From an uncultured Pseudomonadota bacterium (GTDB lineage: Bacteria > Pseudomonadota > Gammaproteobacteria > Burkholderiales > SG8-39): DNA of 64,000 bases. The stretch spans positions 29,309 to 93,308 of the forward strand of contig CAWFPL010000004.1 in the NCBI GenBank assembly GCA_963817785.1. Direction: 5' to 3'. The notes under the pieces were generated by a model, which worked only from the letters and a program-made list of their open reading frames with translations, made no database searches and was not told where the DNA came from. This document shows, piece after piece, positions 1 to 64,000 of this stretch (the first letter of the stretch is position 1; every line of letters starts with the position of its first letter). Both the position numbers and the translations under genes were made by a program.

Positions 1-392
1 CCGATGCAACCGGTCAATTCGTGTTCAAGGTCCTCTATCTGGCGAAGCCGTTCCTCCAGTTGACGTTTCCACAGACGCGAGACGCGTTGCCAGTCTTGGT
101 GGGTGGGCGCATGGTCGGTCGGTAAACCGTGGAACACCTCTCCGACGTCTGCAAGCGGTATACCAAGTCGCTTGGAGACGATCAGGAGGGAAATCCGGCG
201 AAGCATATGCCGCGGATACAGTCGTCTGTTGGCGGAGTTCCGTGCGCTGAAGATCAACCCCTTACGCTCGTAGAAACGCAATGCCGACGCCGATACGCCC
301 GTTCGCCGCATCACCTCCCCGATGGTCAGGGGCTCGGTCGGGTCGATATGACGTCCACAGGCTTCGCCTGCTTCATTGCTGGTGTCTGTCAC
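1..392 (-). CDS. soxR: SoxR/MerR-family redox-sensitive transcriptional regulator (3' end runs off the window start)
   Basis: Reverse translation gives LTIGEVMRRTGVSASALRFYERKGLIFSARNSANRRLYPRHMLRRISLLIVSKRLGIPLADVGEVFHGLPTDHAPTHQDWQRVSRLWKRQLEERLRQIEDLEHELTGCIG. That is a MerR HTH, ending at the window edge in the start of the SoxR CIGCGC motif. It is open-ended, so it is absent from the ORF track. GTG 392 is a guessed start. Confidence 0.75.
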   Translation of the reverse strand, partial: MTDTSNEAGEACGRHIDPTEPLTIGEVMRRTGVSASALRFYERKGLIFSARNSANRRLYPRHMLRRISLLIVSKRLGIPLADVGEVFHGLPTDHAPTHQDWQRVSRLWKRQLEERLRQIEDLEHELTGCI

Positions 393-1937
393 GACATGGC
401 ACCTACATCGTGTCCGGGTTCCGGGGAGCGCATGAGACAACAGCACCGCGATGGACGCGGAGAGCAGGAGGCAGATACCGCCGACTCCGATCTGAGTGAA
501 GTGCCACGATGTGGTCAACGCGTCCACCTCGGCGTCTTGGGCGGCGCCGAGGCGGCCCGCGCTCACCGCAGCCGCGCGTTCGGGGTCGCCGAGCTGATGG
601 GAAAGGAACCCGATAAGTGCGGCGCTGAAGGCGGCGATCACGAGGGCCTCGGCTGCTCCGCGGAGGGTGTTGAGAAACCCTGCCGCTGTGCCGACAAGGT
701 GTGCAGGGACAAGGCTCATTGCCTGGCCGTCGGTGATTCCGAATGATGCCCCCATACCGACACCGATCATCAGGAGCGGTACTGCGATCAGAGTCGTCGT
801 GTTGTCGGGGCCGAGCATGAGCAGGCCGAAGTTCCCGGCGACGACGAGCCCGAGTGCGATCATGATGATCAGTCGCGCGGAGACGCCTTTGTTGACCATG
901 CCGACGGCGAGGACGGGGGCCAGCAATACCGGTGCGGTCAACAGCAGCATCGCGAGCCCCGCGGTCACAGGTGTGAAGTCAACCGCCGCCTGTAGGTAGG
1001 TGGGGGAGGAACACCAGAACGCCGAGGAAACCAATCGAGGTGGTCAGCGTCGCCAGGCACCAGCCCGACGGACCTGCGGTGGGCGACGAGTTCGGGTGCC
1101 AGCACCGGGGCGCTGCTGCGCCGTTGGGCGATGGCGAAGGCGACGAGCCCGAGTGCTCCGAGAACGAGTGTGAGAAGGACTATGGGGTGCGTCCAACCGA
1201 GCTCAGGTGCTTCCAGAAGAGCGAACATCAGAGCGCTGAGGGCTACGACGAACAGGACGCTCCCGATCCAGTCGGTGCGGACGTCGTTCGCGCGGGACTC
1301 AGGAAGACGTCGTGCGCCGAGGACGATGCCGAGGCCAATGACCGCGAACACGACGAAGCTCCCTCGCCAGCCGGTCAGCGAGATCAACTCCTCGATCGAC
1401 CAGGGTTGGGCCGACAGCGATGCCGACTCCTGCCATCGTTCCCATGAACGCGAATGCGCGGTTGCGGGCGGCACCGTCGTAGTTCGAGGCCAGGAGTGCT
1501 CCGCCAGCAGCCATAATGCCCGCACCACCGGCGCCGGAGACGATACGTGCGATATCCACCATCAGGATCGTGGGGGCCAGTGCGGTCGCCAGAAACCCGG
1601 AGGAGAACACGATGGCTGCGGCGACGAACATCCGGCGACGACCTATGCGGTCTGCCGTAGCACCGGGCACGAGCGTCATCGCCGCGAAGGCGAGGTTGTA
1701 CCCGGCGACCACCCAGTTCAGTGCCGACCCGGATGCGTCGAGGTCACGTCCGATGCCCGGCAGGGCAATCGCGGTGCCTGAAATCGACATCGCCACCAGG
1801 CCAACGCCGATCAATACGACAGGCAACGTCAACCGTGACGGTGTCGTTGGTGCCGCGGGTGTAGAGGCGTCGGAGACAGTAGGGGATTCCACGGTGAGGC
1901 CCTTTCTTCGCGGGCGAGTTGCCCGTGACATGTCCAC
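393..1937 (-). CDS. MFS transporter (DHA2-like efflux), reading frame interrupted at least twice
   Basis: ORF 1299..1937 starts MDMSRATRP...LPVVLIGVGLVAMSISGTAIALPGIGRDLDASGSALNWVVAGYNLAFAAMTLVPGATADRIGRRRMF. TM-rich continuation follows in ORF 965..1528 (another frame) and in a third unlisted frame down to ~400. The overlapping + strand ORFs are GC-rich mirror ORFs. Confidence 0.8.
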
Positions 1938-2234
1938 ACCAGCACCTCAACCATGGTTGAGGTCAATCCCATGAATTCCTCTGAATGGCGCGGCAGCTTC
2001 TCGGTTGATGGCGTCGTGGCCGCCCGGATGGGGTGAACCCACGTCCTGGTGCGCTGAAAGTGGCTGTGAGCAGTGCCGATGGCACGTCCCGGAATGGGGG
2101 CGTGCCATCTTCCGTATCGGGGTCGGAGCGTTCTTTCGGTGGCGTCAGGAAATCGATACCGCTCAGGGGTTGCAACATTGCAATGACGTTTTGTATGTAT
2201 GGCCTGTCGAAAACATCGAACAAAGGAGCATCGA

Positions 2235-2447
2235 ATGTCGAATACCGCTGTTGCAGAACTCATCACCGTCACCATCACCGGAACGCCGGTGCGCGCCGAG
2301 ATCGCCGAGATCCTCGGATACCGCACCGACTTCTTCGGCGGCCGGGTCGCTGATGTGCGCCTGACCGACGGCACCGTCGCCCGGCACGTGGACACCCTCG
2401 ACATCGAGGTGAGCGCCGCCGCGCGCGGCGCACTCGCCGCCGCCTGA
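2235..2447 (+). CDS. small hypothetical protein
   Basis: Internal ATG of ORF 2199..2447 (MSNTAVAELITVTITG...), preceded by AAAGGAG at 2222-2228. Confidence 0.5.
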   Translation: MSNTAVAELITVTITGTPVRAEIAEILGYRTDFFGGRVADVRLTDGTVARHVDTLDIEVSAAARGALAAA

Positions 2448-2493
2448 TCGTTCGCCGCACTCGAATCCCTCGACCCAGCACAGGAGATCGCCC

Positions 2494-2973
2494 ATGACTG
2501 CACTCGCCACCGCGCTGCCCACCGGTGTCGCTGCCGAGGTCGACGGGGCCGCCGCGCTCGTCGTCGGCTACGTCCACGGCTTCCCGCGTCATCCGCAGCG
2601 CGGCGCATTGGTGCAGCCGCTGCGCGGCGCGCAGACCTCGGTCTCGGAGACCGGGGTGATCGGCGTACCGCTCTACGCGCTCGTCTCGGTCGACTGGGCC
2701 ACCGAAGTGACCACCATCGAACCGGGTGGCCGCACGCGGACGGTGTTCGCCACCGGCTGGCCGGGCACCCCGCAGGGGACCACCTGGTACCTGCACCCGG
2801 TCGCCCACCGCGCGGACCTGGGCCTGTACGTGCTCGACCCCGATTCGCGGTACGCCGCGAGCGGGCGCGACGCCGAGGTGCCTGCGCGGGTGCGTGCGGC
2901 GGTCCGGTCGTGGGGGTTCGGCGGCGCCGAGGGGGTCCCGGCGCGCGTGGCGGTGCACAACTTCGTGTTGTAG
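2494..2973 (+). CDS. hypothetical protein (159 aa)
   Basis: Intact ORF with AGGAG 8 nt upstream. No motif recognised. Confidence 0.55.
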   Translation: MTALATALPTGVAAEVDGAAALVVGYVHGFPRHPQRGALVQPLRGAQTSVSETGVIGVPLYALVSVDWATEVTTIEPGGRTRTVFATGWPGTPQGTTWYLHPVAHRADLGLYVLDPDSRYAASGRDAEVPARVRAAVRSWGFGGAEGVPARVAVHNFVL

Positions 2974-3019
2974 CGGGAATGTGCTGGTCATCGCCTCGGA
3001 CACCTCAGGAGTTGTCAGA

Positions 3020-3295
3020 ATGACAACTAATCATGTAGTTTTAAGTTGTCAAACAACAACGGAGGTGGAAGTATTGGACCGGTTCAAGGGGATCGACAAG
3101 GACACCCGCAAAGCCCTCAAGGCACTCGAGGAGGCAGGATTCGTGATTCGCCGAGCGAAGAGCGGCCACCCGATGGTCTACAAGGACGACGTGCTGATCA
3201 GCACGTTCTCGGGTACCGCGAGCGATTCGGCGCGCCTTCCTAACTCCCTCGCGCCGCTGAGGCGCGCAGGGTTCGAGTGGCCACCGCGCCGCTGA
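3020..3295 (+). CDS. HicA-like (YcfA-fold) putative toxin
   Basis: Internal ATG of ORF 2726..3295, with CTCAGGAG upstream. KALKALEEAGFVIRRAKSGHPMVYKDD..ISTFSGTASD....LAPLRRAGFEW resembles the HicA pattern (EKxGF..xRxxGSH....). The match is weak and by eye only. Confidence 0.35.
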   Translation: MTTNHVVLSCQTTTEVEVLDRFKGIDKDTRKALKALEEAGFVIRRAKSGHPMVYKDDVLISTFSGTASDSARLPNSLAPLRRAGFEWPPRR

Positions 3296-3401
3296 GACCG
3301 ACAAGGGCCGGGGGTGCTGGAATCACCCCCGGCCCGATCCCCATTGTCCACCACCGCATCCGACCGACCCCACAACCAGCACAGGAAAGGACTTTCGCGC
3401 C

Positions 3402-3840
3402 ATGACCGCACAGTCGTACAACGTCGTCGCCGAGATCGACGTCAGCTTCGACGAACACACCGCCGAGCAGTTGCTCGACCCCATCGCCGACTACAGCGGA
3501 GCCGCCGGCCGCTCCGAACTCGGCCACACCGAAGTCGTCTTCACCCTCCCGGCGCAGACCCTCCGGCAGGCCAACACCACCGCCCTGGCCATCCTCGAGA
3601 CCTACCCGTGGCCGCTGCGCTCGCTGCGCGTGCTGCCCACCGACGACTACGACCGGCTCGTCGACGCGATCGACGTCCCGCCGCTGGTTGTCGGTCCAGG
3701 AGGCCGCCGACCAGCTCGGTATCAGCCGCCAGGGCGTCCTCAAGGCGATCACCACCGGTTCGCTGCCCGCGATCCGTGTCGGCAGCACCTGGATCGTGCG
3801 CGAATCCGCTGTGCGCGCCCGCACACAGCGCAGCGCCTGA
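3402..3840 (+). CDS. putative antitoxin-like protein with C-terminal excisionase-type HTH (one frame change near 3685)
   Basis: The N-terminal part lies in ORF 3402... After ~3685 the sensible reading is in another frame: SVQEAADQLGISRQGVLKAITTGSLPAIRVGSTWIVRESAVRARTQRSA*, an HTH ending in TGA 3838-3840. Confidence 0.4.
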
Positions 3841-3957
3841 CCTCCACCTGCTTGGTGAATCGCCCCCACCTCGAGGACAATTCGCGTCCCCGGGTGCACC
3901 GTCGTGCCCCGGCCCGCCGCGAGGTCACCACCTCGACACCCGAGAAGGGGGACACAC

Positions 3958-4772
3958 GTGCCCAGTTCTGCGCTCGTCACACCGGGAGACGACCGGTCTC
4001 CGGTGCTCATCCACGTCCCGCACGCCTCCCGCGTCATCCCGCCCGAGGTGCGCGCGGACCTGCTCCTGACCGATACCGAACTGGCCGCCGAACTCGACGA
4101 ATCGACCGACACCGCCACCGACGAGATCGCAGCGGCAGCACTACGCCACACCGGCCGGCGCCGACGACCGTGGTCAACACGCTATCGCGGCTGGTGATCG
4201 ACCCCGAACGGTTCCCCGACGCGGGGGAGCCGGCCAATGGGTTCGGCCGGGGCGCGGTCTACACCCGCACCTGCACCGGCACGCCGCTACGACCCGAGCC
4301 GTACCCGCACGCCGAGCACCTGCTCGACGGCTATTTCCGTCCCTACGCCGACGCCGTCACCGCAGCGGTCGAGGAGCGTCTGCGCGTGTGCGGCCGCGCG
4401 GTGATCATCGACCTGCACTCGTACCCCGAGGCGCCGTCCGGGTTCGAGGATCCCGCCGCCGCGCGCCCCGCATTGTGTATCGGCACCGATGCGGTCCACA
4501 CCCCCGGCTGGCTGGCCAGGCTCGACCCGTGGCGCATTCGCGTCCCTCGCCGAGATCGCGAGATCGGCGAGAACACGCCGTATTCGGGGTGTTACGTGCC
4601 GCTGCGCCACTACGGCCGCGACGAACGCGTGACCTCGGTGATGATCGAGCTGCGCCGCGATGTCTACCTCACCGACCCGCGCACCCCGCACCCCGAGCGG
4701 GTGGAGCGGATCGGCCGCGCCCTGGCTGTTCTCATCGACCAGGTCACCGCGCAGGTGGCCGCCGATGTGTAA
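3958..4772 (+). CDS. N-formylglutamate amidohydrolase-family protein (frame change near 4150-4190)
   Basis: GTG 3958 follows GAGAAGGGGGA. PVLIHVPHASRVIPPEVRADLLL is in one frame. VVNTLSRLVIDPERF...AVIIDLHSYPEAP...NTPYSGCYVP is in the frame of ORF 3402..4772. Confidence 0.65.
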
Positions 4773-5120
4773 ACCCAAACCGGGCCCGCGCTGCACCCCG
4801 CACATGCGTGCCGCGCCTCGATCAGGTCGCCGCGCGCGTCGCAGGTTGCCCGCACGCGGCTGGCCGAGAATCCGACACATGCGCGGTTGCAACGTCGCCT
4901 CGCCGCCGCCGAGGCCGACCACGCGCAGACCCTCGCGCTGTACGACTCCACCCCGGGCGGGCAGGACGAGCTGCGCGCGGCGATCGAGGCGTCCGGCGAT
5001 CTGAGTGACCGGGACGCGCTGACCGCGCGTTTACGGGACGCTGAGAGGCTCGAGCCGAGCAAACTGCCGCCCTGCGCCGCGTGCGCGCCGAGGACAAGAC
5101 CGACAGGGAAGGAATCGACG
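4766..5120 (+). CDS. hypothetical coiled-coil protein, frame-disrupted
   Basis: ATG overlaps the upstream stop (MCKPKPGPRCTPHMRAA...). The sensible text jumps frames to ...LQRRLAAAEADHAQTLALYDSTPGGQDELRAAIEASGDLSDRDALTARLRDAE. Boundaries are uncertain. Confidence 0.3.
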
Positions 5121-5273
5121 ATGTACCACGAGGAACCGATGACACAGGAGCGCCGAGAAACGTTCTGGCGGCACGTACGGGTGGAGCCCGGACCTACCGG
5201 AGGACAAGCGCAAGAAGATCGAGCAACGCTTCACCGACCCGAAGATCCAGGAGGCCGAAGCGCTCGGCTTCTG
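5121..5273 (+). CDS. small hypothetical protein (frame change near 5170)
   Basis: GGGAAGGAA then ATG (MYHEEPMTQERRETFW). The GC3-rich continuation GGTYGWSPDLPEDKRKKIEQRFTDPKIQEAEALGF* lies in another frame. Confidence 0.3.
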
Positions 5274-5275
5274 AT

Positions 5276-5895
5276 CAACGATCAGCGCGATCACCCCGGC
5301 AGCCGAACACACACCCACCGAGGCCGAGCGCGAACGCTTCACCTCCGCGGGAATGTCCGCGCCGACGCTCTACGAGCTGGCACCGCACGACTCCGGCGTC
5401 TACCGCGCCCAGATGCTCGAGCTGACCGAAAGAATCCCTACGCCGCGTCGGTGTACGTCTACGACGAGGACGAATACCGACAGATGCGGCTGCTGGTGAC
5501 CGATGACGGAAGGGCCGGCATCGCGCTCAAAGGCGACGAGATCGTCTCCGCGTTCGCCCACAAAGACTGCGCGCACCCCAAGTCCGTGCAGTCGATGCTC
5601 GTCCCACGCCACCGCGCTCGGCGGCCATCGTCTGGACTGTTTCGACACGGTGCTTGCCGGATCTGTATGCCGACGCCGGGTTCGTGCCGGTCGCGCGGCT
5701 GAAGTGGAACGACGACTACGCCCCAGACGGGTGGGACTACGACACGTTCCGTGCGTTCAATGACGGTCGCCCGGATGTGGTGTTCATGGCCTACGACCCC
5801 GATCGTGTCGGGGGCGACTACACGCCCGGGCGGGGGATTACGTCGACGACTACGACGACGGCATCGCCCGTGCCCAGCAGTACCGGTCGCACTGA
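5276..5895 (+). CDS. GNAT-fold acetyltransferase-like protein, at least 4 frame changes
   Basis: Stitched reading: ...NPYAASVYVYDEDEYRQMRLLVTDDGRAGIALKGDEIVSAFAHKDCAHPKSVQSML / ATALGGHRLDCFDTVL / PDLYADAGFVPVARLKWNDDYAPDGWDYDTFRAFNDGRPDVVFMAYDP / GDYVDDYDDGIARAQQYRSH*. Start not resolved. Confidence 0.4.
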
Positions 5896-5949
5896 CGACT
5901 GCGCCCCGCGCGCTGTGGCTCGAATCCGTCCCCGCAACCGATGATTCGG

Positions 5950-6480
5950 GTGCGGGGACGGAGCGCCCGGCGCCGTGATCGGCACAGGGGCCTGTCCGGA
6001 AACCATGTCGAATCGCTCGATCTGCTCACCGCCGACGGGTCCATCCGCACTCTGAGCCCCTCGGACGACGACCGCGACCTGTTCTGGGCAACGGTCGGCG
6101 GCATGGGGTTGACCGGCATCGTCGTGCGGGCGCGCGTGCGCATGAAGCACACCGAAACCGCCTACTTCATCGCCGACGCACGACCGCACCGCCAACCTCG
6201 ACGAAACGATGGAACTGCTGGCCGGAGGATCCGACGACGGTTACGACTACTCGATGTCGGTGCCCGATACCATCTCCACCGGCTCAGAAGCTCGGGCCGG
6301 GCGGGATTCACCCGTGGCTCCCTTGCAACTCTTGATCAGCTTCCGCCGAAACTCCGATCGGGATCCGTTGCGGTTCACAGCGCCTCAACTATTTACGGTT
6401 CCAGACATCTTTCCGAGCGGAATGGTCAACCGGGTCACCACGCGGATCGCCTCGGAAGCGGCGTATCGGATGATCCGAAG
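5950..6480 (+). pseudogene. DprE1-like FAD-dependent oxidase, middle segment (5'-truncated, one internal frame change, interrupted by an IS)
   Basis: GNHVESLDLLTADGSIRTLSPSDDDRDLFWATVGGMGLTGIVVRARVRMKHTETAYFIAD, then LDETMELLAGGSDDGYDYS...LRFTAPQLFTVPDIFPSGMVN. This is collinear with M. tuberculosis DprE1 as I recall it. The first ~150 codons are absent. Confidence 0.75.
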
Positions 6481-7663
6481 CACGGCCGGGGCACCGTCCA
6501 GAATCGTAGGCCCGGCGGATGACCAACCGGACCTTGTTGTTCAGGCCCTCGTGGCGTCCGTTGGCCAACCCCCGGGTGACGGCCGCGAAGATGCCATCGA
6601 GATGCTTCCGGATCGTGCGGCCGACCTTGACGAACTGCGGGATGCGGCACCGCTGCGCCCACGAACACCATCGTCCGAGCATGGCGTGCACCTGATCGGC
6701 GTCGAGGTCACCGGCGAACACCGCCCGCAGGGCCTCCTTCAACTCGTAGGCACGCACCAGAGCACCACCGTGGCGTTTGAGTGAATCGAGGGTCGATTCC
6801 TGTTTGGCGGTGAGCTTTTCCGGGTTCTTGAGCAACACCCACCGAGCCCCCTTGTAGGTTTTCGCGACCTGCGTGTCCGACAGGGTGCGCGCCAATTGCC
6901 ACTGTCGACGGCGCACGTCGTCGAGCGCGGCGGTGGCCAGTTTGACGACGTGAAACGGATCGAAGCAGATCGTTGCCTGCGGGGCGTGGGCGCGCACCGA
7001 CTTCCGATACGCCGGCCCCAGATCCATCGACACCGCTTCGATCTTCTCGGCCCCACCGTCGGGCAGCGCGTCGGTGAAGAACTCGTCGAGCGCGGCCGCG
7101 TTCTTGCCTTCGGTACCCCACACGATCGTTCCGGACTCGTGGTCGGATACCAGGGTCAGATACTTGTGGTGCCGACGCCACGATATTTCGTCGACGCCGA
7201 TGTCGACCAGATTCGCGAACCGGTCCGGGTCGAGTTTCTCGGCGGCGACCCGGCTGCACATCGCGCCGACGGTGCGCCAGGTGACGCGGCAGAAACGGGC
7301 CACGGTGGATTTGTCGGTCTTGGTGGCCAGCCATACCGCCAGGTCCTCGAAGTCGCGGGTGAACTTCGATCCGGGGCGGGCGAAGTCCACTGCCTCGGCC
7401 AGCACCCCGTGTTCGGGGCAGTGCAGTCGTCGGCGTCGTAGGGTGAGCACACAGATGCGTCCGCCCAGGTCCAGGTGCCGCCACGACGAATCCACGTCGC
7501 GGGTGTCGTAGCGGTGACGGGTCGAGAATGCGCAGTGTGGGCACTGCATCCGGCGGTGTTTCGGGTGGACCTCGACCACGACGCGACCGTCGGTGATCTC
7601 GACGTCACGGACGGTGGTGCTCGGCAGAGCCAGCAGTTGGTTCAGTAGGGTGGTGGCGCGCAC
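6389..7663 (-). CDS. ISL3-family transposase
   Basis: A 424-aa ORF with an N-terminal zinc finger (CPHCAFSTRHRYD...LHCPEHG) and IGVDEISWRRHHKYLTLV, SMDLGPAYRKSV, FDPFHVVKL, EGLNNKVRLVIRRAY. The last ~35 aa are not family-like and probably read out of the element. Confidence 0.9.
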   Translation of the reverse strand: MRATTLLNQLLALPSTTVRDVEITDGRVVVEVHPKHRRMQCPHCAFSTRHRYDTRDVDSSWRHLDLGGRICVLTLRRRRLHCPEHGVLAEAVDFARPGSKFTRDFEDLAVWLATKTDKSTVARFCRVTWRTVGAMCSRVAAEKLDPDRFANLVDIGVDEISWRRHHKYLTLVSDHESGTIVWGTEGKNAAALDEFFTDALPDGGAEKIEAVSMDLGPAYRKSVRAHAPQATICFDPFHVVKLATAALDDVRRRQWQLARTLSDTQVAKTYKGARWVLLKNPEKLTAKQESTLDSLKRHGGALVRAYELKEALRAVFAGDLDADQVHAMLGRWCSWAQRCRIPQFVKVGRTIRKHLDGIFAAVTRGLANGRHEGLNNKVRLVIRRAYDSGRCPGRASDHPIRRFRGDPRGDPVDHSARKDVWNRK

Positions 7664-7783
7664 GGGTCGGCTCCGGTGGGTGGATGAGTGTAGGAGCTTT
7701 CGACCTTACGGGCGGCCCGTGCGCCCATCCTCACTGCTGCTCGTCGTAGCACATGCTCGGTCATCCACATTCAGAGCAATAGA
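6480..7783 (-). mobile_element. ISL3-family insertion sequence (left end apparently truncated)
   Basis: Contains the transposase ORF. The DprE1-like frame stops near 6480 and resumes at 7784. The sequence at 7755-7783 looks like a terminal repeat, but I found no inverted copy at the left end. Confidence 0.65.
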
Positions 7784-8175
7784 TCCAGTTTTCGGTCCCC
7801 TTCGGTGCCGAGCAGAAACTCGCCGACACCATTCGTGTGATCGCCGAGTCCGGCCACCGGTCATTCCTGAACGTGTTCAAACGAATGGGAGAAGGCAACC
7901 CGGCCCCGCTGTCGTGGCCCGAACCGGGCTACATGCTCAGCCTCGACTTCCCGATCCGTGACGGCCTCGGCAAATTCTGCGACGAACTCGACGAACGCGT
8001 CCTCGATCTCGGTGGCCGACTGTACTTCGCGAAGGACTCACGAAGCACACCTGAGCGCATCGCCCGGATGTACCCGAGGCTCGATGAATGGCGGGCAACC
8101 AGGGACCGCATCGACCCCGACGGTGTGTTCATATCTGATCTTGCGCGCAGGCTCCGATTGGTTGCTCTTGGTTGA
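7784..8175 (+). pseudogene. DprE1-like FAD-dependent oxidase, C-terminal segment
   Basis: IQFSVPFGAEQKLADTIRVIAESGHRSFLNVFKRMGEGNPAPLSWPEPGYMLSLDFPIRDGLGKFCDELDERVLDLGGRLYFAKDSRSTPERIARMYPRLDEWRATRDRIDPDGVFISDLARRL. This is collinear with the DprE1 C-terminus. An in-frame TAG lies immediately upstream, at the IS joint. Confidence 0.85.
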
Positions 8176-8234
8176 TGCCGCGCGCGTGTCGGTTGGTGCG
8201 TGGTGGCGGAATCAAAGCTCTGGAGATGATGGCT

Positions 8235-8765
8235 ATGCGGCGTCGAGTGATCCTGAGTGCAGCCCGGATAACGATCACAGAGTGGCTGCCGGGCGACTTG
8301 GACGACCTCGTCGCTCTGCACTCAGACCCGCTCACCATGCGATTCATCGGTTATGGGCGGCCAGACACGCTCGCTGAGGCACGGTCGCGACTCGATGGAT
8401 ACCTTGGTGAACAGCGGACCAGGGGCTGGACCAAGTGGCGAGTGGAGAACCGCGACGGCGTCCTGATCGGCCGCGCAGGCTTCGGTGAGGTCGATTCCTG
8501 TCGTGAGCTGGCATATGCCCTGAGTCGAGACCTGTGGGGCCGGGGCCTCGCGACCGAGATCGCCAGCGCCTTGGTCAACTGGCACCTCGAACATCCTGCG
8601 CGTGAACTGTCGTCGAGCGGGCTGTGTGCGCATGTCGAGGTGGGGAATCAGGCGAGCGTGCGCGTGCTCGAAAAGGTTCGATTCGAGTACGTGGACTCGC
8701 GTGTGTACGCAGGTGCCGACTGCGACTTCTTTCGGCTTCCGACTGGGACAGTGCTACTCCCGTAG
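8235..8765 (+). CDS. GNAT-family N-acetyltransferase (RimJ/RimL-like)
   Basis: ORF 8172..8765. ITITEWLPGDLDDLVALHSDP...IGRAGF...ELAYALSRDLWGRGLATEIASALVNW...VEVGNQASVRVLEKVRFEY. ATG 8235 fits the GGAGA site best; 8226 is also possible. Confidence 0.8.
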   Translation: MRRRVILSAARITITEWLPGDLDDLVALHSDPLTMRFIGYGRPDTLAEARSRLDGYLGEQRTRGWTKWRVENRDGVLIGRAGFGEVDSCRELAYALSRDLWGRGLATEIASALVNWHLEHPARELSSSGLCAHVEVGNQASVRVLEKVRFEYVDSRVYAGADCDFFRLPTGTVLLP

Positions 8766-8888
8766 GTTGATCCGCCCGAGTCCGGCGTTCGGCCGCGTCC
8801 TCAACGCTCGGGAAACGCTGCGTGTGGACCGACGGATCAGAAACCCGTGACCACGCTTCGTGAGTCGCACTGACGTCAGAACCTATTG

Positions 8889-8913
8889 GTGACCTGCGGT
8901 GATGGCATGTCCC
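8889..8913 (+). repeat. 25-bp intergenic motif, copy M0
   Basis: GTGACCTGCGGTGATGGCATGTCCC. It lies ~57 bp upstream of the -35 of promoter P1. Confidence 0.7.
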
Positions 8914-8969
8914 GGTGTGGGCGTCGATCGGGAGGTGGTCGCAATTTCTGAATTCGTGCGCGGTTCGAG

Positions 8970-8998
8970 TTGGTACGTTACAAAAGTCATTGTATTGT
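8970..8998 (+). promoter_or_regulatory. Promoter P1 with embedded operator-like inverted repeat
   Basis: TTGGTA-N17-TATTGT. The spacer/-10 region contains TACAA-N6-TTGTA (8979-8994). Near-identical to P2 and P3. Confidence 0.55.
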
Positions 8999-9026
8999 TT
9001 GGGTACACCGACGAAAGGGGAAAGAC

Positions 9027-9176
9027 ATGGCAGGCAAGAGCATCGAGGATCTGCGCGCGAACTACTCCGACGCGATCGCCAGCGGAAACCACGAGCAGTT
9101 CGTGTCCGCGAAGGTGGCGCTGGTCGAGGCCACCACCGGCCGCACCCTCACCGCCGACGAGATCGCCTACATCTAG
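9027..9176 (+). CDS. small hypothetical protein (49 aa)
   Basis: Internal ATG of ORF 8970..9176 (MAGKSIEDLRANYSDAIASGNHEQF...), preceded by GAAAGGGGAAAG and followed by a strong terminator. Confidence 0.55.
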   Translation: MAGKSIEDLRANYSDAIASGNHEQFVSAKVALVEATTGRTLTADEIAYI

Positions 9177-9187
9177 ACCAGGCGAGC

Positions 9188-9222
9188 GGGGCCCCACCGG
9201 ACACGGTGGGGCCCTTTCTTTT
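9188..9222 (+). terminator. Rho-independent terminator
   Basis: GGGGCCCCACCG-GACA-CGGTGGGGCCC followed by TTTCTTTT. Confidence 0.65.
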
Positions 9223-9354
9223 CCCTTCCCTGTCCTGTCGCCCAACCGCGTTCGCCTCGGACCACCCGGAGGACTCGGCCTGCCTTGGCACGTGCGCTGG
9301 CCCGGCCGATCCCTCTTCGCCGTGCAGCTTCCCGCATCATCCCGAAATGGCCCC

Positions 9355-9379
9355 TCGACCTGCACAGATGACACGTCCC
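9355..9379 (+). repeat. 25-bp intergenic motif, copy M1
   Basis: TCGACCTGCACAGATGACACGTCCC. Confidence 0.7.
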
Positions 9380-9434
9380 ATGCAGCCGCCCCGTCGGGTC
9401 GGCCCGCCCGCCGCCGACCCTTCAGGAGGAAACC

Positions 9435-9608
9435 ATGGCCGCAGTGACCGGACTGCTCGCCGACCGTCTCGGCGAGATCCTGACCAGCACAGTGCAGTGC
9501 CCGTGCGGCGCGAGCGTCATCGCCCGCAGCCGCGTCGTACTCGATACCCGCAACCCCGCCCTCAATACCTGCGTCGATCTCGATTTCGGGCCACACGCGC
9601 CTTTCTGA
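9435..9608 (+). CDS. small hypothetical protein (57 aa, below the ORF-track cutoff)
   Basis: AGGAGGA 5 nt upstream of ATG 9435. Reads MAAVTGLLADRLGEILTSTVQCPCGASVIARSRVVLDTRNPALNTCVDLDFGPHAPF*, with GC3-rich codons. Confidence 0.45.
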   Translation: MAAVTGLLADRLGEILTSTVQCPCGASVIARSRVVLDTRNPALNTCVDLDFGPHAPF

Positions 9609-9696
9609 TCGAGCACCGCCCCCATCGCGCCGAGTTCACGGATCGGTGACGGCACCGCGTGCTCGGCTTCCCGTCGGGGTGGTGCTGTTGCGAGGC

Positions 9697-9721
9697 CTGA
9701 CCTGGGGCGATGACACGTCCC
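9697..9721 (+). repeat. 25-bp intergenic motif, copy M2
   Basis: CTGACCTGGGGCGATGACACGTCCC. It lies ~68 bp upstream of the -35 of P2. Confidence 0.7.
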
Positions 9722-9788
9722 AGTGGCCCGTCCGGCTGCTGGAGTGGCGCAGCAGGGGGTGCTGGGCGGTGCGATGGTCATCCCCGGG

Positions 9789-9818
9789 TTGCGACATTAC
9801 AAAATGGTATTGTATTGT
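9789..9818 (+). promoter_or_regulatory. Promoter P2 with embedded operator-like inverted repeat
   Basis: TTGCGA-N18-TATTGT with TACAA-N7-TTGTA (9798-9814). ATG 9830 lies only 12 nt after the -10, implying a very short leader. Confidence 0.55.
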
Positions 9819-9829
9819 GAAGGTGAGCG

Positions 9830-10425
9830 ATGACCGGAAAGATCTATGCGACAGGCGTATCCGTCCGTCATTCGCGCCGTGCATCACCTGCGTCCGAAAC
9901 GGCAACGTTCCCGACCTCAGACAATGCAAAGACTGCTTGTTATGTCAGTCGCCGAGTCGGCGGGAAGAGGAGCACGACCATGACGAACACGCTCGCAACG
10001 GTCCGGATCGACCTCGACACCACCACCACCACGCCGCGCACCGCCCCGCCGCTGCGCCCGCCCACCGACTACCGCACCCTGCTGCGCCTGCGCCGCGACC
10101 TCCCCGCCGCCGCGCTCACCAGCGCATTGACGCCGATCTTCGACGACACCGACCTGCACACCCTCGCCGCACGCGGGATGTACCTCGCCCGCCGCGCGCA
10201 CGCCGACACCGCAGCGGCGGTCGAACTGGCCGCCGTCGCCGCAGTCCTGGCCGACGCCCTCGCCGCACCCACCGCAACCCCCGTCACCACCGCGACTCGA
10301 TGCACTGCGCACCGACCCGCGCCACGCACACCGCGAGGCCCGTGAGCTGCTGATGCTCGCCTACCGCGACCTGCTCACCGACCTCGCCGTCGTGGGCGCC
10401 CCGCCGCTGCGCGCGCAGCACTGAC
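9830..10425 (+). CDS. hypothetical protein, paralog of 11498-11964 (frame change near 10295; alternative start 9980)
   Basis: ORF 9830..10345 contains MTNTLATVRIDLD... at 9980, after GGGAAGAGGAG. The C-terminus in another frame reads LDALRTDPRHAHREARELLMLAYRDLLTDLAVVGAPPLRAQH*. Confidence 0.45.
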
Positions 10426-10458
10426 CACCACCACAACCCCGAGAGATAGGACACCGCG

Positions 10459-10788
10459 ATGACCACCACCGAGAACACCACCGACGAGCAGTACATGTCC
10501 GGCGGCGAGCGCGCGGCCGCGCGCGGCGCGCACTACATCGAAGAGTCGGTGAGCGTGTACCTCATGCGCGACCTCGCCGGGACCGACACGTGGGTCATCG
10601 ACCCCACCAACTTCGGCGTCCGCGCTCGAGACGAACTACGACATGCCCGTCAACACCGAATGCCGGTGCGGCACACCCGACGAGTGCGACGAGATCCGCC
10701 ACCGGATGCACTTCGTGTCCACGCCCGACGGCGAGGAGCTGATGCACATGCTCGCCGACGCGCTCGGCTACACGGTCACCAAGCCCTG
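10459..10788 (+). CDS. hypothetical protein (frame change near 10615)
   Basis: MTTTENTTDEQYMSGGERAAARGAHYIEESVSVYLMRDLAGTDTWVIDPTNFGV, then in another frame ETNYDMPVNTECRCGTPDECDEIRHRMHFVSTPDGEELMHMLADALGYTVTKP*. Confidence 0.45.
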
Positions 10789-10795
10789 ACCAGCC

Positions 10796-10829
10796 GACGG
10801 TCGGGCCGCGTCGACGCGGCCCGACCGTC
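10796..10829 (+). terminator. Perfect 15-bp-stem hairpin (terminator-like, no U tract)
   Basis: GACGGTCGGGCCGCG-TCGA-CGCGGCCCGACCGTC, directly after the stop at 10788. Confidence 0.55.
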
Positions 10830-10865
10830 GCCTGTTGCTGTACCCGACAAAAAAAGGACCAGAGC

Positions 10866-11501
10866 ATGACTTCTTCCCACCCGTTCGCCGCTGTCCGCAC
10901 GCTCGCCGATCTGGCCGCTGTACGCGACGCACACACCTCGAAACACCCTGATCCCTCCACGACCCTGGACCCGGCCGCCGCGCGCGCTGTGCGGGCCTGT
11001 GAGGCGCTTGTTGCTGTGGTGCCGTACGGCGAGCGCACCCATGCCGACACCGACGACCTCGGGTCCGTGTTGGCCGACCTCGCGGGCGACCTGCGGCACC
11101 TGGCCGACCAGCTCGGCCTCGACTGGCACGACATCGACCGCCGCGCCCAGAGCTACTACGGCGACGAAACCGGTCGTGACCATGACACCGAACCCGCCGT
11201 GACACCCGAGGTGGAGATTGCGGCTGTCAGGGATCCTGACGGACCGACAAGCTTCGAGTTATTTGTCGATGGCACGCCCGTGGTCGCCACCGAGTACGTC
11301 ATCGACGCCGGTGCGGGCTGGGGGTGGACGGAATGGAAGGAAACCCGCGATCACAACCTGGCTGCGGCGTCGCCCGCCGTACGGGCGGTGTTGCTCGCGC
11401 ATTACGTCGACCCGCCCGGGGGTAAGTACGTCGAGGGTCGCGACGACGCCCCGTGGATCGACCCCGAACCGGCCCTCGACGCGGCTGGAACCGAGCGGTG
11501 A
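10866..11501 (+). CDS. hypothetical protein (211 aa, intact)
   Basis: Uninterrupted ORF with GC3-rich codons. Its stop overlaps the next start (GTGA at 11498-11501). Confidence 0.65.
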   Translation: MTSSHPFAAVRTLADLAAVRDAHTSKHPDPSTTLDPAAARAVRACEALVAVVPYGERTHADTDDLGSVLADLAGDLRHLADQLGLDWHDIDRRAQSYYGDETGRDHDTEPAVTPEVEIAAVRDPDGPTSFELFVDGTPVVATEYVIDAGAGWGWTEWKETRDHNLAAASPAVRAVLLAHYVDPPGGKYVEGRDDAPWIDPEPALDAAGTER

Positions 11502-11964
11502 CCGCCACTGCAACGGCCCGGCGCACCGGTTCGTCGGTGCGCCGGGCATTCGCCCCGGCCGCGCAGCGTTACCGTGCGCTGTTGCGGCGGGGCGACACTC
11601 TCGCCGAGGTGCCCGACTACCTGCGCCTGTTCGGCTGGGTGGACATCGCCACGGTCGCTGCGCGCGGGGTACGGCTGGCCGTTCAGGACGCCCGAGGAAC
11701 CACCGCGCAGACCGTCACGCTGGAGCTGCGCGGGGAGTAGACGGCGAGATCGTCGGGTACCGGGTCGGCGTCGAACTGTTCGCGGCCGCGACGATCCTCG
11801 GCGAGTATCTGCGCCTGCCCGCCACCGACGGCCTCGTCGCCGACCTGGCGGCTGCCCTCGCCCGTGATTCCCGGTACGAGCTGCGCACCCAGGTCGAGCT
11901 GCTGATGCTCGCCTACCGGCTGCTGCTCACCGACCCTGGATCAGACCTCGAAAATGTCCTCTGA
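11498..11964 (+). CDS. hypothetical protein, paralog of 9830-10425 (frame change near 11740)
   Basis: VTATATARRTG...YRALLRRGDTLAEVPDYLRLFGWVDIATVAARGVRLAVQDARGTTAQTVTLELRGE, then VDGEIVGYRVGVELFAAATILGEYLRLPATDGLVADLAAALARDSRYELRTQVELLMLAYRLLLTDPGSDLENVL*. Confidence 0.45.
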
Positions 11965-11985
11965 CCAGTGCAGATGACACGTCCC
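11961..11985 (+). repeat. 25-bp intergenic motif, copy M3
   Basis: CTGACCAGTGCAGATGACACGTCCC, followed by the 18-bp palindrome GCGCCCTCGCGAGGGCGC. Confidence 0.7.
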
Positions 11986-12116
11986 GCGCCCTCGCGAGGG
12001 CGCGGCTGTGACCATCGAACGCGGCAGGGCCGGGTGAGTTGCTCTGTGTCGAAACCCGTCCCCTCGGTGCAGATCGGCTTGTTCACGCAGTCCCCAAAGA
12101 TAGGCGAAAATGCACT

Positions 12117-12141
12117 CTGACCTGCGTAGATGGCACGTCCC
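12117..12141 (+). repeat. 25-bp intergenic motif, copy M4
   Basis: CTGACCTGCGTAGATGGCACGTCCC. Confidence 0.7.
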
Positions 12142-12194
12142 GGGTGGAGGTCGGCGCGGGCCTGGCGGCGGCTGCCCGCGTGCCGTGTTGTGCT

Positions 12195-12219
12195 GCGACC
12201 TGCGGAAACGGCACGTCCC
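12195..12219 (+). repeat. 25-bp intergenic motif, copy M5
   Basis: GCGACCTGCGGAAACGGCACGTCCC. It lies ~61 bp upstream of the -35 of P3. Confidence 0.65.
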
Positions 12220-12279
12220 ACGGTGGCCGTATGCAAGGCCTGAGCCGCGCTCGCTGGCGATTCGGCAACATCACGGGAG

Positions 12280-12308
12280 TTGCACAATACAAATAGGCAT
12301 TGTAAAGT
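12280..12308 (+). promoter_or_regulatory. Promoter P3 with embedded operator-like inverted repeat
   Basis: TTGCAC-N17-TAAAGT with TACAA-N7-TTGTA (12288-12304). Confidence 0.55.
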
Positions 12309-12328
12309 AGGCAGCGCCGGAAGGGGTA

Positions 12329-12351
12329 CTGACCGGCAAGGATGACGTCCC
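12329..12351 (+). repeat. 25-bp intergenic motif, copy M6 (2 nt shorter)
   Basis: CTGACCGGCAAGGATGACGTCCC, in the leader between P3 and ATG 12382. Confidence 0.6.
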
Positions 12352-12381
12352 ACTGACAGCAGTGGAGAAGAGGGGTTCACG

Positions 12382-12786
12382 ATGGCGAACACGGTGCTGG
12401 CAGTCCGGCTCGATGTAGACGGAACCGCGACAGTGATCGACCTGGAGAAGACGGAGACGGGTGTCGGCACGGCTCTGCGTGCGGCGTTGGAGTGCGAGCT
12501 GTTCGATGTGGTGCGGTTGGGGTCGGGTCTGGATATGTGGCTCGACGAGGAGGGGCTGTGCGTCGGTGAGCCGGTGGTCAACGAGGTAGCGACGCGTATC
12601 GCGCGGTTCTACGGCTTCACGTGGCAGCCGTATGTGGGGCCGGTGGTGTTCGCGTCTGTCGATGACGAGGGCGAGACCCAGTCCCTGGAGAGTGAGCAGA
12701 TCGCGGCGTTGTTGGCGACGGCGCATGTTGGGGGCCGTGCGGTGCTCGATGCGTCCCTCGGTGAGGGCGCGGAGGTGCGGGTGTGA
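12382..12786 (+). CDS. DUF3846-like domain protein
   Basis: Intact 134-aa ORF after GAGAAGAGGGG. The pattern ...IDLEK....L..AL.CELFDVVRLGSGLDMWLDEEGL..GEPVN.VATRIA......PYVGPVVFA matches what I recall of DUF3846, which is common on conjugative elements and phages. Confidence 0.65.
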   Translation: MANTVLAVRLDVDGTATVIDLEKTETGVGTALRAALECELFDVVRLGSGLDMWLDEEGLCVGEPVVNEVATRIARFYGFTWQPYVGPVVFASVDDEGETQSLESEQIAALLATAHVGGRAVLDASLGEGAEVRV

Positions 12787-12815
12787 CGAGCGCGTCGATG
12801 TTCTTTGGGGGTATA

Positions 12816-13411
12816 TCAGTGTGCTGTGGCGGGGCGGCGCACGGCCTGAATCCATAGCGGCGCTGCAAGGATCCCGAGGGCGCAACCGGCTATTGGGAAG
12901 ATCAGGTAGGGCGAGCCAAGGTCGAAATGCGTTGGTGCGTTTTCGATTGCGTAGGGATCGGTGGATGGAGCCATGGACAGCTCCAGCTGAAGGTGCGGTG
13001 GGAATTTTGCGCTGTAGATCGCGGAAGTGAATCCGATCAGGATTCCGGTGGCGGCGAGTCCTGCCGCTCCCAGTCGGATTAAGCGCGACCGCGACAGTGA
13101 CGCCGGTGGGCGAGTGTGGCGACCAGTACGCCAGCCAGGACGCCGAGCAGGGTGCATATGAGTGGCAGCGTGATCGCGGTCGGTAACCAGGATGGTCCGG
13201 AGATGTACTTTTCGTGGTCGACCTCGATCATGAAGCCCTGCTCCTGACCGGGAGGTATGAGCTCGGGGGCGATGGGAGCGTAGTCGGGTGAGCCGTAGGG
13301 CGCGATGTATCGCCATCCAATGGTTGCGAGCACTCCCAGCGCGAGACCGAAACAGCCGTATACGGCGATTACTCGGGTCATCGAAGGTCTCATGGTTGCG
13401 TCGACGGTCAT
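12816..13411 (-). CDS. membrane protein (about 4 TM), frame change near 13090
   Basis: ORF 13079..13441 (MTVDATMRPSMTRVIAVYGCFGLALGVLATIGW...LPLICTLLGVLAGVLVATLA) continues in the frame of ORF 12816..13316 (LGAAGLAATGILIGF...YLIFPIAGCALGILAAPLW). Confidence 0.5.
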
Positions 13412-13516
13412 GTCTCCATCTTCGGTCGAGCTCTGACGCACAACAACATGGAGTGTGTGACTTTGTTGTCGCTCGGCCCCTGAACGGCTGGACCGGCGAC
13501 GCGGATCATTCGCTGC

Positions 13517-13810
13517 TCAGTTATCGATGTCCAGGTCCGTGGTTACTGCAACCGAAGCAACCCACTTCCCTTCGGCCTCGACAATTGAATGCGAGATCGA
13601 GATCACTACCGCCCCCTCACTCACGCACACTTCATTTGCGAAGGTGGCTGCTTGGTTGGACAACTCGCGGTGTAGCTCAGTAAGGGTGCTGTACGGACCA
13701 AGTTCGAGGGTGTAGACCTCATACGCGTGGTTCGTGCTCATTGCCTGAATGATACGGCTTGTGCATACACGGACATGCCGTGAAGTGTCAGTGTCGATTG
13801 ATTTCGCCAT
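13517..13810 (-). CDS. hypothetical protein (97 aa; possible internal start at 13741)
   Basis: Intact ORF, lower GC than its neighbours, with GAGGCG upstream of ATG 13810. Confidence 0.5.
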   Translation of the reverse strand: MAKSIDTDTSRHVRVCTSRIIQAMSTNHAYEVYTLELGPYSTLTELHRELSNQAATFANEVCVSEGAVVISISHSIVEAEGKWVASVAVTTDLDIDN

Positions 13811-13848
13811 TACGCCTCTGCCGCCGCGCCGAACTATCTACTTACCCG

Positions 13849-13890
13849 GCCGGGTGGTAGATGTACTGGATTCTTCATCTACCACCCGGC
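13849..13890. other. Perfect 15-bp-stem hairpin next to the IS21 end
   Basis: GCCGGGTGGTAGATG-N12-CATCTACCACCCGGC. There is no U tract on either strand. Confidence 0.4.
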
Positions 13891-14025
13891 TGAGATCACT
13901 CATTGAGTGAGTGAGTATTTGGAGGCTTGAAGGCCACCGAATATTGCCTCCCGGAGCCACCGATATTGCCGACGGGGGCCAGTAACCGCCACTCTCAGGG
14001 CCACCAGCCACCCGTCGACATCGTG

Positions 14026-14772
14026 TTACTGGTTCGCGGCGGCGTGTTCACGCATGTTGTGCGTGCCGGTGTCGATCCAGATGGTGTTGTGGACAATGCG
14101 GTCCATGATCGCATCGGCATGGACTCCGGATCCGAGCCTCTGGTGCCAGTCCTTCTTCGCGTACTGCGTGCAGAACACCGTCGACCCCGTGTCGTAGCGA
14201 CGCTCGAGCAACTCCAGCAGCATGCTGCGCATCCCGTCATCAGGATGATCCAGCAACCATTCGTCGATCACCAGCAGCGAGAACGCGGCGTACTTGTTGA
14301 GGAACTTCGTCTGACCGTGAGGCTTCTCCTTGGCCAGGGCCCATGCTTCCTCGAGATCGGGCATCCGAATGTAGTGCGCCCGGATCCGGTGCTGACAGGC
14401 CTGTTTGGCCAACGCGCACCCCAAATACGATTTCCCGGACCCAGTGAATCCCTGGAACACCACATTCTGCTGACGCTCGATGAACGAACAGGTCGCCAGC
14501 TGAGCAATCACCGCCCGGTCCAAACCCCGCTCCTCGATCAAGTCCACCCGACGAAGATCAGCGCCGGGATACCGCAGTCCAGCCCGGCGGATCAGTCCCT
14601 CGACTTTCGAATGGTTGAACGCCTGGTGTGCATCGTCGACCACGAGTTGCAGGCGATCCGCGAATCCCATCCCGAGCACATGAGCATCGTCTTGGGCCTC
14701 GATCGCGTCGAGAAGCGGCTGAGCACCCATCTCGCGGAGCTTGCGTTTGGTTTCGATATCGATTCCGCTCAC
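14026..14772 (-). CDS. istB: IS21 helper ATPase IstB
   Basis: 248 aa with Walker A GFTGSGKSYLG, LLVIDEWLL and a DnaA/IstB-like layout. It overlaps the istA stop by 4 bp. Confidence 0.95.
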   Translation of the reverse strand: MSGIDIETKRKLREMGAQPLLDAIEAQDDAHVLGMGFADRLQLVVDDAHQAFNHSKVEGLIRRAGLRYPGADLRRVDLIEERGLDRAVIAQLATCSFIERQQNVVFQGFTGSGKSYLGCALAKQACQHRIRAHYIRMPDLEEAWALAKEKPHGQTKFLNKYAAFSLLVIDEWLLDHPDDGMRSMLLELLERRYDTGSTVFCTQYAKKDWHQRLGSGVHADAIMDRIVHNTIWIDTGTHNMREHAAANQ

Positions 14773-16331
14773 TGAGCACCCCCGCCGTAGTAGTCGGCGC
14801 CACGAACGTAACCACCGAGCTCGTCGGGCTCCTCACGTGGTGGTCGTAACCCGGCAGTCTTGTCCTGGCCGGTGACCAGAATCGGTTGCAGATGCGCATA
14901 GCGTGGTGAACGCACCCGCCCGGTCAAAGCCAGAGCACATGCAGCCTCGACCCGCTCAGCGGAAAAGCGCCGCGACAACCGCAACACCGCCAGCGCAGCG
15001 TCGAGTCCCTGCTCGTCGACGGGCACGGACTCGAAGATCCGATTGACCACGATCTCGGCTGCGGGGCCGATCCGATGCGCCCACGCCCGGGCCCGGGCGG
15101 CGTCCCACTGCCGATACTTCGCGCCGGCCGGTAGATCAGCGTCGCGGGTGCGGTACTGACCCGCCGCACCCTCAGGCAGGAGCAGGTGACTGGACAGTCT
15201 CTCGGTGCCACGGTAGATCTCCAGCATCCGGGCGGTGACCCGCAGATCGACCTTGGTCCCGATGTGCGCCAAGGGCACCGAGTAGTAGTTGCGTTCGAAG
15301 ACCACGTGCGCGTTGCGGCCGACCCGGCGACCGTAGAACCACCGGCTGATCTCGTATGTCACCGCCGGCAACGCGGTCAGCAGCGGCTGCTCCTCGGCGG
15401 TGAACACGCTGTGGCGGGATCCGGGGCGTTTCTGGAACGGCTCTCGGTTGTAGGCATGAATCCGCCCCGCGATCGCCGATTCGAGTTCGGGCAGTGTCGA
15501 GAACAGATGCTCGCGCAACCCCGCAATGACCCACGTAGCAACGTGGGAGACGGTGTTCTCCACGCTCGCTTTGTCTTTCGGACGCCGAATGCGACCCGGC
15601 AGTACCGCCGCCGAGTAGTGCGCGGCCAGGTCCCGGTAGGCGTCATTGAGGACGATTTCACCCTCACGCGGATGCTTGATCACTCCGGTCTTGAGGTTGT
15701 CCGGCACTATCCTCGGCACCGAGCCGCCGAAGAACTCGAACATCGCCACATGCGCACGAAGCCACGTGTCCTGCCGCATGTCCAGGGCGGGCCAGACGAA
15801 TGCATACCTGCTGAACGGCAGGCACGCCACGAACAAGTACACCGTCCGGACTTGTCCGGATGCCGGGTCGCTGAGCTCCATCGTCGGGCCGGACCAGTCG
15901 ACCTCCACGGTCTGCGCGGCCTTGTGTCCGACCCGCGAGGCTGCGCCGGTGACCAGGACATGCCGTTGGTAGGTCTTGCAGAACCGGTCGTAGCCCATCG
16001 CCGGATCCCCTGAAACCGTGCACGCATCGGTGTACTCGCCGTGCAGCAGCTTCAACGTCACGCCGACCCGGGCCATTTCCCGATGGACTTGTTCCCAGTC
16101 AGGTTGGGCGAACACGCTCTCGTGCTCGCCGCGGCCCGGGAAGAGGCGGGCGTACACGTCACTGTCGTCGAGGTCGGTGACATCGTCCCAGGTCGTTCCC
16201 GTCGCATCGGCGGCGTCGAGGACCTCGGCGATACTTTTGCGGGACATGCCGTGGGATGCTGCGATCGCTCTGCCGGACAGGCCCTCCGCGCGAAGCTGCA
16301 GTACGAGCTTTGCTTTGATCTTCCGTACCAT
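14769..16331 (-). CDS. istA: IS21 transposase IstA
   Basis: 520 aa with an N-terminal HTH (LSGRAIAASHGMSRKSI) and an integrase core (VEVDWSGPT...ACLPFSRYAF...VPDNLKTGV). Confidence 0.95.
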   Translation of the reverse strand: MVRKIKAKLVLQLRAEGLSGRAIAASHGMSRKSIAEVLDAADATGTTWDDVTDLDDSDVYARLFPGRGEHESVFAQPDWEQVHREMARVGVTLKLLHGEYTDACTVSGDPAMGYDRFCKTYQRHVLVTGAASRVGHKAAQTVEVDWSGPTMELSDPASGQVRTVYLFVACLPFSRYAFVWPALDMRQDTWLRAHVAMFEFFGGSVPRIVPDNLKTGVIKHPREGEIVLNDAYRDLAAHYSAAVLPGRIRRPKDKASVENTVSHVATWVIAGLREHLFSTLPELESAIAGRIHAYNREPFQKRPGSRHSVFTAEEQPLLTALPAVTYEISRWFYGRRVGRNAHVVFERNYYSVPLAHIGTKVDLRVTARMLEIYRGTERLSSHLLLPEGAAGQYRTRDADLPAGAKYRQWDAARARAWAHRIGPAAEIVVNRIFESVPVDEQGLDAALAVLRLSRRFSAERVEAACALALTGRVRSPRYAHLQPILVTGQDKTAGLRPPREEPDELGGYVRGADYYGGGAQ

Positions 16332-16751
16332 TACGGATCACTCCTTCCGCCTTGTGCCCGATACACATGGCGGGAGGAGCCTAGAAAGACTGGCCCCCAC
16401 GCACGTCGCTATTGGCTCCCACGCGCACTACCGCCGGATCCGGGTCACGGCACCTGAGCGGAATACCGGTGGACCCCAGCAAACCGAATATTCACTGGAG
16501 CGCATCTGTTGAGGGTGTGACAACACCAGCGTCTGGCGGTTGGGTATTGACCGCACCCCTCGCTCAGCAATTTCCACGCATTCCAGGACTACCGTGCGTC
16601 TGGCGGGACCGCATCTGAGGCGGTGCTGGTGGTGGTGACGTGAGGACCGCGGATGACGCCATCACTGTCGTCGCTTCACGCTCACCGGTGGGTCCGCGCA
16701 CACACGGTTCGGCACTCAGGCCGAAAGGTACAGAGATGGTGGGCATGTGCT

Positions 16752-18451
16752 GCTTAGCCTCAATCTTTCGCGCGGGTGACGCGCTGGCCTGAGCAGTTCG
16801 GATTGGACGTGGAAAACCGTGGATCCGGTGTGCTTCCACGATCGACTACCCGACACGGTCGGGTGACGCCGGGGTCCACGGCCCCAAGCTGAGCGTCCCT
16901 TTCGTCTCGATGAAGAAGATTCGTGCAGGTCACACAGGTGCAGGTAGTGCTGCAAGCCGGTTCAGACCGGCCACGAGAACATCGACACCAGGAGCCGTCG
17001 CGGCCAGCCGTAACCGAACCCGGCGGGCATGCCGGGCGATCTTCCCGGCGATCGACAGCACCCGCAACCGCAACCGTTTCGGCTCCCACCTGCGTGCAGT
17101 CGTGTCGGTCAACGCGAGCATCTGCATCCACGCGAGCAGCTCGCACGCCAGTTGCACGAGCGCCAACCAGATCCGATTCTGATCGAACCCGTGCAACGGA
17201 AAATTCTGTAGTCCGGTCGCTTTCGCTGTCCGGATCCGGTCCTCGCACCGAGCCCGACGCCGGTGCCGCAACTCCAGATCGGGCAGTTGCCCGCGGCGGG
17301 TGTTGGTCACGAACGCCGTCAGACGCAGTCCGTCACGATCGGTGAACCGCAACTGCGCACCCGGATGCGGACGCTCCTTCCTCACGATCACGCGCATGCC
17401 GTTCGGCCACGTCGACAGGTCGAGCAACCCGGTGATCTCGGTGACCCAAGCGCCGTCACGGACCTGCCCGTCCGAGTCGTAGGCCGGCGTCCATGCCTGA
17501 TCAGGAACGAGATCGATCGCGGCGGCGTGGGCGTCGGTCAACCCGAATCCGACCGAATACGAGAGCCTGCGCTTGGTCAGATACTCGATCAAGGAGTGGG
17601 TGCCGCCGGCGCCGTCGATCCGGACCAGCACCTTCTTCCCGACCCGATATCCCGGATCGAACGGCAACTGCGCGAGGGCGTCCTGCACGACGGTGATGTG
17701 GTCGGCGGCGGTGTTCGAACCGGCGTTACCCGGGCGCAGGAGCATCGCGACGGGTTCACCGGTGCCGTGCTCACCGTGGTCGACGAACGCGCATAACGGA
17801 TGAAACCCGTAGCCGCGTTTGAAGTTCGGGGCGGCGTGTTCTTTGTTCGAGTGCGCGGTGACGAGGGTGGCGTCGATGTCGACAACCAGCGGTGTCCGCT
17901 CGTCGATGGTGTGATCCGGTGCCGAGGAGCCGGCGGCGGTCCAGGCGTGGGCGCGGGCGGCGGTGCGGGCCCGTCCGATGGCGGCCAGTGCGATGTCGGC
18001 GTCACCCGCGAGGGTGGTGATCAGGCGGGAGACGGTCGGGTCGGAGGCCACCGTGCCGAAAAGTTCGGGCTGGGCGCGTAGTTGGTTGATGTCGGCGAGG
18101 CAGTCCCCGCCGAGCGCGAGGGAGACTGCGAGGTCGAGGAGGATCTTGCCGGGATCGTGGCGTGCCAACGGTTTCCGGAACCGGGCGAGTTCGGTCGTCA
18201 ATGCCGTGGTGAGGCCGGTTTTCTCGGCGGTGCGCAACAGCAGGACGGCGCCGGCATGTGACACGATGCCGGTTCCGTTGGCCGATGCGGACACGTGTGG
18301 GTAGGGGGACGTAGACTTGCTCACCGGAATGGTGCTCCTCGAACTGGTTGAAACTCGACCCTCAGCAAGTCGAATTATCCCAGCTCAGGGCACCATTCTT
18401 TGTGTTCGACACGGCCGCTCGCTCAATCAGCACGAAAGCGCGAGGTTAGGC
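16752..18451 (-). mobile_element. IS1380-family insertion sequence (ends approximate)
   Basis: Imperfect terminal inverted repeats. The reverse complement of the left end, CGAAAGATTGAGGCTAAGC, aligns with the right end CGAAAGCGCGAGGTTAGGC. Length ~1.7 kb. Confidence 0.65.
16930..18324 (-). CDS. IS1380-family transposase
   Basis: Intact 464-aa ORF. GIVSHAGAVLL, VVDIDATLVTAHSNKE, YGFHPL, RIDGAGGTH, RVIVRKERPHPGAQL, AFVTN and FPLHGFDQNRIW are typical of IS1380 DDE transposases. Confidence 0.9.
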   Translation of the reverse strand: MSKSTSPYPHVSASANGTGIVSHAGAVLLLRTAEKTGLTTALTTELARFRKPLARHDPGKILLDLAVSLALGGDCLADINQLRAQPELFGTVASDPTVSRLITTLAGDADIALAAIGRARTAARAHAWTAAGSSAPDHTIDERTPLVVDIDATLVTAHSNKEHAAPNFKRGYGFHPLCAFVDHGEHGTGEPVAMLLRPGNAGSNTAADHITVVQDALAQLPFDPGYRVGKKVLVRIDGAGGTHSLIEYLTKRRLSYSVGFGLTDAHAAAIDLVPDQAWTPAYDSDGQVRDGAWVTEITGLLDLSTWPNGMRVIVRKERPHPGAQLRFTDRDGLRLTAFVTNTRRGQLPDLELRHRRRARCEDRIRTAKATGLQNFPLHGFDQNRIWLALVQLACELLAWMQMLALTDTTARRWEPKRLRLRVLSIAGKIARHARRVRLRLAATAPGVDVLVAGLNRLAALPAPV

Positions 18452-18452
18452 T

Positions 18453-19921
18453 GCAATACTGTTAAGTTAACTCGCGAGCGTGTAGTTTGTACGTATGCCT
18501 CGTGCTGGATGGGTGACGCCTGAGTCGGATCGTCGGTTGTCGGATTTGGTGTCGGTGGGCGTGCTGATGCGGACGTTTCCGCCGGATCTGGTCGATGAGG
18601 TGATTGCCGAGTCGGGTCGGGTGCAGGTGCGGAATCGGTCGTTGCCGGCGCGGGTGATGGCGTACTTCTCCATTGGGATGGCGTTGCATTCCGAGGGTTC
18701 GTATGATGACGTGTTTTCGCTGCTCACTGACGGTTTGTCGTGGGCGTCGGAGTGGCGTGAGGAGTATCGTCCGCCGAGTCGGTCGGCGATCTTTCAGGCC
18801 CGGGCCCGGTTGGGGCATGAGCCGATGGAGGCGTTGTTTCGTCGTGTAGCGGCGCCGATCGGGCGGGTTGGTGGTGCTGGAGTATGGCTGGCCGGGCGGC
18901 GGGTGGTGGCGATAGACGGGACGTGCCTGGAGGTCCCCGACACCGAGGCCAATGATCGGCATTTCGGCCGTCCCGGGGTGAGCAAGGGGGAGCGTGCAGC
19001 GTTCCCGCTCGCGCGGATGGTGGCGTTGGCCGAATGCGGCACGCACGCGATCTTCGCCGCACATGTGGGCACCTACGCACAGTCCGAGGCGACGTTGACC
19101 GAGGCGTTGCTGCCGGATCTGGCCTCCGACATGCTGTTGGTCGCTGATCGGGGATTCTTCTCGTATGCGTTGTGGCGCAAGATCACCGAGTCGACGGACA
19201 CTGATCTGCTGTGGCGGGTCTCGACTGGCAGATCCGCACCGAAGCCGGTGTTCGTGGCCGACTTGCCCGACGGGTCGTGGCTGGCTGATCTGAGGCAGAC
19301 GCACTCGGCGGCAGCTCGGCGTGCAGCTCCCATGCGGGTGCGTGTCGTGGACTACACGATCGACGACGGACGGGATAATCCCGAGGTCTACCGGTTGTTC
19401 ACGACGATCCTCGATCCAGGTGAGGCTGCGGCCACCGACCTGGCCGCGACGTATGCCCGGCGATGGGAAATCGAGTCGACGTTCGACGAACTCAAGACTC
19501 ACCAGCGCGGACCCCGTGCCGTCCTACGGTCGAAGTCTCCGGACCTGGTCTTGCAGGAGATCTGGGGACACCTGTGCTGTCATTTCGCGATCCGATCGGT
19601 CATGGTCGATGCAGCTGCATACTCCGGCAGCGACCCCGAAAGGGTCAGTTTCGTTGCCGCACTGAGGATTGCCCGCCAGTCCATCGCCCACCAGGGCGAT
19701 TTTTCCCCCTGACGATCCCGACCGCGCCGATCGTGGCTGGCGCACCGTTGTCAGCAAGCTCATCACCCGCATCAACCCGCCCCGCCAACAGCGATCCAAT
19801 CCTCGCGTTGTCAAACGCAAGTACACGAAGTGGCACGTCAAACGTGACAAGCACACGCACTGGCCACAGCCCTCGCACCCGCCGTCTTACGTACCGGTTC
19901 GACACTAACTTAACAGTATTG
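18453..19921 (+). mobile_element. IS4-family insertion sequence inserted at the terminus of the IS1380 element
   Basis: 16-17 bp terminal inverted repeats: CAATACTGTTAAGTTA(A) at 18454-18470 and TAACTTAACAGTATTG at 19906-19921. AGGC(T) is present on both flanks. Confidence 0.85.
18495..19712 (+). CDS. IS4-family transposase
   Basis: Intact 405 aa. The N-terminal domain (LSDLVSVGVLMRTFPPDLVDEVI) is followed by DDE motifs: AIDGTCLEVPD, LLVADRGFFSY, YARRWEIESTFDELK. Confidence 0.9.
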   Translation: MPRAGWVTPESDRRLSDLVSVGVLMRTFPPDLVDEVIAESGRVQVRNRSLPARVMAYFSIGMALHSEGSYDDVFSLLTDGLSWASEWREEYRPPSRSAIFQARARLGHEPMEALFRRVAAPIGRVGGAGVWLAGRRVVAIDGTCLEVPDTEANDRHFGRPGVSKGERAAFPLARMVALAECGTHAIFAAHVGTYAQSEATLTEALLPDLASDMLLVADRGFFSYALWRKITESTDTDLLWRVSTGRSAPKPVFVADLPDGSWLADLRQTHSAAARRAAPMRVRVVDYTIDDGRDNPEVYRLFTTILDPGEAAATDLAATYARRWEIESTFDELKTHQRGPRAVLRSKSPDLVLQEIWGHLCCHFAIRSVMVDAAAYSGSDPERVSFVAALRIARQSIAHQGDFSP

Positions 19922-19929
19922 AGGCTAGA

Positions 19930-20126
19930 CCGCATCACCAGCCAAGCGACTTTGCGCGTGGTCGTGACAGACGGCGACGACAGCGTGCTCGACCAATGGC
20001 GGCGTCGCCGCGTCGCCACGGTCACTCTGCGCCAGCAACCAAGTTCGGACACAACGCGGATTGCGCCCGAGCACCTGCGGCCGAAGTCGCATACGTGATC
20101 TTCACTTCTGGGTCGACTGGGGGCCT
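19930..20126 (+). pseudogene. Fragment of an adenylate-forming (NRPS/acyl-CoA ligase type) enzyme
   Basis: AEVAYVIFTSGSTGG at 20075-20125 matches the A3 core motif (YxxxTSGSTG). It is cut by IS3 at 20127 and by IS4/IS1380 upstream. The upstream text (LRVVVTDGDDSVLD) is in another frame. Confidence 0.5.
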
Positions 20127-20149
20127 TGACCCCGGTTCGTGGACACGGG

Positions 20150-21066
20150 GTGGTGGATTACGCCGCGGTGGCAGCGTAGCGGCGTGGCGGGCTCTCGTAG
20201 GTGGATCGGGGACTGGTGGCCGCACCAGGAGTGGCGTCGGCGGGTGTTGTAGCGGGTGAGCCCATCGGAAGACCTGGCGGCGGCAGGCGGTCTCGTCGGG
20301 CCAGACGTGGCGGCGTCCTGGAGGACCTCGCGTTTCAGGGTGGCGTTGAACGACTCGGCGAGCGCGTTGTCGGCGCTCGTGCCGACGGCGCCCATGGACT
20401 GGGTGACGCCGAGCTGGCCGCAGAGCGTGGCGTAGATCCTTCGAGGTGTAGACCGATCCGTGGTCGCTGTGGAAGATCGCACCCGGCCAGGCTGCCCCGG
20501 TCGCGGCAGGCGGCGCTTGAGGGCGTCCTCGACGAGCTCGGTGCGCATGTGGTCGGCGATCGCCCAGCCGGCGAGTCGCGGGAGTAGCAGTCGATCACGG
20601 TCGCCAGGTACAGGTTGCGTCCCGTCGGCGCAGCGGCAGGTAGGTGATGTCGCCGACGTAGCGCGGTTCGGGCGCCTCGGCGGTGAAGTCCCGCTTGAGC
20701 AGGTCGGGGTACCTTCTGGTCGGCCGGCTCGGGGATCGTGGTCCGCACCCGCGCGTCGGCGCGTAGCCCGCGATGCCGTGCTCGCGCATCACCCGGGCCA
20801 CCCGCTTGTGGTTGACCCGCTCGCCGGCAGGGACGCCGTCGTTGAGCTCGGCGGTGATCCGCGGCGCCCCGTAGGTGTTGTCCTCGGCGTGGACGGCCCG
20901 GATCCGCGTCGGCGAGCTCGGCATCGGCCGCGGCGCGCGCTCTGCGCGGGCCGGGGCGGCCTTGAGCCAGGCGTAGAACGACGAGCGCTCGATCTCGACG
21001 AGCTGCGCACAGCCGCTTCACCTCGAAGGTGTGCGGAGTGGTCGGCGACGAACTGGAAGCGGCTCA
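20150..21066 (-). pseudogene. IS3 OrfB (DDE integrase-like), several frame changes
   Basis: Pieces lie in three frames: RIRAVHAEDNTYGAPRITAELNDGVPAGERVNHKRVARVMREHGIAGY, YVGDITYLPL, MRTELVEDALK, YATLCGQLGVTQSMGAVGTSADNALAESFNATLKREVL, TRYNTRRRHSWCGHQSP. Confidence 0.8.
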
Positions 21067-21433
21067 CCAGTTCGTCTCCCCGGCGAAATACTTGGCCGCC
21101 TGCCGCAGGATCTCCCGCTCGGTGGTGAGCTTGGTCGTCTCGGCTCGTAGCGCCGCGTTCTCGGCCTCGAGCCGGGCGATCTTCTGCTCGGGCGTCTCGA
21201 TCTCGGTACCGGCCGGGGCTCGGGCCGGAGGCTTGGGCTGCAGTGGGCTGCAGGTCAGCGTGCCGTCAGCGGCGGTCTTCTTGCCGGTCCCGTAACGCTC
21301 GAGCCAGTGCGCGCAGCGTGCCGCGCACGATCCCGAGGTCCTCGGCGATGCCGCGGACCGTGGCGCCCGGAGTGGACTCGTACAAGTCGACGGCCTGACG
21401 ACGGAACTCCTCGGAGTAGTTCTTCCTGGCCAT
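21064..21433 (-). CDS. IS3 OrfA (HTH), one indel near 21305
   Basis: MARKNYSEEFRRQAVDLYESTPGATVRGIAEDLGIVRGTLR, then in another frame HWLERYGTGKK...PEQKIARLEAENAALRAETTKLTTEREILRQAAKYFAGETNW*. Confidence 0.8.
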
Positions 21434-21497
21434 GATCTCGGATCATCTCGCTTCCCCAGCACGGTGCTGGATTCAGCGTGTCCAAGAACCGGGGTCA

Positions 21498-22350
21498 GGG
21501 CCCCAGCGGTCGACCCACTGCTGCCAGACCTGCGGACCACCGGCCGCTCGAGCAGTGCCACGGCCGGTCGTCGCGGGCGGCGGGTCACAGAACCCCAGAG
21601 CAGTCACTGCCCGCTGCACGGCATGCACAGTGTTGAGCCGGGCTCCGCCGAGCAGCCCGTCACGGCGGACACGATCGAACAGCTCAGTGCCGAGATCCTC
21701 GAGATGCGAACTGCGATTGAGCAGGAACAGTTGGCCCGTCACTGTCGGTAGCAGCGTGTCGTCGCTGCGTCCGAGGCGATAGCCCCACTCGGCGAGACCA
21801 TACGAAGCCGGGCGATTTTCGCCGTTGACTCGGTCTCGTCCGAAGATCCGCCACGACAGGGTCAGTCGTTGGAAGCTGCCGAGCCGGTGGAACTCGGTGA
21901 ATGAAACCAGCAGATAGGCGTGCGCAGCGAGGTAGGGGCGGACCTCGTCGCCGGCCCACGCGGGTGCGTTCCGGCGGAACTCGGCCTGATCCCGGCCGAG
22001 CAGATCAACCCATTCCTGCGTGGTCCAGCCCCAGAAGGTTCGCTCCTTCTCGGCGCAACACCAGCAGCACCGCGACTGCATCGGCCATGGCGCGCCGCCG
22101 ATGCGCGGTGACCGGCGAATCCAGCGCCGCGTTGACTACCTCCAGCGGTCGCAGCAGTCGTCCGATCATGCGCGAGCTGGGCGCGTTCGGATGTGGGACT
22201 GCAGCCGCCGCAGGTTGCGCACGCCGAGTACGCCGATGGCATGGACCTCGTCGTCCGGAGGGAGGGTGGTGTCGAATCGATGCGCGGCGAACGGTGAGCA
22301 CCACCGTGATTCGGGGTCCGGTTCGAGAGGGCCTGACAGTGGCGTGGTCA
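21498..22350 (-). pseudogene. Tyrosine-recombinase-type gene, N-terminal part only (2 frame changes, cut by IS3)
   Basis: GTG overlaps the upstream stop (GTGA at 22347-22350). The text ...FWGWTTQEWVDLLGRDQAEFRRNAPAWAGDEVRPYLAAHAYLL...GGPQVWQQWVDRWGP runs straight into the IS3 inverted repeat. I recall this style of N-terminal region from multi-integrase (trio-type) elements. No catalytic domain is left. Confidence 0.45.
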
Positions 22351-22523
22351 CTGCGGTGTTCCTGGGGTCGCGGCGTCCATGCCGGTGAGCATCGCGATGC
22401 GCCACGCGTGGATGTGGTCCATCCCGCGGCCGAGCTTGTCGGCCAAATCCCGCCCGGACAGGTGAATATAGCGCAGCGTCGAGTCCGTGTGACGATGCCC
22501 GGCGAAGGTCGCGATCGTGTGCA
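22348..22523 (-). pseudogene. Tyrosine recombinase, C-terminal catalytic fragment (58 codons)
   Basis: MHTIATFAGHRHTDSTLRYIHLSGRDLADKLGRGMDHIHAWRIAMLTGMDAATPGTPQ*. The GH....T..Y segment carries the nucleophile Tyr. An in-frame TGA lies 3 codons upstream, at the 22524 joint. Confidence 0.7.
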
Positions 22524-22928
22524 TCACGCATCACGCTCGCCTCGTCCTGGAAAAAGCGATGTGTCCCGATGCGTTGCCAGCAGGACGAAGAACCGGCCGT
22601 ACCGGATGTACTGGAGATTTGCCGAGCCCGCCTGCTTCTTTGCGCCCTCGACCATGTAAGCAGCGTCCATCCCGTAGCGGGCAATGAGCTTGGCGGCATC
22701 CACCGCGTGCACGTCTTTGCCTTCCGGAACACATCCCGTCACGTAAAAGAAGTAACCGTTCCCGACATACGACACGGCAAGCTGCTGGACGAACCCTTCC
22801 AAGGACGTTGCCTCACACCGGTACATGCCCTGTTGTCCGCCGCTCCGCCTCACGTGATCCACCATGACGAAAGAGGAATCGGTTGTTTCAAGGGAGCAAT
22901 CCGCAATTTTTTTGTAGGCCTGACTCAT
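22524..22928 (-). CDS. orphan hypothetical protein (134 aa) bounded exactly by two sequence discontinuities
   Basis: Intact ORF MSQAYKKIADCSLETTDSSFVMVDH...NGYFFYVTGCVPEGKDVHAVDAAKLIARYGMDAAYMVEGAKKQAGSANLQYIRYGRFFVLLATH.... Intermediate GC, no RBS visible, family not recognised with confidence. Confidence 0.45.
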   Translation of the reverse strand: MSQAYKKIADCSLETTDSSFVMVDHVRRSGGQQGMYRCEATSLEGFVQQLAVSYVGNGYFFYVTGCVPEGKDVHAVDAAKLIARYGMDAAYMVEGAKKQAGSANLQYIRYGRFFVLLATHRDTSLFPGRGERDA

Positions 22929-24311
22929 ACGTATTGCTGTTGACGTTGCCCCCGAGCAGCAGGTAGTCGGGACGGCGCGACAGGATGTAGGCGCCGTCGT
23001 GCTTCTCGTGGCCGGCGTAGCCCTGCGTGAAGGCCATGCGGCGGTGCGCGATGTGGCGGTCGGTCAGGCCGAGAGGATGTCATAGGTGACGAAGCCGGTG
23101 CGCCGGGGATGTAGCCCACCGGCGAAAGGGCGATGGTGGCATCCGGCGGCAGGGTGCGCGCCAGTCCCTCGGCGGCGGGTTTCCCAGCCGCCGAGATTGC
23201 GCAGGCTCAGGTGCGCGTCGACGAGCCGGCGCTCCCGGCCGGCGAACGTGGGGACCAGCGAGGCGGCGGCCAGCAGCGCCACCAGCGCGAAAATGCGCCG
23301 GGGACTCGGGACCGGAGCGGACACGAGGACAGCGGTGCCGCAGGCGATGCCGACCGGCAGGATCGGGACGAAGAAACGGAACATGCCGAGCATGTCGCCG
23401 CCGATCGCCGTCACATAGAGGAGCCAGCCGGACAGCAGCAGCAGCGAGCGGCGCCACTCCACGGTCCGCCAGACGCGGGTCCAGCCGCCGGGGGCGGCCA
23501 GGGGAAGCAGCGCCCAGGGCAGCAGGAACGCCGGCAGGAACGCGGCGGTGTAGGGGAGACCGGTGCGCAGCTGCCCGCCGAGGTCGCCGGTCTTGGCGTA
23601 CCAGGTGTTCGGCAGCCAGTCGCCGTAGAACGCGTGCCGCCAGAGCAGGTGCGCCGCGACGCCGGCGCTGACGATCGCCGGGGCGAGCCAGCGGCGCCGG
23701 CCGCCGGCCGGGGCCAGCCCCGCCCATGCCGCGAAGGCGAGGCCGAGGGCGGCCCCTTCCGGCCGGGTCAGCGCCAGCAGGAGGGCGCAGAGACCGGCCG
23801 TGATGGCGCGCCGGTCGAGCGCGGCGCGCCAGGCGAGCAGCAGCAGCAGGCCGAACAGCGGCGTTTCCAGACCGGCCAGGCTCCAGCAGGCGAGCGGCCC
23901 GCAGACGGCCGCGAGCCAGACCGCCACGCCGGCGAGGGGCGCGGCCGACGGGGCCGGGGTGACCCGCGGCGCCGGCCCGCCGGCGCCCGCCGCCAGCCGC
24001 AGCGCCAGCCCCGGCAGCAGCAGCGCCGTCGCCGCCGCGGCGGCGAAGCCGAGCAGCCGCGCCCACCACAGCGGGTCGAGGCCGAGCGCCTGGCCGGCGG
24101 CCGAGAGCGGCACCCAGAGCAGGTTCGAGTACCCCTCGACCGGCTCGCCTGGGTTGAAGACCAGCCCGTGCCCGGCCAGCAGATTGCGGGCGTAGCGGAA
24201 CGAGATGTACGCGTCGTCGACGGCGAAGCGGAACAGCAGCGCGTGCGCGAGCAGCAGCGCGACCGCGGGAATCGCCGCCCAGGGCGGCGTGGCTGGCGTC
24301 GGGCGTTTCAC
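22929..24311 (-). CDS. Polytopic membrane glycosyltransferase-like protein (GT-C/ArnT-PMT-like), frame change near 23110 and C-terminus cut at the 22929 joint
   Basis: ORF 23064..24311 reads [42 protein letters not shown] followed by more than 10 hydrophobic segments. The soluble tail in other frames ([10 protein letters not shown].., [42 protein letters not shown]) ends abruptly. Confidence 0.5.
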
Positions 24312-24778
24312 GCGAGCGGTGTCTCCGTGAACTCCGGCACGATGTCGCGACGGCGCAGTTCGGCCAGCAGCGGCGGTATCGGCACCACCAGTTCCTGGGG
24401 ATCGGCGCCCGGCGTCCTGATCACGCCGGCCGCGGCATCGTGGCGATGATGGCCGTCGGGTAGCCGGTCATGCGCATCATCACCGAGATGTCGTTCGTCG
24501 CGTCGTGATAATCGACAATGCGCGCGCCTGTGGCGCCGGGCACACCCGCCGCTGGTGCCGTCGCATTCGGCCAGCATAGACACGAGGTCCTGGTCGTCCA
24601 CGCTCAAGCAATACGTAATCGCGTTTTTTTTTTGCGGGGTTTCTTCGCGCTTCGACACGTCGTCGTCGTAGGCGACGAACTTGGCGGCCGAGCTGGTCGG
24701 TGGTGTCCTCGGCGAGCGCGAGATCGTGAGGCTAAGTCGGCGCGGTTGGGTGAAGGTGTGCTGCGGTGACTGTTCCAT
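24308..24778 (-). pseudogene. Saccharopine-dehydrogenase-family C-terminal fragment, frame-disrupted
   Basis: [26 protein letters not shown] / [38 protein letters not shown] resembles the end of Sacchrp_dh_C proteins. There is no room for the NAD-binding N-terminal half before fixJ. Contains a T10 run at 24624-24633. Confidence 0.35.
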
Positions 24779-24904
24779 GCTGGGGTCCCTGCGCGACCGG
24801 CGCTGCTTCGGCAGTGGGTCTATCCTTCGCGGCAGGAAGCGGGAATCAGGACGACTGCGTACGCGACACTTCGTCCAGGCCGGGGATCAGCGGACGGCAA
24901 CGTC

Positions 24905-25520
24905 GTGCATGTGGTGGATGACGATGAGGCGGTGCGCAGCTTGGCTGCATTCCTGCTCGGATCGGCTGGGCTGGAAGTCGCCGTGCATGCGACCGCGGAA
25001 GCGTTCCTGCGCGCGGCCGAGGCGGCGCCGGTCGGCTGTGTGCTGACCGACGTGCGCATGCCGGAGATGGACGGCCTGGCCTTGCAGCGCCGCCTGGCGG
25101 AGATCGGCTCCCGCCTGCCGGTGATCATCATGACCGGGCACGGCGACGTGCCGATCGCGGTGGACGCGCTGAAGGCCGGCGCCGCCGACTTCCTGGAGAA
25201 GCCGTTCGACGACTCGCACCTGCTGGACGCGGTGCGCTCGCGCCATCGCCACCAGCCAGCGCACCCAGCGGCAGGTCGCCGCCACCGCCGACATCGCCGC
25301 GCCGGCTCGCCACGCTCACCCCGCGGGAGCACGAGGTGCTGGAACGCCTGGTCGCCGGCCAGCCGAACAAGACGATCGCGTACGACCTGGGCACCAGCCC
25401 GCGCACCGTCGAGGTGCAGCGCGCCCGGGTGATGGAGAAGATGGGCGCGCACAGCCTGCCGGAACTGGTGCGCATGGTCCTCGCGGTGGAAGCCGCGACG
25501 GCAGGACGCCCGGCGCATGA
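24905..25520 (+). CDS. fixJ: FixJ-like response regulator (REC + LuxR-type HTH), frame changes near 25240-25330
   Basis: [25 protein letters not shown]...[56 protein letters not shown], then [56 protein letters not shown]. The stop is not resolved. Confidence 0.8.
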
Positions 25521-26686
25521 CCGCGGCCAACCCGAACCGGCACGACTCGGCGCTGCTGCGCTCGATCCTGGAGACCGTGCCGGACGCCATGGTGGTGATC
25601 GACGATCGCGGCGCGATCCTGCTGTTCAGCACCGCCGCCGAGCGCCTGTTCGGCTACACCGCCGACGAGGTGCGCGGGCGCAACGTCAGCCTGCTGATGC
25701 CCTCGCCGTATCGCGAAGCGCACGACGCCTACCTCGCCCGCTACCTGGCGCACCGGCGAGCGGCGCATCATCGGCATCGGCCGCGTCGTGGTCGGCCTGC
25801 GCAAGGACGGCGGCACCTTCCCGATGGAGCTCTCAGGTCGGCGAGGTGAAGCAGCGGCGGGCACCGGCTGTTCACCGGCTTCGTGCGCGACCTGACCGAG
25901 CGCCAGCGCACCGAGCAGCGGCTGCAGGAGCTGCAGGCCGAGCTGCTGCACGCCTCGCGCCTGCGCTCGATGGGCCAGATGGCCGCCGCGCTGGCGCACG
26001 AGCTGAACCAGCCGCTGACCGCCACCGCGAACTATGTGAAGGCGGCGCAGCGCCTGGCTCGACGCGGCGCAGCCGGATCGGGCGCGCATCCGCCAGGCGC
26101 TGGAGCTGGCCGCGCAGCAGACCGTGCGCGTCCGGCGAGATCATCCGCCGGCTGCGCGGCTTCGTCGCGCGCGGCGAGGTGGAGCGGCGGGCGGAGCCGA
26201 TGGGCAAGCTGATCGAGGAGGCCAGCGCGCTGGCCCTGCGTCGGCGCCAGGGAGCAGCGGCATGCGGCGTCGATCTCGGCCTCGGCACGTTCCGTCCCGG
26301 CGGTCGCGGTCGACCGCGTGCAGATCCAGCAGGTGCTGCTGAACCTGATGCGCAACGCCATGGAGGCGATGGAGGCAGGCGCGCGCCGCGAGCTGACGGT
26401 CGCGGCCACGGTCGAGGGATGGTGCGGTGTAGCGTCGTCGATACCGGCCCCGGCCTGGCGCCCGACGTCGCGGCCCAGTTGTTCCAGCCCTTCGTCACCA
26501 CCAAGCCGGACGGCATGGGCATCGGCCTGTCGGTCTGCCGCACCATCATCGAGGCGCATGGCGGGCGGCTGTGGGTGGAGGCGAACGACGGCGGCCAGCG
26601 GCTTCCGCTTCACCCTGCCGCTGGCATCGTCCGCATGGCGCTGCTTTGATCCAGATCAACGCTGGCCGGGTTGCGACCTGACCTAG
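25517..26686 (+). CDS. fixL: FixL-like haem-PAS sensor histidine kinase, several frame changes
   Basis: [175 protein letters not shown]. Collinear with rhizobial FixL as I recall it. Confidence 0.8.
26646..26659 (+). promoter_or_regulatory. FixK/FNR-type box
   Basis: TTGATCCAGATCAA (TTGA-N6-TCAA), ~67 bp upstream of the REC-only regulator start. Confidence 0.5.
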
Positions 26687-26725
26687 ATCAGCGCGTGTCG
26701 CGCCGAAGGATCGTCACCCGGCGCC

Positions 26726-27121
26726 ATGTGGATGGGCGGGAGCGCGGAAGTGGTAGCGGCAGGCGAATGGGCGGCGGCGGTGATCGACGACGACGCGGCC
26801 GTGCTCGAACTCGCCGCAGGTTCCTGCTCGAAGTGGCGGGGCACCGGGTCAAGACCTATGCCTCGGCGGCGGCGTTCCTGGCCGATGCCGGCCCGCGGCC
26901 GGACTGCCTGGTGCTCGACCACCACATGCCGCAGATGACCGGGCTGGAGCTGGTGGAGCGGCTGCGCGCCGAGGGGACGACCCGCGGGTCATGCTGATCA
27001 CCGGCTCGTCCTCGCCGGCCATCCGCGAGCGCGCGGCGGAACTCGGCGTCGTCCAAGGTGCTGGAGAAGCCGCCGGCCGAGGACGATCTGCTCGGACTTC
27101 GTCGCCGCCGGCGGCCGGTAG
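26726..27121 (+). CDS. Single-domain (REC-only) response regulator, about 3 frame changes
   Basis: AAVIDDDAAVLE / FLLEVAGHRVKTYASAAAFLADAGPRPDCLVLDHHMPQMTGLELVERLRAEG / MLITGSSSPAIRERAAELGVV / VLEKPPAEDDLL. TAG at 27119-27121. GTG 26780 is an alternative start. Confidence 0.7.
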
Positions 27122-27123
27122 CG

Positions 27124-27846
27124 TCAGGATTGCGGGCGTGGCCGCGGCGGACGCACCACGCGCATCCGATCCACCACCTCGTTCACGCCGCGGGCCGACC
27201 ATGCCGCGTTCTCGGCGGTGCGGCGCTGGCTGAAGCCGGGGACGCTGCCGGACAGCGTGACGCACGCCGCCGCCGACGGCGATCTCGATGCCGGAGGCGT
27301 CGAGTTCGGCGTGGCGGTGCAGCGCGCGCAGCACCTTCTCGCGGATCCTCCTCGTCGGCCGCCGGGACGGTGCGGACCTCGATCCGGTTGTCCACGCCGA
27401 CCACGCCGGCCAGGTGCTGCACCCGCGTCTCCGCATCGGCGCGCTGGTCCTGCCAGTCCACCGTGCCGGTCAGCGTGACGATGCCGCGTCGACGGCGACC
27501 GAGATCTGGCTGCTGGGAAGGCGCGAATCCCAGCCGAGCACGTCGGCCGCACGGCGCGCGACCTCGGCGTCGTCGTGCGCGTGCGCGGCGGGACGGCGCA
27601 CCTCAAGCTCGGTGGTGACGCCGTTCACGCCGCCGACGTGCCAGGCGGTGCGTTCGGCTGCCTTCGCCTCCGCCAGCGTCTGGACGTGGCCGGTCAGGTG
27701 CACGGTGCCGTCGCGCACCGCCACGTGGATGCCGGCAGCATCCACATGCGGCGCCCATTCCAGTTCCTCGACCACGGCGTGTTCGATCGCCCGGTCGTCA
27801 GTCGCCCGGTCGTCAGGCGCCCGGCGTCGGTCGGCTGCTCGCTCAT
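27124..27846 (-). CDS. BON-domain protein (three BON repeats, OsmY-like), frame changes
   Basis: GAAGGAGATGGAC then ATG 27846. EELEWAPHVDAAGIHVAVRDGTVHLTGHVQTLAEAKAAERTAWHVGGVNGVTTELEV; TLTGTVDWQDQRADAETRVQHLAGVVGVDNRIEV; ALHRHAELDASGIEIAV..VTLSGSVPGFSQRRTAENAAWSARGVNEVVDRMRV. Confidence 0.75.
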
Positions 27847-27861
27847 GTCCATCTCCTTCAG

Positions 27862-28398
27862 TCAGGCACGGCCGGCATGGCGGCGATCGGCCCGGCGGGT
27901 GCCGTGGCTGCCGGACGATTCGACCTTAGCGTGCGCCAGCACGCTGTTCCACACCGCCAGGATGCTGCGGCTCGTGGCCTCGGCCACGAAGCAATGGCCC
28001 TGCGGGTCGAGCGCGAACAGGGTCGCCTCCGGATCGCCCACGGCGCGGCGGAGTGCGGTGTCGATGATACCCAGCGCCTGCAGCACATGCTCGACCGAGG
28101 GCAGGCGGGCATTGCGCGCGATGTCCGCCAGCCGGAACACGCGCAGTCCGTCGGGCGTGACGGCGCCCTGCTCGCGTCCGAGTTCGAGGAACACCGAAAC
28201 CGCCGGCAGCACCGGCTGGATCTGCGCCAGGACGGCGGCGGCCTGCTCCGGGGTGCAGGCCACCAGTCGCGGCGGCACCGCCTCGGGTTCGGCCGGATGA
28301 TGCAGGCCCAGCATCTGCGCGATCTGCTGCTCCAACCACTGCCGCACTTCCGGCGGCGCATTGCGGATCTGTTCGGGCGCCAGTGTGATGCCGACCAT
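27862..28398 (-). CDS. hypothetical protein (178 aa), first gene of the operon with the BON gene
   Basis: Intact ORF ending 16 bp upstream of the BON start. No motif recognised. Confidence 0.55.
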   Translation of the reverse strand: MVGITLAPEQIRNAPPEVRQWLEQQIAQMLGLHHPAEPEAVPPRLVACTPEQAAAVLAQIQPVLPAVSVFLELGREQGAVTPDGLRVFRLADIARNARLPSVEHVLQALGIIDTALRRAVGDPEATLFALDPQGHCFVAEATSRSILAVWNSVLAHAKVESSGSHGTRRADRRHAGRA

Positions 28399-28474
28399 CG
28401 CTCAATCCCCGCTATACTGCGGCGCGCCGATCGCGCCCCGATGCTTCGTCTATGGCAATGCCGTCCGCGCGGCC

Positions 28475-28488
28475 TTGACCCACGTCAA
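28475..28488. promoter_or_regulatory. FixK/FNR-type box 1 in the divergent region between 28398 (-) and ppsA (+)
   Basis: TTGACCCACGTCAA. Confidence 0.55.
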
Positions 28489-28504
28489 TCCGCGCCCGCC
28501 AGGC

Positions 28505-28518
28505 TTGACATGCGTCAA
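28505..28518. promoter_or_regulatory. FixK/FNR-type box 2 in the same divergent region
   Basis: TTGACATGCGTCAA, 30 bp centre-to-centre from box 1. Confidence 0.55.
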
Positions 28519-28576
28519 TGAAGCGCCCCCCGGGCGCTGCGATCGTGCATGATGAGCCATTGGAGGAAGCAGCGCC

Positions 28577-31029
<2,453 letters not shown>

Positions 31030-31033
31030 CGCG

Positions 31034-31981
31034 GTGCCGGAGCCGCGCATCGCCACGCTGACGCTCAATCCTGCGCTCGACATCGCCACCTCGGCGCTGC
31101 TGGTGCGACCGACGCACAAGATCCGCACCTTCGGCGAGCACCTCGACCCCGGCGGCGGCGGCGTCAACGTCGCCCGCGCCGTGCACGTGCTGGGCGGCGC
31201 TGCGGAGGCGATCCTGCTCGCCGGCGGCACCACCGGCGCACTGGTCGCCGAACTGCTGGGCGAGCAGGGCGTGCCGCACCGGTGGTGCCGCTCGCGGGCC
31301 GCACGCGCATCAGCATGACGGTGGTGGAGCAGAACAGCGGCCTCGAATACCGCTTCGTGCCGGCCGGCCCGGAGGTGAGCGGGGCGGAGTGGCGCGCCGC
31401 CCTCGACCTGCTGGAAACCGTCGCGTGCGACTGGCTGGTGGCCAGCGGCAGCCTGCCGCCCGGCGTGCCGGCCGATGCCTATGTGCAGGTCGCGCGGATC
31501 GCCGCGCGCCGCGGCGTGCCGTTCGTGCTCGATACCTCCGGTGCGGCGTTGCAGGCGGCGCTCGGCAGCGGCATCGCGCTGCTCAAGCCCAGCCTCGGCG
31601 AGCTGGAGGCGCTGCTCGGCCGCCGGCTGCGCGATCCGGCGGAGCAGGAGGCGCAGGCGCGCGCACTGGTGCGCAATGGCGCCGCGCGCATGGTGGCGCT
31701 GACGCTCGGGCCGGAGGGGGCCGTGCTGGCAACCGCGGACGGACGTGCAGCGGCTGCGCCCCGTTCGGCGATGTGACCGCGCACAGCGCCGTCGGCGCTG
31801 GCGACAGCTTTCTCGGCGCGCGTAGTGCTGGCGCTGGCGCGCGGCGAGACCGCCGGCGCAGGCGCTGGCCTGGGGCATCGCCGCCGGCACCGTGGCGATC
31901 GGCGGCATCGGCACGGCGCGCCTGACCCGCGAGGCGGTGGAGGAACGCTACCGCGCGCTCGCACCGATCGCCGCTGCATGA
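31034..31981 (+). CDS. pfkB: PfkB-family sugar (phosphofructo)kinase, about 3 frame changes
   Basis: TLTLNPALDIATS..., GGGGVNVARAVHVLGG, WLVASGSLPPGVPADAY, VLDTSGAAL, LLKPSLGELEAL, AVGAGDSFLGA, then ...AAGTVAIGGIGTARLTREAVEERY. Confidence 0.75.
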
Positions 31982-31992
31982 AGGGGATTTCC

Positions 31993-32446
31993 ATGGCCCA
32001 TGACGGCAAGCTGCTCATCGTGATCGCCGACGGCGAGCACGCCCGGTTCGTCACCGTCGATCCCGGCGGGGTGATGCACACCCTGTCGTCGATGGACTCC
32101 GCCACGGCGCACAAGCGCACCTCGGACCTCGGCAGCGATCATCCGGGTGCCGCGTACCACAGCGATTCCACCGCGCATCACGCGCTGCAGCCGCGCCACG
32201 ACCCGCACGCGCTGGCGGAGGCGGAGTTCGCGCATCTGGTGGCGGGCGAGATCGAGGCCGCATTCCCGCGCGGCGGCTTCGAGCCGGCTGGTGCTGACGG
32301 CGCCGCCGCGCACGCTCAACGCCATCCGCGACAAGCTCGGCGCCGACGTCGCCAAGGCGATCGTCGGCACGCTCGGCAAGGACCTGGTGAAGCTGCCCGA
32401 CGACGCCGTCATGCCGCATCTGCGGCAATGGCTGCGACCCGCCTGA
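31993..32446 (+). CDS. Host-attachment-protein family protein (frame change near 32285)
   Basis: MAHDGKLLIVIADGEHARFVTVD...HSDSTAHHALQPRHDPHALAEAEFAHLVAGEI, then LVLTAPPRTLNAIRDKLGADVAKAIVGTLGKDLVKLPDDAVMPHLRQWL. Confidence 0.6.
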
Positions 32447-32453
32447 CGCGCGC

Positions 32454-32467
32454 TTGACCTGCATCAA
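32454..32467 (+). promoter_or_regulatory. FixK/FNR-type box upstream of the gltD-like/PFOR/DHOD-like unit
   Basis: TTGACCTGCATCAA, 61 bp upstream of the start at 32528. Confidence 0.55.
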
Positions 32468-32527
32468 GGCCGTGCCGGCGGCCGCGCCGTAGCAACGTCT
32501 GCCGATACAGGATGACGGAGCCGCGCG

Positions 32528-37806
<5,279 letters not shown>

Positions 37807-37807
<1 letters not shown>

Positions 37808-38804
37808 TGGACCTCACCACGCGCTATCTCGGCCTCGACCTGCGCAATCCGCTGGTGGCCTCGGCCTCGCCGCTCGACGCTCGACCTCGGCACCATCCGC
37901 GCGCTGGAGGATGCCGGCGCCGCGCGCCGTGGTGCTGCCGTCGATCTTCGAGGAGCAGATCGAGCGCGAGGAGGAGGAGCTCGACCGCATGCTCGGCGCC
38001 GGCGCCGACAGCTTCCCCGAGGCGCTCGGCTACTTCCCGCCGAGCGCCGAGTACCGCACCGGCACGCGAGCAGTATCTCGAAACCATCGGCGCGCGCGCG
38101 CCGCGCCGTCGACATCCCGGTGATCGCCAGCCTCAACGGCGTCACGCGAGGCGGGCTGGATCGACTATGCGCGGCTGTTGCAGCAGGCCGGCGCCAGCGC
38201 GATCGAGCTCAACGTGTTCTTCCTCCCCTCCGACCTCACGCTCAGCGCGGCGCAGGTCGAGGACGCGCTACGTGGCGATCCTGCGCGCGGTGCGCGCGGC
38301 GGTGACGATCCCGGTCGCGGTCAAGCTCAGCCCGTTCTTCACCGCGCCCGGCCATCTGGTGCGCCGGCTGGAGGCCGCCGGCGCGGACGGCCTCGTGCTG
38401 TTCAACCGCTTCTACCAGCCCGACATCGACCTCGCCGCGCTGCGGCTGCAACGCGACGTGCAGCTCAGCACGAAGGCGGAAATCCGCCTGCCGCTGCTCT
38501 GGATCGGCATCCTTGCCGGCAAGCTGCACGCCTCGCTCGCCGCCTCGCACCGGCGTCGAGACGGCCGAGGAGGTGGTCAAGTACCTGCTGGTCGGCGCCG
38601 ACGTGGTGATGACCACCTCGGCGCTGCTGCGCCACGGGCCGGCGCATATGCGGCGTGCTGCTCGACGGGCTGCGCGCCTGGCTGGATGCGCGCGGCGTCA
38701 GCCCCGCCGAGATCCGCGGCCGGATGAGCGAGGCGCGGGTGCGCGATCCGGCGGCGTTCGAGCGCGCCAACTACATCCGCATCCTGCAAGGCTGGCACGG
38801 ATAG
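37807..38804 (+). CDS. Dihydroorotate-dehydrogenase-like protein (PFOR-associated), frame changes
   Basis: ATG overlaps the upstream TGA (TGATG). MDLTTRYLGLDLRNPLVASASPL, VVLPSIFEEQIEREEEELD, IELNVFFLP, TIPVAVKLSPFFTAPGHLVRRLEAAGADGLVLFNRFYQPDIDL, ...ERANYIRILQGWHG*. Confidence 0.75.
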
Positions 38805-38933
38805 CGCGTCAGCCTATCCCGCCCTTCGTTGCGTATCGCAACGGAGGACATGGCACAGGCCGCCGGCGAGCCGCTGCGGCATGATCGACGACGCGCCCGC
38901 TGACCGAATTGATTTGGTGGAAGGAGACGGAAT

Positions 38934-41729
38934 GTGCTCTCTATCGCATTATTCAGCGATAGAGAATGTATCGATATGACATCGTACACCGTCTCGGCCG
39001 GACAGACGGACAGCGGCGTCACGCTGAATGCGGGCGACGTGATGACGGTGCAGGCCGGCGGCTCGGCCGTCAACGTCGTGGTCAACGGCGGCGCAAGCCT
39101 GCTGGACAGCGGCACCGCCATCGGAACGGTGATCACTGGAAGCATCAACAACGACACGACCGGCAGCCTCACGGTCTATGCGGGCGGTGTCGCGAGCGGC
39201 ACCGTCGTCGGCGGCGGAACGACCTTATACTCCAACTCCCTTGCGGTCGAAACCGTCCTGTCCGGCGGCATCGCGGTCGCGAATTCCGTGGGCGCGGAGG
39301 GCGAACTGATCGTCTCCTCCGGCGCGTCAATGACCGGAACATCGGCCGGCTTCGGCGGCGCTATCGCCCTGGACGGCATGGCACCGGCACGACACTTTAC
39401 ATCGCAACGGAAGCCGTGCAGTCGGGCGGCGTCGAGTCGGGCACGACGATCGAATACGGCGCCGCGCAGGCGGTCGGCGTCGGCGGCGTCGCATCCGGCG
39501 CCTCGGTCGCGGTCGGGGGTGGGCAGGCGGTGGACGCCGGCGGCGTCATCAGCAACACGGTCGTCAACGGCGGTCTGCTGACCGTGAATTCCGGCGGTAC
39601 CGCGGTCGGCGCCGTGCTGTCGCAGGGGTCGGCGCTGGTGTATGGCACGGCGCGCGGGCTGGTGCTTGACGCCGGCGTCACCGCGACGCTGGGCGTCGGC
39701 GGCGTGACCACCGGCACCACCGTCAACAGCGGCGCCACCGAGCGCATCTCCTCCGGCGGCGTCGCGAGCGGCACCACGGTGAGTTCCGGCGGGACGGAGG
39801 CGATCTACTACGGCGGCTCCGCCGTCGGCACCACGTCCAGCACCGGCGCGGTCATCTATCAGCCGATCAACGTCGTCGTGTCCGCCGGCGTCACCAGCAG
39901 CGGCGTCGTCATCACCAACGGCAGCGCGGCGGTGGTGCTGTCCGGCGGCACGATCAGCGCGCTCACCGTCAGCAGCGGCGGCAACGAATACGTCGCGGCC
40001 GGCGGCAGCGCGGTGGCGACGCATCGTCCTCGGCGGTGGCGCGCCAACATCTACGGCACCGAGATCGACGCCAGCCTGACCGGCGCGCCGGCCCCCTCCG
40101 GCACGAGCACCCCGCTGCTCGCCAGCGAATACGTCAACGCGGGCGGCGTGGTGCGCGGGGCGACGCTGTCCAGCGGCGCGACCATCACCGTCAGCTCCGG
40201 CGGCGCGGCGAGCGACACCACGGTCGGCAACGATCTGTTCGGCCAGTTGCTCATCTACGGCGGCGGTTCGGCGGTTGCCACGACGGTGCTCGGCGGCGGC
40301 GAGGAGCAGATCGCGGGCGGCGTCGCGAGCCTCGATGTCGTCAGTTCGGGCGGCCTGCAATTGCTCGACGGCACCGCCAATGGGTCGGCGGTGAGCGCGA
40401 CGGTCAGCAGCGGCGGCACGCAGCAGGTTGACGGGCGGCACCGCGATCGACACCGTCGTGAGCGGCGGCGGTTCCCTGGCGCTCGGGTTCGACTTCGCCG
40501 CCAATTTGGGATCGTCGCTCGACGCCGTGGTGCTGAGCGGCGGCAGCGAAACCGTCTCGGGCGGCACCGCCGTCGGCACCGTCGTCAGCAGCGGCGGCAG
40601 CATCAGCGCCCGGTACGGGTTGAGCCTTGTGGGCGCTGGCCTTAGCGCCGGCATCACATCCGCGACGCGCGTCGAAAGCGGTGCGATGCTGGCCGTGGGT
40701 ATGCTCGGCTCCTCGGTGAACGACGTGGTCGCGGCCGGCGGCAGCGCGACCGTCTCGGTTGGTGGTTTCGTCAGCGGCATGGCGCTCAGCGGCACGCTGG
40801 TCGCGAACCTGGGATTCGCCCGCGATGTCACCGTGTATTCCGGCGGGGCGATGTCGCTGACCGACGGGGCGTCGGCCAGCGCGACCACGGTCAGCAGCGG
40901 CGGCGTGCTCGACTTGATCTCCGGCTCCGGCGGCTCATCGGGGAACTACGCCTCGGTGGCCTACGGCAGCGTGCTTGCCGGGGGCACCGCCTTCCTCGGC
41001 CTGAGCGCCACCACCACCGGCACGACGATCAGCGCCGGCGGCGCGGAGGTGATTTCCGCCGGCGGCACCGCCGCCAGCGCGACCGTGAGCGCCGGCGGCA
41101 GCGAGGTCGTTGGCGCCGGCGGCTCCGCCACCGCGGCCACGGTCGATGCCGGCGGCACCGCGATCGTCTCCTCCGGCGGCGTGCTCACCAACGCCACGGT
41201 GACGTCCGGCGGCGTCGAGGTCGTCGCCGCCGGCGGCTCGGCCAGCTTCACCACGCTCGCCGTCGGCGGCGTCATCGACCTGCCGCAACTGGCCTTCGTC
41301 GCCGGCGGGTCGGCCAGCATTTCCCCGGCCGGCCTGCTGACCGTGACCGAGGGCAGCGCCAGCTACACGCAGCAGCTCGCGCCGAGCGATGCGGCACTGT
41401 CGTTCCTGGCCGCGCCCGATGCCGGCAGCGGCACGCGCATCTATGCGGTGCCGGCCGGCGACACGATCGTCGGCGCGGCGGCGATCACGCTCGACAGCGC
41501 AAGCCCGCTGGTCTTCCCCAACGTGCATATCGGCACGGCGGAGTCGCAGACGGTCCGGATCGGCAATGGGGCGGCGGCGCCGGCGGGCGGCCTCGATGTC
41601 GCGCCGACCGCCTCGGGCAACGCCACCGTGCGCGGCACCATCGCCGACCTCATTGCCGGCGCCATCAACTCGACCGACATCACGGTCGGCCTCGACACCT
41701 CGGCGGCCGGCGCGCGCACCGGCACGGTC
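38934..41729 (+). CDS. Large glycine/serine/threonine-rich repeat protein (autotransporter-passenger/adhesin-like), frame changes, 3' end cut at the 41730 joint
   Basis: GGAAGGAGA precedes GTG 38934; ATG 38976 is an alternative start. YTVSAGQTDSGVTLNAGDVMTVQAGGSAVNVVVNGGAS is followed by dozens of degenerate SGG(T/S)A.GT.V.SGG.. units through 41720. The antisense 570-aa and 426-aa ORFs are mirror artefacts. Confidence 0.65.
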
Positions 41730-42215
41730 AGGGAAGCATTGTACTGGGCCTTCTAGATATACTTTCTGACAAACCCAAAACTCCATATATTCTGAAGCTA
41801 GGAAAGCCTCAATATCAACAGGCGCAGCGTCAGCATTAAGATAAAAGCCCAGTCCAGTACAATTAAACCATTGAGGATCTGACAATCTACTAACTTGATC
41901 CAAGTTAGTGTCAACCTTAGTCTTAACACCTGCTCCAATCGGCGCTACAAACAACCTAATCAAGTTAGGGAGAGTAGCCAAAGGCGCAAACGTAATCCGA
42001 TCATACAGCATCCAATTAACAATGTCTGCTGTATTAGGCTGAATAGGATTCTTATGAAAGATCCTATTCCTTGCGACCTTCAATCCTTCAGTAAGTGAAA
42101 AAGCAGGACCAATCTTACCAGTCTTCCCCTTGCTATTGACTCCCAAATCTCGAAAGTCAATCCCTAACGGAAGTCCTTTCTTAACCGCGTCAACAATCGT
42201 TCCAATTCTACTCAT
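41730..42215 (-). CDS. Virion structural (major-capsid-like?) protein, N-terminal ~160 aa only
   Basis: MSRIGTIVDAVKKGLPLGIDF...LIRLFVAPIGAGVKTKVDTNLDQVSRLSDPQWFNCTGLGFYLN...EFWVCQKVYLEGPVQCFP. Codon style switches from AT-rich to GC-rich at ~41730. The remainder of track ORF 40935..42215 is read-through into block B. The capsid call rests on weak memory of similar motifs. Confidence 0.3.
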
Positions 42216-42360
42216 TTTCTTTATCCTTTAACCTCTTTTTCCTCAAATACGTTTTTGTCTAGGTCATTTACCAAATAACTTACCTACAGGTTTCAGTAAG
42301 TGACTTAGTAAATGATTCCTTTTTCTTTAACATGAGAGTTAGATTATGGAATGATTCTAT

Positions 42361-43440
42361 CTATCGAACCCTTCCCCCACGTCTAACACTCTGCAAAGCT
42401 CCCATACCTGCCCCCGCTGGAGGGATATAAGCAGCAGGAACAAATCCAGGTCTTACAAACGTTCCCATGCTTCCAGGCTGATTAACTAATGGAACCGCGA
42501 AACCCTGAGTAGGGGAAATAATCCCCATACCCCTAAGTCCCAATGTTCCACTAATAGAAGGAATAAAATCATTCAAGACTTTGATCGCTAAGTAAACCAA
42601 TCCACCTACTACCATGTTATCTCCAACAGTAGATGACTTAGCTACCTTACCGATCAATTTACCTTGAGCAACTGCAACAATCCCAATAGAGAAGTATCCT
42701 AGGATTCCTGTCTGTAACGAAGCAGGTAAAAAGTCACTAACTAGCTTGGTGACTGTTGCGCCACCAATGATAGCTAGGACTTTAGTAGCAGTCCCACCAA
42801 ACATCCCACCTACTCTCTTTTCTCCTTCTCCTCCTGGATTCCGGTGATAGCGCCTACGCCGAGGATTCCCATAGAGATACCTTCCGCGCCGCACCTGCTT
42901 AATATAAGGAGGGTTGCGCCGGTGAGTCCTACGCCGATGGTATACCCTATGACTTGTAGCAGGGTTATGCCGCCGATATCGCCTGTGCCTCCGAGGTCCA
43001 GGCTCATTACTCCGCCGTTTCCGTCTATGTGCTGCCATTTTACTAAATACTCCTTTCATGCTAAATGGATTGATAACAACCACACGTTTTCCACGATTAG
43101 CGTGTCTACGTGCAGTAACTCGTTTGCGTCTACTATGTCTAGATCCTGGATTACCAGAAACTCCAGCAGGAAACACGGTAAGGATAGAACCTACATTCCT
43201 CTTACGTTTAGGTCTAGCTGTCCTAATTCCATGCCTTCTAAGCAACCTAGTAGCTTTCTTGTAACTAGCTAACTTAGCTACAGAAAACTTCCTGCTACCT
43301 CTAGGAGGATTACGTCTCCCTCCTCTCCTCTTCATAGCTACCCTTTGACGTTTAGATCCAAAGAATAGTTTCTGCAAAGGAGAAAGCTTCCTACGTCTTC
43401 CAGGATTAACTAATCTTCGAGTTTTGGTTACTGTTGCCAT
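42361..43440 (-). CDS. Hyperbasic Arg-rich protein with hydrophobic Gly-rich C-terminal half
   Basis: 359 aa. The first ~200 aa are dominated by R/K runs punctuated by NP (VNPGRRRK, RRNPPRG, GNPGSRHSRRKR, RHNPATSH, RRNPPY, GNPRRRRYHRNPGG). The C-terminal ~150 aa carry 2-3 membrane-like segments (VLAIIGGATV, ILGYFSIGIVAVA, VVGGLVYLAI). Confidence 0.6.
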   Translation of the reverse strand: MATVTKTRRLVNPGRRRKLSPLQKLFFGSKRQRVAMKRRGGRRNPPRGSRKFSVAKLASYKKATRLLRRHGIRTARPKRKRNVGSILTVFPAGVSGNPGSRHSRRKRVTARRHANRGKRVVVINPFSMKGVFSKMAAHRRKRRSNEPGPRRHRRYRRHNPATSHRVYHRRRTHRRNPPYIKQVRRGRYLYGNPRRRRYHRNPGGEGEKRVGGMFGGTATKVLAIIGGATVTKLVSDFLPASLQTGILGYFSIGIVAVAQGKLIGKVAKSSTVGDNMVVGGLVYLAIKVLNDFIPSISGTLGLRGMGIISPTQGFAVPLVNQPGSMGTFVRPGFVPAAYIPPAGAGMGALQSVRRGGRVR

Positions 43441-43519
43441 TGATTAGTTACTTTATACCTCCTTTCCCAACATTTCTATTACAATTACCAAATATCTATA
43501 GATCAAGGATCACCCCCTT

Positions 43520-43888
43520 TTATCTCTTAAATTTCCTCTTAGACTTAATTGGTTTGAATCCCCATCTACTTCCGGGGGATCTCATAAGCCTTCTATAACC
43601 TGTCCCTACCTTCTTAGCAGCTTTCTTAGTCTTCCTAATCGAAGGATTACTTACTGATCTCTTCCTAATCGAAACACTCCCATTCCTATTAAACTTCACG
43701 GCTGTAGCAGGAATCCATTTTTCTTTAGGAACAGAAGAAGGATTATGCTTCACTTCCTCAACATATATTTCACCAAGATATTTCCTATAAGGCTGAGGAG
43801 CTTTTCTTTTAGCTGCTTTCATTGTCTTAGCTTGAACAGTAGCTATTTTCTGTCCTGTAGGCCCCCAAAATACATTATAAGTTTTCAT
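43520..43888 (-). CDS. small basic protein (122 aa)
   Basis: Intact, Lys/Arg-rich (KAAKRKAPQPYRK..., RKTKKAAKK, KSKRKFKR). Confidence 0.55.
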   Translation of the reverse strand: MKTYNVFWGPTGQKIATVQAKTMKAAKRKAPQPYRKYLGEIYVEEVKHNPSSVPKEKWIPATAVKFNRNGSVSIRKRSVSNPSIRKTKKAAKKVGTGYRRLMRSPGSRWGFKPIKSKRKFKR

Positions 43889-43904
43889 ATTAATTCTTTA
43901 ATCC

Positions 43905-44711
43905 CTAATTCCTAATCCCAACATCCTCAATCTTATAACTTCCCCCAACTAACAATAACTTCTTATCTCTCACCACATACACCAACAAAGGCAAATCTCC
44001 CCCGTCTTCCCCAAACTCATGCTCATACTCCACAACTTCCCCGTTACTATCATCCAAATGATGTTTGTCTGTAGAATAAACAATAGATTCAACTAATCCA
44101 ATCGGTATAATTCTCTTCCCTTGATAAGTAACAGGAGCAAAATCTTTCTCTGATAAATCTAGTGATTGATCTCCACCAATAATCTCTAAATTTTCCCCCT
44201 CAACATCACAAACTAACTTAGGCAAGTCACTTTCAGAGATATGTTTATTATCAGATTCATCAAACGAGATAGTTTTCTCAGTCCTACCCTTTTCATCAGC
44301 CAAAACATTCAATTCTATCAAATCTCCTAAAATAACTCCATCCTCATCATATGATTCCTCCTCAGTAATCTCTATAGCTTCAATAGGATCTCTCCCATGA
44401 AATTTCTTGGAGAAATCTTCTGCTTTCTCCGAGTCACCATGAATCATATATTGCTGAGGATCTAGATTCTTTTTTCTAGCTAGATTATTACTATTCTTAT
44501 TTCTTTTCCTAGCTAACTCCTTAGCAAACTTACTTCTATCCCTCTTTGGAGTCTTTCTAATCATCTCCTCAGCCAATTTCCTACTTACATTAGTAGTCTC
44601 TCTCTCTACCCCACTCGCAATAGCTTGCATCAATCCATATTGTTCTGCACTAACAATAGGATTCCTATACTTTTTCAAATCAGCAATAGGATCAAGTCTA
44701 GCTCTACTCAT
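43905..44711 (-). CDS. hypothetical phage-like protein (268 aa, basic N-terminus, acidic beta-rich C-terminus)
   Basis: Intact. KFHGRDPIEAIEI....LGDLIELNVL...YEHEFGEDGGDLPLLVYVVRDKKLLLVGGSYKIEDVGIRN. The family is not recognised with confidence. Confidence 0.55.
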   Translation of the reverse strand: MSRARLDPIADLKKYRNPIVSAEQYGLMQAIASGVERETTNVSRKLAEEMIRKTPKRDRSKFAKELARKRNKNSNNLARKKNLDPQQYMIHGDSEKAEDFSKKFHGRDPIEAIEITEEESYDEDGVILGDLIELNVLADEKGRTEKTISFDESDNKHISESDLPKLVCDVEGENLEIIGGDQSLDLSEKDFAPVTYQGKRIIPIGLVESIVYSTDKHHLDDSNGEVVEYEHEFGEDGGDLPLLVYVVRDKKLLLVGGSYKIEDVGIRN

Positions 44712-44715
44712 CTTA

Positions 44716-45291
44716 CTAACTCCTAAACATCATAGCCACAACTCCAGCAACCACTATCCCCACAACAGCAGCAATCAAATAATCATTCTCATTCCCTACA
44801 CTCAAATTCAAAAATCCTTCTTCACCGGAACTACCAATACTATCACTAGAAATACCATTACTAGAAATACTACTATCTCCACTACTTGTCCCAACTCCAC
44901 CAAAAACTCCCAAAGACTCATCTGCTCCAACTCCTGTCTGATTACTTACATAATCTAAATAATTACTAGTAGGGTTATTATCACTCGGAGGAGCATACTT
45001 ATAAATAAACTCTCTAAGCGTTAATCCTCTTGATTGATCTAACCCAATTTGGCGTTGTAGTGCATTCCATCCTTCTTGAGGAGAGTCAAATATAGCATAT
45101 CCACTTTTATCTGTCCCTGTCTGATTAGGCGCATAGCGTAAGTTACCAGGATTATTATTTCTCTGAGCTATTGATCCTGATTTATTAAATCCCTCAAATT
45201 GAGCTATAGCTTGCATCAAAGAATCAACACTAAAAGTCATATCATTTACCTTAAGCTCTACTTTATTCGACCTAACCTTGTAGTGCATCAT
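44716..45291 (-). CDS. Putative cell-wall-active (lysis/virion-associated) protein with C-terminal membrane anchor
   Basis: FEGFNKSGSIAQRNNNPGNLRYAP...GYAIFDSPQEGWNALQRQI....GLTLREFIYKYAPPSDNNPTSNYLDYV. I recall this NNPGN(L/I)R...YAP..DNN signature from phage peptidoglycan-related proteins. A Ser/Gly linker and a TM follow (LIAAVVGIVVAGVVAMMF). Confidence 0.45.
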   Translation of the reverse strand: MMHYKVRSNKVELKVNDMTFSVDSLMQAIAQFEGFNKSGSIAQRNNNPGNLRYAPNQTGTDKSGYAIFDSPQEGWNALQRQIGLDQSRGLTLREFIYKYAPPSDNNPTSNYLDYVSNQTGVGADESLGVFGGVGTSSGDSSISSNGISSDSIGSSGEEGFLNLSVGNENDYLIAAVVGIVVAGVVAMMFRS

Positions 45292-45542
45292 TCCCCAACA
45301 GGATGACTCCTACTTACTATCCCTCTCTCCAAAAATGGGCAATCATTCTTATTACACTCTATCCTATTCTGCCACCAATCATACAAAGTCTGCAAATTAG
45401 TTTCCAACTTAGCAATCTTAATACTCAACCTATTATAAACAGCAAAAGCAGCAACCAAAAATGATACAACCTGTATCATCTCCCCTGCTGTAATTGTTCC
45501 CTCCAAGTGAATAACCAAAAATCCTAATGATATAGTTATCAT
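45288..45542 (-). CDS. small membrane protein (start uncertain; track ORF extends to 45662)
   Basis: MITISLGFLVIHL...VVSFLVAAFAVY then LETNLQTLYDWWQNRIECNKNDCPF. The stop overlaps the next start (ATGA). Confidence 0.45.
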   Translation of the reverse strand: MITISLGFLVIHLEGTITAGEMIQVVSFLVAAFAVYNRLSIKIAKLETNLQTLYDWWQNRIECNKNDCPFLERGIVSRSHPVGE

Positions 45543-45564
45543 GATTCCTATGCCTAGATTCTTT

Positions 45565-45873
45565 CTACTTATCAACTTCAATCTTCTTACTCTTTGGATC
45601 ATAAGCCACACTAGCTGGTGTCCCATCAGGGTTAACATTCCCCGCAAAATTATGTACAACAACTTGTATAATACTAATCCCAGTAGCTACAATAACCTTA
45701 ACCTTTCCACTAGCTAACGGTTCTACTAGATTTAATATTTGTAATACACATAAAACAATCTGCCAAAACCTACTCATTGTCAAAGTCATACTCGATAACT
45801 CCTTTATCTTATCTATATAAGGCTTTGCCTTAAAGTAAAACTTGATCCATCTTGCTGTAGTTATTAGTCCCAT
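45565..45873 (-). CDS. small membrane protein (102 aa, 2 TM; holin-like size)
   Basis: FWQIVLCVLQILNLV and VKVIVATGISIIQVVV hydrophobic segments. Confidence 0.5.
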   Translation of the reverse strand: MGLITTARWIKFYFKAKPYIDKIKELSSMTLTMSRFWQIVLCVLQILNLVEPLASGKVKVIVATGISIIQVVVHNFAGNVNPDGTPASVAYDPKSKKIEVDK

Positions 45874-46064
45874 ACATCCCCATCTATATCAGACTCTTTA
45901 ACCAAAAAAGGTATATCATTCCCATCTACATAAACATCATACAAATTTTCATTAGTTATCTCATCTACTCTACTTCTATGGCCTATAACTCCAGTTAGCC
46001 AAGCATTCTCTATCTTGACTAACACTTTCTGCCTATTCTCAAATTTAATTATATTACCACTCAT
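45864..46064 (-). CDS. small hypothetical protein
   Basis: Internal ATG (MSGNIIKFENRQKVLVKIENAWLTG...), just after the upstream stop at 46069. Confidence 0.45.
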   Translation of the reverse strand: MSGNIIKFENRQKVLVKIENAWLTGVIGHRSRVDEITNENLYDVYVDGNDIPFLVKESDIDGDVWD

Positions 46065-46068
46065 AAAT

Positions 46069-55577: not shown

Positions 55578-56540
55578 ATTACGACATCATCGGCGACATC
55601 CACGGCCACGCTGACGCACTCAAGGCATTGCTCCAGGACATGGGCTACCAAAACAGCCGCGGTGCGTGGCGTCACCCTAGTCGCAAGGCGATCTTCGTCG
55701 GCGACTTCATCGACCGGGGGCCGAAGCAGGTCGAGTCTGTGGAGATCGTCCGTCGCATGGTGGATACTGACGCGGCGCTGGCGGTAATGGGCAATCACGA
55801 GTTCAATGCCATCGCCTAGTTTCTCCCCGACGAACGAAACCCGGGCGAATACGTGCGCCCCCATCATGCGCCGAAGTACGGCGACAAGAATTTTCAACAG
55901 CACAAAGCGTTCTTGAACGAAGTCATCGGCATGCCGCTCCACAAGGAGATCATCGACTGGTTTCTGACGTTGCCGCTTTGGCTCGATCTTCCCGGACTGC
56001 GCGTCGTCCACGCTTGCTGGCACCAGCGGTTCATGGACTTTCTCGCGCCGAAACTGGCGCCAGGCCATAGGCTCACAAGCGATCTGATGGTTGAAGCGAG
56101 CCGCGAGCCGGACGACGAGTCCGTTAAGGACGACGCGGAGCCATCTGTCTTCAAAGCGGTGGAGGCGCTGACCAAAGGCATCGAAATCCCGCTTCCAAAG
56201 CCTCACTCGTTCAAAGACAAGGATGGGCACGAGCGAAGCCGGGTACGCGTTCGCTGGTGGGACCAGAATGCCGTTACCTACAAACGGACCGCGATGTTAC
56301 TCGACGATGAGGCACGCAACAAGCTTCCCGGAAACGCCGATACCCGACCACGTTCGAATCGGAGACGGCGGCGGCAATCCGATCTTCATCGGCCACTACT
56401 GGTTGACCGGGACGCCAGAGCTGCGATCCAAGAAGGTGGCGTGCGTGGATTACAGCATCGCGAGGGGCGGTAAGCTCGTAGCTTATCGTTGGGACGGGGA
56501 AAACGAACTGTCGTCGACGAATCTAGTTTCGCTCCGTTGA
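55574..56540 (+). pseudogene. Calcineurin-like metallophosphoesterase (PrpE/ApaH-like) with an in-frame TAG and one frame change
   Basis: MNYDIIGDIHGHADAL, IFVGDFIDRGP, VMGNHEFNAIA then TAG (55817-55819), where homologues as I recall them have Trp. The same frame resumes FLPDE...VVHACWH. A frame change near 56335 precedes IFIGHYWL... Confidence 0.8.
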
Positions 56541-56599
56541 GCGAAGGCTGAGCGTAGCCCGTGGGCAGAACAAAGTTGTATTGCGCCGGCTACAGGTGA

Positions 56600-57745
56600 C
56601 GCAAGTTCGTGACGTTGACGGTAAAAATTTTGTAGAAAAATCTGGTTCGTCAGTAGAAATTGTGGGCGAGTTGCGGCTCGGGTAGTTTGCCAAGTGCATG
56701 ATATAGCGCGATTTCGGTGACCGGAAGGTGCGAAAGCCGTAGGATTTTCTCATGGTGACTTTGGCCTTGTTGTTCAGGCCCTCGACGACGCCGCTGGAGA
56801 ACTCCTTTCTGGCGCGGAAGTAGTTGAGCATCAGCTCGCGATGGTCGCGCAGGGTGCGGGCGAATTTCTTCATCGGCTCGATGCGCGAGCGCATGACCTG
56901 GCGTGCACCACTCGTCGAGGAACTTGCCGGCCCAGGTCGGCGAGTCGTAGTCCCAGAATTGCTGGAAGTCTTCCTTGAGCAGGTAGGCGCGCACGCTCTT
57001 GCAGGTTGTAGCGCAGCAGATCGCGCAGCCGGAAGCGCTGCTGTGTCGGTCAGGTTCTCCGGGCGCTTGAGCAGGCACCAGCGGGACTTCTTGAGCACCG
57101 GCTCGTAGCCGTCCTGCGACCATGCGGCGCGCCTCGGCGGCGCGCACCTCGTCGAGCGCCTCGTTCATCTTGGCCACGATGTGGAAGCGGTCGAGGATGT
57201 TGAGCGCGTTGGTGCAGTGCTCGCGGATCACCTCCAGGTAGGGCTTCCACATGTCCGAGCAGACGAACTCGATCTTCGGCGCCAGTTCCTTGCCGATCAG
57301 GGTGAAGAACTGCTCGAAGCTCTCGATGGTGCGCTCCTTGCCGACCCACAGCAGGCGGGTGCAGCCGGCTTCGATCTGGTAGACCAGCGTCAGGTACTTG
57401 TGGCCCTTGGCCGTATGCGATCTCGTCGACGCCGATGGCCCGGATCGGCACCGAGCTCCCGGTGCTCCAGCCCCCACTGCACGACGTACTCGACCGCCTG
57501 GCAGACCTTCTCCCAGGTGGTGCGGAACGCTCCGGCGGTCTCCTTCCACGACAGCTTGCGCGCCCAGTGCGCCAGAAACAGCATGTAGGCCTTGGTCAGG
57601 GTGTGCTTGCCCGTGCGGCCCAGGGCACCTGCTCGACCTTGACCCCGCAAGCGCCGCACTCGACCCGGCGCATGCGGTAGAGCAGCACCACCGCGAAGCC
57701 CCACACCGGGATGAACTCGAAGCGGCGCTGCGGCAGCTGAAGAAC
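56600..57745 (-). mobile_element. ISL3-family element remnant (transposase in several frames, N-terminal end missing)
   Basis: HKYLTLVYQIEAGCTRLLWVGKERT, FVCSDMWKPYLEVIREH, ILDRFHIVAKMNEALDEVR, RIEPMKKFARTLRDHRELMLNYF, VVEGLNNKAKVTMRKSYGFRTF. It is unrelated at DNA level to the ISL3 copy at 6389-7663. Confidence 0.75.
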
Positions 57746-57892
57746 AGTACGAAGCGTTACTTGCGCTCAGGCAGCCCACCGAGACTTATAGTAACGTCAT
57801 CGGTAGACTACTACGGACTGTTACCGGAAATATCGGGTCTGCTTCGTGTAATATTTATATAATCCATAAGTTACCATTGCATTAATGGCGTT

Positions 57893-59158
57893 ATGGCTCG
57901 CTGGCGCTTGGTAACCCGAATGGCAGCCCACGTTCACAATTTCATTAGCCCTAAAAAGCAGGACCAATTGCCGCGTGGACTGCTGTTCATTTCCATTGCA
58001 CTGTTTTGCGGCTTAGTCGGTGCGCACTCGAATCAGCCGACCACCCACAGCCCCAACAACACCTGGACGTATGTCGTAGCACCCCGATTTGACAACGCCG
58101 GTTCCTTTTCTGAAGGACTCGCCGCCGTAGAGGTTGCCGGTAAGTGGGGATTCATCGACAAGTCTGGGAAGCTGGTAATCGAAGCCCAATTCAATCCGGG
58201 CCAAGCGCAATACAACGCCAATTTTTCGGACGGCCTTGCAGCGGTGAATTTCGCTAGCGGTAAAGGATGGTCCGGAGTCCCGCCTGCCGGTACACAGTGG
58301 GGATTCATAGACAGAACTGGAGCGGTTGTTATTAACCCGCAATTTTCAGGCGATTACTATAGCCCGCCATATTTTGCGGAGGGTCTGGCTGTCATTCGGT
58401 TTGGTGAAAAGTACGGCTATATCGACAAGACCGGGAAGGTGGCCATTGCGCCGATTTTCGATAGTGCGTATCGGTTTTCAAGCGGACTCGCAGTCGTAAG
58501 AATCGGAGAAAAGGAAGGCTACATCGACAAGACTGGCAAATTTGCAATCAAGCCGGCTCTTGAGTCCGCTGGGTCATTCTCCGAGGGCTTAGCGACGGTC
58601 ACGCTAGGAGGCAAAGACGGGTTGATCGACAAGAGCGGCAAAGTAGTGGTCGAGCCACGCTTCGACTCGATAGACCAATTCTCAGACGGACTGGCCGGGT
58701 TCACAGTCGAGCACTTCTCACACATCGATAAGAATGGCCTGCCGGTTAGCAATTCGGAGACCTCAAGCGGAACGAAATTCGGCTATATCGACAACGCAGG
58801 TCGAATAGTCATTGCACCGCAGTTCAATCCAACGTTTCTCAATTTCTTGATCAGTTATTTCTCCGAGGGTCTGGCCGTTATCGAGTTTGGCGCACAAACA
58901 AGCGAACATGTAGATTTCGGAGCAACAGGCAAGTTCGGTTACATCAATAAAAAGGGGCGGTTAGTTATAAATCCAAAGTTCGACGACGCATTGTCGTTCT
59001 CCGAGGGCTTGGCAGCTGTGCGTGTCGGGGGCAAGTGGGGCTACATCGATAAGACTGGGCGAATAGTGATCGCGCCGCAGTTCGACGACGCTGATAGCTT
59101 TTCCGACGGCCGCGCCAAAGTACAGATCGGCCGCAAATACGGCTTCATTGCCAGATAG
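57893..59158 (+). CDS. WG-repeat (KWG-type) protein with N-terminal signal/anchor
   Basis: About 11 units of F.EGLA.V...GKWGFIDKSGK.VI.PQFD, plus an N-terminal hydrophobic segment LLFISIALFCGLVGA. Confidence 0.85.
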   Translation: MARWRLVTRMAAHVHNFISPKKQDQLPRGLLFISIALFCGLVGAHSNQPTTHSPNNTWTYVVAPRFDNAGSFSEGLAAVEVAGKWGFIDKSGKLVIEAQFNPGQAQYNANFSDGLAAVNFASGKGWSGVPPAGTQWGFIDRTGAVVINPQFSGDYYSPPYFAEGLAVIRFGEKYGYIDKTGKVAIAPIFDSAYRFSSGLAVVRIGEKEGYIDKTGKFAIKPALESAGSFSEGLATVTLGGKDGLIDKSGKVVVEPRFDSIDQFSDGLAGFTVEHFSHIDKNGLPVSNSETSSGTKFGYIDNAGRIVIAPQFNPTFLNFLISYFSEGLAVIEFGAQTSEHVDFGATGKFGYINKKGRLVINPKFDDALSFSEGLAAVRVGGKWGYIDKTGRIVIAPQFDDADSFSDGRAKVQIGRKYGFIAR

Positions 59159-59312
59159 CTCCGACAAGGCTTTCTAAACAAAATCTAGACACGAAGCCGC
59201 CAGAACGGCCTATTTTCATAATAACCTATGGTTTTTACTGGCGTCCCCACGGGGACTTGTGGCTGAGGTCAATGCCGTGCGCGTCCCGTGGGAGGTTCGT
59301 CTGGCTGCCTGA

Positions 59313-60300
59313 ATGCTCACGTCCATCTCCGATCGGCGGCATCAGCCGCCGACTCTTAGCGCAGTGCTGACCCCATGTATTCCCCGATGCGATCGGTGGC
59401 AGGGTGACCATCGATCGCGTCTGCAAGCCATGCAATGATTGGCTTGGCGCCAATGTCGATGTGTTGCTCACCGATCACGATCTGATCTTGATTAAACGCG
59501 CTCAGCTCGGGGTGCGCGATAGCGGCGGAAATGTCATCAACCCGTGGAAGGACGTATTTCGTCGCGGAGTGATGGCCAATGATCCGGCGCAAAGAGTCGA
59601 GCTTGACCACGACGAAGACAGCGGAGAACTTGTTCCGCGGGTTCTGTATAAGTCCACCAGAACAACGCTGGACAACGGAAATCAGCTCCTGCAAATCACG
59701 ATCGACGCGAGCAAGGCGGATGAAATCGGAAAGATCATCGAGCGGACGCGACAGAGGGAGGGGTTGCCGCCGTTGTCGGAGAAGGAGCTCAGCGATCAGG
59801 TCGCGGCTGCGAAGGCGAATGTGCGCCGCATAGATCAGCCCGAAGTGAAGTACGGAATTGACGTGGATGTCAGGGCCTACAAACGCGCTGTCTGCAAAAG
59901 CGCATATGAGCTGGCGTGGCAATGGCTCGGCGACGACTACCTGGAGGACCCTGTCGCGGTGAACTTGCGGGATCTGATCCTCAAAGATGCCAAGGACGAA
60001 ATCCGAGGTTCGATCGATCTGACTGGAGACACGCCCGCACTACTGCCGTGGAAGAGCGAAGGGTGCGCCCATGTAGGGATCGGCCAGAGAGTAGCCGGGC
60101 ATCTTTGCATTGCTATCCGCATCTTTGACGTGGTATCTGGCGTAATCGATGTCAGCGACACGGAAGATAAATATCGAAGCCGGGGCCGGTCGCTTGGGGA
60201 AGGTCTTTTTGTCCTGAACGATCCGCAGACCGGCGCCTTGCGGCAATCCACGCTCGTGGAGGAATTGCTCCGCCTGAGCAGCCGATCGCGCCGCGGCTAG
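59313..60300 (+). CDS. HNH-like (HNH_5-type) nuclease-domain protein with large C-terminal domain; frame change near 59375
   Basis: PHVFPDAIGGRVTIDRVCKPCNDWLGANVD resembles the EH(I/V)xPxALGG....VCxxCNxxxGxxVD pattern. An in-frame TGA lies just upstream of PHVFP. A possible N-terminus, MLTSISDRRHQPPTLSAVLT, is in another frame. Confidence 0.4.
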
Positions 60301-60496
60301 AAAGCCCTTGGCCAACATTGCGCCGCCTAGGGCAGACCCCGAGCGAGGAAGGGGCCACCCCTAACCCCTTGAATTCCCCGCCTCTTCTCCCATTCCCGGA
60401 CCGGCCAGAAAACAGGCCATTTATTCGGCCATACTTTGTCCTTACGCCTTACTAACATGCTGATATATTGTATTTAGTGTTGATAGGAAAGCGGAC

Positions 60497-61711
60497 ATGA
60501 AAGCGGCCAAAAAACCGGCCAAAGACCGGGGGGAGTCCATCAGCCTGATGGAGCCGCTTCTCATCGGCCAAACTTCGCGCCATCGCGAGGTTTTGACCGA
60601 TCTCGCCATGGAGCTCGGGCGGAGAAGCACCGGTTTCCGCCGTTCGCTTCCAGGATCTTTGACCGCCTCCCTTGCCGACCTCGTACGGGCGATGAACTGC
60701 TATTACAGCAACCTCATCGAAGGGCATGACACCCACCCGATCGACATCGAGAGCGCCCTGAAAGGCGACTACAGCAAGGACGCGAAGAAGCGCGATCTCC
60801 AGCTTGAGGCCAAGGCGCACATCGAAGTGCAGAAATGGATAGACGGCGGCGGCCTCGCAGGCAGGGCCGTGACCGCCGACGGTATCCGCGAGATCCACCG
60901 GCGCTTTTGCGGTCATCTGCCCGAAGATCTGCTGTGGGTCGAAGACCCGAAAACCAAGGAGCGGAGCAAAGTCATTCCCGGCGAATTCGGCCACCGCGAC
61001 GTCGAGGTGGGTGAGCATATTCCGGTGAGCGCACCGGCGGTGCCGCGCTTCCTGAAGCGCTTTGAAGAGGTTTATGGTGGTCTCCGTATCACCGAGACCA
61101 TTCTCGCCGCTGCCGCCGCACACCACCGCCTTGTCTGGATTCACCCGTTCCTTGACGGCAATGGCCGCGTCGCCCGGCTTATGTCGCACGCGACTTTGCT
61201 GGAGGCGCTGGACACCGGCGCAATCTGGTCGATTGCGCGCGGGCTCGCACGCCGTGTCAACGACTATAAGGCCCACCTTGTCGCCTGCGACCTCCAACGT
61301 CGCAACGATCTTGATGGCAGGGGATCGCTGAGCGAGGAGAACCTCGCCGAATTCACAAGGTTCTTCCTAGAGATCTGCCTTGACCAGGTCACCTTCATGG
61401 AAGGGCTGATGCAGCCCGATCAGCTGCGCGCGCGCATTCTGCTGTGGGCGCAAGAGCAGATTTACCTAGATAAGTTGCCGCAAAAGGCGGAACTCATTCT
61501 TGAAGCCGTTTTGTACCGGGGAGAACTGCCCCGTGCCGATACCGCCGGCATTCTTGGAGTGAGCGATCGTCAGGCCCGCCGGATCGTGTCCGCCCTCATG
61601 GAACACGAGGTGCTCCAGTCCGAGAGCACGCGCGCGCATTTGCGCCTCGCGTTTCCCGCGAAGCTTGCGTCGCGCTGGATGCCGGGGCTCTTTCCCGAAA
61701 AGACAGCCTGA
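60497..61711 (+). CDS. Fic-family protein (AMPylase type) with inhibitory-helix motif and C-terminal wHTH-like region
   Basis: HPFLDGNGRVARLMSH is the Fic core HxFx(D/E)GNGRxxR. YYSNLIEG upstream fits the (S/T)xxxE(G/N) auto-inhibition motif. Intact 404 aa. Confidence 0.9.
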   Translation: MKAAKKPAKDRGESISLMEPLLIGQTSRHREVLTDLAMELGRRSTGFRRSLPGSLTASLADLVRAMNCYYSNLIEGHDTHPIDIESALKGDYSKDAKKRDLQLEAKAHIEVQKWIDGGGLAGRAVTADGIREIHRRFCGHLPEDLLWVEDPKTKERSKVIPGEFGHRDVEVGEHIPVSAPAVPRFLKRFEEVYGGLRITETILAAAAAHHRLVWIHPFLDGNGRVARLMSHATLLEALDTGAIWSIARGLARRVNDYKAHLVACDLQRRNDLDGRGSLSEENLAEFTRFFLEICLDQVTFMEGLMQPDQLRARILLWAQEQIYLDKLPQKAELILEAVLYRGELPRADTAGILGVSDRQARRIVSALMEHEVLQSESTRAHLRLAFPAKLASRWMPGLFPEKTA

Positions 61712-61920
61712 GAACCGCGGCGCGGCAGCACCTCCAGCGCCCCCACCCGCCACTACCACCGGGCTTGAAGGCGCCGGGCAGGCTTATACCGGCCTGGCCA
61801 GCAGGCGATCACCTTCTGGAAATACATCGTCATCACCATCAGCATCGTTGCCATCTCCGTCATGACTTTGCGTCATCGGGTGGACGAATGTGGGATGGCG
61901 CTCGAATGCGAGCCGCGGGC

Positions 61921-62100
61921 TCAGAGCAGGTCGAGCTGATGTGGTTGTGCGGCGGCGGGTGCGCGGGGCGCGCGTAGCTGTCGGCGCAGCGTGGGGCTGA
62001 GATAGCAGCGGGCGATGAGCACCGCGGTGTGACGCGAGGCTCGGTGATCGAGCCCGGCGGCAGCCCGCCTCGGGCCTCGAGCAGATCGCATTGTTAACGG
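61921..62100 (-). pseudogene. Possible tyrosine-recombinase C-terminal remnant
   Basis: Tail of ORF 61921..62247: LDHRASRHTAVLIARCYLSPTLRRQL...HQLDLL*. This is only a vague resemblance to the LGH....T..Y end of integrases. Confidence 0.2.
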
Positions 62101-62535
62101 TGGCGTAAATCCGCGTGATTCCGGGGTTTTGATGCGCCGCGCGGTGTTGGCAGGCGCGTTTTGAGCTGGAATTCTCAATCGGCTTTGCGGAGGGTGTGGG
62201 GGTGGCGCCCCCCCGTCCTCTGAAGAGTGCGTTCGGACCATCGTCATGATGACCGAACGCGCGCCGTGTACGCGCGGTGTGAATCAACAACCCATGTGGG
62301 CGGGCCGGCACCGCTTCGGCCGCGACCGCGCGTCTCTGGATTGGCTATGCTTGCGGCCTCGCCGAAAATGACGAAGGCCCGGGCAGGTTCTTGGTCGGAC
62401 CCCCGGGCTTTCAGCGCCGCGGCTCGCGTGAGAATGCGCCTCGCGCGCCCAACTCGCGCTCGACCTCGTCGTGAAAGCGTATCCACGCGGCACGTGCCTG
62501 CGGCGACAAGATCGAGCACCACCGGGCTGAGGCAG

Positions 62536-62582
62536 CCGCGCTCGATCGCGGCTTGATCGGGGCTCACATAGCGGCCGCACAT
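62536..62582 (-). pseudogene. SRAP (YedK-like, SOS-response-associated peptidase) N-terminal ~15 codons only
   Basis: MCGRYVSPDQAAIER matches the invariant MCGR(Y/F) start of SRAP proteins. The reading becomes non-protein-like afterwards. Confidence 0.4.
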
Positions 62583-62959
62583 ACCCGCTCAATGCGGGCG
62601 CAAACCGCCCGAGCGGGCGCGTAACCGCCTGTACCCCGCACGGAAGATTTCCATGGGCGCCTCGAGGAACTCCGGCCGATCGGCGACGAGGTGCGTGAGC
62701 TCGATCGTGCGGGCGCCGCGGGCGTAGGCTTCGCGCGCCGGGCGCTCCGCGGGCAACCGGGCGGGCAAGCCCGCCACCTCGACGTGTTCCTCGGATCGCG
62801 GATGTCGTGGGGCTGATGCCGCATGCTCCAAAATGCGCCCGGTGCATGCGCGTGAGCGCTCGCGGCGAGGCCGGATGGCGGCATGATGACGCGTCCTGAT
62901 CATGATGTACGCCACAGTATAAACTCCTTGGGTCATGTCCACTTTGACGGGGAGTTACG

Positions 62960-63202
62960 ATGTCGGACGAGGATCTGAAGGCCGAGCTCGAGCGCTTGCG
63001 TAACGAGAACGCTGCGCTCAAAAAGGGGGCTGCCACTGGCATTACCATGAAAGTCAGCGAGAAGGGCGCGCTCTCGATCTATGGGATGGGGCGTTTCCCG
63101 GTAACGCTTTACAAGGAGCAGTGGCTCAAGCTCCTGGGAATGTCCGATGTCATCCGGGCGTTCATCGAGGCGAACGAGGGACGATGGAAGGCGAAGGGAT
63201 GA
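62960..63202 (+). CDS. small hypothetical protein (80 aa, N-terminal coiled coil)
   Basis: Intact ORF MSDEDLKAELERLRNENAALKK...FPVTLYKEQWLKLLGMSDVIRAFIEANEGRWKAKG. Confidence 0.5.
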   Translation: MSDEDLKAELERLRNENAALKKGAATGITMKVSEKGALSIYGMGRFPVTLYKEQWLKLLGMSDVIRAFIEANEGRWKAKG

Positions 63203-63528
63203 CACGCGAGGAGCGGCAGACCCAAGAAGCTTAGAGCACCTATTGGCGCGCCCTCGGAGCTCGAGCTTCCCATTTTACGAGCACGGCGTGCAGGCGCGGG
63301 GCCGCAGGCATCGGGAACGCGATAGCGGCGACACGGCGCCTCGCGAGCATGAAGGTCACACGGCCCGCGGGCTGTGCGCGGCGCGGGTTCCTCGCGAAGA
63401 GCGCTTGCGGGCCGTGCTCCAAGCCGACGCCGCAGCGCAATCGCCGCGTTTCTTAGTGGTGGGAATCAGCTTGAGCGAGACGCCGCCTCAAGCTGGGTGG
63501 CGCACTAAGGGGTGCGGGGTGGCTATGC

Positions 63529-64000
63529 TCAGGGTTTGCGGCGTTGGTGGCGTGCTCGAGTCGCGGCGCGCGCGAGTGCTGCTTCATGCCTGTCGGCGTC
63601 GTTTAGGAGTTCCGACGCAAACTCGTCTAGATTCTCCTCGAACGCTTGACTGGCCTCGACCACGAGCTCGCGCTGCACGGCCTCAAGCCTCGCCTTCTCG
63701 GGTTCTTTCAGCATGGGAACACGTGCAAGGAGCGCCTGGAGCTCATCGCAAAAGGGAAAGCGTTCCTTGGTGAGCTCGCCCATAGGGCCGCCAGGGCGCA
63801 GGGGCTGCGCGGCGCCGAGCAGCTCCGCATTGATACGGGCGCAGAGGGCACCCTTGCGCTCGCCGACGAAATCGTCGAACACCGCCACGGCCTCGGGCTC
63901 CTCGATATCTCTGAGCCAATGCGCGCACAGGCGCCGCGGGTCGATCGAGCGGGGCACGCGTGTCGCGTCGAAGAAGATCGTATCGTGATTGCGCCCGAGC
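63529..64000 (-). CDS. hypothetical protein, 5' end beyond the window
   Basis: The frame of ORF 63529..63957 stays open to the window edge (...LGRNHDTIFFDATRVPRSIDPRRLCAHWL...). Confidence 0.45.
   Translation of the reverse strand, partial: LGRNHDTIFFDATRVPRSIDPRRLCAHWLRDIEEPEAVAVFDDFVGERKGALCARINAELLGAAQPLRPGGPMGELTKERFPFCDELQALLARVPMLKEPEKARLEAVQRELVVEASQAFEENLDEFASELLNDADRHEAALARAATRARHQRRKP

Follow-up and report, generated by a model that had tools for sequence, protein, structure and literature searches.

A 64,000-nt metagenomic window that is very probably a technical chimera of unrelated DNA fragments, with nanopore adapter remnants at two joints

The 64,000 nt of DNA analysed here (the window) change abruptly in composition and in taxonomic affiliation. 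The question raised by this locus is whether such a mosaic belongs to any organism or was made on the way to the database. An earlier note had described the mosaic, placed four joints in it and favoured a technical origin (contig concatenation, chimeric assembly, artificial composite) rather than natural integration; the adapter remnants and the native contigs described below agree with that preference. We conclude that the window is very probably a technical chimera made up of at least six DNA fragments of unrelated origin, which come from different organisms and lie end-to-end. This conclusion draws on where the fragments begin and end, on the truncation of genes, on the adapter remnants, on the shared public record and on the absence of the joints from independent assemblies. 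Among the three technical options, it is chimeric assembly that applies.

Results

The fragments lie in the order A, B, C1, C2, D and E, separated by five joints, and genes are cut at every joint (Table 1). The GC content is ~65% at 1-22500, 70-76% at 23000-41700, 36-44% at 41730-47790 and 52-67% from 47790 on. A likelihood analysis sets change-points at 41733 and 47777 and a weaker one at 22947, and trinucleotide divergence peaks at 41750 (0.246), 47800 (0.120) and 22950 (0.043), the median being 0.012. A check of sliding-window GC and word usage had been proposed earlier; run here with trinucleotides, it places the steps at the joints. GC, trinucleotide and homology data all agree with the description of abrupt switches in composition and taxonomy. 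The succession read from gene content (actinobacterial, alphaproteobacterial, AT-rich viral, intermediate-GC) is as described except for one extra lineage, that of C1 (Krumholzibacteriia), since 22939-24606 turned out to be separate from the alphaproteobacterial block. The four joints of the earlier note were essentially correct, although a 45-nt adapter junction at 22894-22938 stands in place of the one given as 22928/22929 and a fifth was missed; the alignments put those given as 41729/41730 and ~47790 at 41728/41729 and 47786/47787.

Table 1 Fragments, junctions and selected genes of the window
Feature	Coordinates	Strand	Description
Fragment A	1..22523		Rhodococcus-like plasmid DNA, IS-rich, with nested IS elements
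ISL3 (A)	~6500-7800
IS21 (A)	~13900-16430
IS1380 (A)	16755-18452
IS4 (A)	~18480-19730
IS3 (A)	~20120-21503
Tyrosine recombinase (A)	22351..22523	-	C-terminal 57 codons, catalytic HxxR...Y region included
Fragment B	22524..22893	-	370-nt gene fragment, 3' end cut at 22523/22524
Artefactual 134-aa ORF	22524..22928	-	Stop codon at 22523/22524
Adapter junction 1	22894..22938	+	45 nt; B ends ~22893, C1 begins 22939
Fragment C1	22939..24606	-	1,668 bp, 76% GC, Krumholzibacteria-like
GT-C / arabinofuranosyltransferase-like gene (C1)		-	Lacks last 51 of 506 aa; internal frameshifts
Saccharopine-dehydrogenase-like gene (C1)		-	Last ~98 codons, upstream of the GT-C gene
Artefactual ORF	24308..24778	-	Crosses junction 2, from C2 into C1
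Adapter junction 2 (hidden joint)	24607..24660	+	Right edge approximate, 24634-24668
Fragment C2	24661..41728		~72% GC, alphaproteobacterial, many frameshifts; FixJ-like response regulator, histidine kinase, ppsA, NAD(P)-binding protein, nifJ, DHOD-like gene, AIDA-like adhesin
Artefactual 426-aa ORF	40935..42215	-	Spans 41728/41729
Fragment D	41729..47786	-	6,058 bp, 36-44% GC, internal piece of a 40.9-kb phage-like contig
Lytic-transglycosylase-domain gene (D)	44716-45291
Fragment E	47787..64000		52-67% GC, defence-island fragment
PLD-like (ZacB-like) gene (E)	47787-49135		Lacks first 268 of 719 aa; C-terminal 451 aa kept
SNF2-type helicase (E)	49126-52449
Genes after the helicase (E)			NrtR-like regulator, ADP-ribosylglycohydrolase-Sel1 protein, ISL3 remnant, WG-repeat protein, Fic protein

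Fragment A is 82-89% identical to Rhodococcus plasmids (megablast), and its IS1380 element has 99.7% identity with an R. pyridinivorans plasmid. Homology to Rhodococcus oxybenzonivorans pRB98 (88.9%) spans 21503 to exactly 22523 and no further. The recombinase is cut there at a position that is not a codon boundary and retains the end of the 357-aa pRB98 integrase, in keeping with the earlier reading of a catalytic fragment cut short. Fragment B holds the first ~100 codons of an uncharacterised ~210-aa family starting MYRCEATS (809 homologues, mostly 206-235 aa), with one frameshift: family residues 1-91 are matched in one frame and ~86-100 in another. The 134-aa ORF over B takes its ATG and first ~11 codons from adapter, followed by ~23 codons from the 5' leader of the B gene. 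Insertion of B as an IS or transposon finds no sign, as repeats do not exceed chance and B encodes a gene fragment rather than a transposase. Nor does B resemble an integron cassette, as the integrase is of pRB98 type and reduced to its last 57 codons, B itself is truncated and adapter adjoins it.

Two of the joints contain remnants of nanopore adapters, which we compared with published adapter strands (matching sequences are given in the Porechop_ABI preprint 10.1101/2022.07.07.499093, PMC11533379 and PMC12886913). In the first junction B is followed by AGCAATcCGcAA at 22895-22906, a degenerate copy of the end adapter AGCAATCCGCAA, then by T7 at 22907-22913, a degenerate ...CCTGACTCA and finally TACGTATTGCT at 22928-22938. 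The last is an exact 11-mer, the 3' end of the start (top-strand) adapter ...GTTACGTATTGCT, and directly precedes C1. The second junction directly follows C1 with AGCAATACGTAA at 24607-24618, an exact 12-mer of the end (bottom-strand) adapter GCAATACGTAAC... that includes the dA tail, and continues with tcgcg, T10 at 24624-24633 and a degenerate start adapter. The order at both is end adapter, poly-T leader, start-adapter tail. T7 and T10 are two of the three A/T runs of at least 7 in 58 kb of GC-rich sequence, and the window has two copies of the motif AGCAATNCGNAA-N(0-6)-T7, against none in 100 shuffles. The middle parts of the adapters are degenerate or deleted, and a gapped alignment to the whole adapter model scores within the AT-rich background; what decides the identification is solely that the terminal motifs are exact and lie flush.

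Between the two junctions, C1 aligns with ENA ERZ25039527 contig_8036 (L009) at 87.5% identity over exactly 22939-24606, flush with the adapters, and its orientation is that expected for a single adapter-flanked library molecule. Its relatives carry the label Krumholzibacteriia, and of the 12 alignment gaps, 10 have lengths that are not divisible by 3. The GT-C membrane protein that the earlier note had described as losing its C-terminus does so here (Table 1).

Fragment C2 shares 77% nucleotide identity with a Phenylobacterium zucineum plasmid cluster, and its ppsA resembles Azospirillum. Most gaps in the P. zucineum alignment (129 of 141) are not multiples of 3, and ppsA and nifJ contain at least 7 frame hops each. 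At 41728/41729, where the joint is flush from both sides, the adhesin ORF is cut inside a choice-of-anchor D domain and the facing gene of D keeps 162 of its 274 aa. The 426-aa ORF across this joint starts with those 162 real N-terminal codons and then runs antisense through the adhesin gene, which bears out its earlier description as artefactual. That both genes are cut here had also been recognised; the capsid identity proposed for the 274-aa gene has no support in Pfam, PHROGs or NCBIfam.

Fragment D is 99.4% identical to ENA ERZ25039477 contig_90340 (100% outside 43171-44088) and corresponds to positions 5999-12043 of L001, a segment of a 40,901-bp AT-rich contig that continues on both sides; its terminal genes are cut at both ends. 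The joint at 47786/47787 is likewise flush from both sides: positions 47787-52488 have 95.4% identity with JGI Ga0502768_0004571 and a Logan contig, with a flush start at 47787. The PLD-like gene, whose N-terminus had been reported missing at ~47790, is complete at 719 aa in two independent contigs. In contrast to C1 and C2, E has three alignment gaps that are all multiples of 3, so that the fragments differ in error profile. An integrase is present in a relative of the E island.

A natural mosaic would be a replicon that received foreign DNA by integration, transposition or illegitimate recombination, with D as a prophage, B as a cassette and C and E as islands. A recombinase fragment does adjoin B, A is rich in IS elements, and the defence island of E is mobile, with an integrase in a relative. 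However, the halves of an interrupted gene never flank an insert, GC drops from 74% to 44% within 100 nt, the flanks come from different phyla, and no joint is common to independent assemblies. D is taken from the interior of a larger element, and neither ends of its own nor an integrase were found in D. The longest word shared between its ends (±150-nt flanks) has 7 nt, whereas shuffles reach up to 10, so that att repeats are not apparent, and the flanks are not one split host locus, with an alphaproteobacterial adhesin on the left and the PLD-like gene of an unrelated island on the right. Our repeat search found nothing beyond chance flanking the joints, as the earlier note had reported for direct repeats and att-like sequences, and no tRNA genes were found. 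At the two adapter joints a natural origin is refuted by the synthetic adapter sequence, and for the window as a whole we give it practically no credence.

Six independent public sequences contain D, E or a relative of C1 (ERZ25039477, ERZ25039527, JGI 3300050210 and three Logan contigs), and the joints occur in none of them. L001 reads through both ends of D, L002 through 47786/47787, L007 and L008 through the start of E, and L009 through both ends of C1; L003 is contained entirely in D and is hence uninformative on the joints. Recurrence of the same junctions in independent assemblies, which the earlier note had named as evidence against a chimera, is thus not what these five sequences show.

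Exact matches to proteins of A (among them the IS21 transposase), B, C1, D and E, and to the ORF running from C2 into C1, are each recorded on a 232,388-bp contig (NCBI and ENA). They include P0001 (100 aa, a call within 22524..22928) and P0379 (the ORF at 24308..24778). The identical length and sources suggest that the fragments share one deposited contig. Because the fragment proteins and the joint-crossing ORF are on 232,388-bp contigs, the chimera was already in the deposited record and predates the window. This bears on the idea that separate records were concatenated without spacers, either in building the window or dataset or by the submitter, the joints being record ends. Such concatenation would suit the perfectly blunt joints, the block of only ~370 nt and the taxonomically unrelated fragments, but we consider it very unlikely: for five of the six fragments, proteins are recorded on a contig of one and the same length (232,388 bp) with identical sources, that record holds P0379, the joint-crossing product of a gene caller, and tandem end-then-start adapters indicate joining at the level of reads, not of files.

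Discussion

In the origin that we propose, the window would be a slice of a 232,388-bp metagenomic contig built on at least one chimeric Oxford Nanopore ligation-library read. The blunt-joined sources would be a Rhodococcus-like plasmid, an unknown bacterium, a Krumholzibacteria-like organism, an alphaproteobacterium, an AT-rich phage-like element and a defence-island bacterium. At the two adapter joints, one library molecule would have kept its end adapter and the following one its start adapter; because adapter remnants stand in both, consecutive molecules may have been read or called as one read, or molecules may have been ligated with their adapters on. The assembler would then have kept the chimeric path, and polishing would have fixed the abundant fragments A, D and E, leaving the single-read B, C1 and C2 indel-rich. 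The sequence of events would thus run from chimeric read to assembly to uneven polishing, the last being an extra assumption needed to explain the good sequence quality of A, D and E.

No adapter trace was found at 22523/22524, 41728/41729 or 47786/47787. These joints are chimeric on other evidence, and may stem from fragment-to-fragment ligation during library preparation or from a later mis-join. If an assembler or scaffolder made all three, through a graph mis-join or a collapsed repeat, only the adapter joints would be read-level chimeras. The missing adapters fit this, as does the resemblance of A, D and E to multi-read consensus and of B, C1 and C2 to single-read sequence. We nevertheless regard it as unlikely, given that the three joints have no shared sequence or microhomology to mislead an overlap graph and that the blunt A-B join of a 370-nt fragment is hard to obtain from overlaps. 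It is scarcely conceivable that the A-B, C2-D and D-E joints are real molecules of the sample, produced for example by in vivo end-joining of environmental DNA after uptake, with only the adapter joints technical.

For a technical chimera the consequences are plain. No operon, island, prophage or 'system' across 22524, 22894-22938, 24607-24660, 41729 or 47787 exists in any organism, and the ORFs 22524..22928, 24308..24778 and 40935..42215 are all three artefacts, so the earlier warning against cross-joint operons and 'systems' holds. Joint-spanning features of the window are not biological, and the mosaic is of interest as a data-quality warning only. Public protein collections already contain at least two artefact-derived products, P0001 and P0379. 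With an adapter-containing chimera in it, a 232-kb NCBI/ENA record could end up as a contaminant of a genome bin, make horizontal transfer look more frequent than it is and give rise to spurious protein families. A search for AGCAATACGTAA...poly-T...TACGTATTGCT offers a cheap screen for the same fault in the rest of the 232-kb record and in sister assemblies.

The window shares with prophage or genomic-island integration an AT-rich phage-like block and a defence island in GC-rich DNA, with a tyrosine-recombinase fragment nearby. Unlike such integrations, it has no att repeats, complete integrase or split target gene, only an inner part of the phage element makes up its phage block, and the flanks come from different organisms. 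Adapter-free chimeras of ligation libraries have been described by White et al. 2017 (PMC5600009) and Xie et al. 2026 (PMC13141652), mainly as same-amplicon repeats or inverted repeats in single reads. The joints at 22523/22524, 41728/41729 and 47786/47787 are similarly blunt joins of unrelated molecules, but up to three fragments from different organisms are chained in the window, where we infer the mechanism. Chimeric nanopore reads with 'middle adapters' are documented as well, and Porechop-type tools split such reads. As in those reads, remnants of an end adapter and then of a start adapter stand between unrelated inserts, flush with the adapter 3' end and the dA tail. In contrast to the raw reads, the adapters of the window are reduced to 11-12 exact bases and a T run, and the chimera sits in a 232-kb assembled, partly polished public contig.

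Composition and placement of the joints

The switches in composition that the earlier note described are real. The GC content is ~65% over 1-22500, 70-76% over 23000-41700, 36-44% over 41730-47790 and 52-67% in the rest of the window. Likelihood analysis puts change-points at 41733 and 47777 and a less marked one at 22947, and the trinucleotide divergence between adjacent 1.5-kb windows reaches 0.246 at 41750, 0.120 at 47800 and 0.043 at 22950 (median 0.012). In six-frame translation, coding frames are interrupted on either side of each claimed joint. The reading of a mosaic with genes cut at its joints is thus confirmed, and of the four joints proposed, three were fixed to within a few bases. 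The joint placed at 22928/22929 exists but had to be moved, as it is a 45-nt adapter junction with C1 homology beginning at 22939, and one further joint was added between C1 and C2.

Fragments, adapter junctions and other features of the window
Feature	Position	Content
Fragment A	1-22523	ends at joint 1
MFS/MerR frame	3-1561 (-)	MFS transporter C-terminal half, MerR regulator
Nested IS elements	6389-21503	ISL3, IS21 istAB, IS1380, IS4, IS3; ~15 kb
Fragment B	~22524-22893	family match at 22524-22826 (-)
134-aa ORF	22524..22928	405 nt
Adapter junction 1 (joint 2)	22895-22938	AGCAATcCGcAA, T7, GTAGGCCTGACTCA, TACGTATTGCT
Fragment C1	22939-24606	GT-C-like gene
P0379	24308..24778	ORF from C2 through the hidden joint into C1
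Adapter junction 2 (hidden fifth joint)	24607-24660	AGCAATACGTAA, tcgcg, T10, degenerate CTTCG...TTCGACACGT stretch
Fragment C2	24661-41728	ends at joint 3
426-aa ORF	40935..42215	crosses joint 3
Fragment D	41729-47786	ends at joint 4
Variable patch	43171-44088	359-aa gene start, 122-aa gene, 268-aa gene end
D protein	46069-46605	
Fragment E	47787-64000	
PLD-like and SNF2-type genes	47787-52449	JGI contig 6653-13480; Logan contig 1078-7905
Divergent pair	53027-55408	NrtR-like Nudix/winged-helix regulator; ADP-ribosylglycohydrolase fused to Sel1 repeats
ISL3 remnant	56625-57751 (-)	~first 51 aa missing, three frames
Fic protein	60497-61711	matches PADLOC SoFic model

Adapter sequence at two joints

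The adapter search returned two exact matches in the window. TACGTATTGCT at 22928-22938 equals the 3'-terminal 11 nt of the top strand of the nanopore ligation adapter, and AGCAATACGTAA at 24607-24618 is the reverse complement of the last 12 nt of that strand (bottom-strand start plus dA tail). The two adapter strands are published as AATGTACTTCGTTCAGTTACGTATTGCT and GCAATACGTAACTGAACGAAGT, and the leader upstream of the top strand is T10, or T8-CCTG... in the newer kit (10.1101/2022.07.07.499093, PMC11533379, PMC12886913). Both junctions have the same layout, in which an end adapter is followed by a poly-T leader and the start adapter of the next molecule. The window has two copies of the pattern AGCAATNCGNAA-N(0-6)-T7, which appears in none of 100 shuffles, and two of the only three A/T runs of at least 7 in 58 kb of GC-rich sequence are those of the adapter junctions. 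Gapped alignment of the whole adapter did not discriminate; only the exact end motifs and their placement are informative. Because synthetic DNA lies within these two joints, natural integration is excluded at both.

Fragments flanking the adapter junctions

Adapter sequence accounts for the ATG and the initial ~11 codons of the 134-aa ORF, whose homologues (~210 aa) begin at its Met35 (MYRCEATS...). B proper contains a single frameshift, after which the family match resumes up to joint 1. Two readings of B, as an integron cassette and as a planted complete gene, were rejected since B begins in adapter sequence and finishes in a frameshifted truncation. The family is large and uncharacterised (809 matches of ~206-235 aa, starting MYRCEATS..GFVQQLAVSY), has members in Acetobacteraceae and Gemmataceae genome bins, and had no match in Pfam, NCBIfam or PADLOC. 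An exact 40-mer from inside B was absent from GTDB genomes.

The GT-C-like ORF between the adapter sites has a 506-aa homologue, 82% identical, on ENA ERZ25039527 contig_8036. The nucleotide alignment (87.5%) spans exactly C1 and is flush with both adapter remnants, which indicates that C1 is one complete adapter-flanked library molecule. Compared with the homologue, the gene is without its last 51 aa, in agreement with the C-terminal loss noticed earlier, and C1 also holds the cut 3' end of an upstream gene. The closest named relatives of C1 are Krumholzibacteriia genome bins. The assignment of this region to one alphaproteobacterial block therefore holds for C2 and fails for C1; there are two fragments, not one.

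The 72%-GC block of C2 matches alphaproteobacterial plasmids. Its NAD(P)-binding/nifJ/DHOD-like cluster is colinear with Phenylobacterium zucineum (77% identity), its ppsA is Azospirillum-like (78%), and the expected FixLJ-type genes are present as a FixJ-type response regulator and a histidine kinase. An initial GC3-based gene call was over-strict and split the genes of block C, which led to the frameshifts: nifJ, ppsA and the DHOD-like gene switch repeatedly between frames, and 129 of 141 alignment gaps to P. zucineum are not multiples of three. The same is true of 10 of the 12 gaps between C1 and its relative.

Fragments at the adapter-free joints

The actinobacterial content proposed for the first block is borne out by matches of A to Rhodococcus plasmids at 82-89% identity across several segments. 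Five IS families are nested in A, and their transposase ORFs are full length. The IS1380 element is 99.7% identical to the copy on the R. pyridinivorans SB3094 plasmid; copies at this identity occur on plasmids of R. pyridinivorans and R. rhodochrous, which suggests recent spread. R. oxybenzonivorans pRB98 aligns at 88.9% over 21503-22523, and the alignment ends exactly at 22523 even with the query extended to 24000. The pRB98 integrase has 357 aa, of which the window keeps the final 57 codons, entered mid-codon, so that the tyrosine-recombinase fragment at joint 1 is indeed truncated. At the other end of A, the N-terminal half of the MFS transporter lies in a different frame from its C-terminal half, indicating a frameshift near 1000; A may thus contain errors.

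The 40,901-bp ENA ERZ25039477 contig_90340 and two Logan contigs also encode the D protein in the table. D is 99.4% identical to contig_90340, with all 22 substitutions and one 13-nt intergenic indel inside the variable patch; the other 5.1 kb match without a difference. The 0.9-kb patch looks like recombination between strains. The native sequence runs on beyond both ends of D in contig_90340 and beyond joint 4 in one Logan contig (the other lies wholly within D), and this identifies D, by alignment, as an internal 6,058-bp slice of a larger contig. Its left-end gene has 274 aa natively, of which 162 are kept; read-through from the cut gene creates the 426-aa ORF, which was correctly called artefactual. 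The two ENA assemblies that hold the nearest independent copies of D and C1 have neighbouring accession numbers and Flye-style contig names.

D had been described as AT-rich and viral, with a capsid-like gene. The first description stands. The second is weakened by a near-total absence of Pfam and PHROG matches, and the capsid identity found no backing: that gene and most D genes had no match in Pfam, PHROGs or NCBIfam except one transglycosylase domain, and PHROGs gave the same outcome for ten genes taken from the native 40.9-kb contig. Annotation of the element comprises this lytic-transglycosylase domain and Laminin_G_3 on a neighbouring gene. Megablast against a phage collection and an exact 40-mer search of IMG/VR gave no match, and the sole IMG/VR relative is 34% identical. 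A viral origin is plausible, and the element may belong to a poorly known phage group.

JGI 3300050210 Ga0502768_0004571 and a Logan contig align to 47787-52488 at 95.4% identity, with a start flush at 47787. Against its relative, E shows three gaps, all multiples of three. PLD-like homologues (>100) have 717-721 aa; the window copy is without the first 268, as the earlier report of a missing N-terminus implied. The end at 52488 was considered as an extra joint and read as natural island variation, since a complete convergent ORF has its stop codon there. The only taxonomic match of E is ISL3, to Burkholderiales plasmids. The ISL3 remnant lies among intact genes, with a composition peak at ~57750 directly before a 52%-GC WG-repeat gene; it may be an IS that decayed naturally, or it may mark one more joint without adapter.

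In both native contigs, a 446-aa ZacA-like gene precedes the PLD-like (719 aa) and SNF2-type helicase (1107 aa) genes, whose products match PADLOC ZacB and ZacC as well as PDC-M27B/C and DrmC/DrmD-like models. The JGI contig also encodes a type III methyltransferase, a ResIII enzyme, an OLD-family nuclease and an integrase nearby. The three genes are a candidate defence system, the window copy of which is cut by the chimeric joint.

Natural integration at the adapter-free joints is very unlikely. Joints 3 and 4 are blunt, with neither shared nor inserted bases. As first noticed, repeats are lacking: there are no direct or inverted repeats above chance within +/-150 nt of any joint pair, and no shared word other than the adapter 11-mer rises above background. 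No tRNA genes were found, no insert has the two halves of one gene on its sides, and both its own ends and an integrase are missing from D. The GC content drops from 74% to 44% inside 100 nt, and synthetic DNA is present at two joints.

Origin of the chimera

D is error-free relative to an independent assembly. Based on the differing indel and gap profiles, we infer that B, C1 and C2 are single-read unpolished sequence and that A, D and E are multi-read consensus. Exact-sequence matches to proteins of A (IS21 transposase), B (P0001), C1 (P0139), D (P0121, P0122) and E (P0124, P0128, P0129), and to the joint-crossing P0379, were found on 232,388-bp contigs in NCBI and ENA. These matches place the mosaic in the deposited record rather than in the cutting of the window. 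The junctions were sought in other assemblies: a 50-mer across joint 1 was absent from GTDB genomes, and 37-38-mers spanning joints 4 and 3 from JGI metagenome contigs.

The 232-kb record probably comes from the same study as ERZ25039477 and ERZ25039527; if so, sister assemblies may hold similar chimeras. The mosaic is no biological feature, and its value is mainly as a contamination warning. The preference for an artefact over natural integration is supported and can be sharpened to an adapter-containing chimeric nanopore assembly in the public record. One or more chimeric nanopore reads would have formed the contig backbone, and the three adapter-free joints may reflect fragment-to-fragment ligation or an assembler mis-join. 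Chimeric nanopore reads are documented, with 'middle adapters' serving as their marker.

Follow-up and report, generated by a model that had tools for sequence, protein, structure and literature searches.

In the kor system of the IncP-1 plasmids (RK2/RP4), one repressor controls many promoters through a palindromic KorA operator located over the -10, the repressor gene lies within its own regulon, and the KorB operators form a second class of sites found at variable distances upstream. In the kil-kor system of the Streptomyces plasmid pIJ101, the repressor gene korA is divergent from the repressed tra operon, and both promoters are under KorA control.

The locus described here is probably a new case of this known kor/immunity type of regulon. 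As in IncP-1 kor, a palindromic operator overlaps the -10 of several promoters (the P regulon), a candidate repressor gene (REG) would itself belong to the regulon, and there is a second class of upstream sites, here named motif B. However, there is no sequence or family relationship between the two systems: the candidate is a predicted MerR-like winged-helix protein rather than KorA, the hosts are Actinobacteria with linear replicons, and motif B is asymmetric whereas the KorB sites are palindromic. With pIJ101 the locus shares an actinomycete conjugative plasmid, an FtsK/SpoIIIE-type transfer protein and a divergent putative repressor gene, but the KorA of pIJ101 belongs to the GntR family, to which REG, a small predicted winged-helix protein, is unrelated, and the P regulon has about ten promoters. 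Searches of Pfam, NCBIfam and PDB showed no homology of REG to KorA or KorB of IncP or to KorA of pIJ101, and the P regulon would be kor-like in its working but is not a member of the KorA/KorB families. A literature search found no paper on these promoter/operator sites.

The window, meaning the whole 64-kb stretch analyzed, contains what is, by homology, a truncated and IS-disrupted copy, rich in frameshifts, of the left-arm block that is conserved among the invertron linear plasmids of Rhodococcus/Prescottella, the block being borne by the relatives pNSL1, pVAPN, pRaL13d and pBD2. Homology to the block starts at the motif B copy at 2064-2090, and none was found to the left of it. Phage DNA gave no match and scans of viral contigs gave chance matches only, indicating that the element is a plasmid. 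Frameshifts were found in about half of the block genes, suggesting that the window copy is perhaps decaying and that its promoters may no longer be important. Motif B, an asymmetric intergenic motif of 27-37 nt (…CTGACCTGC-N4-GATGRCACGTCCC), is located upstream of every promoter; it had been overlooked in the sequence-only reading of this DNA. The features of the window are the following:

2064-2090, + strand: motif B copy (CTGTGAGCAGTGCCGATGGCACGTCCC) of telomere-proximal-like type, at the left edge of the plasmid-block homology
2170-2199, + strand: P0, a fourth promoter/operator (TTGCAAcattgcaatgacgttttgTATGTA; TTGCAA-18-TATGTA), ahead of a conserved 70-aa gene
2235-2447, + strand: conserved 70-aa gene behind P0
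3012-3059, + strand: another promoter/operator (TTGTCAgaatgacaa...TAGTTT...gttgtca) with a TTGTCA/TGACAA repeat, outside the P regulon
3086-3295, + strand: HicA-like gene (weak HicA match; annotated as HicA toxin in pVAPN)
3402-3840, + strand: HicB-like HTH gene, frameshifted near 3688
8887-8913, + strand: motif B copy, lying 56 nt ahead of P1
8970-8998, + strand: P1 promoter/operator (TTGGTA-17-TATTGT), palindrome TACAA-N6-TTGTA
9027-9176, + strand: gene A, a conserved small protein of 49 aa
9188-9225: intrinsic terminator after gene A
9353-9379, + strand: motif B copy; nothing else is conserved from the gene A terminator to gene B
9435-9608, + strand: gene B, 57 aa
9695-9721, + strand: motif B copy, lying 67 nt ahead of P2
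9789-9818, + strand: P2 promoter/operator (TTGCGA-18-TATTGT), palindrome TACAA-N7-TTGTA
9921-9945, + strand: O2, a stand-alone palindrome (ACAATGCAAAGactgCTTGTTATGT) in the gene C leader, without -35/-10 context, kept in homologues
9980-11964, + strand: operon behind P2 (genes C, E, F and G)
9980-10424, + strand: gene C, frameshift near 10300
10459-10789, + strand: gene E, frameshift near 10620, followed by a hairpin at 10791-10834
10866-11501, + strand: gene F
11499-11964, + strand: gene G, a paralogue of gene C, frameshift near 11735
11959-11985, + strand: motif B copy overlapping the gene G stop codon
12115-12141 and 12193-12219, + strand: two tandem motif B copies upstream of P3
12280-12308, + strand: P3 promoter/operator (TTGCAC-17-TAAAGT), palindrome TACAA-N7-TTGTA
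12329-12351, + strand: degenerate motif B copy (CTGACCGGCAAGGATGACGTCCC) within the DUF3846 gene leader
12382-12786, + strand: DUF3846 gene, forming the P3 unit; relatives have it among the last genes ahead of the telomere

The three promoter strings P1, P2 and P3 were present on the + strand as the sequence-only reading had given them. Each has a TTGnnn -35, a 17-18 nt spacer, a TAnnnT -10 and TACAA-N6/7-TTGTA. Its view that they could hardly have arisen by chance was borne out: the core TACAA-N5..8-TTGTA has exactly 3 matches in the whole 64-kb window against 0.02 expected, a count reached in none of 100 dinucleotide-preserving shuffles. Instead of near-identical, as it had called them, the window sites are merely similar, with a mean column identity of 65% over 100 nt and about 20 of the 29 core positions in common, and its three copies left out P0 and the promoter-less O2. 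P0 has a defective -10 (TATGTA, final T missing) and orthologues in pNSL1 (L004 419-448), pRaL13d (7884-7913) and pVAPN (6567-6596). Shine-Dalgarno sequences precede the start codons behind P1 (ATG 9027) and P3 (ATG 12382), which lie 29 and 74 nt from the -10, respectively. The unit behind P2, previously placed at 9830, starts at ATG 9980, in alignment with the GTG start of its homologues; P2 would therefore not give the nearly leaderless mRNA once proposed but a leader of about 160 nt (162 nt from -10 to start codon) carrying O2. A scanner based on the E. coli consensus did not call the window P sites because fewer than 9 of the 12 consensus positions match; the sites agree with the actinobacterial TTGnnn / TAnnnT pattern. 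These AT-rich sites are confirmed as genuine copies of one predicted promoter in which a palindromic operator is embedded.

The anatomy of the operator was derived from 26 aligned sites of the window and the lineages of related plasmids. The TTG of the -35 (mostly TTGACA or TTGCAA in relatives), the TA of the -10 and a spacer of 17 or 18 nt were found in 26/26 sites, with good hexamers such as TTGACA-18-TATAGT, and the final T of the -10 in 25/26, the exception being the P0 of the window. A 25-bp palindrome (columns 6-30) begins on the final base of the -35 and ends on that of the -10, with its symmetry center at column 18 of the 30-nt element, within the spacer, and a consensus of ACAWTRCAAA-N5-TTTGTAWnGT. 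Its right arm is largely the -10 itself. Nevertheless, the symmetry partners C7 (23/23) and G29 (25/26) are conserved although the promoter consensus does not require them, and complementarity at the inner pairs was seen in 19/26 and 17/26 sites, where column composition predicts 13.8 and 8.8. As inner triplet, pRaL13d, pNSL1 and pBD2 have AAA/AAT, all 6 pVAPN sites have A[A/G]G on both arms, and R. fascians has ACG/ACG; in pROB01 the triplet is asymmetric between the two arms. Such symmetrical change between lineages, at all sites together, suggests a dimer-type operator co-evolving with its repressor. C7 and G29, the complementarity of the inner pairs and the promoter-less O2 copy support the view that the palindrome is under operator rather than promoter constraint.

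The P element precedes gene A, gene C, the 70-aa gene and the DUF3846 gene in AH-ZY2 plasmid unnamed3, pRaL13d, pNSL1 and pVAPN, and alignment of the upstream regions showed no conservation beyond motif B, the P element and the Shine-Dalgarno sequence. The scan for the motif elsewhere, proposed in the sequence-only reading, found it across related plasmids, with 7-10 promoter/operator sites each in whole-plasmid scans of pRaL13d, pVAPN and pNSL1, including sites ahead of an ADP-ribosyltransferase, DUF6884 and other genes; seven strict sites were found in pRaL13d against 0.2 expected. The units are modular and shuffled between plasmids. These comparisons strongly support a putative plasmid-wide regulon of about 7-10 such promoters and at least one promoter-less operator in Rhodococcus/Prescottella linear plasmids. 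The earlier proposal of sigma-70-type promoters sharing a -10-overlapping operator under one kor- or immunity-like repressor gained strong comparative support, except that control would extend plasmid-wide, beyond the small-gene region.

No repressor gene had been seen in the window, and the best candidate indeed lies outside it: the REG gene is absent from the 64-kb window and in relatives is found about 3 kb past the end of the window's homology. It encodes a protein of 80-106 aa (REG89; gene at 11006-11275 in pRaL13d) and is present on 63 plasmids. The gene is back to back with a P promoter in pRaL13d, pVAPN, pBD2, pROB01 and pNSL1, and in the first three a P-like promoter also stands before the REG gene itself. 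The promoter region of the candidate gene always contains the palindrome in that lineage's variant, and this adjacency, with matching variants, is maintained across 45-100% identity and changing neighbors. In distant lineages with unrelated neighbors, the upstream region keeps TACA-N9-TGTA palindromes fused to a TAAGGT or TAGAGT -10, and their inner bases are lineage-specific but recur where the predicted recognition helix recurs, as in pRHL1 and pUSK13_2 (TTACAGC...GTTGTA) and in pA21d2 and pROB01 (CGCTGTA).

The REG model (pLDDT 75) has a helix-helix-beta hairpin-helix arrangement, with a predicted winged HTH at residues 9-62 followed by a disordered basic tail, and lacks the dimerization helix, coiled-coil or effector domain of true MerR proteins. 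Its best structural matches, all weak (E 0.04-0.5), were MerR-family DNA-binding domains, excisionases, RacA and BldC; the sequence gave no Pfam match at E<=1, no NCBIfam match at E<=0.1 and no credible PDB match at E<=10. Genomic context and model together point to REG as the most likely repressor, a candidate MerR-superfamily winged-helix protein.

It is likely, judging from sequence comparisons, that one plasmid-encoded repressor, most probably REG89, holds down the P0-P3 regulon via the palindromic operator in SigA-type promoters. P0-P3 are predicted housekeeping-sigma (SigA/sigma-70-type) promoters, each with an operator of about 25 bp; since this operator occupies the spacer and reaches across the -10, a bound protein would exclude RNA polymerase, and since it is common to all promoters, a single repressor would be expected. 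The putative repressor, acting on promoters whose activity is likewise predicted, would keep down together the small genes, DUF3846, a 3'-5' exonuclease/DUF3560 operon, the ADP-ribosyltransferase and DUF6884, and by analogy these units may be expressed in a brief burst upon entry of the plasmid into a cell that lacks the repressor. REG89 would be transcribed against the array from a promoter with the P operator, and hence would be autoregulated.

Another plasmid protein could instead bind these operators, either a tandem-Xre HTH protein of 143 aa (pRaL13d 31321-31752) or a small protein that is not annotated, with REG89 binding, for example, motif B. pVAPN and pRaL13d have the 143-aa protein in common (67% identity), and it matches RstR/DicA/HipB-type repressors via two HTH stretches. 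Monomeric binders of direct repeats occur in the fold class of REG, and small relatives such as BldC and Xis bind direct repeats, so that REG could bind the asymmetric motif B, a copy of which directly adjoins the REG gene at its 3' end. Moreover, P1 has the ACAA-N6-TTGT form of phage 434 operators. The likeness to lambdoid/434 immunity includes ACAA-N6/7-TTGT-like dyads over core promoter elements and lineage variants of the operator that parallel repressor variants, in a heteroimmunity-like manner, but no Cro/CI-type repressor is linked to the P sites and the element is a plasmid. No P-type palindrome was found near the 143-aa gene, which has a different upstream repeat (CTGTTGACGCAG), whereas REG is the gene that keeps an adjacent, variant-matched palindrome, making a repressor other than REG89 unlikely. 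As for the 3402-3840 protein, suggested in the sequence-only reading as a repressor candidate, it belongs to the conserved block, and its C-terminal domain is of the HTH_17/excisionase type (E about 1e-9 to 4e-10); however, its gene follows the HicA-like gene, the promoter of the pair carries its own TTGTCA/TGACAA operator, and the HTH domain is out of frame in the window. It was rejected as a HicB-like antitoxin, and a role in repressing P1-P3 is scarcely credible.

REG89 acting as repressor also has to be weighed against REG as a MerR-style activator that remodels the promoter from the same sites. The dyad is centered in the -35/-10 spacer as in MerR-family promoters, the TAAGGT -10 resembles that of the mer promoter, and the REG model has a MerR-type winged HTH. 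But the P spacer is 17-18 bp with good hexamers rather than the over-long 19-20 bp that is needed, REG lacks the coiled-coil and effector domains, and O2 has no promoter to switch on; occlusion-type repression would be expected at the P sites, not activation by DNA distortion, and the activator role is highly improbable. We give even less weight to the view that duplication or recombination merely distributed one strong promoter cassette, with an incidental inverted repeat and no bound protein. The shuffling of modular units and a right arm that is mostly the -10 would fit such a cassette, whereas the plasmid-wide symmetrical change of the inner bases in both arms, the conservation of C7 and G29, and the persistence of the palindrome at O2 and beside REG in unrelated contexts argue against it.

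Motif B was found at 22 sites in pRaL13d against 0.05 expected, all of them intergenic (22/22, at a coding fraction of 0.81), at 25 sites in pVAPN and at 22 in pNSL1. A copy between P and the gene, like that in the DUF3846 leader, is also present at pVAPN 49790. All left-arm copies are on one strand, even where the genes lie on the other, pointing away from the replication region and toward the left telomere whatever the gene strand, and 5/23 non-coding copies of pVAPN are antisense to both neighboring genes. The stoperators of Cluster A mycobacteriophages, which have GGTGGMTGTCAAG as their 13-bp consensus and a two-domain repressor of the gp71 type, are similar to motif B in being asymmetric, present in more than 20 copies in short intergenic spaces, mostly co-oriented with genes, and found in Mycobacteriales hosts (PMC9283540). 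They differ in sequence and in length (13 nt, compared with 27-37 nt), and in that about a fifth of motif B copies are antisense to both neighbors and the left-arm orientation follows the replicon, not transcription. A tentative and rather doubtful extension is that P operators and motif B together make up a two-layered silencing/insulation architecture spanning the linear (invertron) plasmids of Actinobacteria, in which a minimal MerR-like repressor would shut about ten "entry" promoters, lineage-diversified like phage immunity groups, and motif B would be a new polar element, either a roadblock/insulator or a signal of replicon polarity that serves replication, segregation or FtsK-like DNA transfer. 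Both terminal inverted repeats hold a motif B copy about 545 nt from the end.

The three promoters with a shared inverted repeat claimed in the sequence-only reading were located on the + strand at 8970-8998 (P1), 9789-9818 (P2) and 12280-12308 (P3), each with a TTGnnn hexamer, a spacer of 17 or 18 nt and a TAnnnT hexamer. Across the 64 kb, the core TACAA-N5..8-TTGTA is present at P1-P3 only, giving three occurrences compared with 0.02 expected, and none of 100 shuffles reached three. On alignment the three sites were similar and not, as had been stated, near-identical, and a strict promoter scan, whose consensus is that of E. coli, did not call them. Two further elements were found in the window:

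2170-2199: P0, a further copy of the P element, before a gene for a 70-aa protein
9921-9945: O2, the palindrome alone with no -35 and no usable -10, about 100 nt 3' of P2 and conserved in homologues

The ATG at 9980 of gene C, the first gene behind P2, aligns with the GTG start of its homologues, and therefore the P2 transcript would have a leader of about 160 nt, contrary to the nearly leaderless mRNA predicted earlier. Neither a Zn-ribbon-like ORF starting at GTG 9824 nor the alternative start ATG 9830 is supported, since this stretch aligns with non-coding leader in the homologues. Neither the window nor three related loci gave an Rfam family at gathering score.

Low-stringency DNA searches matched 10061-12786 to a block located 0.4-8 kb from the ends of Rhodococcus and Prescottella plasmid records, which include the linear plasmids pNSL1, pRaL13d and pVAPN1571. 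The pVAPN plasmid has been described as a conjugative linear replicon of invertron-like type, with pNSL1 as a relative (PMC5434932). DUF3846, encoded behind P3 in the window, also maps near the ends of pROB01 and pRHL3; a genome-collection scan with the DUF3846 protein gave two loci only, and no phage DNA match to 1-14000 was found. Every block gene of the relatives is oriented toward the telomere, in the order 3'-5' exonuclease, 70-aa gene, 156-aa gene, HicA-like/HicB-like pair, FGase-family gene, a run of small genes, DUF3846, one more small gene and the end.

In the AH-ZY2 plasmid, pRaL13d, pNSL1 and pVAPN, the P element (for example TTGACActatgcaaacgtactttgTATAGT and TTGCAAcattacaagtaatacctgTAAGGT) precedes the orthologues of gene A, gene C, the 70-aa gene and DUF3846. 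When the upstream regions are aligned, only three islands are conserved, namely an asymmetric intergenic motif here called motif B, the P element and the ribosome-binding site, with the O2 palindrome as an extra island upstream of gene C. Three complete plasmids, pRaL13d (82 kb), pVAPN (120 kb) and pNSL1 (117 kb), were scanned for the regulon. Seven strict P sites were found in pRaL13d (0.2 expected), in addition to weaker ones; seven sites were found in pVAPN, before orthologous genes, and pNSL1 showed the same pattern, suggesting that in these relatives the P sites form a plasmid-wide regulon. The genes behind the pRaL13d sites are as follows:

Block genes: DUF3846, gene A, gene C, the 70-aa gene
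Operon: membrane protein, DUF3560 and exonuclease
Other genes: 89-aa regulator gene, ADP-ribosyltransferase gene, DUF6884, two other genes

The palindrome was analyzed in an alignment of 26 sites from seven replicons. Its consensus, ACAWTRCAAA-N5-TTTGTAWnGT, is centred on column 18 and spans from the final base of the -35 (A6) to that of the -10 (T30). Column 7 is C in 23/23 sites and its symmetry partner, column 29, is G in 25/26, neither base being demanded by any promoter consensus. The inner pairs are complementary in 19 of the 26 sites for columns 14/22 and in 17 of the 26 for columns 15/21, whereas column composition predicts 13.8 and 8.8, respectively. The inner triplet is AAA or AAT in pRaL13d, pNSL1, pBD2 and the window, A(A/G)G on both arms in 6/6 pVAPN sites, and ACG/ACG in R. 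fascians; among the aligned lineages, pROB01 is the sole one with an asymmetric triplet. Such concerted changes of both arms at every site of a plasmid argue for a dimer-type operator that co-evolves with its protein, and the palindrome is also kept at the promoter-less O2. Because the operator spans the spacer and the -10, a bound protein would be expected to repress the P promoters.

The best candidate for this protein is REG, an 89-aa "transcriptional regulator" in pRaL13d (REG89, 11006-11275). Within the left 18 kb of this plasmid, its gene alone has the orientation opposite to the array; it is arranged divergently from a neighbouring P promoter and is itself preceded by a P-like promoter. 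This divergent layout is repeated in pVAPN, pBD2, pROB01 and pNSL1, and in the REG promoter of pVAPN, columns 15 and 21 are the G and C typical of pVAPN sites. Homologues were found in 63 Rhodococcus/Prescottella plasmids, among them all P-bearing plasmids that were examined. In four lineages that are more distant (45-70% identity) and have unrelated neighbouring genes, the REG gene is again preceded by TACA-N9-TGTA palindromes fused to a TAAGGT/TAGAGT hexamer, with inner bases that vary between lineages. Among them, pRHL1 and pUSK13_2 have the inner bases TTACAGC...GTTGTA and a common REG helix, STFRGYVSRGQ, while pA21d2 has TACAGCG-N3-CGCTGTA and the helix STWRSYVARGQ, common to pROB01, which likewise has a CGCTGTA arm. 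Family and domain searches gave no domain assignment for this small family; an AlphaFold model (pLDDT 75) predicts a helix-helix-beta hairpin-helix arrangement, with best matches to MerR-family DNA-binding domains, excisionases, RacA and BldC (E 0.04-0.5). Provided that the P sites are operators, REG is fairly probably their repressor. No REG homologue was found in the window; its position in the relatives is about 3 kb past the point at which homology with the window stops. A GC-rich variant was observed upstream of a distant REG homologue in a plasmid of Rhodococcus sp. H-CA8f (locus L177, 1130-1460), where (A/G)CAGCGTGACGCTG(C/T)A occurs four times, in each case joined to a CAAGGT/TAGAGT/CATGGT hexamer and with the operator geometry ACA-N9-TGT kept.

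Other candidates fit the P sites less well. The HTH gene at 3402-3840, which had been put forward as a possible repressor, was rejected, since it follows a HicA-like gene (3086-3295; annotated as HicA toxin in pVAPN), has a different operator of its own and carries its HTH out of frame in the window, from about 3688. Its product has a C-terminal HTH_17/excisionase-type domain and is most plausibly a HicB-like antitoxin. The relatives have kept the pair, and its operator-like promoter (3012-3059; TTGTCAgaatgacaa…gttgtca) contains the repeat TTGTCA/TGACAA. No DNA-binding signature and no family match was found for the 70-aa protein encoded behind P0, which is better conserved than any other protein of the block, and it was likewise discarded. 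The main alternative repressor is a conserved 143-aa tandem-Xre protein, whose gene has no P site nearby. The REG model has no dimerisation helix. Small relatives of its fold bind direct repeats, and REG could therefore bind motif B instead of the P sites. Sequence comparison supports the main interpretation made earlier, of a shared operator under one repressor of kor or immunity type, with repression itself inferred. Between the tandem-Xre gene and the rep-leading operon, CTGTTGACGCAG repeats were observed within short palindromes (pRaL13d 31880-31975, pVAPN 35340-35410), which may be the operator of the tandem-Xre regulator or origin iterons.

In its mode of action the P system resembles phage immunity operators and the kor regulons of Streptomyces and broad-host-range plasmids, and is placed outside these families because the candidate repressor is unrelated to theirs. 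It has operator position and DNA-binding fold (that of REG) in common with MerR systems, but differs in spacer length and domain make-up. The literature searched contained no description of the P promoters, the REG family or motif B, and nothing relevant on DUF3846 or the pNSL1/pVAPN promoters. Rhodococcus and Prescottella linear plasmids encode catabolic pathways and, in the case of pVAPN, virulence genes; to our knowledge, nothing is known of the control of their backbone genes. If the model is true, a single small repressor with lineage-specific operators would account for coordinate silencing of telomere-proximal genes, for an expression burst when a plasmid enters a new host, and for the plasmids falling into compatibility or "immunity" groups. 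The P promoters (TTGACA-18-TATAGT, with a defined operator) and the repressor would then provide a compact orthogonal switch set for Rhodococcus engineering.

Motif B, (GAAAA-N6-8-)CTGAMCTGC-N4-5-GATGRCACGTCCC, is a separate problem that is now precisely defined and testable. It lies 56-79 nt upstream of the -35 of each P site in the window, where its 13-nt core has six exact copies, all on the + strand (0.01 expected). The eight copies in the window, with at least one upstream of every P promoter, are:

2064-2090, + strand
8887-8913, + strand
9353-9379, + strand
9695-9721, + strand
11959-11985, + strand
12115-12141, + strand
12193-12219, + strand
12329-12351, + strand

Position and orientation are conserved in the relatives. 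There are 22 copies in pRaL13d (0.05 expected), 22/22 of them intergenic at a coding fraction of 0.81, 25 in pVAPN and 22 in pNSL1, and many adjoin a stop codon through either end of the motif. Pattern scans of unrelated contigs with other base composition gave single chance-like matches only (P and B in viral, B in metagenome contigs). Orientation was followed in loci of pRaL13d (L012/L013), pVAPN (L169-L171) and pNSL1 (L172-L174). On the left arm, from telomere to rep gene, the motif points to the telomere in 13/13, 17/17 and 12/12 copies, respectively, even where genes run in the opposite direction, suggesting that its orientation follows the replicon and not transcription; on the right arm both orientations occur. 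In pVAPN and pNSL1, each of the two terminal inverted repeats has an outward-pointing copy about 545 nt from the end, and the otherwise distant pROB01 and pRHL3 have a similar one 520-550 nt in, on one sequenced end each.

End-proximal, outward-pointing copies of motif B (…GTGAGCTGGGGTGATGGCATGTCCC):
pVAPN: 547 and 119373
pNSL1: 543 and 116698
Plasmid loci, about 520-550 nt from the end: L003 6012-6024, L004 8353-8365, L006 9093-9105, L007 8355-8367, L010 10314-10326

An RNA or ssDNA element with a conserved hairpin was rejected, since the 49 copies folded gave heterogeneous structures without a shared stem after the motif. An ECF-sigma promoter was also rejected: such promoters have a spacing of 16-17 nt, compared with 12-13 nt from TGAMC to CGTC and 24 nt from GAAAAC to CGTC, and pRaL13d lacks a homologue of the pVAPN ECF sigma gene. 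Motif B is most nearly analogous to the operator/stoperator system of Cluster A mycobacteriophages (PMC9283540), from which it differs in orientation rule, length and sequence.

Plasmid homology in the window begins at 2064 and stops after 12786, interrupted by an ISL3 transposase and a GNAT gene and followed by an IS21; the window carries a truncated, rearranged copy of the plasmid block. The gene A module (8887-9608; 6274-6965 in plasmid locus L001) lies before gene C in the window and after gene G in the relatives, and just 130 nt (11986-12114), between two B copies, are left at its ancestral place. Since motif B copies lie at the boundaries of the module, B may be a site of recombination. 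Genes C (10131-10424) and G (11741-11964) are paralogues with a common C-terminus, …ELLMLAYR.LLTD…, and a DNA repeat with 90% identity over 40 nt. At least seven block genes within 3402-11964 (HicB-like, FGase, 180-aa gene, 50-aa gene, C, E and G) can be matched to their homologues only by allowing a frameshift, indicating either that the copy is decaying or that the assembly is rich in indel errors. The insertion sequences in and around the block are:

6389-7663, - strand: ISL3-family transposase, inside the block
13900-16400: IS21 (istA/istB)
16750-18450: IS1380, 99.8% identical to a copy on an R. pyridinivorans plasmid

The GC content changes abruptly at about 41500-48000: it is 0.64-0.73 up to about 41.5 kb, 0.34-0.42 at 42-47.5 kb and 0.55-0.61 from there to 64000. 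There are no N runs in the window, whose composition suggests a mosaic or a joining of unrelated DNA. At about 28-40 kb, the sequence matches ppsA/nifJ-type genes of Alphaproteobacteria at 74-78% identity.
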